This document shows positions 1-64,000 of a stretch of DNA of 64,000 nt, in pieces. The position numbers and the translations under genes were made by a program. Origin of the DNA: Sarea resinae. Taxonomy: Eukaryota. How positions within the stretch are numbered: position 1 is the stretch's first letter; every line of letters starts with the position of its first letter. The stretch is from NCBI GenBank assembly GCA_026026165.1, contig JAPEUD010000004.1:496001-560000 (forward strand), read 5' to 3'. Below the pieces are notes generated by a model. That model was not told the origin of the DNA, ran no database searches, and saw only the letters and a program-made list of their open reading frames with translations.

Positions 1-208
1 ACCTGAACCTTCCCCACATGTCATCATCGACACCGCCGCCCTCGATCTCGATATCATTCATGACCTGCTAAGTCCTCGATCATTCTTATCACACTGCAGA
101 ACCTCAACCGGTCGTCGTCGCAAGGGACGTGAGCAAGTAGCAGCGCATGGAAGGGTACGGGCCATCTCCCTCTGCCGGACGAACCACCTTCACTCATCTT
201 CCTCTACC

Positions 209-3200
209 ATGGGGGATCCGAATGACAGTGATGACAAGGCCTTAGCACCACTTGGTCATCACGTCCCGGGGACGGTCTCGAAAAGCTCTGGAAGTGGTCT
301 ACTGCCGGCGCCTATCGCAACCCTCGTGAGCTTCGCCGCCAAATCTTCTTCAATCTACATTCGTGCCGGCACTTTCATCGGCGGTCTCGCCCTCGACGGC
401 GCACGCGTTTCAACCTTGACCGGACTGGAGGTCAGCCGTGCCGTCGTCGAAGGTGTCCTGTCAAGAGCTGGCCGTGATGTTGCCAGTCGCAGTACGGGAC
501 CGTTGGGCAAGGAGGAAGCGGAGGGGTTGTTGGAGCGCAGCGTAAGTTGAAGAGCCTATCAACTCTCGAGCCGCCCAGGGCTGACATCAATCATCGATAG
601 ATTGCAGCACTTCACACTACCATTACATCAGCATCCTTCCTCGCGTCAACCGGGTTCCACCTATCACTGAGCACCTTGACGTCCGCCTCGGCGCTGTCGC
701 AACAATTACTGGCTACGATGGATGCAATATTGGGAGACACAGAGACTTCTAGAGCTATCGCGGCTATTATAACTCTAATCCGACGAGAGTTCAAGAATCC
801 GGAGACAGGAGCCAATGGAGAGCGTATCGGGATGGGAGATCTCGTTGTTGGGCTGAGTGCCTTCGCACTACTTCAGAGGTGGAGTAAAAAGCATACGGAA
901 AAGGTGGCCCGAGAACAGGGAGCGGAGGATATAGTCTGGGATGTGGTGGTCCTCAACAATGGGAGAAGAGCGGACGTACCGGGTGGAGAAGAAGATCTTG
1001 CAGACACTCCTAGAGGATTAGAAGATTCGAGCAAAATCAAAGGTGGCTTGGAGTATATCCGGGAAATACGTCCCTCATCGTCGGGCTCTATCCATGGAAG
1101 TACTGCGTTGTCCATGACCGGAATGGACGGAAGTGACTGGCCAGAGACCGACCTGCGACATCGCATAATGGAGCAACTCCCTGAGGATGCCCGTGTCACC
1201 ATTGACACGGAGACAGTAACAACGAAGACCATCACCATCGATATCAGCGGATCAGAACTTCCACACATCTTGCCGCCGCCCGGAGTAACCATAGTGGAGG
1301 AGAGCTTTCAGCCTGAAAGAGAAACCGAAGCCGATGGACCCGACAGAAATGGTACAGTATCGAAATTGACCCCTCACTACAGAGTGGTTTTTAAAACCAC
1401 TCATAACAACCAGCGAAGCGCAAGCATTGAACGTCCAATGTCTTCTCGCAAAGAAGACCTCATCACAAATGAAGGCCAAGGAGACGAACTCGAACGGGAT
1501 GCGGGCGATAGTACTCCCTCAGTCTTTGAGCCATTCAGCGGAACATCGGAGCCTCCCACGATCATTTCTGCCCAAGACAATGACTCGGCAGATTATCCAG
1601 TCACTGGGATGGAAGAACAGTATCCCACAGCTGAAGCTGATACCGATACGACCCCTTCAAAGATCCCTGTCAAGAGGACACAAAAGGCCGGAGACCTGCA
1701 GAATAATGCGGCCAACCAGAAACGGCAGAGAAAACCGCTTGGGCCATCATCCCAGACTAACATGCCAGCAAAGAGCTCGGTCGATACCAAATCATCTTCT
1801 TCGAAGGGTACAGCGAACGCCAAACCAAATCCTTCGGACAAGAACGAGAAAAAGGGGTCTATTCGTCGTGCGTTAAAAAAGGGAGCCTCAAACACAAGTC
1901 TCGCAAACCTCTGGGGGAAAGAGGATTCGACAGTTTCACCCTCAGGCCTCAAGGATACGAAATCACCGCGCCCGCCTTGGGGTTATAATAGAGCAGCTGC
2001 TCAAAAAGAGAAGCGTACATCCCAACTCCCCGTGCCCCAGACGCGTGCGTCTCAAACACCCACGCCGAAGTCGCTTCGAGGATCTCAGCGCGATAATCTC
2101 AATCAATTTTCATCTCGGGACCTTGGCCAAAATCTTGACGTTCCACGCAGCGAGTCGAGGACGAGTTTCTACTCCATTCGAGAACGACGACGAGATTCTA
2201 TTGTGTCCCAGACTGATACCTACTCTATCCACTCCATGGAAAATGGGCGACCTGGATCGCCTACGGAGTTCAGAACCCATCGAAGGGAGACAAGCAACTT
2301 ATCGCGGGCAAAGTCAGAAAAGGACATCACCGTCAACCCTTCTTATGACAACATGTCTCAATCGCCAAGGGAGAATCACCGAAGATCCAAGAGTTACGTT
2401 CCCAGCATCTACACTCTCGGGTCTAACGTCTCAGAGACCTCCGTGGTACTTGCCAACAAGGCAGCGAGGAGTCCGTTCAGTGACAGAGCAGCCATCCTGT
2501 CGCTGAGCAGGGATGGCAGTATCCCAGGCATGTTCCCGGAATACCACCTGGTTCGCAACCTGACTCGCTTCTGTCGTTTTTCGTCGGCCTCCTATGGCTC
2601 TCACTTCTTACGAGTGATGGGGATTGCTACTTCAGATGCTGGACCTCATCACGACCACGATGCAGAGCATCATCATGAGCATTACTCTTTCTCCGGGCAC
2701 ACAGGGTTACCTCCGTCGACGATATTGCTCTCATCATTCGTGGATCCTCAAGGCGGAACGAATGCGGCCGGAGAGACCGAGACTGGCGTGCCACTTGTTC
2801 ACTACGTATCCCTTGATCACGGCTCCAAAGCGGTCGTTCTGACCTGTCGTGGCACTCTTGGTTTCGAAGACGTCCTTACCGACATGACCTGCGATTACGA
2901 CGAGCTTTACTGGAGAGGACAAGCGTACAACGTTCACAAGGGAATGCATGCGTCTGCGCGCAGACTTCTTCAAGGCGGTGGAGGAAGACTAATGACTACC
3001 ATCAAAGTGGCCTTGGAAGAGTTTCCAGAGTATGGCTTCGTACTCTGCGGTCATTCGCTTGGGGGAGGTGTTGCCGCCATTCTTGCAATTCTGCTCTCCG
3101 AGCCGAGTCCGGCGGAGATTCCTGGATCTAATTTTGTCACCATGTCTTCTCCGTGGCGGCCTTATCTCTCACTTCCGTCCGGATATGGGGAAGCTGGCAT

Positions 3201-3843
3201 CAGTACAAATCGTGGCTCAGTGCTTCCGCCTGGAAGACCGATTCACGCTTACGCTTACGGTCCTCCAGCGACACTTTCTCCGGCCTTGCGTCGCGCTACC
3301 AGCGGACTCATCACGACGGTCGTCAATGGCCAAGACCTTGTTCCATACCTCTCGCTTGGCAACCTGCGAGACTTCCAAGCTGTCGCCCTCGCTTTCAAAA
3401 CAGATACATCGAATGCAAAGTCTCATGTGCGCAGTCGCGTTTGGGAGACCCTGACGAATGGCCTCACAGGCACTTTCTATGGACAAGCCCTTGGCATTGC
3501 CGGAGAGGAAGACGACTACTGGGCGTGGTCAGCGCTCAAGAGTCTCCGCTCTTGCATGCAAGCGACGAAATTATTACCACCAGGAGAGGTGTTTGTGGTA
3601 GAACGGCAGCCTGTTCTGCAGAGAAGTGCGTTCACCGCTCGAGGAAATGACGGACAGGGAGACAAATATCCCAGCTTGGGCCGACCCGCCGTCAGAGCTG
3701 TCTTGAAGTATGTGAGGGATGTGGAGGGCTGTTTCGGGGAGATCAAATTTGGCAGCTCGATGTTTGCGGATCACAGCCCTGGGAGATATGAGATGAGCCT
3801 GGGGGCTCTCGGAAAAGGCGTTCTGGATGCGGATATATGCTAG
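209..3843 (+). CDS. Class-3 lipase (Lipase_3, diacylglycerol-lipase-like) with a long disordered central region; exons 209-541, 601-3843 (~1191 aa)
   Basis: Intron 542-600 (GTAAGT...CTGAC...TAG) joins ORF 209 in frame to ORF 676. C-terminal domain has VVLTCRGT, VHKGM, nucleophile elbow GHSLGGG, YAYGPP, NGQDLVP and DHSP. Confidence 0.9.
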
Positions 3844-4849
3844 CGGTTCCTGCGATTGGGCTGGATATGGGCGTTCGATATACCAATTGTGCAGGCTGGA
3901 CTGGACATTCATGGGAATTTTTGCAGGAGAAGCTTTGGCAGGAGAAGTTTTTGCAGGGGATGGGGAGCAGTGGGCATGACACATATGAAAATGACGTCAG
4001 ATGTCCATATATATGAATTTGCTCGATACCCCAGCTGTGCGTTTACGTAGACCGAAGAGTCAATACCGAGCATCTAGCATAACACAAAAGATTAAAGTCA
4101 TCATTCAAGCAACGATGTAGCCGAGGCCGTCCTGGGGATCGAATCGATAATCACAAGGGATAGATTAGATCTCCAGTGATTGGGTCAGATCCGACGTTAT
4201 CGGCAATCTTGATAAGATATACGGTGAGCCGGGGTAAGTTCGGCAGCTAAACCATGTGCGACTTAGTGGCCAGGGGAACGGCGAATACCTTTGTAGCAGA
4301 ACAGCAGAGCAAGCAAGAAAGCAGACGGACAATCCTGACCTCATTCCCGTGGGCTCTGCTATATCTAGCTATCGAGCTTATTCGCATTGTTGACTGGAAG
4401 CTCCTCTTCTCCTGTGTCAAGTGCTGTTCACTCAGGAGGAGCAAACGAGTGAGCACGACTACGATCTGTCCGGTGCCCGAGAGCATCCCCAGTGAGATCC
4501 TCAGCCTCTACGAATTCTGGTCTCGAAACACATGGAGAGGCACTCATCCATGACACGGAAAGCAGATGCTGGTCTTTTGGTTGGTGGATCTTACTTTGGG
4601 TAACAAGGGATCCAGGTAGAGCATTAGCAAAGGGACTTTCGTTGCAGGCAAGTCCTCAAAATGTTGTGGGCGTTTGTTTCGACGCTGGAATTGACTGACA
4701 TTCTCAGGACGAAACGTGCCCGGCTCCATCAGACATTTCCATCGTCATACACAATCGTCTGTCTAGCCATACGCCTGTTCAACATCGTCGAGGGGGTGTG
4801 GCTTTGTCAGTGACTGAGCGGTTGGGTCCATCGTTGCACAGTAGACGTG

Positions 4850-6390
4850 ATGTCTTCAGATGCTGGTAATAATATCGGAGATGAGGCTGCGGACGAGACT
4901 GGTCCTCTGGATCCAAGCAGTATGGCCGGACTGGTTCGTTAGACGTCCTCTGTGTTGGCCATGATCGTCGATTAATCTTAGTTCTATAGACTTCCGCCAT
5001 CCTCGACGACTGCCTCCAAAACATACTCCACGATATCGTGCTCAAGACCCACCGGGAAGAAAAGATCCTGCGGATGCAGTCTGCGGCTATAGTCGCCGAG
5101 CAAGCTGCGGAAGAAAAGGGTATTAAAACCAAACACAACAGTGAGGAGTTGGAATCCTCGCCTTTGAAATCTCCAACAAAACCAACAACCGCGGGAGGGA
5201 AGGTCGAGACCCCAGGCGCCATCTACGACAACGGCAGAATATATATCCGATCCAATCCTTTCAAGACTACCAAAGAGATCCTGTGCACCCGTTGCAGATT
5301 GCCTCGCCTCCTATATCCCACAACCGGCAAAGGTGCTCGACCACCGCCAGATCCGAACAAGCAATACTGCGCCCGCCATCCCTTTATCGACAAGCCAGGC
5401 CATGATATCTACGGTAACCCGTTTCCTTCTGATAGTGCTAGAGCGAAGAAAGATGCCAAGATGCAGTCGCTCAAAGCAAATGATTCGAGACCGGGCACAC
5501 CTTCGGGCAATGGCACCACCACGCCAACGACGACGACGGCAGGGCCAACGTTTCCAACCATCAAGTGTCCCGTCTGTACTCGATCCCTCATAATAACGCG
5601 CTTTGCCCAGCATCTCGAAAAGTGCATGGGTATATCCGGCCGCCAAAGCAGCCGCAACGCCATGGCAAAGATGAACTCCCAGCAGAGCGGCAATACTCCC
5701 CTTGGAAGTCGGACCGGGACTCCTGTTCCTGGCGCTACTGGCAACGGCAGTAGCAGCTTCGGCAGTGGAAGCAACCAGCTGCCGTCTTCTAGCAACAAAA
5801 AGAACAGCCCCGTGAAGCGGGCTCGTGAAGACGACGATAAAACCCTCGGCGACGCATCCGCCACGCCTCCTCCGCAGAAGAAGAAGAAAGTCTTCAACAA
5901 AAAGACGCCTGCGGCGACGGCAACGGCTCTCGATAGAAACCGGTTTCCGAAACTCAAGGATAGTGCGAATAAACTACAGCCGTCGAAACTCGCTACGCTG
6001 CAGAATGCGGCCAGTAACACATCGCCCTCTCGCGGTTCCGCTACTCCTTCTACCAAAAAGGAGGATAAAGAGTCCGCGGGGGCGAGTAAGGATACAGAGA
6101 TGACGTCGCCTACATTCACGAAGAAGGTAGCTAAGAAGAAGAAACCCCCAACGACGGCGGCGGCGGCGGCGGCGAATGATACTCAGGGGGATGGACCGGG
6201 TCCCAAGGGGCTTAGTCTCAAAGCGAGAAAGGAGAAGGCGAAATTGGAAAAGGAGAGAGAAAAGGAAAAAGAAAAGGCTGGACATATCGGCAGTGGTCCC
6301 ACTGGCGGCGGCGGTAGTGGTGGTGGTGGTGATGGTGGAGAGGCGACGAACGGCAGTAGTGGTAGCACGGGCGTCAATGGGCAGGGCTAG
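4850..6390 (+). CDS. SGF11: SAGA deubiquitination-module subunit Sgf11; exons 4850-4933, 4990-6390 (~494 aa)
   Basis: ATG 4850 and intron 4934-4989 (GTTCGT...TAG, phase 0) give ...SSMAGL|TSAILDDCLQNILHDIVLKTHREEK. Zinc finger CPVCTRSLIITRFAQHLEKCMG is Sgf11/ATXN7L3 type. Lys/Gly-rich low-complexity tail. Confidence 0.85.
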
Positions 6391-6779
6391 GTTCTGAGGG
6401 GGCCGAAAAAGGCCAGCTCTGCGCATAGCATGCATGCATACATATCATGTTGTTTTCGGTTTCGTTTCGACGGCATGAACTGGGCGTTTTGTTTTTCCCA
6501 TTGGCATCCCGGGTTTCTGTCTGTTGCATCACCGTTTGGTAAGGAGTCTCTCTCTCTCTGTCTCTCTTTTGGTCAGTCGGAGAGCCCGTTGCGTCTGGAG
6601 TGATGACGGGGCCTGATAGCACGGGGATGAAAATGAGAAAGATTCCGGACCGAATGTCGTCGGGAAAAGCTCGATAGATGATGGATAGGTAGATGGGCAT
6701 TGTCATCGAATCGAATTGAATCGATACCTGATATTCAACCCTGATGCCCCCCATTTCCCGGTCTGCCGCATTGTTCTAG

Positions 6780-7097
6780 AGTGTTACCTCCACCCTGGTC
6801 TACCACACTACACTATACTAGAACATCGATCCCCCCTTCTCTCTCTCTCTCTCTCTCTCCCTCTCCAATCTCTTTAATCTCTCTCTATTCATATATCAAT
6901 ATATCTACTACGTATCTACATCCCTTCTCGCGATGGCTTTGATCTCGCTCGTCGTCATTCCCCCATATACATATATCCGCATCTCGAATATCCACATCAC
7001 GCATCTCGAATCTCGAATCTCGAATATCGAAGATCGAAGATCGAATATCGAATATCGAATATCAAATATTCGCATCTCGAATCTCGACTGTCGAATA

Positions 7098-7142
<45 letters not shown>

Positions 7143-7605
7143 CATCCATCCTCGTTCCATCCTCACTCACTCACTCGGCTCGCTCACTCGCCTTGACTGG
7201 CGCTTTTCCCCCTACCCTTACCTGGTTTTGGTGTTGTCTTGTGTTGTCCTGTGATAGTGGATGTCAATGAGTGCATGTCAATGAGTGGAATGAGTAGGTG
7301 AGTGGATGTCATCAGATGGCAGTAGACAGCAGTAGATAGCAGTGGATAGCAGCAGACAGCAAAATAGTCCCTAAGTCCCTCAGTCAGCCCAACTCCATTC
7401 ACCTCCCTCCCTCCCTCCCTCCCTCCCTCCCTCCTACTCCTCTGATAATCTCATACTCCCCCAATTCCCTCCAACCCACCTATCCAACTCTCTTCAACCC
7501 CTTTAACTCCCTTCTACTCCCTCAGAGGGCATTAGAGGGCATCAGAGCACATCAGAAGCCGGTATAACTACTCTCCGTCACTCTGAATCTCTTGACTCAA
7601 GACTC

Positions 7606-7637
<32 letters not shown>

Positions 7638-8270
7638 TCAGCAGCAGCAGTAGTCAATAGTCAATAGTCAATAGTCAATAGTCAATACATCATGAATCAA
7701 GCGCTCGGCTCAGTTTACTTGATTGATTAGTCGATTCGATACGATAGCCAGCTGGAAACCGATAGAGTGAGAGAGTGATAGCTAGCTGGATAGTAGTAAT
7801 AGAGTGATATATGGATATGATGGGATGCGCTAGGATGGGATACAGACACGCCCTAGTGCCGTACCGTGTGTGTGTGTGTGTGTGTGTGGCGTGGAGTCGG
7901 ATCTTGACAGGTGCCCGCCCGGGTTAGACCTATGGTTGGTTCTCTCCAGTCAGTTCTCCAGCCAGTCCCTACAGTGGTCGTGACACGACACGACACGACA
8001 GAAACACCACAGCACACCACAGCTCCGACCATATCATACCATACCATACCATACCTACTCTAGTAGTTGGCTGTTGGCTGATATCTACTCTAGTAGTTGA
8101 CTGGTAGGTAGCTGAAACCCCTTGATGATCATCTACTAGAAAAAGAAACAGAAAAAGAAAAACAAACAGAACAGACGAATAGATCACGCGTAGAGTATGT
8201 AGTAGAAACGTTCAATGGCATCAATGCGCAGGCTAGATGGATGGATGGATGGATGGATGGATGGTTTCAC
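6780..8270. repeat. Microsatellite-rich, partly TpA-enriched island 1 between convergent SGF11 and RPL24
   Basis: Runs of (CT)n, (TCGAATA)n-like, (CCCGTAT)-like, (TCCC)n, (AGT)n next to (AGC)n, (AGTCAAT)n, (GT)n and (GGAT)n. No credible ORF. Confidence 0.85.
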
Positions 8271-8745
8271 GGCAGTTGCGTCTTCCCTTCAGGACGCTAT
8301 CACGAGCGGGCGGGGGCGAGAGGATGGCGCAATAGGATGATGGTATGGAATTCAAGTAGGTGGTTGCTGAAGATGCCTCGATTAGTCTCCGAGGGGTTGA
8401 GAAGAGTTGGGGACGCGTGCGTCGTGCGTTTGGTATAAGTGGGTGAGTGAGTGAGTTGGTGACTTGAGTCCCATGGGGGTAGATGCATGGTGGGGTCGGT
8501 TTGGCTTTTCTATCGAGAGGCTCTTTCGATCACATCTATCAAGACATAGCAACCGCTTCACTGATCTCACCATGACACACAAACACAAACAGAAGCACAA
8601 ACTTCTTCGCGCCATCCAGCCCCACATCTCAAATCAAAACGTGGTCAAAGGGGTCTTTCATTTCCATTTCCTTGTAGAGAATAAGAAAAACCAAGCCAGC
8701 ACACACGCGAGCACTCCGTCCCCTCCTATCTTATCCATTCAATCC

Positions 8746-9614
8746 TTAACGGCTCGTGGCAGCGGGCTTGACCGGCTTCCCCTTGGCGCCCTGCTTGCTC
8801 TGGATACGTGCCGTCTGGCCACGCGCAGCACCGGCCGCTCCCTTGGCTTTCTCCATCTTCTTCTTGCTCTCGAGCGTCGTCTTGCGCTCCTTGCCTTCCT
8901 TGATGGCGGCTTGGCGGGCGGCGGCGCGCGCTTCGGGGCGCTGGGCGCGGCGCTCCTTGATCACGTCGAGCGAGGCGCCGACGATGGCTCGTTGGGACTT
9001 GACCGTGCGGCGGGTGCGTTTCTTGGCGACTTCCTATTGGGGGGTGAAAAAGAGAATTTCAGCTATCGTTCATCTTGGCAGGCGTCGAAGTCAAAGCCAC
9101 AAGTCTCCATCCAGCTATCCATCCCTCTACCCGTTCATCCCTTCTCTTGTGCAATATGATCCCCAGATGGTAATGAAAAGGGTCCTCAGACTCACCTCAG
9201 AGATACCCTTCTTGTGTTGTCTTCGGTAAAGCGTAGTCCATGAGATACGACGAGGGTTCTTTCGCTGCAGGAACAAAGACTCCGTCTTGCCGTTTTGGAA
9301 TCGGAAGATTTTGCTGTCACCGCGGACGTAGAGCTTTCCCTGCACAGAAGCAAAACACCTCGAATCAGCCTTCCATTCCAGCGAAACATAGTCCCAGCAT
9401 ATGATCAAAGTCCGCCGTTCATCGTCGAATCAAGCCCCTCCCCCATCTATCCAATTCCACCAAAAGTCCAACCAAAGAAAAGCGGTAGGATGCGAACGGA
9501 CCTTGCCAGGATAGATTCTCTGCCCGGAGAACGTGTCTGTACGAAGAAAGCGTCAGTTTGGCATGCTCCAGATTTGACCGGCGGCAGGAGAGACCGACCG
9601 TCGTATGTCCTCAT
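8746..9614 (-). CDS. RPL24: 60S ribosomal protein L24 (eL24); exons 9614-9599, 9536-9502, 9339-9196, 9033-8746 (160 aa)
   Basis: Spliced product [77 protein letters not shown]...; all three junctions are GT-AG and in frame. Confidence 0.97.
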
Positions 9615-9634
9615 CGTGGCTGGTGTTGATGTCG

Positions 9635-9707
9635 CTGAAACAAGCAAAACCCGATCAGTATGTGGACCTAGAAGACTGAAGGCGTTCAAACGTGGTCTTC
9701 AACTTAC
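9635..9707 (-). other. Probable 5'-UTR intron of RPL24
   Basis: Minus-strand GTAAGT donor at 9707, TACTGAT branch point and pyrimidine-rich TTTCAG acceptor at 9635, 20 nt before the ATG. Confidence 0.75.
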
Positions 9708-10324
9708 AACCACGAAATGTAAGGGTTTGTCGTTGAAAAAGTCCGTCGTCGTCGTCGCTGGCTAGCGATTCGCGGAATGACGATAATCGTGAAATGGGCA
9801 ATGCAGTTGTGTGGATGACTAATCTTAGCCGAGTGCGCCGTTGGGTTGTGTGGTGCCGATTAGGGCAAGACCTAAGCGAGGCTTTACCACGACCGATTGC
9901 AGAGAGGTTCCAATACTTCGCTACAGGGCCGTCCGTGCTTCAGTAATGAGGTAGAGTGAGGTGATGGAGGCCGTGTCGGCGCTGTACATAATAGATCGAG
10001 CGTCTTGATTCATATCAACACCATGAGACTCTACCCTTATTGATTTTGTAGATGTCTCTGCGTCCGTCGTTAAGCTATCGTGGCTATCTATCGCTCTTCT
10101 TCGCTGCACACATGAATGCCTCCGCTATGATATCCGTTCCGCTATCCGTCCGACCAACGTGCAAGAAAGGCTCACCGACCTAAATCGTTTGAAGATGCTT
10201 GAAAGGAGAATGTGATATGAGAAACTATCAGCGCTGCGAGCTGCTAATAAGCTGTCCCTATCGAAAGGAGTCGATCTTCTCTCCCCGCAACTCTCCTCCG
10301 CTTCAGACCCATTCGAGCTCGCAT

Positions 10325-13153
10325 TTACTCGTGCCAGTCGCATTTTGCATACGGTTCTGGCTTACACTCCTGGGCGATTGATGTTATGAAACGTTCTCAG
10401 TGTTAAAGAGAATCAGAGCGACTTACCTTGCACTGCTGGTCCTGGCAGATGGCAGTGGGGCAGATGCCGGCACATTCGGTGCAGCAACGCTTCTTGCAGT
10501 CGGTACACTTCAAGAAGACGTCCTCATCAAGACCAATGGGATTCCATAGACGGATTTCTCTAAGCAAATCATCGGCGCGGATCTTTTCGGCTTCGGTCTT
10601 GTTGCCATCGAGAAGGATGAGGGATTGCTCCAGGTAGACGCAGCACGGGCGACGGCAGAGTTCGCATTGCCCAAGGCAAGTGGCGCACCAAAGGTTACGA
10701 GAAGACCACGAGCGATGGTGGTTGGGATGTGGGATCGTGAGGTCACCATAGATCCACTTGGTACGAGACACATTCAGCCTCTCACGAAGCTCTCGGTTCT
10801 GTGCAAATTTTCTTTGTCAGTATTGACTTGTGGCTAGAACAGGGAATGTTTCATTATTGTAATTGAGAGATGTTCTCAGACCAATGACACGAAACAGAAG
10901 ACTCACCTTGGCTTGGATGTAGTCGTCAGTGTCCTTCTTCTGCTCACGAGCTTCCTTTTGCGCATCTGTCTCTACCTTCTTGACTTGTGCACGCCCTTTC
11001 CCTTTCCCTTTCTTGACGTCCTTCTGAGTGGGGGATCGCTCATTCAATTTGCCTTCAACCAAATTGTGGCTAGTTTGCGTCGACTTGAGCTCGCTGGCAT
11101 TCGGACCGCTGACCTTTGAGTCGCCCGACTTGCCTTTGCTCGGCTTATGCTTGCCAGTCTTGAAACCAAAAGCTTTCTCAAAAGTTTTCTGTCCCTTATT
11201 CTCCTGTTGAGAAGCCTCCTGGTCCTTTCTCAAAGCCTTGTTCTCTTGCTCGGAAGCCGCGCCGTCTTGCTTTAGACCCTTCATCCCTTGTCCAGAAGCC
11301 TTGACATCATCTTCATCATCAAGGAGATTGGTTTGCTTCTTGGGATTCTTCGGATAATCCTTTGCTGCCGCGGTACCCTTTCCGAGAGGCGCAGTGGCTC
11401 CAAGGGCCTTTGTGTCCTTTACAGTCTTGTCGTGTTTGTTAGAGTCTTTAGTCTCATTAGTGGCCTTGGTCTCATCTTTATCAGCCTTGGAACCCTGATT
11501 GAGAGCCTGACGGGGTTTAGGTCCAGCTACAGCGACTGGAGTATCCATACTCATGTTGGCCTCCATGTTATCTTTCTTGGTTACCGGTTCAATTTTGTTC
11601 TTGTGGTAAAGTTGCTCGGACACCAGAGCATCCAGATCGTCGGCAGCATATTTGGGCTTGGACTTGCTAAGAGACTTGGTAGCCTTGTTACCGGATCTGC
11701 CACCGGGCTTGCCATGAGCAGTACTATCCGAGCTCGCTGATGCCGTGGCCTGTGCTTGGTCCAGTGTTGTATCACCGTCTTGATCGCCTGGGTCCTTCGT
11801 TGCTTGGAGGTGACCGGATTCTGCTGCTATCTCAGCGTTGACCTCTTCTGGATCGAGATTCAGCATTTCGGCCAAGCCTATCTTGCTCTTATCCTGATTT
11901 TGTTCGGGACCTCCACGACTGGCAAGACGAGGCACAGCTGTCAGCGGAGCGCGAGGGATGTATCCAGATCGTTCAGTCTGAGCTTTGGTTAGGGTCACTA
12001 GTTCATCTTTGACCTTTTTGCCAAGGCCCATTACATGATCTTCGGTCGGGGCGGAGTTTTGGAAGTCGGAGTTGACCTTTTTACCAGTATTCGTTGCAAG
12101 ACCTAGACCAGTGAGCCTCCATTCAAATAGGTCAGGTCATAATAGGACTCACTATCTCCTTTGGCTGCAATATCCACCCTGAGGTTGTTGATATTACGAT
12201 TGCGGTCCTTGATTGTCTTCGGGGGGAGGAGCAACTCGGCCTTGGTTTGGTCTCCAGTGGCTACCGTATGGCCTAGTTCTCCATAAGTGTCCAAAAATCT
12301 CCCATATTGAACTGATGACTAAGCTCACCTCCTTTGGATAGAACCTGAGTATCAACCTTGGGATCCTCCCTAAGATCTTTGGTCTTTACAGTACTAGCAA
12401 CTACCTCAGAGACGGCTTGGTATTCGGCAATTGGTGCGCGCCCTACAAGGAAGTAAGCTCTTGAGATTTCAGTCTGGATCTGGACTCAAACTGACCTCCC
12501 TTGGACACGTCTCTCTCGGGAACAGCTCCCTTGGACCAACCCTTATTTGCTCTGACTCGGTTGACACCACACTCTTTGGTCTTGGCTGCAGTATCAAGTG
12601 TCTCAGGAAAGATTTCGCCACTATTGGCTGCTTTCATTTCATTCCCAGATTCAAGATGGCGGGATTGCTTCTCAACTTGAAAACCAAGGAGAGTAAGCTT
12701 TTGATTGAAGGTCAGCTTGAATTTAACACTGTATCTTACCTTTGCTATCCGCTTTCAATTCTCTCTCAGCCATGAGGTTCGCGTCGTTTTGTTTACCGAT
12801 CTTGCTTGGGCCAACCTTCGATTTCGAGTCCGGAAGAGTTTCAGAAGCCACTTGACAAGTGATAGCAGTGAGCTTCCGTTATGATAGAGCTTACGATGAG
12901 TTCTTGACTTACAACTCTGTCCCCCATTGGGTTCCATACTGTCTGTCTGTTCAGGGTTCGTTATGAGAGCTCGCTCGCGGCGGCGTGTTGCATTTAGCTC
13001 GTTCATTTGGCTATGAAAGAGAATGGCATTGATCACGAGCTGTGCCGCCAGCAAAGAAGTCACGGTGATGGTCCCGCCTTGGTAGGCAATTATTGAATAT
13101 GATAAGAAAACCATTGCCGCAATGGCTCTGGTTCTGGCGCTGAAGAGAGGCAT
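10325..13153 (-). CDS. Uncharacterised ~792-aa protein: N-terminal hydrophobic segments, charged low-complexity middle, C-terminal Cys-rich domain; exons 13153-12913, 12850-12740, 12675-12496, 12442-12329, 12272-12153, 12102-10907, 10798-10427, 10369-10325
   Basis: Seven GT-AG introns (50-108 nt) join five separately listed ORFs into one stop-free frame ending ...CQDQQCK|ECKPEPYAKCDWHE*. The 5' exons and start codon are less certain than the 3' exons. Confidence 0.72.
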
Positions 13154-13824
13154 CGGATCGATTGCCGTAGTGGATGGGCTGCCGTAGTGCCAGATTTGGG
13201 TGATGTTTATACGGCAAGGCGGTTGAGTTTCGGCGCAGTTGGTAAGAAAAGATATGGTCACTGGTCGAGGGCAGAGACAGTGGATGCACACGAGAATTCA
13301 CTGCCTGAGGGACGGGATTCAATGCCCGAGGTGTCACTCGGCTTGCCGACGGCCCTCGCTCCTTTCTCTCCTTACCTAGTAATACCACGTTGAAATTTGA
13401 TCGGCTTGCCGTCTCGTCTTCCCATATACAACCTAGTTTTGACTCGTATACCCGTCACAAATCGATATCAGGAGGCTCGTTTCAAAGTTTCACAGCGGTT
13501 TCGCAATCATGTTCTTTCCACAGGTCAGCTAGTCAGATCATGATGAAGGCCAGCGAACAGGTCCTCTCTGGAACTACACTCTGGGGACTCGAGTGCAGAT
13601 GAGCAATCCGATGAAATTCATCGCAGATCTCAAAGGAGCGGACATAACCAATAAGGCAATCAAAGTCTATTTGCCGCTCTTGATCAAGTAAGGAGGCGTC
13701 CAATGAACTGTTACTGCATGAAGTAAAGCCTAAGGATCGCTGAAAACATTCGCTCTTTGGCTGCACCGCCCTGGCCCTGAGACATTTTCACTGTATACCA
13801 TCACGCACACCAAAGAAGGATTTC

Positions 13825-14442
13825 TTATGGTTTTGCATACGTCTGAGTCCACTCTCGTGCCGTTTGAATCGCCGCCGGTTCATCTTCCTTCCAACGCTGA
13901 GCAACATCATTAGCGAGTGGATCGTCAGGGTTTGGAGCACCCAGAAGTGCTTGGATGGAGAGCAGGATAGTGCGGATTTGAAGGGCGGGGGACCAATTGC
14001 CTATGGGCCGTCAGCTAGGCTTCTAGGAGGGACAGTCCAGCGAAACAGACTCTTAAGCACATCAAGGCAAATACGTCCAAGCTTATCGATGTTCGGATGG
14101 TATATTTTGGTCAGAAATCTGATCTTCGGAGGAGTCATGGGATAATCGTCGGGGAGAAACAGTTCGAGTTTGAAGACCCCGCCTGTGATACATCATGAGC
14201 CACGGAATCTACAGACAACCTCGATATTTATTTACCTTCGTAAGGTGATTGAGATGGGCCGTGGATCATGACATCGAAGTACCGAAGGTTATCCTCGTGG
14301 GGTATCGCGCTGATGCCGGGGACCCTTGAATCTCAAATTCAGCCGGATGATCGTGCTTGTGCAAGATTTTCTTAAGGAAGACTCACGGCTCGGCCATCAG
14401 GCGCTCCGTCTCCTTTATTATTCGCTTTGGTAAGGCGGCCAT
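13825..14442 (-). CDS. UBC13: Ubiquitin-conjugating enzyme E2 Ubc13 (UBE2N); exons 14442-14387, 14324-14236, 14182-14051, 14000-13825 (150 aa)
   Basis: Missed by the ORF track. Spliced product [35 protein letters not shown]...[52 protein letters not shown]..., with the HPN motif and catalytic Cys. Confidence 0.96.
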
Positions 14443-15277
14443 GTTTTATGCGACAGTAGAGAAGTGCGTTAACGAGGATGGGAAAAGGGAATAGCTCGAT
14501 CGACTCCGAGACTTGAGGATGCCAAGATCCAGCTTGTGATTGAAAGACTCGATTTAGAGTAGGTGATTCTTATGAAGTATCACTAGAACGTGGGAGCTCC
14601 GAACGTCACGGCACAGTGCATGAGGTCTAAAGGACGCGCGACCGTAGAGGGTTAGATAGGTCACTTGAGCCGGACTTTGAATCGACCAAATGCCAACAGA
14701 CACAGCTCCGGAGTCTATAAACAGAGAAGAAGAAACCCTGTACCGATGTATAGATGAAAGGAAGAGCTCGTAACGATGATCACAGCGTTATGGTCGTGAA
14801 TGCGGGGTTTGTGTTTCTTGGGGAGATCATCAGCAACCATCAAGCTGCCCCGCCAGTGACCGGACGTGGCACACAGTTATCGGCGAGGGGTGTTACCCGG
14901 TGGATTGGTGGCCGTACAGCTACAGTACGTGCTGTACGACGATAGTTACCTCAGGGCAGCTACCGCTAGCCAACTATCTACTTCTATCACCCTCTAATTC
15001 TTTAATAGCTGATTCTCAGCTTCATCCAACAGCTCTTGCCCGTTTCTTGGGTTCCGGGTCGTCGCCCAATGTATGACTGAGCTCGAGCGAGCCGCTCTCC
15101 GCCGTAGTGACTACAAGCACGTCCTCTGTGCGCGTGGTCAATCAGGCTCCGACTTAGACCTGATATCGTGCCTAATGAGTAAGGCCTGCTATGGCCTCGT
15201 ACGGAGCGGCCGAGGATTACAGCGTCTTGTTTACGGCTGATTGATCACTCCGTCGTGAGGAGGATACCGACTGAAAG

Positions 15278-18200
15278 ATGACCAAGATGGCGCAATTTGA
15301 GGAGCGCAGCCGCCCTAAGTCTGCTTTCGAGAGCGAGACTTTTGACCTGGACATGTCCCTCAAGGGTCCTCAGGCTGTTGGATCCATGTCAATCTCGCCA
15401 TGTGGAAGAGACGTTGTCCTTGCTTCGTGAGCCTCAACCCTCCCCAGTATTCCGTAAGAAGTTGACTGACTGGTTTCATCTAAAGCCGTGAAGGTCTGCA
15501 TGTCATCGATCTCGACTCCCCATACTCTCCCCCGCGTCATCTACCGCATCATACGCCCTGGGAAGTAGCTGACGTACAATGGTCGCCTTTTGCCTCCCGG
15601 CACTCGTGGGTCGTCAGCACATCTAATCAGAAAGCGCTTGTGTGGAATCTGGCCATGCCATCAGGCCCTTCGGCTATCGAACACGTCCTTCATGCGCACA
15701 GCCGAGCGATTACGGATATCAACTTCTCCGGCCACCATCCAGACAGCTTAGCAACCTGTGCGGTTGATAGTTTTGTACACTGCTGGGATTTACGGCATCC
15801 GGCAAGACCAGCCATCAGTTTCTGCGACTGGTTCGCCGGAGCTACACAAGTAAAGTGGAATAGGCAAGACTCGCATATCATTGCCTCGTCTCATGACAAA
15901 TATATCCGAATCTGGGATGACAGAAAAGGAGCTTATCCACTGCGATCAATAGAGGCCCACGGAACGAAAATCTATGGACTTGATTGGAACAGGACCAGAC
16001 CCACAGCTTTATTGACCTGTTCGTTGGATAAGACCGTCAAGTTTTGGGATTACTCGAACCCAGAAGATGTTCCGGAAAGGGTTATTAGGACGCCGTTCCC
16101 CGTTTGGAGGGCCAGACATACCCCTTTCGGATGGGGCCTTCTGGCAATGCCTCAGCGGGGTAATGGTGACTTACATCTGTATGATAGGCGACTGGGTCCG
16201 GGTATGAGTCGTGACGAAGCTGTCGCCCCTGTGCACAGCTTTGAAGGCCACCGGGATCAAGTCAAAGAATTTCTATGGAGAGCTCGAGGAACAATTGATG
16301 ATGGAATTGACAATCGAGAATTCCAGCTGGTCTCGTGGGGCATGGATCGTGAAGTTCGACTACATCGAATCAGCCCAGAGATCTTGAAGAGTGTTGGCTA
16401 TGAGAAGGGCAAGGAAGTACATGGAAGGCCACTTCTGACACGGAAAAATGCTATCTACAAGACATATCGTGACGAACAGCCAAAAGGTGATCAGGGTCGC
16501 CAACCACGCGACAGCCTGGGGCTCCCAAATGAACAGGGCGTCAATGGAAGTCCGCGAGGAGCTCTCACTGCCGGCATGAATAAGACTCCAATTCCCATCG
16601 CTCTTGGATGGGGGGAAGGTGGTTTTATGACCCCTCGAGATGGAATGCAAGGCAAACATGTAGCCAAAAAGGATGTCAATCCCATTGCATGGATGAAAGG
16701 GGTGAAAATCGGGAAAAGGGAAAGGGTCACCTTTAGTCGGCACGGCAGCCTGCCTGGACATGCATCGACACTTCTATCACCGCCTCTACGCGGGAGTGGC
16801 TCTTGGGAAGTTCCAGAGTCTTTAGGTGATGAAATAACACATGTCGGGGAGAAATTCAGCAAAGTCACATTCGACAGGGTTGATGTTTCAGATCGATTTG
16901 TGAGCGTCTCCATGAACGGTCCATGGGGTTCGGAATCCAAATTTGTGTATCTGAAGATGGACATAAAATTCCCAAAAGGTTATCCAGGGGCAATAGCGCC
17001 AGCATTCAAATTGGAGAAGACTTCTTCCATTTCGGAGGAGACAGTGGCGAAAATTTCCAAAGAGCTTCAGACAATTGCGGAGGCCTATGCCTCTAGAAGA
17101 CGAGGCTGTCTAGAAGCGATACTGCGCTATCTCTTGGGGGAGCGCAAATTAGAAGAAAGCACGGCTTGGCTTGGGGGAGACCACGATGGTGATGCTTTGA
17201 ATATCGAAGGACAGGCAAACGAGAGTTCGAGCGACGAAGAAGATGAGAGCGGGACCTTCCAAGATATGGAAATGAGTGGGACTGATATCCTTGTACCGCC
17301 GCGCACAAGTGCCAATGTCCCACGTGCCAGAGATCGTGGGGCTCGATTTTCCAATGATGGCAAGCTGATTTACTTCCTTCCGCCTAAAGAAGAGAGAGCC
17401 AGATCACTTCTTAGTACAATTACTTTGAGAGATGGCGATCGGTCATCTGCGGGTCCGAGGATATTTGAGGGTCTTGGACGTCTGCATACTGGCTCTCCTG
17501 GGCCAAAGCACAAGATCACCTCGATCGACGAAGAGGACGAGGATGAGTATGGATCCTCAGAAGAGTCACCCTCTTCTTCGAGCTCCTCGGATTCGGGCAG
17601 CAGCTCCAGCGGATTGTCGACACGATTCCAACCGCCCATCGCATGGCGTCGTAGCGGCCTTCGACTGCAGCGGATCCATTCGGCTGATCACTCCCAACGG
17701 TCGAGTGCTGGGACTGGGAATCTAAAGCAAGAATCTGGCAAGATAAAGTCATTACTTTCAGTCCGAAACTTCGAAGACCTTCTCCCAGCAAAGCGGTCTT
17801 TGGCAGAGGGATATGGTATTTTCGGCAATGGTCCTGATATCTGCGCACATAATGCTAAGGTCGCTTCTCATAACGGGTATCAGGATATTGCCGATGTGTG
17901 GGAGTTTCTTAAGCTGTTACTGTTCAACGAAGTTCCGCTAGACATAATGCCACAAACTCGACGGAAAGAGCATATTCTAGTCATCGCTAGACGTGCTTTG
18001 AGGAAAGTCCAAAGAAGAGACAGCGGCTTGGACCTAGCTTTTGACGAGCTGCCACACATCTCTGAGACCAATCTAACAGGTCGCGTCAAATGGGGTCGAC
18101 ATCCTCTGGGTGGTGCTTGGCTTGTCGATGCACTTTTCAAACATTTCGAGCAGCTTGCGGATGTACAGATGCTTGCAATGTTGTCTTGCGTTCTCAGTGA

Positions 18201-19767
18201 GCCAGCAGCAAAGGAAGGCGCCTCCGCATCCCTTCAGCAGCTGGAGCAACGGGAGATACCAATGACGTTGAAGAGTCCTGCTTTTTCTGTCGATTACTTC
18301 CCATCAGAAGAAATCGCGTGGAGCCTCTATCAGCATGCAGCTCCAATACCACCCAGGATATCTCACTCTTCTATTGCAATTCATGGCTCTACCAATTCTT
18401 CCAACGGTCCGTGGGGCAGCGATCCAACAACTCCGTACTCGACGGGTACCACGCCTCCTCATGTGTACAAGGCTCGTCGCGCGAGTGCGGATCCCAGTCC
18501 GCATACTCAAAGCCTCTCAACGTCCCCTGAAAACCATCACGCTCGTCGCGCGAACTCAAATCTAGCAAGTGTTTTTGCTGCGTCCTTTTCACGCCCCTTC
18601 TCCGGAACAGTTTCATCTACATCTCCACCGTCTAATACCCGAAAGAGGCCGAGTCCAGTAGAACACATGCTCGGCGCACTGCCGTCCGGCGCTGTGACTT
18701 GGGGTGCCAACACCATATTAGGAAGTGGAGCTGGCACCAGAAGCAGCGCTCCCATCTCAAGCGAGGCACAATCTCCAGAAGGCTCCGTTACTGAAGATGA
18801 CGACCAGCCCAACACACCCAAACAAAACTTTATCAGCGTGAAACTCAAGAATCAAAATCTCTTCGACCAAGAAGGCCACGCCAGCACCCCGCTCCTCTCG
18901 CCCGATCTATCTGCCCGCTATAAAGCCTACCGCGAATGCTACGCCCATCTGCTTCACATCTGGAATCTCCCGCTCACCAGATGTGAGATTCTCAAATTTA
19001 ATGGTCTCGTTTCGTACTTCCCCGCTCCTCGTTCTCGGAAATCCGCCTCCCTCATTTCTCTCGGCAAAAAGCGCCGCCATGAATCCGCAGGAGGCCGTCT
19101 ATCCAACGGCGCCTCATCCACCACTATCAACACCATCAGTGCCGACGACACCGCCACAGGCTCCGCGACCGCCATCGACGATACCTATGATGACGACGAA
19201 GACGTCTCCGACACCGAAGGCACCTTCACCGGCCTCACACTTACAGGTCACTGCCGCACCTGTGGCCGCCTTCTCCGACGCACACGGCACAACAACCACG
19301 GCGCTTCTTCGTCGGAGCCAACACGGGCTTTTAACACGGCCTCGGGGCGCTGTACTTCCTGTTCGCGCTCCCAGCACCAACTTGCCTGCGTCATCTGCAA
19401 CGAAGTCATCCACGGCCTTTACGCGCCCTGTCTTGGGTGCGGTCACATCAGTCACGCCGACTGCCATGCGCTGTGGTACGCGCAGTTCGATGGCGAAAGT
19501 CCCGATGGCGGCGGCAGCGACGCAGAATGCGTCACCGGGTGTGGTTGTCTCTGCGCGCAACGCGCGACTGCTGTGGGCGGCCGGGTTGAGGGTTTGCTTA
19601 CTGGTGGTGGTGGCGGCATCGACGGTGCAAAGCTGGGCCCAGTCAGGGACTGGGACGAGGATGCCTGGGAGGAGATTGGCGGCGTTGCGTTTGGCGCCGC
19701 TACTACCCTCGGCAGAGGCGTGGGCGCGGGTCTGAGTCGCGGCCTTTTTGTTGCTCCGGAGAAATAA
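15278..19767 (+). CDS. MTC5: SEACAT/GATOR2 subunit Mtc5/Sea3 (WDR59): WD40 repeats, RWD domain, C-terminal RING; exons 15278-15426, 15486-19767 (~1476 aa)
   Basis: Intron 15427-15485 joins ...SISPCGRDVVLAS|REGLHVIDLD. WD40 motifs (HSRAITDINF, CAVDSFVHCWD, PVWRARHTPFG), RWD FPKGYP, and RING CVIC...CLGCGHISHADC...CVTGCGCLC. Alternative ATG at 15287. Confidence 0.92.
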
Positions 19768-20079
19768 TCCGCCTGCGTGGCTGGCTGGCTGGCTCATTGA
19801 TATGTTCTGGGGAGGGGTCCTCTTGATTCGTATGGTTATCGGTATGTATCATACAAAGTATTAGTGCGTGTTTACGGCTCCGAGGATGCAATAATCGATC
19901 CGATCTTGTGTTTCTACTTTTCTATCTGTCCTTTTCCTCGGGCCTCTTGTATCTGGATGGATGGATTGGCTTTCTCTACTTATATATCAAGGTCGTGGGT
20001 TTCGGGTGGAATTAGATCAGAGACGGGCGTTGCACGGTGCGTTTTTTATTTTATTTTGCTTTTGGCTGGGAGGTTTCAA

Positions 20080-20526
20080 GCTACTAGATACCACTAGATG
20101 TTCTCGTTCTCTCTCTACTTATCCTCTCTATCTTCCTATCTTCTTATCTTCCTATCTCTTAATCTCTCTATCCACATATCTCTTTAATCCTCCTATCTAA
20201 AGCAAGCAAAACAAACCCGTAACCGAATTTCTATGAACCTAGTCAAGAACAAATATACTCCGTCTACCCCCCCACCCCCCCCCCCCGTCTCTATCCCTAT
20301 CCATATCTCTATCCCTTACCCCCTATCTACCTCCACCAAACCGAAAAGCCGAAAAACGGAAACAGAAGGGGAAACGGAAACGGAAACAGAAACAGAAACA
20401 GAAATATCCTTATCCTATAGCACACGCATGAGCTTTGCTTTTTTCCCTCGATTTCTTCTTTTTTTCTTCTTCTCCTCTGCTTGCTGGCTGACTAGGTAGG
20501 TGGGTAGATAGGTAGGTAGGTAAGGT

Positions 20527-20557
<31 letters not shown>

Positions 20558-21330
20558 TAGGTAAGAGGCAAGTAGTGTAGGTAGGGAAGTTCGCAGGTAG
20601 GTAGACTAGTAGGTTAGTAGGTTAGTTAGTACCTAAGTAGTATATCAGTATAGTAGTATAGCATAGTTTCCTTTCCCTTCTTCACCTTTCTCTTATTTAC
20701 CTACCTTTCTCTCTCTTTACTCTACCTTACTCAAGCTTACCTTACTCTACCTTATGTACCCTACCTAGGGTGAGGTTCAAACTAGTAGGTAAGGTAGGTA
20801 GGTAGGTAGAGAGATAGATAGATAGGTAGAGAGAGAGAGAGGTAGAGTAGGTAGAGTTAACACGCGCGCCATTCCTGTGTTCCTAATTCATACGTTTCTA
20901 GAGGCGGGAGGCGAGAGGCAGGAGGAGACAGGAAACAGAAGACAGAAGATAGGAGACAAGAGGTAGGAGAAAGACGTTCAAGGTATTATATAAAGCAAGT
21001 AACAAAAGTGAGTGAATAAGAGTAAGGTAAGCAAGTGACTGACTGAGTGACTGAGTGACTGAGTGACTGAGGTAAACACGTATCATACTGTATCGATAGC
21101 CACCTATCTTACTAGCTACTTACCTAGCCAAGGTACAGTGAAGTAAGGTAAGGTACGTTAAAAGTAAGGTGTAGTAAGGTGAGGTAAGTTAAGGTAAGAT
21201 AAGGTAAAGTAATGTAAGGTGAGGTAAGGTAAAGTCTGCTAAGATCTGCTAACAAGCCAACTACTCTGACACACTAAACCACTACCACTACCACTATCAC
21301 TATCACGAACACTGAAGCTGAAGCTGACGT
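20080..21330. repeat. TpA-rich microsatellite island 2 between convergent MTC5 and the cyclin gene
   Basis: (GGTA)n, (GTAAG)n, (GATA)n, (AG)n, (GAAACA/G)n and (GTGACTGA)n; very few CA/TG dinucleotides in 20490-20860. Confidence 0.9.
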
Positions 21331-21956
21331 TAAAGCTGACGCTCAACCTAACGCGAGTCTCCTTCTCTCTCCCTTCCTCTCTCCACCTTCCTCTGCTCTC
21401 CACGCTCCGCTACTCCTGCCGCCCCATCACAGGCACAGACACAGAAACAACCAAAGCCAATAAAAAACTCCACGAGAAATGCCCGCACCGAATCCGTTCA
21501 ATTCAATTCAATTCAATTCCATTCCGTTCCCCGTTCCCGTCCATCCCGTACACGAAGAGAGCGCGCTCCAACCCCGTTTCCAGGGCCCCCACAGCCCAGG
21601 CCTGGGCAGGCAGGCCCCTGTATCCCGTTTGCTGAACTGACTGACATTTGAGAGATAAAAATAGAGAGGGGAAAAGCGAGCAAAGATGTGTGGGATGGTT
21701 GATAGTAGCGATCATGATGATAAGAAGATGGTGGTGGTAGTAATGATAGTGATATGATGAGATGTTGATATGTTAATGAGTGTGGTAGCCGTTGCAGAAG
21801 TGACAACTTTTTCCACCCCTTCATTTTCTTGATCGTAGAGCCACGCCATGGAACGGTTTACTCGTTATCATTCCGGCTCTAGTTCCAAATCCAACGCGAA
21901 CTCCGACTCATAGCAATCAAACGCAAAGTGTCGATAGACAGCAGAGTGCGTCGGAT

Positions 21957-24255
21957 TCAGAGAACACCCTCCCACATACCGGGACCAGGTCTCCGATCCC
22001 TCATCGCCAAAACCCTCGCGGCTTCCTCGCCACAGCACGCCCTCTTCCTGCCCATATGCTTCAGCAGCGGGAGGCGATGCGGCGACATGTGGCTCGGCGA
22101 CTGGAGAGCCTTGGCGTTGCACGAACGATTGAGCGCGTCGACGTCGACAGGTTCTTGAAGCAAGAAAGATTGCGCTGCGCACGGATCGGCTGAGACGGAT
22201 GTGAGGTTGTTATTCTCGTTCCGTGCCTTCAGCGCCATGAGCTGGCGAACCTGCTGCTGCATATTGGCTTCGTCCGAGCAGCGCGATCGCTTGCGGCCCG
22301 CTTGGCAGGACAACGACGTGTATGTCTGTGGTGACATGCTGTGATAATTCAAGAGCTCTTTCAGTCCGCATGGAGGCTCGCGAGATGCGGGCCGAGCCAT
22401 CGTTTCTCGTGGAGTGTTCAACGAGAAGTTGGAAAAGTCAGGAATGGAGCCAGCTGACAGCGCATAAGACTCTGGGGAGGATGAAAGTGCACCGGCATTC
22501 GAGTACGCCACACCTTCGATCAGGGGACCATTGACTGGCGCCGCATTTTCCTTCATCGTCGAAGTCAACAACTTTGCGTTTCGACGAGTCGCCTGCATAG
22601 CCAGATTGGCTGGATTCGGCGCACATATCGAAGACGACGTTGAAGAGATCGACGACGAACGCGACGATCTGGAGCTGTCCGAGACCATCGAATCGGGTGA
22701 GGACGCCAGTGACGAAGAGCGAGCAAGCGACGAACGACGACCAGAACTCTGGTAGCTATCCAACGCAGTCGGCTTCGCATATGGTGGCGGGTTCCACTGA
22801 TCGCAGGTGATGCGCGTCAGGCAAGTATTCTGAGCTTGGACCATAGCTGCCCCCATGGATGATCTCCTCGAACAAAAGCTCCCGGCACCCGCTGCAGGGG
22901 TGCTGAAGCCTCCAGAAGGAGTCATCTGTGGGGTTGGCAAGGGTCCAGCTCGCGAAAGACCTGGAAGGATCTGTGGTTGTGGCTGAGGTTCCAATACTCG
23001 GGGAATGCAGTTGGACGGGGTTGGCGTCTGGTCGTTGGATCCTGGTTTGGAGGCGCAGTCGGGCCGATATGAAAGACGTGGTGTCGAGGATTCCGCGCCC
23101 GACATTGAAGACCGCAAATCGGCATCCGTAGACATTGCAGAGTCAAAGCTGACGTTATCCAGATCCGGCGTCAAGATGGGGATAACTGTACGCCAGTCAC
23201 ACTTGCGGCCGGGGCATGCGGTAGCTGCTGTAGGCGCTGGTGGCCGAGTTGAAGAGGTGCATTTGAGGACGACATCTGTCCACCTTTGAAAAACCGCCTC
23301 AGAGATGTGCAACCGCCAGTTGACAGCAGAGAGAAAGGTCATTTCATTTGCGTTAATCTCTTGAGCATTGAGACCAGATATCTTGCTCCAGGCTCGTGCC
23401 GAGTAGTTTCGGTCTTGGAGGTATTTTGAGGCGAGTATCAAGGCCGAGAGAAACATTCTCCGCCCGCATTGAAGTGCTCGTAGGGATTGCTCGTCTTCGG
23501 GCTGCTCCATCGTAAAATCGTACTTCGGAACATGGGACTTTATTAGTATTAAATAATATAACGCCACCTGGAGGGTAGAGTAGCTGGTCCTTGAACGCCG
23601 AAGCGTCTCTTGGATAAACGTCCTCAAGGGTAGAACGCCCTTGCCGCCGAGAGCGGCATCACTTCGACAAGTCATAACGGAAAGGGGCCATATAGCCTCA
23701 ACAATCTGAGCAGCAGAATCTGCACGTAACAACATTTAGCGAGCGAACATGTCTTGATCCTGGGATGTCCTTACCGACGAGACCGTCGACAAAGTTGACC
23801 TTTCGATCACTTTGTCGAATTAATGGCGGCGGGACGCGTGCACAACCTGCTTTGGGACAGCCACTTGGGATGTCGTTCTGGACTTCAGGATAGGTTCTTC
23901 TGGGATGCTGCCGAAGTTCCGAAGCAACCCTGCAATCTCCATTACCAAGTGCATTGAGGGCAGTCCGCGAAGTGGGAAATGAGATGCCTTCAAGACCTAG
24001 ATCCTTCGGAGCAGTTGGCTGCTCGCGAAAACACTCGGTGTGCTCTACCTCTGGGACGACGTTCAGAGAACTGGCGACGGACGAGGAAGACGAGGTAACA
24101 GAGCTCTGAGAAGAGAATCCATCAACGGAGAAGATTGATGACGAAGAGGAGGAAGCGGAGGAAGGGGTCGAAGAGGAGTAAGGGTGATTATTTTGATAGG
24201 TTTGCTTCGACGAGTAGAAGGAACTTGGGGTCGGAAGTGCCCCGAATTCCATCAT
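21957..24255 (-). CDS. PCL5: Pho85-type cyclin, Pcl5/Pas1-like; exons 24255-23775, 23719-21957 (~747 aa)
   Basis: Intron 23774-23720 gives DRKVNFVDGLV-D-SAAQIVEAIWP. Cyclin box LPLRTFIQETLRRSRTSYSTLQVALYYL...RRMFLSALILASKYLQDRNYSARAWSKISGL...EMTFLSAVNWRLHI. Subfamily assignment is from recall. Confidence 0.85.
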
Positions 24256-27200
24256 GTGTGAAGGCCTGAGGAGGATGATAAAGTCGGATTAAGAGATGCG
24301 GTCAAGTGTTGACAAGTGACCGGGGTAAAACCGTGGTGTAACCTTTTGCCGTGCGAAAACCGTTCGAGCGATCCGAATACCGTGTTCCGTCTGAACTATT
24401 CGAGGTGACGGATAACCTCTAAAATCTGCTTCTCCAGTTTTGATATCCGAAAATCGTAGATGATCGTAGACTGCTTTTAGCGCGTATCGACAATGGAGTG
24501 AGAACCAATTAGATAGCGCATGAAAAACCTTCGGGAAAAGCCACGAAGTTCCAAATATCTTCGAAGAAACAAATAATGGACGATCAATGTCCGATGCTCC
24601 GGTGTGTGTAGTGCGCCGTAAGCCGTAAGGGGGGAATCGAGAGAGATGGATGGTAGATGTTGCGTGACTTAGAGAAGCACCTCCAGTCGCAATTCGCAGA
24701 AGTTCGAGCGGTTGCAAGCTGTCTTGAACGCCTTTCGACAACCTTCAAGGAAATACAAGCTTATCGTCAACGAACTAGTTGTCGCAAAGACTGTGTGCGC
24801 CTGAAACTCCGGTGAGGTTCAGACTTGAGATCCTTGGAAGCAAGAATATCTTTCTGTATTTGCGGTGATATAATCTCTGCGACTGACGACTGGAGTGGTG
24901 AGCTGTGGGCTGGAAAGCATTTTGGTAATATATTGATGAGATATGGGCGGAGTGAAGGTGGTTATGCCTGTGGCAGCAGCAACCAGCTTCCGGGAAAAGA
25001 AGAGAAGATCTCAAAGGATGGATCGACACGAGCTATCAAGCTTTTCGAGATGGAGCGAAGACAGAGTCCAAGGACTGAGCTCGAATCCGGCGATATGGAC
25101 TGTTGCCGCCGAGCAGGCGTGTGGGTATGCTCCGAGCTCGGTAGTGGCCAAGTCTCGCTGGAGATTCCGCGATCGATCAATGAAGGCAAATGACGGAACG
25201 CCACACAAGGAGAGTAATGGACGGGCGCGTATTAGTCGAGGCCGAGTGGCGGTTAAATAAAGGGTCCGCTCAGATAGACGGAGGGAATGACTGAGATGCG
25301 TAAGTGTGGACTATGAGTCTTCGAGGCGCGGCAAGGACGGGCTGAGCCAGGAGTGTCGCGCGTTGAGACAGGAGGTTTGGCTGCGTGAGTACGGTAGGGG
25401 AGGTAGTTCGGTCGGTAGGTGGTAGGTAGGAGAGGAGAGGGCTGCTGCGGGCAGCAGAGGGAGGACGAGGACCGGGAGAGTGAGTAACCAGAAGAGAATT
25501 TCCCGACGATGTTGATTTTGCAGGTTCGAGGCTGGTAGCAATGGCAGACTTTAGAAGCCGCGCTCTTCAGAGAGGTGCAAGTAATTCATCGTTGCTGATG
25601 GGATGGGTCTCGTCGACGGATTGGGGGGGGACCAGCGGTTTTGAGCAAGAGCAAACGGGCGGCGATGAGCCAACAGGCGGCGGGGAGTCATAGTCTACGG
25701 TCACGGCGGTCGAGGTACCGCCGTGGACGGTGGTGTGGACGGCGGTGGCCAATCAAGGTACCTGTGCAGTACCGGCTACGAGCCACCCAGCCTGCCCCGT
25801 GAGGCCGCCTCTGACGCATCGGTACCCACTCTCGCCACCAGCCCGCCATACGCTGTAGAGGTACCTCGCACCTGCCGTGGCCCTCACCTTGGCTGCGCTC
25901 GACGGTTCCCTGTGACCTGGCTGGACCTGGCCCACGCTCGCCGGCCGGTACTCGACGTACCTTTTCCTCATCTCTCTGCCCAACATGTACGCTGTACTGT
26001 GAGTAAGGTACTCTGTTTCTCTCCTCTCTGGCTCCTCGACCTTAGCTGGCTCTGTATCTGTCTGACTTGGGTAACTCAACGTGCTCCCCAAGCTACAAAG
26101 GGGGCGGGTCCATGCACGACCACACTACTGTTACCTACCGAAGGTATCTTACCTTACTCGACGACAACCACCCGTACATAGTAGACACTGGAACAGCTCA
26201 GCGTTCGCATACCGTACTGCGCAGTAGCAGTCGTCCCCTCCAGCTCTCGACCCCAGCCAGTTCCAGTACTCCGTAGTCCCCCTTACTCCCTCCTCCGTAC
26301 TCCGTACTGCGTACTGAAAACAGCTTCATTCATGATTGCCTACCTCAGCCCGGGTCTCGTCTCTCGATCACGGTCAAGATCTCCCGAGTCATCGTGAGCG
26401 AGGCAGCGCCTTCTCCGTCAGCCATGGCGGCAGGCCTACCGAGCTCACGTTGTCGGTGGTGATACTCTTGCCGCACAGTACAGGGAAACGGTACTCTTTA
26501 CGGTAGTCGAAGTGGGCAGATCAGCTCATGGGCGCACCCACACACAATACTGACTGACCCTCCACGCCCGCCTCACAAGACCGGAAAACAATTTATCAAA
26601 CCGAGTCTGATGGCTGACGGTGATTGTTCGGTAATGCCTCGACCAGAGATGCAAGCCGCTGAAATTTCGTGCCGACAGTAAGATCCGTCGCGTTTTTCGA
26701 GATTGGGGTTGACACAGGCGCCATGTTTGCCGTATCGGGGTTCCAGGCTTGCGCTGTTGGTCCGTCAGCTGTCGAAGCTGAAGGATCCCTTGGTCTGAGC
26801 ACAGCGACAGCAGCAGTAGCAACAACAACAATAACAACAACAGAGTCCACGACTGGACTGGAGCTGCAAGCAATCCCGTAATTATGCATGGCAGAAGGGA
26901 ACGAGAAAAGCCAAGCTCGCCATGCGCACAGCAGCAATGCAGCGCCGCATATAATTAGCATTCCGCCAATGAAGAGTCGAGGAAATGAGATGGCGCTCAG
27001 CCCGCCCCCCAACGAGAGTTGCGGAAGTTGCTGAAGGTGCTGAGCCAGAACTCGGGGGGGCAAATACCGAGTCGCTGATTGGTGGGGCCCTGCCTACTCC
27101 GTACTGCTTTTTCCTACTCCTAGTCGAGGTACATTAGGCATTAGGCACACACTCCTCGATCGGAAAGGAGATCGGGGAGGCGAAGTATTGTGTATGGGCA

Positions 27201-30200
27201 TCTGAATGTACGGAGTACGTAGTGCGCAGTACTGGAGTACCTTCCAGTACGCAGCTATTCGATTTCCATCGATTTCGCCTTCGCTGGTTGGCTGTCCCCT
27301 TCCAGGTATGCGAGGATCCGCTTTGTTCGCCAATCGCACGCCACATCATCGATACCTCAAGGTACGGACACAGGTACATAGCCCGAGGCCTTCGTCCTGC
27401 GCACTACGTACTCTACTTCTACACACGATCGATGAGTCAAAATTCGTACATGCGTGCACTACGAGGAACGGTACTTGGACTTGCTACCTGCACGTACTCG
27501 GGTACTTTGTACGGATCACTTGGGATCTTCGGATCGAAACCTCAAACGACTGCCTGCTCGACCTACCTCGAGTAGCGCCTGCCTATCAAAGAAAGACATA
27601 CAGATCTTGCCAGCACATCATTGCGATAGGTAGATTTAAGCTTATAGACTCACCCAATATTCACCACTAGATGATCATGTGCGGAGAAGAATTATTTGCC
27701 CTCGCTTTTCTGTTGTCAAGTGTCGCGCTTACCCTAGCTGACCATAGCCCTAACTGACGAGAAAATTCTGCCAGTCACGCTGGGGTCTGTTACTCACGAG
27801 TCCCTCCGTGGCTGTCGGAGCCTGCCGAAGGGGCGTCCAACGTTCTACAGGAGGTCTAGGCGTGTACGAGTCTAAGAGGAAATGTTCCAGAGTTCGTCGT
27901 GGGAACCGGGGAGACGTGAGTCCAGCCGGCACTATCCTTGCTGGTACGGGCTCCGCCACATCCGATCCATCTCCGGATAACGTCTTGACTGGACGAGTGA
28001 CGAATACGCAGTAATACGGAGAACATTACGACCGCCTCGAGGCTCATTGAAATCAAGCTCGAGAGCAGGCACTGCAGGCAGCAGAGATCCATTCCATCGG
28101 AGCTTGGTCCCTGGTCATGATCATCCTTCGCATTAGGCTTCCAAATTCGTCATCAGGCCGGCAATTATCTGATACGCTTGCACGATAAGGCGATAGCTCT
28201 TACCACTGATGAGCCCTGGAAACACCTCGATGGGTCATCCGTGGTCGCTCGAGTGCCGAGGTTTCATTTGCCGTGACTCCGTTCTCTTTGTTTACCTAAC
28301 TTGCTGACCGACGAATCAAGCCTTCCCCTTCTGTTTCTCTCTAGATCCTTATATTACAAGCTACTCTTGAAAGTAACGCTCATCCAGCCACCGTTGACCT
28401 CGTTAGCCTTTTGGTGAGAAGAAATCTGCTCAGCTGCTTCATGCTGAAGGTGTGAAGCAGCCTTCGAGAATACCCCGTGACGTCGCTTTTTCGTAGATTC
28501 ATACAAGCTAAATCCGAGCATCAGCACGGCTGAGTCAACTGAGCTTTGACCCTAATAGATGATGTTCATAACGCTCTGGTTTCACTAATGAGAGAGAAAT
28601 CGGAGAATCTGTGATGCGACAGGATTCGCCCGGCGGAGCCACCTTTTCACCGCCTCCACAACACGCGTCCGCCAAGGTTATTTCCCCAGCTCGATTTCAA
28701 GAACTGGGGCTATCCGTGAATGCTGGACTCTCCACGATCCTTCTTACACTCTTGACTGCCTGACATGTCCAACATCTTCGAGCGTTGGTGCCAGCTGTCA
28801 CCACAGACATCTCTTCAGCCTGATTTATAGATATCATCTGCTGTCTCCTATTGCCTTGCTACATAGCCACTCTTCCCTTAAAATCAGTATTCCTTCATCA
28901 TCTGTAACATCCTCAGCCTACGGATGGACTGGAATCCAGAGGTCTTTACTTTCTATACGGCTGGCTACTAACAAAGCCTCGAGATTTTGATCTCCATGTA
29001 AAAATAAGGTGAAGCTTCTAAATCTCTCTAAATACTGAATTGATATATCTCTCTGCAACTGAAATCTCCAAGTGGTCACAAACTTACAAGGTCTATCTTC
29101 TGGCATTGAACGCCTGCTTTCTCTCTGGCGGGTAGGATATTGATTTGCTGCGATGATTGATTGCTCTCTCGATCAATGACACTGGAAACACTGTCTTAGG
29201 TAAACAAGGGCCTGGTGGAACTCGGTTAGGATTCCCGTGACAGTCCCATGCGAGCGACTGGAGCCTGGAAGGGTTCTTCTTGCCGGCCCAAGGCTTTCGC
29301 TGAGGTGCTCTGCTCCAATGGGAGATGTCTGCCTAGAGCCCTAGACTCCAGCGAGCTGTTCTCGGCCAACGGCAGAATGCTTCTCGGCCCGTCTTGGAGG
29401 TTAGGCATTCCCAGCGTGCTTGGACTGTCTCTGACGCGCCCAAATGCTCTCTCTCTCTCTCTCTCCCCCCTACCCCTCTTGAAGTAATTCGTAGGTCTCA
29501 GAGCTGGATGAGAGAAGAATTCTACCTTCGCATTATTATTTTGGTTCCTCGCAAGTCATTCGCGAGGCAAGGTCTTCCCCAGTAGAGCTACGCGCGAGAC
29601 TACATGAGTTGCAGAATATCTACTCGAGTATTCTCTTGGGGATGGAACTTTACTACTCGAGTACTCCCGGCCTGGGCTGGCCATCAGGTGATGTGGTTGC
29701 TTCTTCATCGACCGACCGATGGTTGTCCTGACACACGTCCACACGCTCGTTTGACCAGTGTGGGTTAGGCGCGTGCATCGTGCCTTTGGTCTTCAGTAAA
29801 TAGCCTATTTCGCGTCTGGCTAAGGTGAGGGAATTGTCGTCGTGAGCCGTGCGGATGGAGGTGTGACGGATGGGACCCAGGAGCAGAAGAAGACGACGTT
29901 CTTCGGAGATTGTGCGTGAGGATGATGGCCATGAGATCACAGCCAAAGGCCTTGAACGAGTCGAAGAGAGGCCGGGCCATCTTATGTGGTTGAGTCTCGA
30001 GATTGAGATTACGACCGAGATGAGAGTCCCGTAGATGCCGTCGTCATTGTCGGTGATCCTCTGCCGTCTGCCCAGTAGCATCTCTGGCGTGAGCCGCCGA
30101 CGTAGGATTGACAGCGAGCCAGTCGATCATCGACGACGCCACGGCTTCGGTCGGAGAGAGAGGAAGGTCAAGCCTCTCGGGACGGTGACGGGGCGCGCTG

Positions 30201-31380
30201 CGTGCCGCTGGCTGCATGGATATCAATACTTTACTTGATGTTTTCTTCCTACGTTCAATTCAATTCAATTCAATTCAGTTCATTTCAGTTCATTTCATTT
30301 CAATCGTGACAGGATGATTCCATCGTCACCAAGTGCCACGGCCCTACGATCTCTCCCAGGACCCCGCACCTTGGTGGTCGCCATCTGGAAAACCCCTCTC
30401 CTCCATGCTTTCTCTCCCTCCGGGGCTCCATGATCGGGTTAGAGCTGCAGTAAGGGATGCAAGGTGCAAGGTGCAAGGTGCAAGGTGCAAGGCAAAGGTA
30501 TCGTCACTATCGTGAAATAGCGTCTTCGGGCTCTATAAATCGCTCGTGGTTTGACAGATACAATGGAAGTCACTTGGTCTCTGCCGTAAATGATAACTCC
30601 ACCGTGTTTCGTGCATCAGCGCAGCAGCCAGCCTTGGGGCCCACTACTACCGATTCAGTAGCGGGCGACTCCACCACGCTGCCTCTCTGCCACTCTGCCA
30701 CTCTGCCACTCTACCACTCCCTCACCACTACTACTGTGCACATACCAACCAGCAGTGAAGCCATCAAATCACTATTGCAATCCCACCCCAACTACTGCGA
30801 ATTCGCCCCGTGTCGACTCCGACTCTCCGCTCCGCTGGAACCTTGAATTCGATCAAATCACCAGTTGATCCTTGCCCGCGTTTCTGCCCCCCCCCCCATT
30901 CCCCCCGCCCTAACTGCGCTGCGCTGCTCTGCCCTAAATCTCTTTCGTACATGCCCCAGGGTTGATCACGCTGCTATCAGGACATGTTCGACTAGTAGGA
31001 GCTCTTGGCCTACCGCAAAGTTGACCGGCAACGTCACTCCTCGGGGCCCTGGTGCCTCTGTTTTCCCTCACCGTCCTCCGCCCTTCGACTCTCCTTCAAA
31101 AGCCGCAATTGCCGCCAATCCTCCCCTCGCCGCCCCTTCGTATCGATCAGTCTTGACAGCGACATTGTATCCCAAGAACATCTCCAGCTTCCGCCTTTTG
31201 GCATTTGTGACCATCATCGTGGGCATTGTCTTGCAATTCAATCTGCTCCAATTTCCCTACGACTCGCAATTGAGACGTCATAGCCCCCGCAGTGACTGGG
31301 AATCTTCACTGCTACGCGCTCCCGTGTGCGAACAACCCAACCCATTCTCGACCGACCTTCCAGTCTCCACAGCCAGCAAG

Positions 31381-33219
31381 ATGTCGTTGCTTCGAGAAGC
31401 GAAGCGTGTGGCCGCAGAGTTCGACTACCCGGCGGAGGAGGTGCGAAAAAGTGTCCAGGAGTTTCTCGTGCAGATGGGTCAGTCTCGGAAAGATGCAGAG
31501 ATCTGTTTTCCACAGCGCTGACGTTGGAGAGATAGACGAGGGTCTACAAAAGCCTGGCCAGACGCTGAATCAAATTCCCACCTACGTGACAGCAGTGCCC
31601 AATGGGACCGAGAAGGTGAGGTCTATCGATCAAATGGCTTGAATGACGGCTCATAACGAATCCAGGGTGTCTATCTGGCTGTTGACCTCGGCGGCACGAA
31701 TTTCCGCGTCTGCTCCGTCCGACTACACGGAAACACGACGTTTTCGATGGCACAGACGAAAGTCGCCATCCCTCGCGAACTCATGGTTGCAGAGACGGCA
31801 GAAGAGCTCTTTGCATTTTTGGCGAAACAAATCGAGAAATTCATCCAAGTCCACCACAGTGACCACTTCGAGGCGCACGTCCGACGAAGGCAGACGATGA
31901 GCGAGCCCGAGGGCTACAAGGAGGAGCAGATATTCAGCCTGGGCTTCACGTTCAGTTTTCCCATCAACCAGATCGGTATCAACCGGGGAACCCTCATCCG
32001 ATGGACCAAGGGCTTCAACATCAAGGATGCCATCGGGAAGGACGTCTGCGCGCTGCTCCAAACGGAGATCGACAAGCTGCGTCTCCCCGTCAAAGTCGCG
32101 GCTCTCGTCAACGACACGGTGGGCACGCTCATGGCGCGCTCATACACATCGCCCGGCAAGACGGGCACTTTGCTCGGTGCCATCTTCGGCACGGGCACCA
32201 ACGGCGCCTACATGGAAAAGCTCGACCGAATCACCAAACTCGAGAGCATGGGCGGCGACGCATATGACAAGTCCACGGGCGAAATGATCGTCAACACCGA
32301 ATGGGGCTCCTTTGACAACCATCTCAAAGTCTTGCCGTCGACACCCTACGACGCCGACCTCGACCGCGAGAGCATCAACCCGGGGATCCAGATGTTCGAG
32401 AAACGGGTGTCGGGCATGTTCCTGGGCGAGATCCTCCGGCGCGCGATCCTGTCGCTCGTCAACAACCCGTCGATCGAGCTCTTCAAGGACGAGAACTCGT
32501 CGGAGAACGACATGCGCTCGACGACGTCCATCGCACCCGAATCGCCCCTCTACAGCATGTGGGGCCTCGACACGTCGTTGCTTTCGGTCATCCGTGGCGA
32601 CACGAGCGCGACGCTGAGCGTGACCCGCCAGGCGCTGGAGCGCGACCTGCTCATCAACGCGCCCAGCACCGAAGACGCCGTCGCGGTGAAAGAAATGACG
32701 GTCGCCATCGGGCGACGCGCAGCCCGTCTATCGGCGGTGCCCATTGGTGCCATCGTCCTGTCCTCGGGCCGACTCGGCACCTCTCCCTCGGACGCGAGCA
32801 CGACGACAACGACGACGACGCAACCGCCGTCGACCATGTCGTCGATCTCGTCCTCTCTCCAAGCGGGTGACGTGTCGGCGGCGGCATCGACGGCCGCAAC
32901 GGCCATCTCGTCATCTCTGCCATCGCTGACGCCGCCCCCGCCCGGCCACGCCGCCGGCACGGACGCGTCGTCGTCGGGCGTGTCCGAGGCCGACGTCGTC
33001 GACATCGGCGTCGACGGCTCCCTGGTCGAGTTCTACCCGGGCTTCGAGGACGACCTGCGCGAGGCGCTGCGCGAGGTGCCGGGCATTGGCGCCGCGGGCG
33101 AGCAGAGGATCCGGATCGGTATCGCCAAGGACGGCAGCGGCGTCGGCGCGGCGCTGATCGCGCTGGTGGCCAGGAAGGTGGAGCCGCCGGCTGTGTTCGA
33201 GGATGACGACGAGGAGTAG
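31381..33219 (+). CDS. GLK1: Glucokinase (hexokinase family, GlkA/Glk1 type); exons 31381-31477, 31536-31615, 31666-33219 (576 aa from the AUG)
   Basis: LAVDLGGTNFRV, LGFTFSFP, LIRWTKGF, VNDTVGT, IFGTGTNGAY, NTEWGSFD, FEKRVSGMFLGE, GVDGS and DGSGVGAA motifs; both introns in frame. Confidence 0.95.
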
Positions 33220-33379
33220 TGAGTCAGGAGGTGTTTAGGGGGAGTGCATTTTTTGTCTTGAGGTGTCTTTGTCTTATGTATACGAGCAAATGTCTACATT
33301 TCATGATCTCTATAACTTGTGCGTCCGTGTGAAACTCGCTGTGACCGAGCTACGAAACTAAATGGAGTCATAAGAAGGT

Positions 33380-34454
33380 AAGGTGTTTGAGATATATACG
33401 AGAAACGTCTATATCTTATGATCTCTCTCTAGAAGAATCTTCTTGCATGTCCCTGTTGACGTTCCTGTGACTTGAGATAGTGTTTTAGGATGAATACTAA
33501 AGATCTGTATATCTATCCCTGCCTATGCCTATGCCTATGCCTATATCTCTATCTATATCTATAACATCTTTCCTTGTGTGTCTGTGTGCCTCTGCGTCCT
33601 CTTTGCTGTGACCAGACTAGGCTATCTTGTAGAAAGAAGGAGAGAGAAGGCAAGGCGTTTAGAACAGAGACTAATCTCTCTCTATCTCTCTCTCTCTATC
33701 TCTCTCTTCTGTCTTTTCTTATATGTATCTAGTTAAACGTTCTTCTACTAGTAAGTAAGTACAGTCATTTATAGTAAAAGAAGTAAGAAGAAGAAGAAGG
33801 TAAGAAAGAAGGTGTTAAAAATAATAATAATATATCTCTAAGAAAAGAAAAACATAATAATAAGCCCTAGTAAATAGGTTGATAAGACTTATTCTTTTCT
33901 ATACACTATCTAAGAAAAAGATAGTACTATAAGTCTAGCTTATCTACCTCGGTAGGTTTTATATATATACCTCTTTAGTCTTTACCTTACTTTATATAGT
34001 GTAGCTATAGCGCTCCTTAGATTTTATATCTTTTTTAGAGATAGGTACCTAGGCAGGCTATAGCGTATATTAAGACTAACTAAGGCTAGGATAAAGATAT
34101 ATACCTACCTACCTAAGGTACTTTACCTCTGTATATTTAGAGTAGATTACTACTTTAAGGTTTTTATATCTGTATCTAGCTCTATTATCTAGCTTTATAT
34201 CTAGCTCTACTTATTTACTTACTTTTTACCTTTTCTCTTAACCTCTTTAGTACTTAACCTCTATAATATAGCACTATAGCACTAAACTACTCTAATTACT
34301 ATTACTACTACTACTACTACTACACTATAGCTACTTCTTCTCTAGAAAGGAACTTACCTCTAATTTCTTACACTTACTATAAGATAATATATTCTATCTA
34401 CCTAAGAGTCTTAGCTAGAACTAAAACTCCTAATTAGTTCTTCTTCTTCTTCTT

Positions 34455-34485
<31 letters not shown>

Positions 34486-34607
34486 GAATGAGCTTATTTA
34501 TAATTACATTTATAACTCTACTACTAACACTACTAAGGATAATAATAGTTCTAGTCAATATTTAGCTATAAACTTATACTCTCTCTCTTTTCTCTCTCTC
34601 TATCTAT

Positions 34608-34644
<37 letters not shown>

Positions 34645-35010
34645 AGACCTAAGTATCTACCTAGTGTATGATCTAGAAAGTTATATCAAACTAAGTAGAG
34701 CAAATATAAGGATTATTAGGTAAGCTAGAGAAGGTAGGTATAAAGTACAAACCTAGCTAGATAGGTAGATAGATAGATAAGCTAGGTAAGGCTAGAGTAA
34801 TTCTTTTTTCTTTCTCTTTAGAATAGCTTATAGCAGGTAGGTAGGAACAGGTTTTGCCTGTTTACGATATATACCTTATAAACATTGGATCGGAAAAGAA
34901 AGGAAGAGAAAGGAAAAGAAGAGTGAAAGAAGAGTAGTATCATAGTGTGTGTGTTAAGAGTGAAGAGAGACAAAGGAAGGTAGAAAGAAGAGGTAGAGGT
35001 CTAGAGAGAA
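33380..35010. repeat. Strongly AT/TpA-rich island 3 between convergent glucokinase and C2H2 genes
   Basis: 33720-34830 almost lacks CA and TG. Contains (TTC)n at ~34438-34483, (CT)n, (TAC)n and (GATA)n. No ORF is listed between 33220 and 35025. Confidence 0.92.
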
Positions 35011-35681
35011 TTCAACTTTTCAACCATGCTTACTTTTACGCATCTACAACTTATACACACACACACTCACAGTGAGAGAGAGACGCACACAGTCAAAATA
35101 GCCATGGTATTGTATCGTATCGAACTAACAACCAACCCAACCCAATCACCCAAGAAATCGAATGAAACCGCAAAGAGAAAACCCTCCAGCCAGCCGCTCG
35201 CTCGATCAATCCAAAAACCTCGCCCCGGCCTGGGTCCAGGGAGATCGATAGATGATCGACTCGATTGTCGAGAGGAAAGGCCAAAAAAAAAAAAAAAAAA
35301 CCAAAGAACAAACCCTCCATCCATCCGTTCATTGATTCGTCGCTCCGAGTCCTCCCATCTCGCACGCGCGCCGAATGTCGAAAATTACAGATACTAGCCC
35401 ATACCAGGCCAACCTAACCATCCAATCAGAGCCGCCCGTTTCCCGTTTTTTGTGCCCGTACGTGCTTGTGCCATCTCGCCGACTTCTTCCCTTACTGAGT
35501 GAAAGATGAAAAAGCAAGAGGAAACCAAAAGAAAATACAATCCAGATGATGATGAGTATGAAGATGTGATGAAAAAGTACCAAACAAAACGCCGTCATCC
35601 ATCAATCGACAATTCCCACCAGGTCGTGCAAGACCTTCAGATATACGTACATACGCTCGAAAGAAAAGAGGGGAAAAAAAT

Positions 35682-37067
35682 TCACATCTCGCCGTTGCGG
35701 GAATGCCCATTGAGGATAGGACTCGTGTCCGAGCGATCGCTAGCCGCGAGGTCGTGCCCGTCGGGTGGAGACAGTGATCGTTCTGACTTCTCCGACGATT
35801 GGGCTTTTCCACAGCCCTTGACGAGGATATGTCTCTGCAAAGTTCATCAGCACATGGCCAGATTTCCATCGAAAAAGATACACACCTTCAGAGCGTCTTT
35901 TCTAGAAAAGCTCTTGTCGCAATGGCCGCACGGGAAGGGCTTCACAGCCAGATGAATCCGTTTATGCCGCTTCAAGTCGTGGTTGCGATTGAAGCTTTGC
36001 GGGCATTGATCGCACTTGAACGGTCGATCCGTGATGGGCTGCTGGGGCTGGTGGTGACCACCATATAGTTGCGGCATGCCGGAATGTGCAGCGTTGTAGC
36101 TAGAGATCAAACTACCGTGCATGTTGCCCATCAGAGCCATTTGATTGCCCGGCTGGTGCAGATTCGACATCACGGGCGCCCCCATCGCCGGGAGAGAATA
36201 TCCTCCCAGAGGACGTGAGAAGTGTTGGAGGTGTTGGTGTGGTGAGGGTTGTAGCATGGGTGGCTGGCCGCTGCTGGGAGATATCCTGGATGACTGCGAC
36301 TGATGGCTCGGCGAATGGGCTGGGTAGGATGGATATGCCTGCTGCGAGGCCGAGGAGGAGCTGTAGTAAGACGAAGCCGTCTGAGGTCGCTGCATCTGGT
36401 ACGATTCTGACGTGGAAATGGGTGATGACTGTGTATTTCCCGACGAGGATGTGTGACCGCTCATCAATGCATTTGCCATGGCTTGCTGTCCGGGAAAGGC
36501 GGGGGCGCTCGAAGGGGCAGACATGGAGATTGAAGTAGGAAACGGCGGGAGGCTGAGGTCATACGGCGGAGGAGGGAGAGTATCCGCGGTTGTTGGGGAG
36601 TGGTTGTGATTTCGTAGGAGCGAAGGCGAATACATTCCTCTCTGAGATAGGAGAGGGTTGAGAGATCCAATGCTGTTGTATGTGGGTGCGGATGAGGCGC
36701 TAAGACCATATGCTGCCGTGCTTTGAGCCGGAGGTGCCCAGATGCCGCCAGGTGCATATGGTGGCACGCCTTGGGTTGAAGCGGAGCTTCCGCTATTGAT
36801 GCCAGAGGACATGGGGCTCAGACCCTCGCCGTTGATCTGCGAGGAACGTGTTAGATTGCTTCCGACACTGCTGCGACTAGTATTTACCGGCGAAACCTGG
36901 GTGGTGCTGACGCTCGCGAAAGAAGGGTATTTCCCCAGTGGAGGAGGCGGTAGTTCAAAGGAAGGGAGGTTTGATGCTGCCGATCGTCGAGCGGAGAAGC
37001 TGGACGGAGCACCAAATGGATCTGTCCCTGGACCCATCTGAGAAGGTTGGAGCAGTACAGTAGCCAC
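35682..37067 (-). CDS. C2H2 zinc-finger transcription factor (two C-terminal fingers); exons 37067 (GUG; first AUG 37037)-35886, 35834-35682
   Basis: DRPFKCDQCPQSFNRNHDLKRHKRIHLAVKPFPCGHCDKSFSRKDALK|RHILVKGC after removing intron 35885-35835. Ser/Pro-rich activation-like N-terminus. Confidence 0.92.
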
Positions 37068-38844
37068 GGTGGCGGTTGTCGTGAGGTCTGCGGGAAGGCT
37101 TGAGGAATGCCCCCAACGTCGAGAAACGTTGGAAGGATAGAGAGTGGAATGCGTAGAGGTTGCGATGCGTGTGAAATGCGCTATGGGCTCGAGGATATCA
37201 CGGTCAATATGACCGATCGGCGTCTATAGAGCGATCGGCCAGTAATGCACAGCGTCCAAGACAACACGGTGATGATGGCCTGATGAGATGAAAATCTGAA
37301 TTCATCATTCGAGTCAATATATTTCCGACGGGATGCACGGGGCGAGAAAGGGAAGGAGCGTACGGTTTTGGCAGAATATGTCGGATTCCGCAGTGCAGGT
37401 AACCGAGAGCGACGAGAGACAATATTTGTTCGGTCGCTCAGTACATTCGCAGTGCGAGCAGAGTCCTCTGATGCTTGATGAGGTTGACAGCAATGGGTCG
37501 ACGGCACGAACGGGTCGACGTGAGGGCGGGGGAAGGGATTCAAATGGTCGCTGTTGATGGATGCCCTCGTCGGGAAGTCAAGCGACGATCAGTACGCTTA
37601 CAGCACCCTCTCCAGGATCCGGCGTGAGCGATTCCTGGTCGGTTGAGCTCGTGGTTTCGTTAATCGAGTCGACTAGAGCCACACAGCAACAACGAGATTC
37701 GCGAGGTGGAGAATGGACAGTCGACGCTTCTGTCTCTCGCATGAATGTTGCCCGGTGCAGAAAAATGCAATGACGGTCCGTCGCAACGACGAAGAGGAGG
37801 ATGATGGTGGATGATGTGAAGGTTGAGTAGAGCGAGTAAGTCGAGTCGAGTCTCCCTGAAAACCGGGACGGCGCAGGGTGTCTGATCTGGCGCTTTTAGA
37901 GGCGGATGGCGGGCTCTCCAGGCTGCTGGCTTGGGTGCTTGCTGGGGGGGGGTGCTCTCGCTCTGCTTGGGCTTCACACTGCTCTGCTCGTCGGCTTACT
38001 TGGGATCAGAGGGGTCGGGTGGCTCCCCGTCGCGTATATGTATCCCCGACTAGTGCTGGAACTCGCGTGGTCGATTCGTCGCAGGGATTTCTCGCCATGC
38101 GACGGGGAAAGATCTGGATCCAGCCCGGGGGAGGGGGGCCCGTCGCCTGGGTTCAGTGAAAAGGCACTAGAGAAGTAGCCAAGTCGGGGTTTGGGGGTGG
38201 TAGGATGAAGGGTGGGAAGGGGCAAGGGATGGGAGGCGAGAGGGGGGAGGGGGGAGGGGCAAGGGGGACGGGCGAGGAGGGCCGAGAGGAGACCATGGAC
38301 TAGGACCCGACTAGGATCCGACTGGGGGGAGGGGGCATGTCGCTCGGAGGAGGGAGAGGAAGAGGAAAAGGCAAAGGAAGGAATGGGAGAAGACGGGATG
38401 GAGCGAGATGGGCCGATCGAGACGCCCCATGCTCGAATGCCTCCTCTCGCTCGACTCTTCTGTTTACCTATCGGGAGTAGTGGGAGCGTGAGGATTCGAT
38501 GCGCAGGCGGTCCGGACGTCAGTCGTCGTCGGAGGTAATAATGGTCCGGCAGACACCATCATCATCATGATCAGAGCAAGGTACTAGGGATGTGAGTAAG
38601 TGAGTGAGTGAGTGAGTGATGGATGTGATGTGTGTGTAAATTGGCTGCTCGTTTGTGTCTCTGCTCCTCTCATCTCTCTTTGGCCCGTCTTACGAGAGAT
38701 GATCGGACGAGCTTGGAGGTACGGGATGCCGATACCGTCAGTACCTCTCCAACCGCTTGGTGGCTCGGACGGATCGATGTAATATTACAATATTACACAG
38801 GGCAGGAAGCGCGCTCGGATCAGTTAGAGGTTAGAGAGGAGATT

Positions 38845-38889
38845 GGGGGGGGTGGTGGTGGTGGTGGTGGTGGTGGTGGTGGTGGTGGG
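38845..38889. repeat. (GGT)n microsatellite preceded by a G run
   Basis: Directly visible tandem repeat. Confidence 0.95.
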
Positions 38890-41800
38890 AACAGCAGTGG
38901 TGGTTGAGTAAGAATGAGTGAGAATGAATTCATCACAGTACGGAGTGCCATGGAAGGATCCAAGTCGCATGGGGGCTCCAGGGTGGGCTTAGGGAGGGCA
39001 CCGTCAAACACAAACACGGCCGCTGTTCTTCTCCTCTGCCCTGTTCCCTCTAGATGCATCCAATACCAGGCGTGTCGAATAGCTCGAGCAGGCCGCGTCG
39101 TACCAGCGTGCAAGCGGGTACCGATTTAGGACACTCGGCAGGGCAGACCAGCCCAGGCCACACTAGACCATACCAACCCACCCCAACCCATCCCAGCTCA
39201 TACCAACCCCATGCTTATGCCCATGCCCCATGCCCCATGGCCGCACCATCCACTATCACCACCAGCACCATCACCACCCTGGCTGGCCTTAGCTCCAACT
39301 GCCCCGGAGCTCGTCGTTGCGTCTCTCTGTTCGAGGTACGAAGTCCTTCGTACTTGCGAGCAGCAACAGAGAGCGATACGCCCGAGAACGATCGACGAAC
39401 AGGTAGCAAGAGCAGCGACTAGGACCCCGTCTCTTACCGCGCATCTACTCTACAGAGTACGGTACCTTCGTACGGTCCCTACCGTGGCTGACATCCAATG
39501 TTGTCATGGATGGCATGGATGGCATGGATGGCATGGATGATTCATGGATGATTCATGCACGGGTAATCGTGAAATGGCCTTTGACCGTCAAACATCAAAG
39601 CACCTACTCGACTCCGTACTGCGTGCCCAATACTCTCTGTACCTCCGTTCTGATCGTCATGCTTGTCTCAGGAGGCACAAATAAGAGATGATGTCTTTGT
39701 TTTCCCACCTATCGTGGATTCCCTGGTGCACCGACCAAGTCGATCAGGCCGACCACGGTCCAAGAATGTCGAGCCAGGCAAGGAAGGTATCCCCATCGCA
39801 ATTTCACTCCCATATCCGATTGTTTCGTAACTGCCCGCTCCGTACCGACCGGCCTGTACCCAAAGTAGCATCCGTGCCCAAAGGCAGACCCTTTGCACCC
39901 TACCCAGTCCGCAGTACGCAGCAGTACTTCGTACGTGAGATAAGGCTCGTGAGACGAGACATTTCCAACTTCCAGGTTCTGTCTTCTGTCGCTCCTGTTA
40001 GTATTCGTACCTTACACCCTCTCCACGCGAGCATTCTCCGTGTTACAGTCCGCACACCCACACCCACACCCAGATGCAAACGCAGACGCATACGGCGGCG
40101 CACACACATCCGCCGATGCACCGACAAGACATGGCCCTTGGACGCCGTGCAGAATCAGGAAAAGGACGAAAAAAGCAGCGCAGAAGCTAGAAGGATGGCG
40201 CCGTTCAATCGGCGCTTGGCTCGGTCGGCGCTCCAAACCCTTTGACCCCCAGAAATCCAATCAAGCTACTGGGAGCGGCAGGACGGCGTGGGCGTGAAAG
40301 CACCACACCGTGAGGGCTACACTTCCCGGTTCGCTCGCTCGCACGGGACCAACCAGTAGATTCGCCCTTGGATTGGAGGACCTCCAGCTGGAACATGATG
40401 AGCACGGACGCTCAATCGAACTGAACGACGGACGCGAGGGCGAAGAGCATGCAGTCCCAGCAGAGTCAAGTCAGCTCCGAGTGGTCCAAGCTGCAAGCTG
40501 CAAACCGCAGATTGGTACGATGTTGATCCTCGAGTCTCGATATCGATGGTCTTGCCAGGAGGAATTCGTACATGGTGCATCGCTTCCTACTATGTACATC
40601 CATCAGGACACATTACGGTATTTTTTAAAGTTGAGGTGCTAGGCAGTGTGGACCACTTCAAGATCGCGGGACAGTCCAGACGCAACGGGTAAGGCGTTTC
40701 TAGTCGCCCGCGCCGACAAGGAAGCCATGAGCTGTGCTTGCTCGCTTGCTCGGCCTACCCTACCACAGCGCCTTTCAGCATGCATATTCGTAGTCATCTC
40801 AATTGCTCCAGCTCTGGTCCAGAGTGCCGTTTTCATCCAAACCTCCAGGGTGCATGCGATCATGCAGACTGGCTCATGTCCCGAGACATCCCGTGGGTCT
40901 GCCGCTCTTGATGCCGTGTCTCTCATCGGGTTCACATCATCATCAGGAAACTGTAGAACGCCCGTGCCTGTATGCCTCTCTTGGCGGGCTCTTCTTCTGT
41001 CCGGCTAGCCAGCATACTTTCCCTTGGAGACTTATCAAATCGAATCAGGTCTAGGACTTGGCTCCCACTCCTATGCCCTATGACCCGAGCCCGGGGCCGC
41101 GGAATTATGACTTTGCGTCACAGTAGCGAGTATAGATCCTGCACGCCCGACCGCTTTGAAAGGACCCTGTTTAGCTTCGCAAGGAGGGTGAATTTCTTTG
41201 AAACGACGACGACAATCATCTCTTGTGATCCTTTCCCCCTAAAGCTCAGCCAAAGACGAATAGCAACTTCGACAAGCATGACAAGCCCACTCCGAGTCCT
41301 TTGGATGAGTATCTGGACTGACCCGGGAACGCACCCGAGTCGCCGGCCACGGGCTGCAGCACTCGGTAAGAAGAATCAGCGGTCAGATACTGCATCTGTT
41401 TTGAATGTTTCGGACGGCCGTTCTCTGAGGTCCTTGCTGTGATCCCTGGTACCAACAGACACCAATCTAACGGACCCACGTGCAGATCATTAGCTCTGGT
41501 CCGAACCTAATGTATCTGAGAGAATCTGAGAGAAGCTAGGCGGTCATCATCTCTGCTACATCTCCAACTGCCCACGAGACATTCAGTCGTTGCTCTTGCC
41601 ATGCATGGAGACGAGTACCTCCGAACAATAATACGGAGTACTTCAACGATGCAGTCACAGCTAACGGCCTCATGCTGTACGTACTGGGTACGATATTGCA
41701 CGATGTTCTCAACTTCCTCGTCGCGAATGCTTCTCGAGCGAGAATCATTTTATTTTAGCGTGCCAGCGATGAGGACCACCTTCCTCTTTACGCCTCGTGA

Positions 41801-44800
41801 GAAAAGGTCGAGAACAACCTACATAGCCGCGTTCTTGAAGATGGAGCCACAGCAACCTCGGACCATGGGTGACGATTGGGGCACAGCAGGCAAATGAAAA
41901 TGGCTACAATAGCCTCCAACTGCCTCCAGAGTGGCTCTCTCTCCGTTCTCCATGGGGCGATATCCGACTACGTGGGTTTAGCCAGCTAGCCGGAGCGATC
42001 TAGACGCCTCCCGAACTGCCTGCAAGGGAGATTCGCTTAATGGCTCTTGCAGGGTCTCGAAGTCCCAGCGAAATCGGCATGGGATCGAAGATCGCGCAGC
42101 TCCAGGATCGCTGTGTCACCAAAGCCTCGAGGAAATTGAGGTCACTACTTTGTAGTTTCCCATGCATCTTTGGACAGAACAGGATCGGCTCTTGCCTCTC
42201 GCCTTCTCGTAGGTTTCTCCGGTACCTCACTCAAACCGCTAGTGGGTGAGGTACTGCAGTCCTCGATGCTATTTCTAGTCAAATCTGACGGAATCGACCG
42301 AAGCGCCGCCAAAGGAGGCAACCTAACGCCCAAAGAGCATTGTTACGGTCAACCTTGGAAGCCAGCGGCAGCAGATCAAATGTCACGTGGTTGACGCGGT
42401 CCTGACTACAACCTTAGTAACATCATGAGGGGGACTGGTACGAGAACAAGCCCGTCGATATCCGAATACTTGGCTTCCAACAGCAGAGCGGCATCTCACT
42501 ACCTACGGTACGTAGTATGAAGTACTTTCTTACCTACCTTAGTCCCTTCTGGTCTCCTCACTACTTGCGCTGACCCTGAGTCGATCTCTCCAGATGGAAT
42601 CACGAAAGGATGCGGCGCGGCCATGCAGCTAAAGCTTAGCATCCAATCACACGGGTGCCTTAGCGAATGACCATGGCCCAGGCGATTTCCCCCTCTCAGA
42701 CAGTCTCTGATCGTCCGATGATCGCTTGCTCGCTCGACGCAGTACGAATTGATCGCATCGCTTGCTTCAAGGTTGTTGGCGCACACGGAGTACTATGGTA
42801 CATCAGGTCGGGCAATTTAGCTAATGTTCACTTGAGGTGCCCAGCTCGCCGTCACACAGAAAACATGGCTCGTGAGTACGGAGGACGTAGGTGGTCGTAA
42901 GAGGAGAGCACGGCAGCAGCGCTCACCCCGGTCGGTCGGTCTGTCCGTCCCCTCTCACTAGAGTACTTTTGTACGTACTCCGTCCCATGCCCCAGAGGTT
43001 GGCACGGAACTCGACTGCATTGGCTCGCCCTGACCACGCTTGGGGAATCCGGGAACATCTGTCCTTCGTACTACTGTACGCGGGCAGTACGTGATCCTTC
43101 GTACCGTGCAAAACATCATAGTGCTACCGAAGCTGTTTCTCTTGGCGCCGACTTTGCTCTGAACCCGCCTTGTCTTTCGGCCGTAGTGAAGGTAGCTAAG
43201 GTAATCATCTGCAAGACTCAAACAGACTCGAAGCTATCCTACAGTCCGGCCGTACGTCGCCCGCACCCTGAGGACAGGGTGCATAAGGTATTGCGATGGT
43301 CGCCCAGATGTGTGGGGTTTTAGTACGCTTTTCGCGCTTTCATGGAGAGCGGCAACGGGCCTCTATCGGAGCAACGAGCAGGCCGGCAGGCATGGTGCTG
43401 CAGGTGCTCATTGTTGCCCAGTGCTCAATGCCCAGTGCCCAGTGCCCAGTGCTCACCGAACAGTCCCGATCAGTCTCAAGCGTGTCTCAACCTAATTCAT
43501 CCATCAATCAATCAATCGATCCAATCTACATCAGACGAGAAATCCCGACGCGCCGTAAGCGAAATGCATGGCACAACAGTTTCCCACCCAGCTCCCTTGT
43601 CTGACAAAGGATTGACAAAGGACGCTAACCATATCGTTGCCTTGTTCCATTCCAATTTGCGGTTTCTCGCCCGCGGGCGGAATCATCTCGGTCGTAATCA
43701 ATAATCGATTTGGACTCACTGGACTGATCTTGGAAGGTCATGAGCGATGGGATGAGCGATTTGGGCTCGGAGTCGGCCCTTTACCAGTTCCGCGGACAGG
43801 CCACTTTGATTTCTTCCATGGGGCACAGCACAGGCCACCGGCCACAGGGCACAGACGGTGAAGGGAAATCGACTCAGGAGTAGTCACCCGAATTAGGCAG
43901 AAGCCATTTGGCCGCTGAGCTGCTTCTCCGGGCCACGCGAGCGAGCGACGGAGCGAGCGGGGGATAGCAATGCACGGCATGGCGTAGCATGGATGGGCAT
44001 GGATGGGCATGGCTGGGCATCGACACGCTTATGGCTTAGGCAGGTCGGCCATCTTGACCAAGGTGCAACCTGATTTGATCGCTTGCTTCAAGCCAGCCGT
44101 CGTCTCCCTCGCCGTCGCCTGTCTTTGGCTTCGGCTGCCATGTGCGCGCGCTGGATTTCGTGGGATGGGGAGAAGTGGAGATGGCGTTGTTGGTGCCAAG
44201 ATGGCGGAGCAGGTCTTGGTCCCATGAATCTGAATCGGTGAGATGCATGATGGTGATAGTGAGGGCGTCGCATGGCATGGCTCGATGATCCGCGACGACT
44301 GAACTGTTCTGGAACCCTCCGCACCTCATCTAAAGCCACCTCATCGTCTGGAGAAGAGGATTTTCGCGTTGGACACGCTTCTATTCTTCCTTCCCAACCA
44401 TTCTCCCTCGTGACCTCGACTGCAGAGTGTGCCAGAAAAAGGCATCATGACCGATTCTGCATGGCCACCGACCGGCCTTGCCTTTAGTCTGCAAGTGATG
44501 GGTAGTTAAGAATTTTGAACTTTAGACTGAGGAAAATCATTGAAAGTCAATGTTAGCATAGTGCAGGATACGATTTATGGATTTCTGTAGCAGTCTGGCA
44601 AGCCGAGGGTCCATGAATGGAAGGATTTCCATACGTTCCGTCGCAGGTGTCAACGTCGACATATAACGTACTTAAGCGGCTTAGTCTTACGTACCCCTTG
44701 GATTCTTCCCCATCCTGCTGACAACTTCTACTCGTACAATGTCGATGATCAACTGTGGATGAGCAGTACATTTGGCTAAGGGCAGATCTAATCACTATCT

Positions 44801-44839
44801 CCAACCGGAAAGAATGGCAATCTTCTGAGCATGCCTTCC

Positions 44840-45964
44840 TTACCAGAAAGCAAGGACCCGAAGCTCAATGCTCTCTCTCGCATGGTCATCCTCAACGACA
44901 CCGATTTCAGGGCTGGCGTGCCATGGAGCACCAGCCTCCTGCGAATTCTCGCCCAATGCCGCACTGTCGAAGAGCTTGATGGCCAAGACTTCATCAATAT
45001 CCTGCTCAGAAAGGTAGTACCATTTCAGAGCGTTGCTGCTGCTGTTGGGTGACTCTCCTCGGACACCCAGCATCGCAAATTCTTTCAGAAAGTCACCGTC
45101 AAGTTCTGGGGGCCCAGGGATTTTGTTTTCGTAGGGCCAGTAGACAAGATCCCCATCAATACTGGTGATATTCTTGCTGGGAGCCAGCGCCAAGGGGTCT
45201 CGCACAACTTTCTTGAGGGGGCGCCAGATGCTGTATGCGGCATACCGGGGCCCAAGTCTGCCATTCTGGTTATACAATTCGGCAATGGCAGGGTCGGCTT
45301 CCTTGCTCTGCGCCAGGAAAGGATGATTCTCGCAAATTCTATCCTCGGCCGCGATCACGCCACTTTCGACGGCAGTGTTATAGATATCTTGCGCTTGAGA
45401 ACGGATCGTTTGTCGTGCACCGAGAGGAGTGAAGTCCATATGAGGTACGCGTACTGGCGCAGCCAGACCCACCGGCTTGACGCCTCCAGTTTTCTCCGTT
45501 GGCTTGACCTCCTTCTCTTCACCCTGGCTGCTATCATCCTTTGCTGCCTTGATACTCAACCCTGTCGGCAGCTTAAATGCTTCGGGGGCTTTCTTCCCCC
45601 GCCGCAGAACGGTAACCATTATGAAGACGTCTTTGGCACCTGTTGTCTTCATCACGAGCTCCCGGATCTCGGGATGGTACACCTGAGCGATTGTCTGCTC
45701 GTCAAAGTCTTCCTGAACGCAAGGCCGTTGCAATAATGCAGAGCTGTGCTTGACATATCCAAACCCATGGCTCCTGAGCAAGTCGGCAGGTACGTAATTT
45801 GGATCCGAAAAGGATGGCCGAATATCAATCAGCGGATGTGTTCTAGGCACGAGTTTCTTCATTGGTGGAGGAGCGAAATAGTTTCGCTGCCAGGGGTCGT
45901 CATTTTGGGTATTTTCGTCGATAAGAGGCTGCATGAATTGCCCTTCGAGTGGTGTGCCTACCAT
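44840..45964 (-). CDS. AsaB/GA4-desaturase-like (CmcJ-like) putative Fe(II)/2-oxoglutarate hydroxylase-desaturase, intronless (~374 aa)
   Basis: HGFGYVKH, HxD motif (PHMDFT), YSIWRPL..V.RDPLAL, WYYLSEQ..DEV..IKLFDS, distal His (APWHAS) and RxS motif (RESIELRV). First ATG at 45964. Confidence 0.85.
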   Translation of the reverse strand: MVGTPLEGQFMQPLIDENTQNDDPWQRNYFAPPPMKKLVPRTHPLIDIRPSFSDPNYVPADLLRSHGFGYVKHSSALLQRPCVQEDFDEQTIAQVYHPEIRELVMKTTGAKDVFIMVTVLRRGKKAPEAFKLPTGLSIKAAKDDSSQGEEKEVKPTEKTGGVKPVGLAAPVRVPHMDFTPLGARQTIRSQAQDIYNTAVESGVIAAEDRICENHPFLAQSKEADPAIAELYNQNGRLGPRYAAYSIWRPLKKVVRDPLALAPSKNITSIDGDLVYWPYENKIPGPPELDGDFLKEFAMLGVRGESPNSSSNALKWYYLSEQDIDEVLAIKLFDSAALGENSQEAGAPWHASPEIGVVEDDHARESIELRVLAFW

Positions 45965-47345
45965 TGAGCCCACGTCGCACGAGAGGTATGGCGGTTGACG
46001 GCTTGATTAAGGTATCTACTGAACCTTACGAAGACTCTCTGTGCTCGACGCTTGCGCGTCAAATACAAATCAAAGATGAGGAGGGCACAGGCCGGTTATC
46101 AGAAAGCTGTGGGAACATTCATGGTAATGTTGGATTCAAGCGGAGATAAGCACACGTCAGGTAGCGTTGTGATGTAAGCAGTAATCGTGAGGCTCGTATA
46201 GCCCCGCCGGGCCCTAGCACCGAGCGTGCCTGAAGCCTCCTGAAGCCTGCTCCGGCTGGGGTGCCGTGAATGGAAGCTCCAATTGCTCTTTTCGGAAAAC
46301 CATGAAGGATCTGGATATCTAGTCCGTCTGCCGCTCTTACTGGAAGCCTATAGTACATGTCGTTATGGCTCATTGGGTGCAACAGCCACGAATACAAATA
46401 CAACAAGAACGGCAGCAGGAGGCGTCGAGGCGGATCCGATCCCTGCAGAAAATGGGATGTGGTCCGAGCAGCCATGTGCCGTGCTCTTGCAGCGGCGTCT
46501 CCGTCGGCCGGATGTGGACGATGGGGGATTGGGCCTCATGGCTACGGTGACAATACGGATCGAGCTCCACGATAAATCGGTATCAATCAAGCTTTCTCAA
46601 CATGGCCTGCCAGCTGCGCGACGCATGAATGTCTACTTTCGGCTGCGCCTTGATGAGGGTTGAAGATGGCCAGCTATCTCTCTGCTTGCCTGCCTCACCT
46701 CACTGTCTGCCTACCCACTGGCCTACCTACCTGCCGACCTACGTGAAGGATGGATGTAGAGTGAGATTGGACGTGCACGCCCCTCGCGGTGATTGTTTTC
46801 GCATGTCGTACCGCATGAGAGACGGGAAGTCTTCAGACGAAAGCTGCAGTGTTGGATCCATTGCACGCGATTTCACGTGGTGAGTTGGCTTTGAGTAGCA
46901 GAGTATGTTGTACTCCGGAGTATTCTCCGTACGTCGATCAATCTCCACCGTTATCACCAACCACGCTTTACCCTTTTGGGCGATGAGGTCAACAGCCCGA
47001 GCGCACGGGAGGGTTGCCAGCTTCACAGCTTCACTTGAAATCCATCCATGCCAGCATCAAAGAGACTGCAGTGTTGACGGCAACAAAGACGACGACGACG
47101 ACGACGACGACAAAGACATTGATCTGGCGCTTACTGTCGGTGCTGAATTACTGACAAATCCTTCTGTAATCTGACTGATGCGCTCGCTGTCTTTCTCTTT
47201 CGCAACGCTTGATCTTCTTCTGAATAGTTGCTTGTGACCGAATTGTATGATCCTGTAACTCTAGTGCCGACTGCAAGATCGCCACTGTTGCTGTTTCTGT
47301 TTCCATTCCCTTCATCGCACATCCACTCAATACATAGACTCCAGC

Positions 47346-48614
47346 ATGCCAGAACAGCGCAATATCGTCGTCATCGGCGGTGCCTTTAGCGGCATCGCCA
47401 TAGCTCACAACCTCCTCCGCCACGTCCTCCCAGAACTCGACGTGCATGCGACATCGACGTCAGGGAACAGCTACAGAGTCACCCTCATCTCGCCGTCGAC
47501 TCACTTCTACTGGAAGATCGGAGCGCCTCGCGCCCTCATCTCCGCCGACGCACTGCCGCGCGAGAAGACGTTCATGCCCATCGCCGACGGCTTCAAAGAG
47601 TACCCGTCCGCGCTCTACGAATTCATCCATGGCACCGTCACCAAGCTCGATCCAGACACGCACCAATTGACCATCAAACCCGAGGATGGTCCCACCGCCA
47701 ACGCTTATACTCTCCCCTACCACGCCGTCATTCTCGCCACGGGCCGCCAATCCCACTCTCCCCTCTTCAGCCTCCACGGGCCGCACACCCGGACCGTCGC
47801 CGCCCTGGAGGAAATGCACTCCCGCCTGCCGACCGCGCAGTCAATCGTCGTAGCAGGCGGCGGCGCGGCGGGCGTCGAGACCGCCGGCGAGCTCGGCTCC
47901 GCCTTTGGGAAGAAAAAGGACATTTTGCTGCTCTCGGGGTCATCGCGGCTGCTGCCGTCGCTGCGTGCCGACATTGGCGCGCGCGCAGAGAAATACCTGC
48001 GCGACTTGGGTGTCGAAGTCGTGCACGGGGTCCGCGTCACCTCTGTTTCGTCGCAAACGACGCTTCACCTCGACGACTCCACCACCCGGTCCACAGACGT
48101 CTACATCGACGCCACGGGCGGCGACCCCAACACGTCGTTCCTGCCGCCCGCCTGGCTCGAGCCCAACGGCACCATCACCACGTCGCCGACCACGCTGCGC
48201 GTCACGCCGGCCTTTCCCGGCACGCTCGCCTACGCCCTCGGCGACGTGACGAGCTTCTCCAAGGGCTCGATCCTGGACGTGTGGGAGCCGGTGCCGGCGC
48301 TGACGGCCTCGCTCGAGCACGACCTGTACGCGGCCGAAGACGCGCTCGACCGGCTGCCGGACCAACATGTCGGTCAAGACGGCACGGACAAGAAAGACGC
48401 CGCCCATGCTAGCGCTAGTGCCCGCGTCGCGCCCGCCGAGATCCTGTACGCCCAGGCCAAGTCCGATACCATGATCGTGCCCGTCGGCCGCAGCAAGGGC
48501 GTCGGCGTCGCCTTTGGTTGGTGGTTGCCTAGTCTGCTGATCTGGTGGGTCAAGGGCCGGACGTTTATGGCCGAGAAGATGGCCGAGACGGTCATGGGGG
48601 ATAAGTTCCGTTGA
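47346..48614 (+). CDS. AIF/AMID (FSP1)-like FAD/NAD(P)H-dependent oxidoreductase, intronless (422 aa)
   Basis: N-terminal IVVIGGAFSG, VILATG, second Rossmann motif IVVAGGGAAGVETAGE, YALGD, and C-terminal VPVGRSKGVG...WWVKGR. Confidence 0.9.
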   Translation: MPEQRNIVVIGGAFSGIAIAHNLLRHVLPELDVHATSTSGNSYRVTLISPSTHFYWKIGAPRALISADALPREKTFMPIADGFKEYPSALYEFIHGTVTKLDPDTHQLTIKPEDGPTANAYTLPYHAVILATGRQSHSPLFSLHGPHTRTVAALEEMHSRLPTAQSIVVAGGGAAGVETAGELGSAFGKKKDILLLSGSSRLLPSLRADIGARAEKYLRDLGVEVVHGVRVTSVSSQTTLHLDDSTTRSTDVYIDATGGDPNTSFLPPAWLEPNGTITTSPTTLRVTPAFPGTLAYALGDVTSFSKGSILDVWEPVPALTASLEHDLYAAEDALDRLPDQHVGQDGTDKKDAAHASASARVAPAEILYAQAKSDTMIVPVGRSKGVGVAFGWWLPSLLIWWVKGRTFMAEKMAETVMGDKFR

Positions 48615-48619
48615 AGCAG

Positions 48620-49640
48620 AGAAGTGCTGCTAGTGAAGTAAGAGAAGTAAGAGAAGAGAAGAGAAGAGAGAAGAAGAGCAGACCAGGGCTACTAGCAAAG
48701 AGTAGACAAGAGAAAAGCGAAGTAGAGCAGAGCATGGCTACTAGAGAAGAGAAGACAATGCAAGAGAAGAAAAGGAACGGTTCTTCCGCAAAATCGGCAT
48801 CATGTAATCAATCTTTTCTGTTCTATTCTGTTCTACTCTATTCTTTTTCTTCTCTTCCTCTACAAGGCTTAATTAAGGACGTATTTAGTCTATAATACTA
48901 GAAACTATATACTGTATTCAAGACCGTGTATATGTAGTGTAGAATAGGCTAGGACAGGACAGAATACTATGTATTAGTTATAAAAGCACACCTCCTTTCT
49001 ATCTTTACACTGTACAGACAAAGCACGCAAGCACAGCGCCAGTTAACAAGCGCTGTGTAGTACTCAAACTTTGAGATAGTCGCGGAGGAGTTAAAACCAG
49101 GTCGAGGAGGAGTTGTTTAAACTCTTATGACCTGCTAAAGTCAAGTTTGCCTTCTATAGAAAGAGAGAGATCTACGTACTTTATAGTTATATCTTAGTTA
49201 CTGTTTCTAGTCTTTAGATTTAAGTAATTTGTTTGTGGTTCTAGTTCTAGGTTCTAGTACTAGTTCTAGCTATAGGATCTACTCTTTACTTATATCTCTA
49301 TCTCTTCTAATCTACTCCTTTCTCTTCTTTCTCTATCTCTCTTCTCTCTTTTCCTTTTAAGGCTAAATTTCTAGGAACCCCTTAAGCCTAAACCCTTTAG
49401 GCTTTACTTGACCTACTATAATTTTCTAAGAATAAAAAAAGAAAAGGAGAAGAAAGTAAGTAGGTACTCTTATAATTAGTAGAAGAAGAGTTATATTAGG
49501 CTAGTTTAAGAGAGAGAGAGAGAGTAGATTAAGAGGAAAGAGATAGTAGATTAAAGAGTTTACCTGTAGGCTTTAGAGGTATTAGTTAGTGACTAGAAGA
49601 GGATTCTCTTTTTCTCTGTACTTTCTTCTTCTCTTTTACT

Positions 49641-49701
<61 letters not shown>

Positions 49702-50300
49702 ACTCTCTACACTCTCTATTTCTATACCTCTACCTTTCTATCTCTATACACTTCTATACACCTTTCTACCTCTTTCTCTCTATCTCTTTACTAATACTAA
49801 TCACTTTCTTATAAGAGAAGGAGCGCTACGCTATAATACACTACACTAAACTACGCTACACTACACTACCTTACCTCTATATAAAGTTAGTAGATAGATA
49901 GATAGAAACCTAGATAGATAGATAGACATATAAGCTAGGTTCTAGTAGTCCCTTTATTAGAGAGAGAGATAGCGCACATGAGAACTATATAATCTATCTA
50001 TTCTACTAAACCTTATAAGATAACAAAATACCTTTCTACTCTTCTTTTTTCCTCCTTTTCGATAAGGCGCGCCGCTCTATAGTAGGTACCTTACCTACCT
50101 AGGCAAATAAGCATAGCCTAGACAAGCCAAGTGGTTATCGTAGTAGTACTTTTCAGATAGCTTATATACCTTAAGAACAGGTTTGCCTGCCTACCTTACC
50201 TATTTACTTAGTAGGTAGGTAGTCCTTGGATTTCCTTTTTCCTTCTGATACTAATATCTCCTCTCCTTTTTTCTAGTGGTATACTCACTTACTCCGCTTC
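48620..50300. repeat. TpA-rich microsatellite island 4 between convergent AIF-like and kinase genes
   Basis: (AGAAG)n, (TTCTAG)n, long (CT)n at ~49645-49698, (ACTAC)n, (GATA)n and (TACC)n; CA/TG depleted in 49150-50230. Confidence 0.92.
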
Positions 50301-51372
50301 TGTTCTGTTCCGTTGTTGATCTTTCCTTTCCTTGTGCTCCTATCTCCTATCTCCTATCTCTTGTCCGTTGTCCGTTGTCTCTTGTCCTTGAAGAATCGTC
50401 TCCTCTTTTAGACACAGACGAGAACACACGCTCTGAATCACTCACTCACTACGTTCATCGACTCCGATCAATGTCAATGGAAATGTGATTGCCAAAGTCA
50501 ATGGAATGGATTTCTCAACGTGCGGTTTGAAGAAAGGACACACCACCAACAACAACAACGGCGGCACCAACAAGCAGAAGAACGGAAAAATGCATCTCTT
50601 CATTCTCTCTCCGCGTCTCGTCTCTATCAAGGTAAAGCTATAGACAGCCACACACACACACTCCCTCTCCCTCTCCTTCTCCGTGATCCATTCCAGTCCC
50701 AATCACGATCTGATTTGATCCGATCCGATGCATCCATCCAATCACTCGCAGCACAAAAACCAACAGACAGACCGACTGACAACGAGAAGCACAGCCAGAA
50801 CGAGGAGGACTCAGACTTCAAAGTCAAAGCCAAAGTCAAAGTCGAAGCCAAAGCCAGACCCAAGCACTGCTCGAATGAACAGAAGCTCCAATGATCGAGA
50901 AAGCGCAGCAGGCAGGCAGACAGGCAGGCAGCAAGTAACAAATGATGATATTGATTCTGCTGCTTTTGGCTCCAGGAGACCGGACTGGACCGTACCGTTC
51001 CGTTTCATTTGTTCGGACCGATTATTGATACCCATGGCCATGTCCATGCCCATATCCGTGTCCTTATTCATGCAGATCTAGTGCCAATATCCATACCCAT
51101 GTAACGCCAATACCAACACCAAACAGACACAGCACAGACAGTAATGCTTTCCCACCAGACAGAATACTCGATGTTGCCACCACACCGGCACCCAACACGC
51201 GCCCTTCGGGATCCGGTCGTCGGCTCAACCCTCGCGGGGAACGTCGGACCGGCTCACCGTCAGACAAACAACACCCACCGCACGCGTTGGATGCCGGATA
51301 GGGAAACAAAATGTTGGAGAGCGCTGGTTCAATGAGACTCACTGACTGTTTGAAAGACGGACTGACTGGCGG

Positions 51373-54300
51373 TCATGCCTCGCCGATCAGAGCGAGCATT
51401 TCTTTTCGCGCCCCGGCGTCCTGGATCGACCTCTTGCGTTCCTTGAAGATCGTCTCGACCGCCTCGGCCACCTTCAGGATCGTCGACGCCGCGCCGGACA
51501 TCTGCACGAACCTAAGGATGGAATACGTCGCGCTGTTTGCCGTCTCTGCCACCGCGAACACTTCGACCGAGAAGCTGCCGGGCCTGAGACTCAAACCTAG
51601 AAACAACGTCAGTGTGTTCCGAACATATTTGAGGGCGTCACCTACGGTTCTGTTTATCAACCCTGGCGGTAATCATGCCCGTCTCTTTGCTGATGACAAT
51701 GTCCTTGATGCCATACTGACGCCAGCCCTTGAGGATCCTGATGATATCTTTCCTGGCGTGTCTCTTGGGAAGAGCCAGACAGATGCACTTGGACACCGGC
51801 TTGATCCCGAAGATCTTCGCCAGCAGACTGCGGCCCTGGTCTTGGACGGGGGGAGCGACATCTTCCGACGCAGGCCGACTGTCCACGCTGGTTGTGATCG
51901 ATACGGCTTGTGATTCTGAGCAATCATATTAGTTTCCAAAACGTCAAACAAGATACAAGAGAAGACTTACCCGCACCGTACTCTGGACCGGCTATAGTCA
52001 CTTCACTCTCGCTGCCCTTGCCGTGAAAGATGCCCTTTGCCTTTTTGAACCAGCCGAATTTCGGTTTCTTGGTCTTCTTCTCCGGCTCGGCTGAATCGAC
52101 AGTAATCGGACGATCCATCTTCTTCCCGAGACCGTGCTCGAAAGTAGTAGCCTTATCACTGTCCTTGGTTCCGTGATGGCTGGGAAACAGGCCCGTTGGG
52201 CGAGGCAATTCGTCGATCGTCTGGACCTGCTGGAGAGGCGATGGCGCTCTGAGAGTCGGCTCATTCGCTTTTCGGATCACCAGAGGCTTGATTGGAGTGA
52301 GGGGGCTGTCGTTCACGACGCGGATTGTAGGCCTGGCTGCCCGAGACGGGGTGCTCTCAGGTGAAGGTGAAGATATGGCGCGTGCTCCCTTCATCAGCGC
52401 TGCCGGGGCACGGAACTCGGCGCTCTCATTAGCATTTGCAAAACGAGATTCCTCGCTGATGATAGGCAAATACCCAGGATCATATGTACGAGTCTCGGGC
52501 GCAGACAGGACGCGGCTTTCCGGCTGGGGAGAAGAGGTGCTGTAGTCGGGCACATGGCGATTCATGATATCATCTAGATGCGATATTATCTCGTCAAGGT
52601 AGCCTTGATCACGACTCGGGACATTGGTGCTTGCACGCTCCGCGAGGCGTTGATGGCTCGTCTTGATTTCTTGCTCGCTGAACTGTTCAACAGCAATTGA
52701 CGGAATTGGGTCTCGCTCGCTGGAGTTCTGGCCAACAGCATTAGATGTTTCATCCTGTTCTTTCGGTACTGGAGAAAGCGACGTCCGATTGAATGCTTCT
52801 TCGCACGCCTTGCCGAGCTCCGTACTGACCGCCCTTGCATCATCTTTCCAGATGGACGAGGAAAGCGGAGGATGATTTCGGCGAATCGTGCATTTCTTGG
52901 GCGGAGTGCAATTGAGACCCTCTTTTCGGCTTCGAGGATCTAAGATCCAAGAGGCCTCAGTCGTCTCGCTGGGCGTCGGAGGTGGCACGAATTTTGGTGC
53001 TGGCACGGCTTTTGGTGCTGGCACGGCTTTCGGTGCAGGACAGGGAGTCGATGTGCGAGTCGGAACTGACGACAACATCGTTGTGGCCATGGAATTATTC
53101 GACTTTTTTCTCGAATGTATGAAGCTGACAGCTCTTTTGGCTGCAGCGTGCTTAGAAACCACAATGGGTGTAGGTGGATGGGAGGATGTAATAGACTTCT
53201 GCGACTGTGTCGAACCAACTCTAGCTGAGCGAACGCTCTTGGTCGTACTAACAGTGCTCAAAGACCTTGTGGCCTTTTTATTGCCACTATGGGCATTATT
53301 AGAAGAATGTCTGTGAACGGTCACTTTCGCCATTTTGTTGTGGTGAGAGGATTGGATGGATGGAGAGTTTCGGTACGGATCATAGTCGGATCCATGTCCG
53401 TTATCATAGGCATTCTCAATAATGCCAGTCCGACTTTCCGATTGAAGTGAGTCAGGTGTATGATTCATGTCTTCTTCAGCCTTGATAGCGGCTGCTTCTC
53501 GTTCAGCTTGCTCACGTTGCGCGGCTAATCTCGCCAGCCTCCGCTGCCTGGTCTCTGCGTCGAGTCTTCGGATTTCTTTAGCCGGAAGATGATTTCTCGG
53601 CGAATCCCCAAAAGCCAAGTGTGACACTTTGGTCCCAATGTGCACATCACTGGTGGAATTTGGTACTCCATCTCCGACATAGGCCTCGAGTTGCTCTCGT
53701 CGATACTTGAGCAACTTCTTATAAAAGAATTTGTGCTCATTCGGTCTATTGGACGTTCGTTAACAATTTGCCAGCAGAATGATAGAAAGCTCAACTTACT
53801 CGTCGTTCAGAAGCTTTTGGATGATCGCTTCACGATCAGACGCGTGCACTACCAATTGCAGGTTTCGTACAATCTCCCGATCTAGGGTTTCCCGACTCTC
53901 CGCTGCTTTCGTGTATGCTATCGGCGTAATGCCAATCCAAGATTCTAATAGTCCATCTACGCCTTGATAGCCTTCGGCTGGCCTGTGGATTTGTAGAAGT
54001 GGATGACGACGAATCGAGGCTAGATCAATCCGGTAAGCGCAATTTGGCTGCAATATTTCACCAACCAGATGAGCGGCTTCGCGACTGAAATGGGCAGGAG
54101 TCACATATGGACCGGTGGCGATCTTCTCCTGGACTTCCGTGACGTTTGAACCATCCCAAGGTAGTCGGCCGGCCACCATCACGAAAAGAACCACACCTGA
54201 TGACCAGATGTCGGCACCCTCTCCACGATAACCCCTCCCCGCCACTACTTCTGGAGCTGCGTAGTGCGGCGAACCGCAAGGCGTGGTCAACAACCCGTTG

Positions 54301-55184
54301 GGTGGCTGATAAGCCGCCATTCCTAGGTCGGCTATCTTCAGGTTCATTTTGTGGTCCAGCAAAATGTTCTCCGGTTTCAAGTCCCTATGGACGATATGAT
54401 TGAGATGGAGATGTGCCAGGCCGGCGACGAGCTGTCGAAAGAGACGGACCCCTTCGCTCTCAGGGAGCCTGCCATTCGAAACGATGTATTCGAACAGCTC
54501 GCCGCCGGAGAGATTCTCCATTACCAGGTACCTGCACGGAGCATTAGCAAGTTGAACGGCTGTAGACGCGTATTCGCAGTTCTCGAACGCCACTTACAAC
54601 TCCCCCCGGTTCTCCCAAACGTCCAGGAGCTCCATCACGTTCGGGTGTACAACGAGCTTCATTAGTACTATCTCTCGTTGTACACCCGCGAGATAGGAAT
54701 CGAACCCCCTGTGAGGGGGGCCCGAGTCGTTCAAGTGCCCCAGGTTCGGTATCGACTGGCCGGGGCTATAGCCGCCATTCTGCTTGGCGATCACCTTGAC
54801 CGCCGCGTACTGGAAGGTCTGTACGTGCCTTGCTAGGCGCACGCGCGCCGTAGCGCCCTTCCCGAGTGTCTTACCCAGGTTCCATGGCCCTATATGGGTC
54901 TTCCGCCGACCCTTGGATTCCTTTGAATCCGTCGACACTACCGAGCTTCTTTTACCCCGATCTTCCTCATGCACAATCTCCGCCACACGAGGTAGTGGCG
55001 AGGCTTGGGGACTCTCTTCAGCTTCATGCTGCTGCTCGGAAGGCCTGGGAGATCCTTTAGCCTTGGAAAGGATGTCAGTCGATACTGGAGTGTAGGTGTT
55101 CAATGTCCGTGCGGTCAGATCCCCAAAGACTTCACGTCGCGATGGAGCTCGACTTGTGACGCGATGAGAAGTTGATCGAGGCAT
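51373..55184 (-). CDS. Nim1-family (Gin4/Hsl1/Kcc4/Cdr2-like) Ser/Thr kinase with C-terminal KA1-like domain; exons 55184-54598, 54531-53800, 53745-51971, 51915-51646, 51596-51373 (~1195 aa)
   Basis: IGPWNLGKTLGKGATARVRLA, AAVK, REIVLMKL, HRDLKPEN, DLG, TPCGSPHYAAPE, DIWSSG; post-kinase PNEHKFFYKKLLKY; all four introns in frame. Confidence 0.9.
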
Positions 55185-55185
55185 T

Positions 55186-55239
55186 CTATGAACAGGTTAG
55201 CAAGGCACAACAGCCAGATGATGAGGTCAAGGACTATAC
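55186..55239 (-). other. Probable 5'-UTR intron of the Gin4-like kinase, ending 1 nt before the AUG
   Basis: GTATAG donor, GCTAAC branch point, TAG acceptor; an in-frame TAA in the upstream exon shows it is non-coding. Confidence 0.7.
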
Positions 55240-57475
55240 TTGTTTTATGAGGATGGCGAACTGTCCTTTAATATTGTGACCAAAAGAGCAGACCCCCTGA
55301 TGCTATTCAGTCGTGTCGCGACAGCACAAGATACTGATCCAACTGTTGTGTTTCCTTGTTCAAGACTCTGCAATCGTTTTACGGGAACGACGCGTTCAAA
55401 AAGCAGCTTATCGGTAGCTTTCAAAAGTAGAGAAGAGGACGACCAGAAAGGAATCAGTTACCACAGTAGACCAAGATACCAAAAAGGGCTTCTCGAAAAA
55501 TCGAAAGCTTTACTTGGTGGACGTCTTGGAATCTGTGATGAGGGTAGAGAGGAAGGGAAGAGAAGAAGAGAAAGTCGACGCGGGCCGAGGAGAAGTATCA
55601 ACAAGGCGGCCTTGGACCGAATCCGTTGCTGTTGATACGGACAGTTCAACGCGGCTTGGATATATCGCGAACGAAGCCACGCGATGTGCGCGTTTTGCGC
55701 CGAGAGAGAGAAGGAGCGGCGGTGAGGTAGGACATCTGGGGACGTGTGCGTGCAGACGGTAGTCGAGTACGGAAGGTCAAGTGAGAGCGTGTCCTGGAAG
55801 GAGAGAGAGAAGGGAAGTGACGACCCCACGAAGGCACGTAAGAGAGAGGTAAATTGCACGGCTGGTGCAAGAATGAAGCTAGGGAGAAGTGGGAAAGTTT
55901 GTTTGGATTAATGGTCGGCCAGGCGAGGAATGTGCGACTGCCATTCACGGCACCATCACGGATATTGAAGGAAACAACGGCTCTCTCCAATACTTCAGTG
56001 CACTTCATGACAAGATACCCTGATGAGCAACAACAGAAGTAAAGTTCCTTCTCTTTCTGACTTCCTTGAGTCTGCAGAGGCCCTTCGATACGCATACTAT
56101 CACCAACGTCTCCCTTCGCATTTTGGCTACCATATCAGGACTACCACATGCCTGCTCTTTTTCATATCGTGGCACTCGACATGAGCCAGCATAGTCTGCC
56201 GAGCCGCGACTCATGGCTGTGTCTTAACGTTGAAGAGATCGTGATGTAAATGCTCTTTCCAATCTGTGATTACGTGGTGAGCAGATGTCATGTTATTAGT
56301 GGATTCAGCTTAGCTGAAAGAGAGTCGCTGAATTTTGCATATCAAAAACATTATCTACTGAACCTAGGAGCAAGCCGCTTTCTAGATCATTGACATAATG
56401 ACGAAGAATCTTAGTTGTAACAGACAGATAGATGTTTCCATCCCTTGCGATTGATTGAATGAGGTGAAGTCGGAGATGCGCAAGGGGGAAGTGAGGTTAT
56501 GCTATCACGTGATACCGATCTCAAAGGATTGCCCACAAAACAACAGATAGACTATCGTAAGATATATCTGTATACATCTAGATGAGCTCTGTCAATCTCT
56601 ATAGGGACAGCTAGAATAAAAGATGCAAGTTCTCTTTATTGCCTCTATGTAGTTTCTCAAGTGTTTCAACTTGTGATCGTTGGCAAATAATTGCTCTATT
56701 AATTGGTATATATTGAATAGCACTTAGTACTTCGCAGATAATTTCAGATTCTGGCTTGTATTACTTTACCCACAATTACACAGCACAGTATACCACGACC
56801 CTGCGGGATAGAAATACTTCTTAATCTCCTAGTCTCATAATGACATACAGGCATAAAGCATACAGGCATGCAGCATGATACCTAAGGAGAAGGTAGATAA
56901 AACAAAGAGGAAAGCATTAGCTACAAAGCAAAAAGTGCAAATCTCAAACGTAAAGCGGATGAAAAGTAGTAGTTCAGACAGCCTTCCCAAATAGTAAGTA
57001 CCGGCGGTACAAATAACCTAGTGAAGACAGCCTCTCCTTTTTTAAACAAACAGAAAAAATATTGATGATCAAACGAGCAAACTTGAGTAACGACGATAGC
57101 CTCCCAGCCAGCCAGCCTCCCAGCCTTTCTGCGTGCCTGTTCCTCCGGTCCACCCGCCGCAGAAGACAAGACGCAAGAAAAATTCATTATAAAAGGGAAA
57201 GCTAAACCGGAATGCAAGAGCACGGCGCGAAGGACAAAAGAGACGAACGCGGTAAAAAAATCAGATAACCACCCAATACCAGTTGAATCTATTCGAGTCA
57301 TACGCTAGCTCATTCAATCGACGCAACAGGGGAGGAGAGATAGTGAAATCGAAATGGATATGTCCGCCCAGTTTTGGAAGATTCCAGTCAAGGATACTCC
57401 ATTAGCAATGTGTTTTGAAATAAAACATGGGGAGACGAAATAACTTCTGAAGCCAGCAGAAGCGTTCGTTCCGCC

Positions 57476-58811
57476 TCACATTGGTCGCCGATTTAAAGCG
57501 TTCAACATGTCGCTGTCGGCGGAGCTTCGGCCACCCTGTCCCTGGTCGATGATATCTCGGATGCTCATGCCGGATCGAGAACCCTGCTGTTGACCTTGCT
57601 GTGAGGGAGAGGTTCGACCGTCATTTCGTGGAGTAGTCGACGCGCCAAAAGGATAGTCGGAGCCCGAGCTTGGAAGGCCAGCACTGAGTGGCGAGGCGGA
57701 GGGCCGCTCATACGTGTAAGCCGGTTGAGGCGAAGTCCGAGTTGGCTGATAATATGGCTGTTGCGGAGCTGGAGCATGAGTCTGGTAGGAGCCGGCAGAT
57801 GCTGGAGAAAGCGTAGTCAAAGGCGTAGGTTCCGGATACTGATAGTCTCCTCGGGAATCACGACGAGCTTGTCGCTCTGCGGGGGGTGGCCCCGCTAGCG
57901 GAGGCAAACTATTAGGCGTATGCGGGTCTTCGGGAGATCCTCGTGCGGTCTGTTCTAGTGGTCTGGGATCATTGCGATATCCTGGAGCATAACCTGCTGG
58001 AGCCAAGTTTGGTGGAACTAGCGAGTGTGGATAGCTTGGAGGCGCGGTCGTTGTGGTATACATGTCTGGCGGCTGGGTCACCGGCCCCAATGGCTGCCCA
58101 TGGGCACCGTACAAGACAGGCTGCTGAGGGTATCCGCGGCCGCGCCCAGGCCCAGTTGGGGACACTCCGTTTGGTGCGGTTCGAAGGTAGGGATACGCGG
58201 TGTGGGCGGGAACGAAGGCCTGTGTTTGGGACGACACGGGGGTGAAGATGCAGTCTTGGTGAAAGCGTTGGCAGTTGGTGCACCGACCATCAGTCGAAGA
58301 TTCAAAGCCCGAGCAACGAATCTTTTGGGTCGCGGTCAGCTAGGTTTATGCATTTCACCGAACAATAAAGAGAGAGCTTTACCTTTCGTTTGCGGCAATA
58401 CCGACATGCAATCGCAGTCCGTTGCCGCGGCGCAGGCTGATTGAAATTCATGTGGGGCGGCTGACCACGATACATGTCCTGTTGCGGCATCCCATACTGA
58501 GGCGGATGGTGAGGAGAAGGAAGCTGATACAGCCCCGGATGAGAAGGAATGGTGACCATGTTGTCTGGTGGAGGGTTGACGGGATGTGCTCGCGGATCTC
58601 GTGGATCTCGTGGATCTCGTGGATCTCGCGGATCTCTTGGATTATCTCTTGGATTTGAAGGTGCCTATCGAGGTCAGTGAATTGCTCCAGACGACAGCCT
58701 TTGACCAAAACTTACTCGGTATTCAGAGCCTGGAGGATAGGCACCGTTGGGCGGTTGTTGGTTTTCCCACTCTGATGGATGCTGTCCTTGTTGACCCGGG
58801 CGTCCGTACAT
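57476..58811 (-). CDS. mcrA: Zn(II)2Cys6 transcription factor, McrA-like; exons 58811-58716, 58664-58383, 58321-57476 (~407 aa)
   Basis: RQRTAIACRYCRKRK|IRCSGFESSTDGRCTNCQRFHQDCIFTPVSSQTQAFVPAH; both introns in frame. The Zn cluster is certain; the McrA orthology is recalled from the motif and needs confirming. Confidence 0.8.
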
Positions 58812-61800
58812 TGGGCGGAGAGGAGAATCAGGGTCGATCGGCGATCCGTTCTTATCAAAACCCGGATGTGCGCGCGATCATAGTCCGGAACGGTGACGGG
58901 CTGAAAGTGGCGGAAACGTGTGAAGCCGGAAGAATGGTAAGGATAAAGGTGACGTGCGTGTATGGAGAAAAGGAAGGTTTGTAGAACACGAGGGGCAGAG
59001 ACACGAGGGAACGGGAAGAGACGAGGGAGGGGGAGGGGGGGGTGGAAGGTGGGGAGGACAAGACCGACGATGGGATGAGAGATGTATGTATGTATGGTAG
59101 ATGATTGTAGGACTGCTTATGTGGTGGATGAGGAATGGTTAGGTAAGGCAGGTAAGGCAGTAAGGCAGGCCGGGCAGGCAAGGTAGATGAGTGAGTGCAG
59201 GAAAGAGCATCGACAGCGAGCACCGTGAAGTAGGAGGAGTACTCGTGGGAGTAGTACCTTGCTCGCTCACTTGCGCACTGGCGCACTGGCGCACTCGCTC
59301 ACCAATTACTGACTCTTCGCAGAGGTCGGCAGGAAGGAATCGCCTGCGATGGCTGCGGCGCGCCGTCTGGATCCTTCTTCCTCCCTAGGCAATCGGACTA
59401 GGGGACGAAGAGGATTAGAAGACAGGAAGGGCAGGATCCGACAGAGCAGAGACGAGAAAATCCACGTTGCACCAACAGGCCACCAGCAGCCCGCAGGTGG
59501 GGTTCGCGGGTATTTAGTATCTGATATTTTAGGTGCCGACCTTTCCAACCTTGCCGGACCTACTACATACTATGAGTATGAGTACAGTGCGAGTACGCTG
59601 AGTCGAGTACGAATCATGGATCCATACTTCCGTACATGCTGCGGACGGAATACAGCGTACTTGCATCTCGTGGAAGTACCTGGTCCTTTTCCCCTTGTCG
59701 CGCTCTCTATCTCCCCCCCCCCCTCCCCTTCCCCTTCTTTGGATCTCTTCTCTGCCCTCCTAGCCTTTGGGTTCTGGGTAAGGGTAAGTGGAGTACTTCG
59801 TAGAGTCCAGTAGTAGAGGAGACTAAGACAAATCATGACCTCCGTACGGGTAACTAAGGCCTAACTACCCGAATGACCATGACCTACCTCCCTAACATGT
59901 ATCACTTCCGTGCGCTTGTCGGCGGGATTCCTGGCCTTGGGTCTTGGGTCTTGGGTCTTGGGTCGAAGCGTCCGAAGCGTCCATTTGTGTCGTCGACCGA
60001 GCTTGGCTTCAGCTGCGATTTGACTTTTCCGCAAGGGCCAACGCAGTCGGGTCCGGTTCAGCTGCCCGCAACGGCAAGAAACGGCCCCCAAAGCGGCCTC
60101 ACCAGTCCCAAAAGGGCCCAGGCATGGGCGTGGATGGGCATGGGCATGGGCACTGCTGGCAGGGACAGACACCGCTGAGGCGCTCAGATTCAGAACCAGC
60201 GTGGCAATGGCCCGACGAGGGAAAAAACAAATGCGCGAGCGCTAGGAGGGCACGAGGTCCGAGAGAGATGCGGCCCTAGTCCCCTCCCGCCTTTAGCGTC
60301 GGCCTTAGCAGGTCTGATGCCTGCCCGCATGCCCTGCACTCCCAATTATCAGAGGAGTTCCGAGTTTGAGCGTGCAGCGGTGCGGCTCGCGGCTTGGGGC
60401 TTCGCCAACGCCAGATTCGCTCAGCCCGCCCGTTAGCCTCGTGCCGGCGCCACGACCTAATGGACGACCCAGCACCGATGACCAAGGGGGTGTCATGGGG
60501 GGTTAGGAGGGGGGGAGGGGTGATCTGACGAACTACAGCAAGAGAAGGGAAGGAGCGTACTCCGTACTACTCGTATGCAGTAGAGTCCATCGCGTCGAGT
60601 CGAATAGCGGTAGACTGGCGGTCGAAGTGGGGAGTCCAACGACTAGGCAGGTACTCGAGAAAGATTTGCATGGACCGTCGACGGAGAGTCCGGCGGTGGG
60701 CCTGTGTGAGCGGCGCAGGCCACGACCGCCCTTTTCGCATGTACGAAGGAAGTACGAATGGACGAATGTACGAAGTACGAATAGCGACTGACGACTTTCC
60801 GCGGTTCCGCACTACAGCGGTACTGCACGCGGGCGAAGTGGTGCCCGAGACAGGCCTCTTTGCTCTTTGCTCTTTGCCCTTTGCCTCTTGCCCTTGCGCG
60901 CTGCCCTTGCGCTTGGGGACGATTGGACATGCACTGCACAGTAAACCCCGGCACCAACCGCCTTCACCCCCGTCCGGCCACGCGATGATCCTCGAGCTTT
61001 CCCGTGCCGCTCCTGCCTACATCCATAGTACAGCAATAGTACGCGTCAGGTATATGGAGTGACAAGGCATGGATGGATGCATCAGTCATCAGTCATGTAG
61101 AGTACCGCAATCCGTCCTCTATCGAATCGAATGAAGTATCTGACCCGACGGCGGGAAACCGTGCGAGAAGCCACAAATAAACTTGCAAGGAAGTCAATCC
61201 CTCTCCGTCGTGTGACCTTGGGTTGGGGCAAGGGGCGCCTAATTGCTTTCCTCTCTTTCTTTGTCTCTCTCTCTCTCTCTCTCTCTCTCCTATACTAGCA
61301 ATGTCTGAGAATCGGTAAGCCTTGGTACCTTACATAGTACCGAAAGAGGAGGATGATGATGATGATGATGGTGACGATTATGATAGCGCCAGTATGGATC
61401 AGTGTTGATGTGAAACAGAGCAAAAGGAAGAAGGCAAAGAAGTTCGCTTTGGAATTCCAATTCCTACTTAGTAGTCAAGGACCTACCTACCTGAGATAAG
61501 CGTTCAGATTGGTGAGGGGTGAGGGCTGATGGCTTGTTGGCCAGTCACTTAGCACGGTAGAGTACTCCGTAGAGCGTTACGGGTGATGGTGATGGACATG
61601 GAGCTTAGTACGAGATTGGTAAGGGAGCTCTGTACTAAGATGGGATCCAATGCTTACCTGAGTAGTAGCATCCAATCCATCATCATCATCGTCATCATCA
61701 TCACCACCATCATATTACCTACCTTACCGATGGCATGGCCTCGTCCTCCTCGGACCGGCTCGTCGGCCTCTGCTCAAATCGGTAGAGTACTCGCACTTAC

Positions 61801-63257
61801 TCCCCTGACCTACCCACTAATGTACCTTACCTTAGGGTCGGGTGCTTGCGCTGGCCGGCTGGGAACAGGTTACTCTCTCCTGGACCTCTTTGGCTGCCTT
61901 CACTTGTCTCTCGTTTCTGCCATGGCTGGCTATCTGTCAACTTCTCTTCGAGCCGTTTCATCTCGTGTTGGATCAAAGAGGATCCCATGTATCGGAACTC
62001 CAGCGGAGGTACCTTGTGATAGTAAGAAGGGCGCAGAAAGTACCTGCACCTATGTCGATACACAGGGCACAGACGCACGCTCACGCTCACGCTCACGCAC
62101 ACGCCCGAGCGGCTGTGCCACCATCACCACGCACGCCTCTCGCCCCGCCACGCCGCCGCCGCCGCCCCAACCACGACGTTCTTACCTCTTTCACACACTC
62201 CCATCCTGAGCCGTCTGCTCGCTCGGCCCTTTTGGTGCTCGAATCAGCCTGACCATGTTCATGCCTTCAGAATCCTTCAAGTCTCACTCCGTCTCACTTC
62301 TCATAGTTTACAACCATCACTACACGTCTAGACACATTAGCATCTATCAACGACAACGAGCCTGTTCCCTACGCCTCAACGTACTAACATCGGCTACCAC
62401 CGCGTGATGAGCTAGCTACGATGCGATACGATGCGACGGCCCCCCTCCCCCTTCTCCAGAATGGCCGAAGCGCGTACAGCGCCGTCTCTCCCATATCTCC
62501 CAAACTAAAAAGCGCTAGGCCGTTGTTTTTGTTTTGCTGTTTTCGTAGCCCGCGGAATTAATCTTAGCTGTTTAACTACTGTCGGTCTGTCTGTCTCTCC
62601 TTTAAACCATCTCAATATGGTACAGAGTACAAGGGATTCCTCGATGCGGAGTACTTCGTACATGCATACATATTGCGGCGTAGATCCTTCCCCCCACCAC
62701 ACGCCCCCTATCGCTCTCCCTCTCCCGACCCGCACCCGCAACCGTTCGATGTTCGAATGACGCACTCTAGATCGACGGAACGGGCCATTCTCCGTAGAGT
62801 TCGTTGGAAAAGGTAGGGACAACTAGATATAGTGGGTGTTTTGATTACCTACCCGTACCCTTACTACTACTCTAGTACCGCGCTTCTCCTATCATCCTTC
62901 ATGAATCGTTCTTAGGAGTGGGCGGCACGCACCTCTATGAATCAATTTATTCTCTATGATGACAGTAATGACAACAACAACGAATCCGCCGGCGGCGGCG
63001 GCGGCGGCCGCACTGTCGTTGTCGACCGAGGAGTCGGATCCAGAGAAGGATCACGCATGACATCAGATCGCAGCGCGCCTTGGGGCCCAGCACTTTGGTT
63101 CAGCCGCCGTGCCATGTAGATGTAGATGTAGATGTACCGTAGATGTAGAAGTAGAAGCTGCGGATTTGATGGCCTCTATCCATACCATCTATCCCATATG
63201 ATGGCATCAAATTGAATTGAGATACATAGGTTGGGGGAAGAAACCTGGTTGAGAGGA

Positions 63258-63336
63258 TCATCATCATCACCACCACCACCACCACCACCACCACCACCAC
63301 CACCACCACCACCACCACCACCACCACCACCACCAA
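63258..63336. repeat. (CAT)n then long (CAC)n microsatellite
   Basis: Directly visible tandem repeat; it creates the spurious poly-Pro and poly-Val ORFs. Confidence 0.95.
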
Positions 63337-64000
63337 CCCACCCTCACCCCACTCCACCCCATCCTTCGATCGTCAGGGAATCTGGAGGTGTCAGAAAGAC
63401 AGTCTGCAACGGATTGCGCGGTTCAGATGTGATATGTCATATCCACATCCCGGATCGCTCGCTTCCATTCCAAACCGTCGTTTCCATTCTGGTCCTTGTT
63501 ATTCTTGTTCTTGTTGTTATGGTTCTTGTTGTTGGCAGGCGGTCAGACAGACCCGGGGTAGTTAGACCGCCCGCGCGGCGATCGTCGTTGGGACGGGAGC
63601 GGGAATGGGAGTCGGGCGTTGGAGTTGGGGGTGGGAGGTGGAGTTGGAAGTTGGCGGTGTGCGACCGGGTGCATTTATTGTTCTGGTGCGGTGCGGTGCG
63701 GTGCAGTGCAGAGCAAACTTGTGCAGACTGAGCGGTGCAGGAAGGATATTCGAGTAAGGCCAACATATCGAGATGAGGATTCAAGCCATGGATATCAACA
63801 ATAGATGGGCTGGCTGATCCGGATAGATGATTGGTTGTTTGGTTGATTGATTAATTGGCCTTCGCAGATCAAGCCGACGCCCAGAATTCCACCTAGTCTA
63901 CGGATAGAGTACGGATCGAGCCTTTGAGCCTGGAAGTAAACATCCACAGATGAGCTGAGTCAGTTGGGCCGGCCGATGTTGGCACTCGTTGCCAAATCCT

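Follow-up and report, generated by a model that had tools for sequence, protein, structure and literature searches.

Three of the four convergent spacers in the window, the whole 64,000-nucleotide stretch of Sarea resinae DNA analysed here, carry islands with a strong RIP-like signature, as against none of the nine other intergenic stretches. The fourth convergent spacer is dense in microsatellites and is not depleted in CpA. The mutation spectrum supports context-specific C-to-T change at CpA and CpG on both strands as the explanation of islands 2-4, with the direction of change read from composition.

Gene layout of the window

The DNA in the window is ascomycete. Read 5' to 3', it first encodes a lipase and SGF11 (forward) that face RPL24, X and UBC (reverse), and then a WD40-RWD-RING protein (forward) that faces a cyclin (reverse). 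Next come a glucokinase (forward) facing C2H2 and CmcJ-like proteins (reverse), and a Pyr_redox protein (forward) facing a kinase-KA1 protein and a Zn-cluster-like protein (reverse). There are thus four convergent, five tandem and three divergent spacers, plus an open end of 5.6 kb. The earlier note had described four tail-to-tail gene pairs, and the Pfam-supported gene calls bear out this layout. The long spacers contain no additional Pfam-recognisable gene, tRNA or Rfam RNA.

Junction 1 lies between SGF11 (4990..6390, forward strand, stop-to-stop frame; PF08209, E 1e-11) and the 3' exons of RPL24 (8746..9429, reverse; PF01246, E 4e-19; last exon 8749-9033). Junction 2 is flanked on the left by the WD40-RWD-RING protein (15484..19767, forward; PF00400, PF05773, PF17120), which we take to be the MTC5-like gene of the earlier note, and on the right by the cyclin (21957..24288, 5' end approximate, reverse; PF08613, E 2e-6), presumably its PCL5-like gene. 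The main exon of glucokinase GLK1 (31657..33219, forward; PF00349/PF03727; identical protein P0121, labelled Sarea resinae) and a C2H2 zinc-finger protein that may have a further small 3' exon (35847..37223, reverse; PF00096, PF13465) enclose junction 3. Junction 4 separates an AIF2-like FAD/NAD(P) oxidoreductase (47349..48614, forward; PF07992, E 2e-29), whose homologues carry the name apoptosis-inducing factor 2, from a kinase with a fungal KA1 domain (51373..55196, reverse; PF00069, PF16797) that presumably corresponds to the gene previously named GIN4-like. These convergent spacers measure 2.2-2.8 kb and are three to four times longer than control convergent spacers (median 635 bp).

RIP-like signature of islands 2, 3 and 4

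Island 2 (20080..21330, MTC5-like/PCL5-like spacer; core ~20450-21300) is RIP-like at intermediate strength, island 3 (33380..35010, GLK1/C2H2 spacer; core ~33700-34850) is the strongest, and island 4 (48620..50300, AIF-like/GIN4-like spacer; core ~49150-50250) is strong. All three combine high TpA/ApT with (CpA+TpG)/(ApC+GpT) < 0.7, the RIP criterion applied here, at 2.45/0.54, 1.85/0.45 and 2.16/0.49, respectively. The underlying counts are 91/170, 72/161 and 87/176 for CA+TG versus AC+GT (p 1e-6 to 5e-9) and 142/58, 251/136 and 214/99 for TA versus AT. GC content is 0.33-0.43. The core of island 2 reaches a TpA/ApT of 3.72 with a substrate index of 0.47; the index is 0.24 in the core of island 3 (GC 0.30) and 0.31 in that of island 4.

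The loss of cytosine depends on the following base. Before A, C/(C+T) falls to 0.23, 0.06 and 0.10 in cores 2, 3 and 4, compared with 0.51-0.67 in nine non-convergent stretches, whereas C/(C+T) before T is unchanged at 0.54-0.64, and CpT is spared. CpG O/E in the same cores is 0.29, 0.15 and 0.30. Both CA/AC and TG/GT are reduced, indicating that both strands are affected, and the depletion persists when tandem repeats are masked (CA/AC 0.62, 0.27 and 0.36).

The islands are positioned beyond 3'-UTR-like zones on both sides. Edges were fitted at 21280 (right) for island 2, at 33520 (graded) and 34920 for island 3, and at 48960 (graded) and 50300 (sharp) for island 4. On the left, islands 3 and 4 are better described by a graded ramp, a sharp step costing 5.2 and 2.8 log units of fit; on the right, the edges could be sharp, so that edge sharpness is mixed overall. 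Centres of successive islands are 13.2, 13.5 and 15.3 kb apart, a 10-15 kb spacing that arises largely because convergent pairs lie where they do.

Island 1 has repeats without CpA loss

Island 1 (6780..8270, SGF11/RPL24 spacer) is the densest microsatellite stretch, with 49% masked by TRF. Its dinucleotides are balanced (CA+TG 191 versus AC+GT 184, p 0.76; TA 112 versus AT 129), and its ratios of 0.87 for TpA/ApT and 1.04 for (CpA+TpG)/(ApC+GpT) lie outside the RIP range. None of its 40 windows satisfies the RIP rule, there is only a mild local dip (minimum 0.24), and 10 of its 13 perfect SSRs retain CA/TG/CG. The earlier claim of a TA-rich, CA/TG-poor island at all four junctions therefore agrees with the counts for islands 2-4 and fails for island 1.

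Confinement to convergent spacers

That such islands occur nowhere else is true of the strong ones: a stricter rule yields exactly 20300-21200, 33600-35000 and 48800-50400. Under a looser rule, weak TA-rich spots also pass: the PCL5/GLK1 spacer has 4 such windows among 132 (near 25.9 kb, where TA is 41 against 18 for AT, with no loss of CA or CG), the C2H2/CmcJ spacer 1 among 145 and the open end 8 among 105. Convergent spacers occupy ranks 1-4 of 13 (1/715, p ~0.001, for a post hoc statistic on n=4 junctions); the equally post hoc values are 0.014 for the top three alone and 0.006 with length weighting. An AT-rich zone next to a single terminator (56250-57200, GC 0.40) has CA/TG in excess (124 versus 94), synonymous sites hold C before A at 0.68-0.76, and the 7-kb spacers show no compositional drift.

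None of 18 convergent spacers of other fungi contains such an island, and by tblastn the partner that flanks the island opposite GLK1 is conserved at no control locus. Sarea resinae is absent from 12 of the 19 supplement files of PMC12543289, the portion of that source covered. Of the proposal that a C-to-T process is targeted by gene orientation, the CpA/CpG process and its confinement to convergent spacers hold up; junction 1 is unmutated, and orientation itself is only a possible trigger.

Mutation spectrum and repeats

Mutation models were compared by simulation on ordinary spacer DNA and scored by dinucleotide distance to the island cores. C-to-T change at CpA plus CpG fitted best and reduced the distance from 0.29 to 0.03-0.04, compared with 0.09 for CpA only, 0.23 for CpG only, 0.13 for CpA plus CpT and 0.13 for all C. 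CpG-methylation decay alone was the worst of the mutation models (0.20-0.23) and was rejected. Strand-asymmetric transcription-coupled deamination was also rejected, as sense-strand bias is inconsistent over 13 gene ends. Coding (transposon-like) starting DNA fits equally well (0.03 for both), and dinucleotides cannot separate it from spacer DNA.

Perfect SSRs bear the same imprint: only 3 of the 23 in islands 2-4 contain CA/TG/CG, compared with 39 of the 44 found in non-coding DNA elsewhere (p 1e-9). By our reading, the island motifs ACCT, AGAT, ACT and AAGT are one-step CpA-to-TpA derivatives of the outside motifs AGGC, ATCC, ACC/AGC and ACTC. Mismatches between tandem units offer 25 sites informative on mutation direction, only 6 of which lie in islands 2-4.

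Tandem repeats mask 17-41% of the convergent spacers versus at most 9% of eight closed non-convergent ones and 17% of the open end. Purine/pyrimidine tracts, which C-to-T change is incapable of making, are abundant in the spacers; they cover 7, 13, 18 and 24% of islands 1-4 versus 4% elsewhere, climbing roughly with mutation level. Repeat density by itself does not predict mutation. Outside the convergent spacers, each of the six 300-bp windows that are 30% or more tandem repeat retains C/(C+T) before A at 0.57-0.88, and a perfect 75-bp (CCA)n array at 63.3 kb has come through unaltered. Some windows inside the islands contain 0% repeat and yet show full mutation.

Transposon and copy-number tests

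A transposon origin of the islands could not be demonstrated. The earlier note had recognised no transposon remnant, and indeed no domain, terminal repeat or shared homology was found at the islands in the window. The 24 island frames, read through stops with X, matched no transposon family and gave three weak unrelated matches (E 0.013-0.14). The longest words common to island edges are 9-11 nt and of low complexity, and the inverted repeats in the islands are CT/AG-type tracts only. Heavy decay could have removed terminal repeats or a target-site duplication. Transition-tolerant scoring between islands returned low-complexity matches only, which also led us to reject one hairpin or one family; the quasi-palindrome of island 2 (score 189 versus a null of 87+/-20) is a CT-tract against an AG-tract. 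The window shows no duplication of ~400 bp or more.

Sequencing depth is near single-copy for islands 3 and 4, for copies at least 80% alike and among the pieces listed. A single contig of depth 408 spans GLK1 to 34426 in island 3, and at island 4 two contigs extend over 48161-49631 (depth 389) and 49987-51000 (depth 353). Among the same pieces, excess depth over these two islands occurs over microsatellites only. The contigs, which drop rare variants, show no variants. They derive from the one sequencing run in which this DNA was found, possibly its source, and no RNA dataset with the DNA was among those listed. The control locus L046 (4412-4950), from a control fungus, is a true RIP relic: its edges are sharp, its TIRs are 25 nt long (96%), and it is not made up of microsatellites.

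Proposed origin of the islands

We tentatively propose that terminator DNA lying between convergent genes grew by slippage and was then mutated where it stood by RIP-type machinery, for which its own self-similar repeats probably served as the trigger. Gene orientation would place both steps. In this lineage, promoter-free DNA beyond the facing terminators would first have swollen, reaching 1.2-1.7 kb made up of simple repeats and purine/pyrimidine tracts; this composition is present in the spacers, and slippage and relaxed constraint may have produced it. A putative RIP-type cytosine-methyltransferase pathway (RID and/or DIM-2/H3K9me3) would then act on native single-copy DNA and, through many sexual cycles, convert CpA and CpG on both strands to TpA/TpG. 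The sequence carries the mutation signature, and the enzyme would be of this type. Dense, closely spaced, self-similar repeats are the likeliest trigger, perhaps aided at the junction by read-through, supercoiling or cohesin. The TA-rich product would then draw further heterochromatin, as in Neurospora. Transcribed 3' UTRs and gene bodies would set the island limits.

Repeat accumulation is given a role because the spacers are three to four times longer than controls and rich in purine/pyrimidine tracts; therefore, homology-triggered RIP may have contributed. The available text of PMC5496416 gives the RIP preference of T. reesei as CpA~CpG above CpT>CpC, matching the best-fit simulation, and in Neurospora closely placed repeats lead DIM-2 to mutate neighbouring non-repetitive DNA (10.1101/2021.04.05.438447, in the part available). 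The poor predictive value of repeat density counts against the two-step proposal, as does island 1, which is richest in repeats and least mutated and would be a junction past repeat build-up with little of the mutation step. So do right-hand edges that could be sharp, the equal fit of coding starting DNA and a sample of four junctions.

We consider it rather unlikely that the trigger was independent of homology, with convergent read-through, polymerase stalling, supercoiling or cohesin nucleating H3K9me3/5mC, DIM-2/RID then converting C to T, and the repeats being a by-product. The confinement and ranking of the convergent spacers fit such a trigger, as do repeat-dense yet unmutated promoter-side DNA, island positions beyond both 3'-UTR-like zones, the graded left edges of islands 3 and 4, and a 13-15 kb spacing similar to that of cohesin sites. 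However, the RPL24 junction escaped mutation, strand asymmetry downstream of stops is inconsistent, the 18 convergent spacers of other fungi lack islands, and a literature search turned up no precedent. Neurospora disiRNA loci, in the accessible text of PMC3764098, have no RIP footprint (index 1.13 versus 1.11) and a methylation peak in promoters.

To a similarly doubtful degree, the islands could be relics of small transposons (MITEs, solo LTRs or truncated elements) that were kept only where no promoter was disturbed, saturated by RIP and overgrown by microsatellites. Cryptococcus T1 and Hermes in yeast, however, avoid convergent spacers (10.1101/2022.06.10.495668, in the part available). 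The mechanism is known and its prior is high, the spacers are long, coding-like starting DNA matches the spectrum equally, and right edges can be sharp. Saturating RIP would also conceal homology, and the depth check, made for islands 3 and 4 only, is blind to copies less than 80% alike. Against relics, the islands are microsatellite-built, have neither L046-type 25-nt TIRs nor its sharp edges, share no homology with one another under transition-tolerant scoring and hold no domain remnant, and 27 kb of non-convergent spacer has none.

Quite improbable is the absence of any targeted mutator, with genome-wide AT or CpR-to-TpR drift and slippage visible only in unconstrained terminator DNA, or with small-number chance: terminator regions are generally AT-rich, slippage multiplies any motif present and the statistic was picked on n=4 after the data were seen, but the zone at 56250-57200 is AT-rich with excess CA/TG, the loss spares CpT and survives repeat masking, and synonymous sites and 7-kb spacers are free of drift.

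Implications for RIP targeting

What directs RIP to its targets has long been debated, and current models invoke DNA pairing and supercoiling. The islands hint that gene layout helps decide the mutator's targets. We speculate, with considerable reservation, that in this resin-dwelling ascomycete lineage any place where two transcription units end head-on exposes its single-copy DNA to mutation by the RIP machinery, without need of a duplication, and that topological or transcriptional stress at convergent terminators (cohesin/loop-anchor sites) is permanently recorded as TA-rich heterochromatin seeds, one every 13-15 kb, between GC-enriched gene ends. Since stress would be written in as heterochromatin seeds, RIP would build chromosome architecture, beyond killing transposons. 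If true, a genome with RIP-type scars at convergent terminators that exist in one copy would offer a natural test of whether homology can give way to topology or transcription as the trigger, and RIP indices would no longer prove former transposons. The idea that short RIP-positive AT-rich blocks are cohesin/loop marks would become checkable on one public assembly.

Comparison with known systems

The closest prior art is the short AT-rich blocks of T. reesei QM6a. The accessible part of PMC5496416 describes them as intergenic, 0.5-3 kb long, ~13 kb or about five genes apart and nearly all RIPCAL-positive, and likens them to the convergent intergenic regions of yeast in proposing that they are cohesin sites. 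The islands resemble them in RIP signature and spacing (13-15 kb here). The T. reesei blocks were delimited by their AT content and are attributed to RIP acting on duplicated sequences, whereas our islands are microsatellite-built and restricted to convergent junctions. That text contains no orientation test for T. reesei and mentions 'convergent' for yeast alone.

With canonical RID-dependent RIP relics such as L046, the islands share TpA gain and CpA/TpG loss on both strands, near saturation. They differ in having no TIR, LTR, coding remnant or visible second copy, in their partly graded edges, and in their strong purine/pyrimidine tracts, microsatellites and orientation-tied placement.

DIM-5/DIM-2 RIP of repeat-adjacent single-copy DNA in Neurospora is, in the available portions of 10.1101/2021.04.05.438447 and 10.64898/2026.08.11.744009, mediated by heterochromatin and modelled as responding to local supercoiling. 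C-to-T change in non-repetitive DNA is common to both systems, but the Neurospora trigger is a gene-sized duplication, and none is evident for the islands.

At Neurospora DLDM/disiRNA loci, convergent transcription recruits H3K9me3 and DIM-2 methylation to non-repetitive genic loci; this requires overlapping antisense transcription and ERI-1, is transient and, by the accessible text of PMC3764098, peaks at promoters and leaves no RIP footprint. Islands 2-4, with strong RIP indices at 3' junctions, fall outside this class of normal indices and promoter location. The precedent that had been drawn from these loci for convergent transcription thus cuts the other way. Cohesin-associated AT-rich convergent sites are matched by islands 2-4 in AT-richness, orientation and 10-15 kb spacing, and the islands may bind cohesin.

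Gene layout of the window

The window carries intron-bearing ascomycete DNA with a GC content of 0.52. Scanning 146, 105 and 7 frames against Pfam and NCBIfam, combined with a codon model, identified 13 genes, which delimit four convergent, five tandem and three divergent spacers plus one open end. In order, they encode a lipase (+), SGF11 (+), RPL24 (-), gene X (-), a ubiquitin-conjugating enzyme (-), a WD40-RWD-RING protein (+), a cyclin (-), glucokinase (GLK1, +), a C2H2 protein (-), a CmcJ/NvfI-like protein (-), a Pyr_redox protein (+), a kinase with a KA1 domain (-) and a Cys-rich putative transcription factor (-). The frames and the codon model bear out the four convergent pairs of the earlier note; for MTC5, PCL5 and GIN4 the domains are confirmed, and the names themselves come from that note.

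Gene X (10400-13160, -) and the Cys-rich gene were called solely from the codon model and our own reading. Gene X is multi-exon and encodes a Lys/Asp/Gln-rich protein with a hydrophobic stretch at the N-terminus and no Pfam or NCBIfam match. The ubiquitin-conjugating enzyme gene (13825-14443, -; PF00179), absent from the earlier note, is by our reading presumably UBC13-like; a small + strand frame facing it (13533-13688) has no family match. The CmcJ/NvfI family oxidoreductase (44840-46006, -; NF041278, E 2e-25) is divergent from the AIF-like Pyr_redox oxidoreductase, whose nearest named homologues, from Candelina, Candelaria and Pycnora, are 46-48% identical. In both Candelaria pacifica and Pycnora praestabilis, the AIF-like and glucokinase homologues (P0004/P0126, P0005/P0144) lie on equal-sized contigs within the species, which suggests that the linkage is conserved; these assemblies would supply orthologous spacers. 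Three gene-free, GC-rich long spacers (5.6-7.6 kb) upstream of the cyclin, C2H2 and putative Zn-cluster genes (24300-31270, 37230-44839 and 58400-64000) hold many GTAC/TACT-type words and microsatellites, and the last carries a perfect (CCA)n array of 75 bp at 63260-63335.

RIP-type islands in convergent spacers

The convergent spacers are 2.2-2.8 kb long, consist of 17-41% tandem repeat and enclose low-complexity islands 1-4 (6780-8270, 20080-21330, 33380-35010 and 48620-50300), centred 13.2, 13.5 and 15.3 kb apart. All four had been described as TA-rich, CA/TG-poor and thus similar to products of RIP, a C-to-T genome defence. This holds for islands 2, 3 and 4, where CA+TG versus AC+GT is 91/170, 72/161 and 87/176 and TA/AT is 142/58, 251/136 and 214/99, but not for island 1 (191/184; TA 112 versus AT 129), which lacks RIP-like bias and is just very repeat-rich. 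In the cores of islands 2, 3 and 4, C makes up 0.23, 0.06 and 0.10 of pyrimidines before A; in nine non-convergent stretches it makes up 0.51-0.67. The C share before T is unchanged, and CpG is lost as well (O/E 0.15-0.30). Both strands are hit, and the signal persists after tandem-repeat masking. RIP-type islands are thus real at three convergent junctions of the window, and the fourth junction is repeat-rich without the mutation.

Ordered by their lowest CA/(CA+TA) value in any 300-bp window, the convergent spacers take the first four of 13 places (0.01, 0.03, 0.10 and 0.24 versus 0.34-0.56); the rank probabilities, post hoc and with n=4, are 1/715 (all four), 0.014 (top three) and 0.006 (length-weighted). 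That islands occur nowhere else is right for strong ones, with none in 27 kb of other spacers, and too broad for weak TA-rich spots, found outside by a loose rule in 4/132, 1/145 and 8/105 windows; the one counted, near 25.9 kb, is without CA or CG loss.

Origin of the islands

Seven mutation models were simulated forward on three kinds of starting DNA and scored by distance to the core dinucleotide spectrum. C-to-T at CpA plus CpG fits, lowering the distance from 0.24-0.29 (unmutated) to 0.03-0.04 (mutated); CpA alone (0.07-0.09), CpA plus CpT (0.12-0.13), all C (0.13-0.15) and CpG alone (0.20-0.23) are poorer. Going by this signature, islands 2-4 appear to work like RIP; as no duplication was seen, they are only candidates for canonical RIP. 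Judging by the perfect microsatellites, native spacer DNA is the probable starting material: of the 44 in other non-coding DNA, 39 hold CA, TG or CG, as do 10 of the 13 in island 1, compared with 3 of the 23 in islands 2-4, and the island motifs are by our reading one-step derivatives of outside motifs. C-to-T leaves the purine/pyrimidine pattern unaltered, so a second process is needed to account for purine/pyrimidine tracts at least 10 long, whose cover is 4% in other spacers, 7% in island 1 and 13-24% in islands 2-4. We tentatively prefer a reading in which slippage would have expanded terminator DNA between convergent genes and RIP-type C-to-T mutation would then have altered it in place.

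Repeat density alone is insufficient: none of the six non-convergent windows with a tandem-repeat share of 30% or more is mutated (C share before A 0.57-0.88), and mutation is complete in some island windows that contain no repeat. Equally repeat-dense convergent-spacer windows (n=15) average 0.29, and a repeat-rich stretch at 38.1-39.6 kb retains CA, TG and CG. This favours a role for gene position and speaks for a direct trigger by transcription or topology at convergent junctions. We nevertheless consider such a trigger rather unlikely: the unmutated patches elsewhere are short and situated in what is probably regulatory DNA, which weakens the argument from position, and island 1, itself at a convergent junction, is nearly spared. 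Island 1 is also the most repeat-dense, and its near-sparing is predicted by neither repeats nor orientation; it is less self-similar because its repeats comprise 13 different motifs with few purine/pyrimidine tracts. Its sparing also limits the proposal that a C-to-T process is targeted by orientation and not by transposon duplication, of which the C-to-T change and the location of the islands survive.

Derivation from erased transposons seems similarly improbable. Coding starting DNA matches the simulated core spectrum as well as spacer DNA, and sharp boundaries are compatible with the data at the right-hand edges of islands 2-4 (ramps are preferred at the left edges of islands 3 and 4 only), but aligning every island pair with tolerance for transitions gave low-complexity matches only, 24 read-through island frames matched no transposon family, and the edge zones have no common word above 11 nt. 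The earlier statement that no transposon remnant is recognisable in the islands is thereby upheld. Our positive control, a real RIP relic in another fungus (L046, 4412-4950), is a non-autonomous DNA element of 540 bp, saturated with RIP mutations, that has intact 25-nt TIRs and sharp edges; it is not microsatellite-built, and the islands lack its terminal repeats. On the features tested, the islands fail as transposon relics. Near their right edges, islands 3 and 4 have in common a word of ~15 nt with one indel (34846-34862, 50174-50189), a short inverted repeat keeping CA and TG, which by rough estimate could be chance.

The depth check covered islands 3 and 4 in X1, the one sequencing run containing window DNA, which may be its source and is thus not independent evidence. 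Contigs extend out of GLK1 into island 3 and also traverse most of island 4, with depths of 408, 389 and 353 versus 287-364 in the flanks. Among the pieces listed, beyond which there are 244 more, extra depth lies over microsatellites only, part of island 3 being repeat-filtered. One X1 contig at the organism's own depth (355) gives a partial gapped alignment to both 38300 and 50104-50150, which suggests a stretch of similar low complexity elsewhere in the genome.

Besides the 64-kb window and the reads of this run, the evidence base comprises control loci from other fungi, namely 80 glucokinase loci from metagenomes, of which 48, each 4 kb or longer and 617 kb in total, were scanned for islands. 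Two contain them: L014, from an AT-rich genome, and the L046 element. A survey of 28 loci 8 kb or longer (three near-duplicates dropped) yielded 77 spacers, using a crude ORF caller that misses three window genes. None of the 18 control convergent spacers (median length 635 bp) falls below 0.15 (lowest 0.28), versus three of four in the window, so fungal terminators do not in general show the island pattern. Drift or chance, to which the post hoc rank statistics on four junctions leave some room, is very unlikely, as the single-terminator AT-rich zone at 56250-57200 has CA/TG in excess (124/94) and AT richness alone therefore does not yield the pattern.

Gene ends

Among convergent genes, five of seven exons show synonymous GC climbing towards the stop (p<0.05), as against none of four tandem genes (group test p 0.02). 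For GLK1 the climb (+0.10) differs from that of 39 homologues (+0.02 +/- 0.08) by no more than one standard deviation, and we treat the pattern as a lead only. The mutator hardly reaches into genes, given that synonymous C before A is still at 0.68 over the last 150 codons. The genes flanking junctions 2-4 form a GC-rich halo round the AT-rich islands (GC up to 0.70, CpG O/E 1.3-1.5), for example in the 3' gene halves at 32500-33219, 47750-48614 and 19000-19767. The halo could reflect GC-biased gene conversion near junctions.

Comparison with known systems

RIP signatures tied to convergent junctions were not found in the literature searched, which lay mostly outside subscription journals, nor in passages of PMC12543289, PMC10246852, PMC7923544 and PMC10512326. 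Cryptococcus T1 and Hermes shun convergent spacers (10.1101/2022.06.10.495668). DIM-2-dependent RIP mutates non-repetitive DNA adjoining repeats and has been modelled as supercoiling-driven (10.1101/2021.04.05.438447, 10.64898/2026.08.11.744009). In Neurospora, convergent transcription sets off DLDM, which has normal RIP indices and a peak in promoter regions (PMC3764098, PMC5131781), whereas islands 2-4 show RIP-type loss at 3' junctions. The closest published case is that of the T. reesei AT-rich blocks, about 2,300 short blocks, nearly all RIPCAL-positive, whose ~13 kb spacing compares with that of the island centres (PMC5496416). RIP in T. reesei prefers CpA plus CpG, as in the islands, and an analogy with convergent regions in yeast led to the proposal that the blocks are cohesin sites (PMC5496416).

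Follow-up and report, generated by a model that had tools for sequence, protein, structure and literature searches.

The fungus Sarea resinae probably makes a membrane-tethered form of glucokinase that genome annotation has overlooked. The evidence comes from a window of 64,000 nucleotides of its genome (contig JAPEUD010000004.1, positions 496,001 to 560,000; all positions below are counted within this window and all features lie on its forward strand), in which the glucokinase reading frame continues upstream of the annotated start. Sequence comparisons showed that this upstream stretch shares homology with an extension found across the family. The family extension is under purifying selection and mostly without an AUG, and its edge is marked by a conserved CUG or UUG. 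From these comparisons we infer translation of the extension in S. resinae, the exact start codon, the balancing of the two forms by leaky scanning, insertion into a membrane and the identity of that membrane. We put at about 70% the probability that leaky near-cognate initiation yields a membrane-anchored isoform in addition to the cytosolic one.

Results

The glucokinase gene and its upstream open frame

The glucokinase gene was modeled with three exons (31381..31477, 31536..31615 and 31666..33219, the first starting at the canonical AUG and the last including the stop codon), and the translation of this model is exactly that of the deposited protein P0001. This 576-aa protein, which its database record assigns to a metagenome-assembled genome of S. 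resinae, begins at the ATG at 31381, is 100% identical to exon 1 of the window, carries Pfam PF00349 and PF03727, and has as its best matches proteins named glucokinase at 60-72% identity. By these sequence measures, the gene belongs to the hexokinase/glucokinase family as an orthologue of the fungal glucokinases.

Upstream of ATG 31381, the glucokinase frame is stop-free for 178 codons (30847-31380), back to a TGA at 30844-30846, and contains no in-frame ATG. The final ATG in any frame before 31381 lies at 30984, which leaves 30987-31380 free of ATG altogether. A preliminary description of this locus had reported both the open frame and the missing AUGs, and was borne out by reading of the sequence. 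The stop-free stretch is C/T-rich (37% C and 25% T, with 19% each of A and G), which lowers the frequency of stops and ATGs alike. Of 5000 dinucleotide-preserving shuffles, 1.6% kept the in-phase frame open, 4.5% had at least one of the three frames open, and the final 394 nt were ATG-free in 0.3%. At a rate of 1.6%, such an open frame alone is expected by chance in many genes per genome, and by itself it is weak evidence; what takes the extension beyond chance is its homology to the extensions of relatives.

Profile comparisons with these relatives restricted detectable homology in the window to 31177-31371 and detected no conservation over the first 87-110 of the 178 codons. The preliminary description had treated all 178 codons as extension; the open frame stands, but the coding part is probably limited to roughly the final 70-120 codons. 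The upstream part of the stop-free frame (30847..31107) is C/T-rich, stop-poor and without detectable conservation, with the profile alignment starting at extension residue 111, and is probably transcript leader or promoter instead of coding sequence. Two out-of-frame mini-uORFs are located there, one at 30951..30965 (ATG, three codons and TGA), which matters only if the transcript begins upstream, and one at 30984..30995 (ATG, two codons and TAG), which carries the final ATG before the canonical start.

Homology to annotated extensions

The comparison set consisted of 80 metagenomic orthologue loci and the best 120 annotated homologues. Among the latter, 93 are annotated from the canonical Met, as is P0001, in agreement with the earlier suggestion that standard annotation misses the extension. 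The remaining 27 have an N-terminal extension of 39-329 aa, and 25 of these possess a hydrophobic 19-mer (Kyte-Doolittle ≥1.96) at a distance of 40-67 residues from the canonical Met, with Cys/Pro motifs common to the annotated extensions between the two.

The relationship of the window to these proteins went undetected by single-sequence searches, and profiles were therefore needed. Using phmmer, the 178-aa extension gave a single low-complexity match among 1.84 billion representatives (P0121, query residues 72-110), and a word-based search for longer proteins with the extension plus exon 1 matched only the window's own protein. With a profile of the 27 extensions, from which the window was left out, the window ORF scored best (E 1.2e-4, 18.9 bits) among 1329 six-frame ORFs. 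A profile of 11 extensions, again with the window left out, matched extension residues 111-175 at 36.9-38.2 bits (E 8.7e-11), with the next-best ORF reaching only E 0.49; these 11 were the most similar extensions and were picked after their resemblance to the window had been seen. When an extension-only profile was run against 5.8 billion proteins, at least eight matches were obtained, and all eight of those listed were hexokinase-domain proteins of 596-665 aa, a sample that under-represents the taxonomic spread of annotated extensions.

A predicted membrane helix and its flanking segments

The transmembrane-like helix of the window (LLAFVTIIVGIVLQFNLLQF, 31195..31254) has an uncharged core, holds the Q-F/L motif of the family and falls opposite the relatives' hydrophobic segment in alignments. 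Its top 19-residue Kyte-Doolittle window (LLAFVTIIVGIVLQFNLLQ, from 31195) has a mean of 2.15, confirming the hydrophobic stretch noticed previously at about 31195-31248, and the uncharged core spans 31195-31254. In relatives (n = 24), the corresponding 19-mer means were between 2.04 and 2.96 and the uncharged cores were 19-22 residues long. Transmembrane character was judged by Kyte-Doolittle hydropathy, and on this measure the window helix is predicted to be hydrophobic enough to bind or span a membrane. A structure model of one extension-bearing relative (P0066) had low confidence overall (mean pLDDT 57) and was confident only at the helix (residues 24-42, pLDDT 74-86), the equivalent of the window helix, with pLDDT below 50 in the linker. 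Across the family, the helix starts 29-53 residues from the inferred start and lies about 41-60 residues before the catalytic domain, and the extension as a whole has about 90-128 residues.

Downstream of the helix, a linker of 42 codons (31255..31380) leads up to the canonical AUG and contains a Cys/Pro motif (PVCEQPNPFSTDLPVS, 31321-31368) that aligns with relatives; the linker Cys is at least 90% conserved in a 37-sequence alignment (A2). The pre-helix segment (31111..31194) is Ser/Thr/Pro-rich, with three K/R and no D/E. Its counterparts are likewise net basic and Ser/Thr/Pro-rich, with acidic residues in most lineages, and together contain 168 K/R versus 59 D/E in 24 sequences. Positive charge is placed chiefly N-terminal of the helix, a distribution that would fit a signal anchor of the N-in type as well as a presequence with a stop-transfer segment behind it. 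A bipartite mitochondrial presequence (a matrix-targeting signal ahead of a hydrophobic sorting segment) would have a basic, acid-poor N-terminal part; the family's pre-helix segments are net basic, but those of most lineages include acidic residues. If the helix were inserted into the ER, the charge distribution would leave the kinase domain facing away from the cytosol. Such a location is odd for a glycolytic enzyme and counts against the explanation that we favor.

Selection and start codons in orthologous loci

The preliminary description had proposed that orthologues be checked for conservation of the open frame and of the hydrophobic segment and for a dN/dS below 1, and all three were found; the hydrophobic segment is that of 25/27 annotated extensions, to which the window was aligned by profile. 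The frame was assessed with the 27-extension profile on 50 non-duplicate metagenomic orthologue loci, a set that is phylogenetically non-independent (with some near-duplicates among the metagenomic loci) and whose taxonomy was assigned by best named hit only. The profile matched the in-frame upstream translation in 37 of the 50 loci versus 1 of 250 translations in the five other frames, and the glucokinase frame was open for a median of 125 codons, compared with 35 and 40 for the two remaining forward frames. No in-frame ATG was present in the open frame of 26/37 profile-positive loci.

Constraint was visible at the codon level as well. Six independent AUG-less pairs had 97/64/190 mismatches at the three codon positions over -1 to -300, and 122/125/121 over -451 to -750; indels in AUG-less pairs were multiples of three near the AUG and ceased to be so farther out. 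Together with an extension dN/dS of 0.06-0.37 in unsaturated AUG-less pairs, these sequence comparisons showed purifying selection on the relatives' extension at the protein level.

Conservation begins at a near-cognate codon in strong context (purine at -3, G at +4) in 17/17 loci. At its exact onset, all 12 loci of two groups have a CTG with A at -3 and followed by GCN, and all five lichen-like loci have a TTG with a purine at -3 and followed by GCG. In seven Pleosporales-like loci the extension begins at AUG instead. ATGs in all frames are depleted within the extensions, with 6 in 6051 nt (0.99/kb) versus 21 ± 4 after codon shuffling (0/1000 shuffles as low), compared with 7.85/kb just upstream of the extension and 17.9/kb in exon 1. 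In 7/8 Helotiales-like loci the helix codons are interrupted by a GT..AG intron (54-66 nt), and splicing restores the frame at every intron length; at one locus (L041), no intron was found under the donor pattern, though its two reading frames suggest one.

Candidate start codons in Sarea resinae

The relatives' conserved CUG/UUG start is not recognizable in the window, and a pre-helix profile of the nearest, lichen-like group did not match it significantly (E 0.42, third-ranked ORF). Homology does not fix the start in S. resinae, and the best candidate on sequence context is the in-frame ATT at 31108..31110 (gcc-gca-ATT-gcc, gccgcaATTgcc), which would give a 91-codon extension. This codon has G at -3, G at +4 and GCN as the next codon, a context similar to that of the relatives' conserved CTG-GCN and TTG-GCG starts, and no other near-cognate 5' of the helix combines a purine at -3 with G at +4. 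Other in-frame candidates are a TTG at 31021..31023 (A at -3, A at +4; 120-codon extension) and two TTGs within 31153..31167 that are possible minor starts, at 31153 (T at -3) and 31165 (A at -3). The preliminary description had named AUU 31108, UUG 31153 and UUG 31165; all three are in frame, and the purine/G context holds for the AUU and not for the UUGs.

A confident alignment of either 'AAIAANPP' or 'ASVFPHRPPPFDSPS' to the lichen-like TTG start region was dropped, as MAFFT and reading by eye were in conflict. RNA structure 3' of the candidate start was also considered; 31108-31200 folds worse than its own shuffles (z +1.83), so that a structure-assisted start is not indicated, and no Rfam match was obtained in 30300-31600. 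AUU is usually a weak initiator. Its use as a start has been described for Cryptococcus ArgRS (PMC7049704).

Discussion

Proposed leaky near-cognate initiation and its alternatives

According to the explanation that we favor, scanning ribosomes would sometimes initiate at a near-cognate codon, with AUU 31108 as the best candidate and UUG 31021, 31153 and 31165 as alternatives. Reading on in frame, they would produce a basic Ser/Thr/Pro-rich segment, the helix (31195-31254), the 42-residue Cys/Pro linker and then normal glucokinase. The majority of ribosomes would bypass the weak start and, as the sequence from the near-cognate codon to 31381 is free of AUG in all frames, would initiate at the canonical AUG to make the soluble enzyme. 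With some ribosomes starting at the near-cognate and the rest at the AUG, a single mRNA would give rise to both a membrane-tethered and a cytosolic glucokinase.

Of the other readings, we give most weight, while still considering it unlikely, to one in which the family extension is real but its start codon has been lost in S. resinae, leaving an untranslated leader that has yet to gain stops. The absence of a strong-context CUG/UUG at the homologous position, a pre-helix segment that is not significantly similar to that of the nearest group, and the AUU as sole strong-context near-cognate in the window would all agree with such a relic, as would the slow appearance of stops in C/T-rich sequence. 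The window's 18.9 bits on the 27-sequence profile fall at the low end of the 15-95 bits recorded for clearly constrained loci, a range with which its 37-38 bits on the 11-sequence profile are not directly comparable. Against a relic stand a helix, Q-F motif, near-invariant Cys and Pro motif that are all intact, a conserved part that is fully open, and 394 nt without ATG in any frame, as seen in 0.3% of shuffles. Less probable than a relic is the use of two transcription starts, in which a long mRNA would encode the extended form (still from a non-AUG codon), a short one beginning inside the extension would encode the cytosolic form, and leaky scanning would play no part. Dual promoters are a common alternative, yet the depletion of ATGs over the entire extension, those out of frame included (6 versus 21 expected), is predicted by leaky scanning and not required by two promoters.

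It is very unlikely that the long form is initiated by an upstream AUG supplied through splicing or an alternative transcript, with no near-cognate start involved. The AUG starts of the seven Pleosporales-like loci and the introns inside the Helotiales-like extensions provide precedents, but no intron of the form GT[AG]NG[TC]...[CT]AG and 45-400 nt links any of the window's 16 upstream ATGs (29922-30984) in frame to its extension. Moreover, in relatives conservation and 3-nt periodicity end at the CUG/UUG, with non-3 indels beyond, and the codon 5' of the CUG is often ACN, AAC or ATC, which is impossible as a splice acceptor. Least probable of all is that an ordinary 5' leader or promoter in pyrimidine-rich DNA holds the frame and the hydrophobic stretch by chance. 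The survival of the frame in 1.6% of shuffles, numerous long spurious ORFs in the neighborhood and the failure of single-sequence searches to find relatives would be expected from such a leader; a frame-specific profile match (E 8.7e-11), an extension in 37/50 orthologue loci against 1/250 control frames and dN/dS values of 0.06-0.37 would not, and these profile, frame and selection results effectively refute it.

Relation to known systems

The closest parallel for the arrangement of the frame is cpc-1 of Neurospora crassa, for which N-terminal extensions from conserved near-cognate codons have been described (Ivanov et al. 2017, PMC5487733). As at the glucokinase locus, there is a long, AUG-less, stop-free frame 5' of the annotated AUG, conserved Pezizomycotina-wide and with conserved near-cognates. 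The extension of cpc-1 has regulatory uORFs around it and does not contribute a membrane helix, whereas that of glucokinase bears a predicted targeting or anchoring element. A word search of the main text of PMC5487733 found no mention of glucokinase, hexokinase or membrane.

A second parallel is provided by fungal aminoacyl-tRNA synthetases, with organellar isoforms of, for example, Cryptococcus ArgRS (AUU) and LeuRS (ACG/AUU) arising from near-cognate starts (Wallace et al. 2020, PMC7049704). There, as proposed for glucokinase, two isoforms come from a single mRNA: initiation at a weak upstream near-cognate codon with a strong context supplies a targeting segment, and the cytosolic form begins at the AUG farther downstream. 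Lineages have swapped AUG for near-cognate starts or the reverse in the synthetases, and likewise in glucokinase, with AUG in Pleosporales-like loci and CUG/UUG elsewhere. The synthetase extensions are soluble mitochondrial presequences, in contrast to the strongly hydrophobic helix of 19-22 residues and conserved linker predicted on a glycolytic kinase here.

The glucokinase extension may work like the anchors of plant and mammalian hexokinases, with which the preliminary description drew a mitochondrial analogy, but it is built differently and is not a member of either group by descent. In plants, soluble and anchored hexokinases are encoded by separate AUG-initiated genes, with the anchor at the extreme N-terminus. 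Unlike these, one glucokinase gene is proposed to yield both forms by means of a non-AUG start. The likeness consists of a hexokinase-family enzyme with a single N-terminal hydrophobic helix and coexisting soluble and anchored forms (predicted here), as in the type B enzymes of the Physcomitrella PpHxk2 type and their N-terminal membrane anchor (PMC3045890). Mammalian hexokinases I and II have an N-terminal mitochondrial-binding helix (PMC4613670) and share with the fungal protein an N-terminal hydrophobic element and a membrane localization (predicted here). The mammalian element is made up of the first 10-15 residues of a protein that starts at AUG, and it attaches to the outer membrane either peripherally or through VDAC. 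The fungal segment differs in being of membrane-spanning length and in lying inside an extension of about 90-128 residues. Its helix sits 29-53 residues in, behind a start that is non-AUG in most lineages, whereas the plant and mammalian anchors form the very N-terminus of proteins initiated at AUG.

Implications for glucokinase in fungi

Glucokinase is a core enzyme, and in fungi both glucose sensing and carbon catabolite repression are linked to the hexose kinases. No earlier reports of a non-AUG or membrane-anchored fungal glucokinase were found in a search of main articles that took in few subscription journals. Only tentatively, and with more doubt than confidence, can the S. resinae model be extended to several classes of Pezizomycotina (Lecanoromycetes-, Dothideomycetes- and Leotiomycetes-like loci together with Sarea). 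Each mRNA would then give two glucokinase forms, the longer one starting at a conserved CUG, UUG or AUU and tethered to an organelle membrane, possibly that of mitochondria, as a convergent counterpart of the plant and mammalian mitochondrial hexokinases that has been overlooked in fungal annotation and biochemistry. A mitochondrial tether might favor the enzyme in its access to ATP or let it take part in sugar sensing.

At the homologous start site, one lineage has AUG, several have CUG and a further one has UUG, with AUU as a possible addition in S. resinae, a series that would be useful for studying the evolution of near-cognate starts and the tuning of leaky scanning. If the model is true, gene models that begin at the first AUG miss an extended glucokinase systematically, and glucose phosphorylation would be partly compartmentalized across a fungal group that is very large and takes in lichen formers as well as species associated with plants.

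An open frame upstream of glucokinase

Glucokinase is encoded on the forward strand by three exons (31381-31477, 31536-31615 and 31666-33219), the translation of which is exactly P0001, the deposited protein of 576 aa; P0001 has both hexokinase Pfam domains, and the database lists it as a hypothetical protein from a Sarea resinae metagenome-assembled genome. The deposited gene model begins at the canonical AUG and lacks an extension. Upstream of the ATG at 31381, the same frame continues without a stop for 178 codons, as far as 30847 (previous stop TGA, 30844-30846). It contains ATT 31108, TTG 31153 and TTG 31165 and no ATG; whichever frame is read, the nearest preceding ATG is at 30984. The most hydrophobic 19-mer, with a Kyte-Doolittle mean of 2.15, begins at 31195. 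The sequence matches the preliminary description of a long ATG-less frame with near-cognate codons and a hydrophobic segment. Two tiny out-of-frame uORFs, 30951-30965 (MPQG-stop) and 30984-30995 (MFD-stop), lie just 5' of the ATG-free zone and would matter only if the transcript begins upstream of both.

Several features of the surrounding DNA were also observed. Short tandem repeats of the (GGTGCAA)n and CTGCCACT types occur in the upstream intergenic DNA (30452-30492 and 30684-30715). Within the C-terminal half of glucokinase, a Thr/Ser/Ala/Pro-rich low-complexity insert (32790-32990; TTTTTTQPPSTMSS...) differs in length between homologues and explains much of their length variation. Just 3' of the gene (33250-35000), G+C falls sharply to 27-42% and short tandem repeats appear (e.g., CCTATG at ~33520), possibly marking an AT-rich region of repeat origin.

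Pyrimidines dominate the extension stretch (C 37%, T 25%), which makes both stops and ATGs scarcer. Among 5000 dinucleotide-preserving shuffles, the in-phase frame was still open in 1.6%, at least one of the three frames was open in 4.5%, and the last 394 nt lacked an ATG in 0.3%. The open frame alone barely exceeds chance, and at these rates a similar frame is expected 5' of many fungal genes, so comparison with relatives was needed.

Conservation of the extension in relatives

Of the best 120 homologues of P0001, 27 have an annotated N-terminal extension that places 39-329 aa ahead of the canonical Met. In 25 of these 27, the extension includes, 40-67 residues ahead of that Met, a hydrophobic 19-mer (Kyte-Doolittle 1.96-2.89) that mostly ends in Q-F/L and is followed by common Cys/Pro motifs; the other two are gene models beginning inside or past the helix. 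Named carriers within this set include Hymenoscyphus albidus as well as diverse Dothideomycetes (Lophium, Mytilinidion, Periconia, Pleomassaria, Myriangium, Paraphoma, Coniothyrium, Ampelomyces, Lindgomyces, Neophaeotheca and Oleoguttula). A profile of the 27 extensions, with the window left out, placed the window ORF first of 1329 six-frame ORFs (E 1.2e-4). A profile of the 11 most similar extensions matched it over extension residues 111-175 (31177-31371) at 36.9-38.2 bits (E 8.7e-11; second ORF, E 0.49), with mild circularity as its members were picked after similarity had been seen, the window itself not being in the model. When 5.8 billion proteins were searched with a 37-sequence extension-only profile, all eight matches listed were hexokinase-domain proteins of 596-665 aa. 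One annotated glucokinase, P0079 (Oleoguttula sp., 865 aa), has 329 aa of N-terminal sequence and also PF08030. Its gene model has probably run the upstream gene into glucokinase across the open AUG-less extension, illustrating how such a frame can mislead gene prediction.

Orthologous loci were obtained by scanning metagenome contigs (80 loci, the canonical AUG being placeable in most), and counts refer to the 50 that remain once duplicates, and loci with less than 332 nt of upstream sequence, are set aside. The 27-sequence profile matched the in-frame upstream translation in 37 of 50, including one locus (L001) that is not independent because it matches the extension of P0105, a profile member. 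The remaining five frames were matched in 1/250 cases, a locus (L054) in which an intron shifts the frame. Open runs of at least 90 codons were found in-phase in 35/50 loci and in the other two forward frames in 10/50 and 1/50, with median runs of 125 versus 35 and 40 codons. No in-frame ATG occurs anywhere in the open frame of 26 of the 37 positive loci, and seven of the 11 that bear one belong to a Pleosporales-like group (ATG 103-125 codons upstream).

Loci without the extension are mostly distant paralogues (<50% identity), the rest being a few orthologues from unplaced lineages (L015, L043 and L049). In L034 (2249-2500), another orthologue from an unplaced lineage, an 84-codon extension begins with AUG and contains a hydrophobic segment of its own, RPLLLLAALLLGLVHSLV. 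This extension scored 4.0 bits on the family profile, which is not a match; its anchor was either gained independently or has diverged very far from the family form. In L045 (514-687 and upstream; 'SPFGD..' group), a stop codon immediately follows the helix codons; possible causes are an intron that went unrecognised, an error in the sequence or decay of the extension. Seven Helotiales-like loci (L004, L006, L011, L022, L041, L054 and L078) share a short element upstream of the extension, ~330-420 nt before the canonical AUG. It reads 'PANCGF', 'PAKCGF' or 'PRQLWL' by frame, so the conservation is of the DNA and not of a peptide; a role in the promoter or leader is possible. The conserved peptide 'ITKTSS..RRA.SP' follows it.

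Selection on the extension

Across six independent pairs of AUG-less loci, the summed mismatches at codon positions 1, 2 and 3 were 97/64/190 in the 300 nt before the AUG and 122/125/121 over -451 to -750. Indels near the AUG were multiples of three and became irregular farther upstream; in a pair whose extension starts with an ATG ~330 nt upstream, the first non-3 indel fell at 337 nt, which validates the method. From the inferred start to the AUG, dN/dS was 0.06-0.37 (Nei-Gojobori, unsaturated pairs). Additionally, a GT..AG intron of 54-66 nt breaks the helix codons at one common place in 7/8 Helotiales-like loci, and its removal brings back frame and helix at any intron length modulo 3. Taken together, mismatches, indels, dN/dS and intron show, at the level of comparative sequence, that the extension is translated in the lineages compared, and the family-wide extension is almost certainly coding. 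The preliminary description had proposed non-AUG initiation and named a conserved open frame, a conserved hydrophobic segment and dN/dS below 1 as its comparative tests, all of which it passed.

Probable non-AUG initiation and the candidate start codon

The 5' edge of conservation is marked by CTG with A at -3 and a following GCN codon in 9/9 Mycosphaerellales/Myriangiales-like loci and in all three complete loci of an unplaced group, and by TTG with a purine at -3 and a following GCG in 5/5 Lecanoromycetes-like loci. A splice acceptor at this edge was ruled out, the codon before the start often being ACN, AAC or ATC. ATGs were scarce in the extensions of 18 AUG-less sequences (6 in 6051 nt, 0.99/kb; none in 13/18); their density is 7.85/kb over the preceding 300 nt and 17.9/kb in the remainder of exon 1. 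Codon shuffling expects 21 ± 4, and 0/1000 shuffles were as low as observed, a count that overstates significance as the sequences are not independent. Avoidance of AUG in every frame fits ribosomes that skip a weak start yet need the canonical AUG, and supports leaky scanning on one mRNA, whereby ribosomes passing the near-cognate would reach the canonical AUG.

In the window, the helix, Q-F motif, near-invariant Cys and Pro motif of the conserved part are all preserved in the glucokinase frame. Its start region did not match the pre-helix profile of the nearest group (E 0.42), and two possible alignments of it conflict. Ahead of the helix, only one near-cognate, ATT 31108, combines purine(-3)/G(+4) with a GCN next codon, making it the best candidate start, for a predicted 91-codon extension. 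The other near-cognates of the preliminary description, TTG 31153 and TTG 31165, stand as alternatives only, as does TTG 31021 (A at -3). For 30847-31107, the first 87 codons of the frame, the preferred reading is a leader that composition keeps free of stops. No canonical intron in the window would place an upstream AUG in the frame. No stable RNA fold was found after ATT 31108, nor any Rfam family match in 30300-31600.

Predicted role and known systems

Across 24 sequences, a net-basic, Ser/Thr/Pro-rich pre-helix segment of 29-53 residues (K/R 168 versus D/E 59) precedes an uncharged helix core of 19-22 residues, followed by a linker that spans ~41-60 residues and holds one or two conserved Cys. 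In the structure model of the homologue P0066, which is poor overall (mean pLDDT 57), the hydrophobic segment forms a helix (residues 24-42, pLDDT 74-86) with low-confidence flanks. We infer a putative single-pass membrane tether; its charge pattern would suit an N-in signal anchor as well as a presequence with a stop-transfer segment.

The proposed mechanism is of a known kind: near-cognate-initiated N-terminal extensions occur in Neurospora cpc-1 (PMC5487733) and add a targeting element to Cryptococcus tRNA synthetases (PMC7049704). Searches of openly accessible main texts and abstracts gave no account of a fungal glucokinase with a non-AUG or transmembrane extension, and the words glucokinase and hexokinase do not occur in the main text of the cpc-1 paper (PMC5487733). 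The predicted outcome recalls the membrane-anchored hexokinases of plants (PMC3045890) and mammals (PMC4613670). The extension shares neither their anchor position nor their AUG start. It is not a member of that class by descent, though it may work like those anchors. Overall, it is probable (roughly 70%) that non-AUG translation in Sarea resinae gives a membrane-tethered glucokinase isoform beside the cytosolic one.
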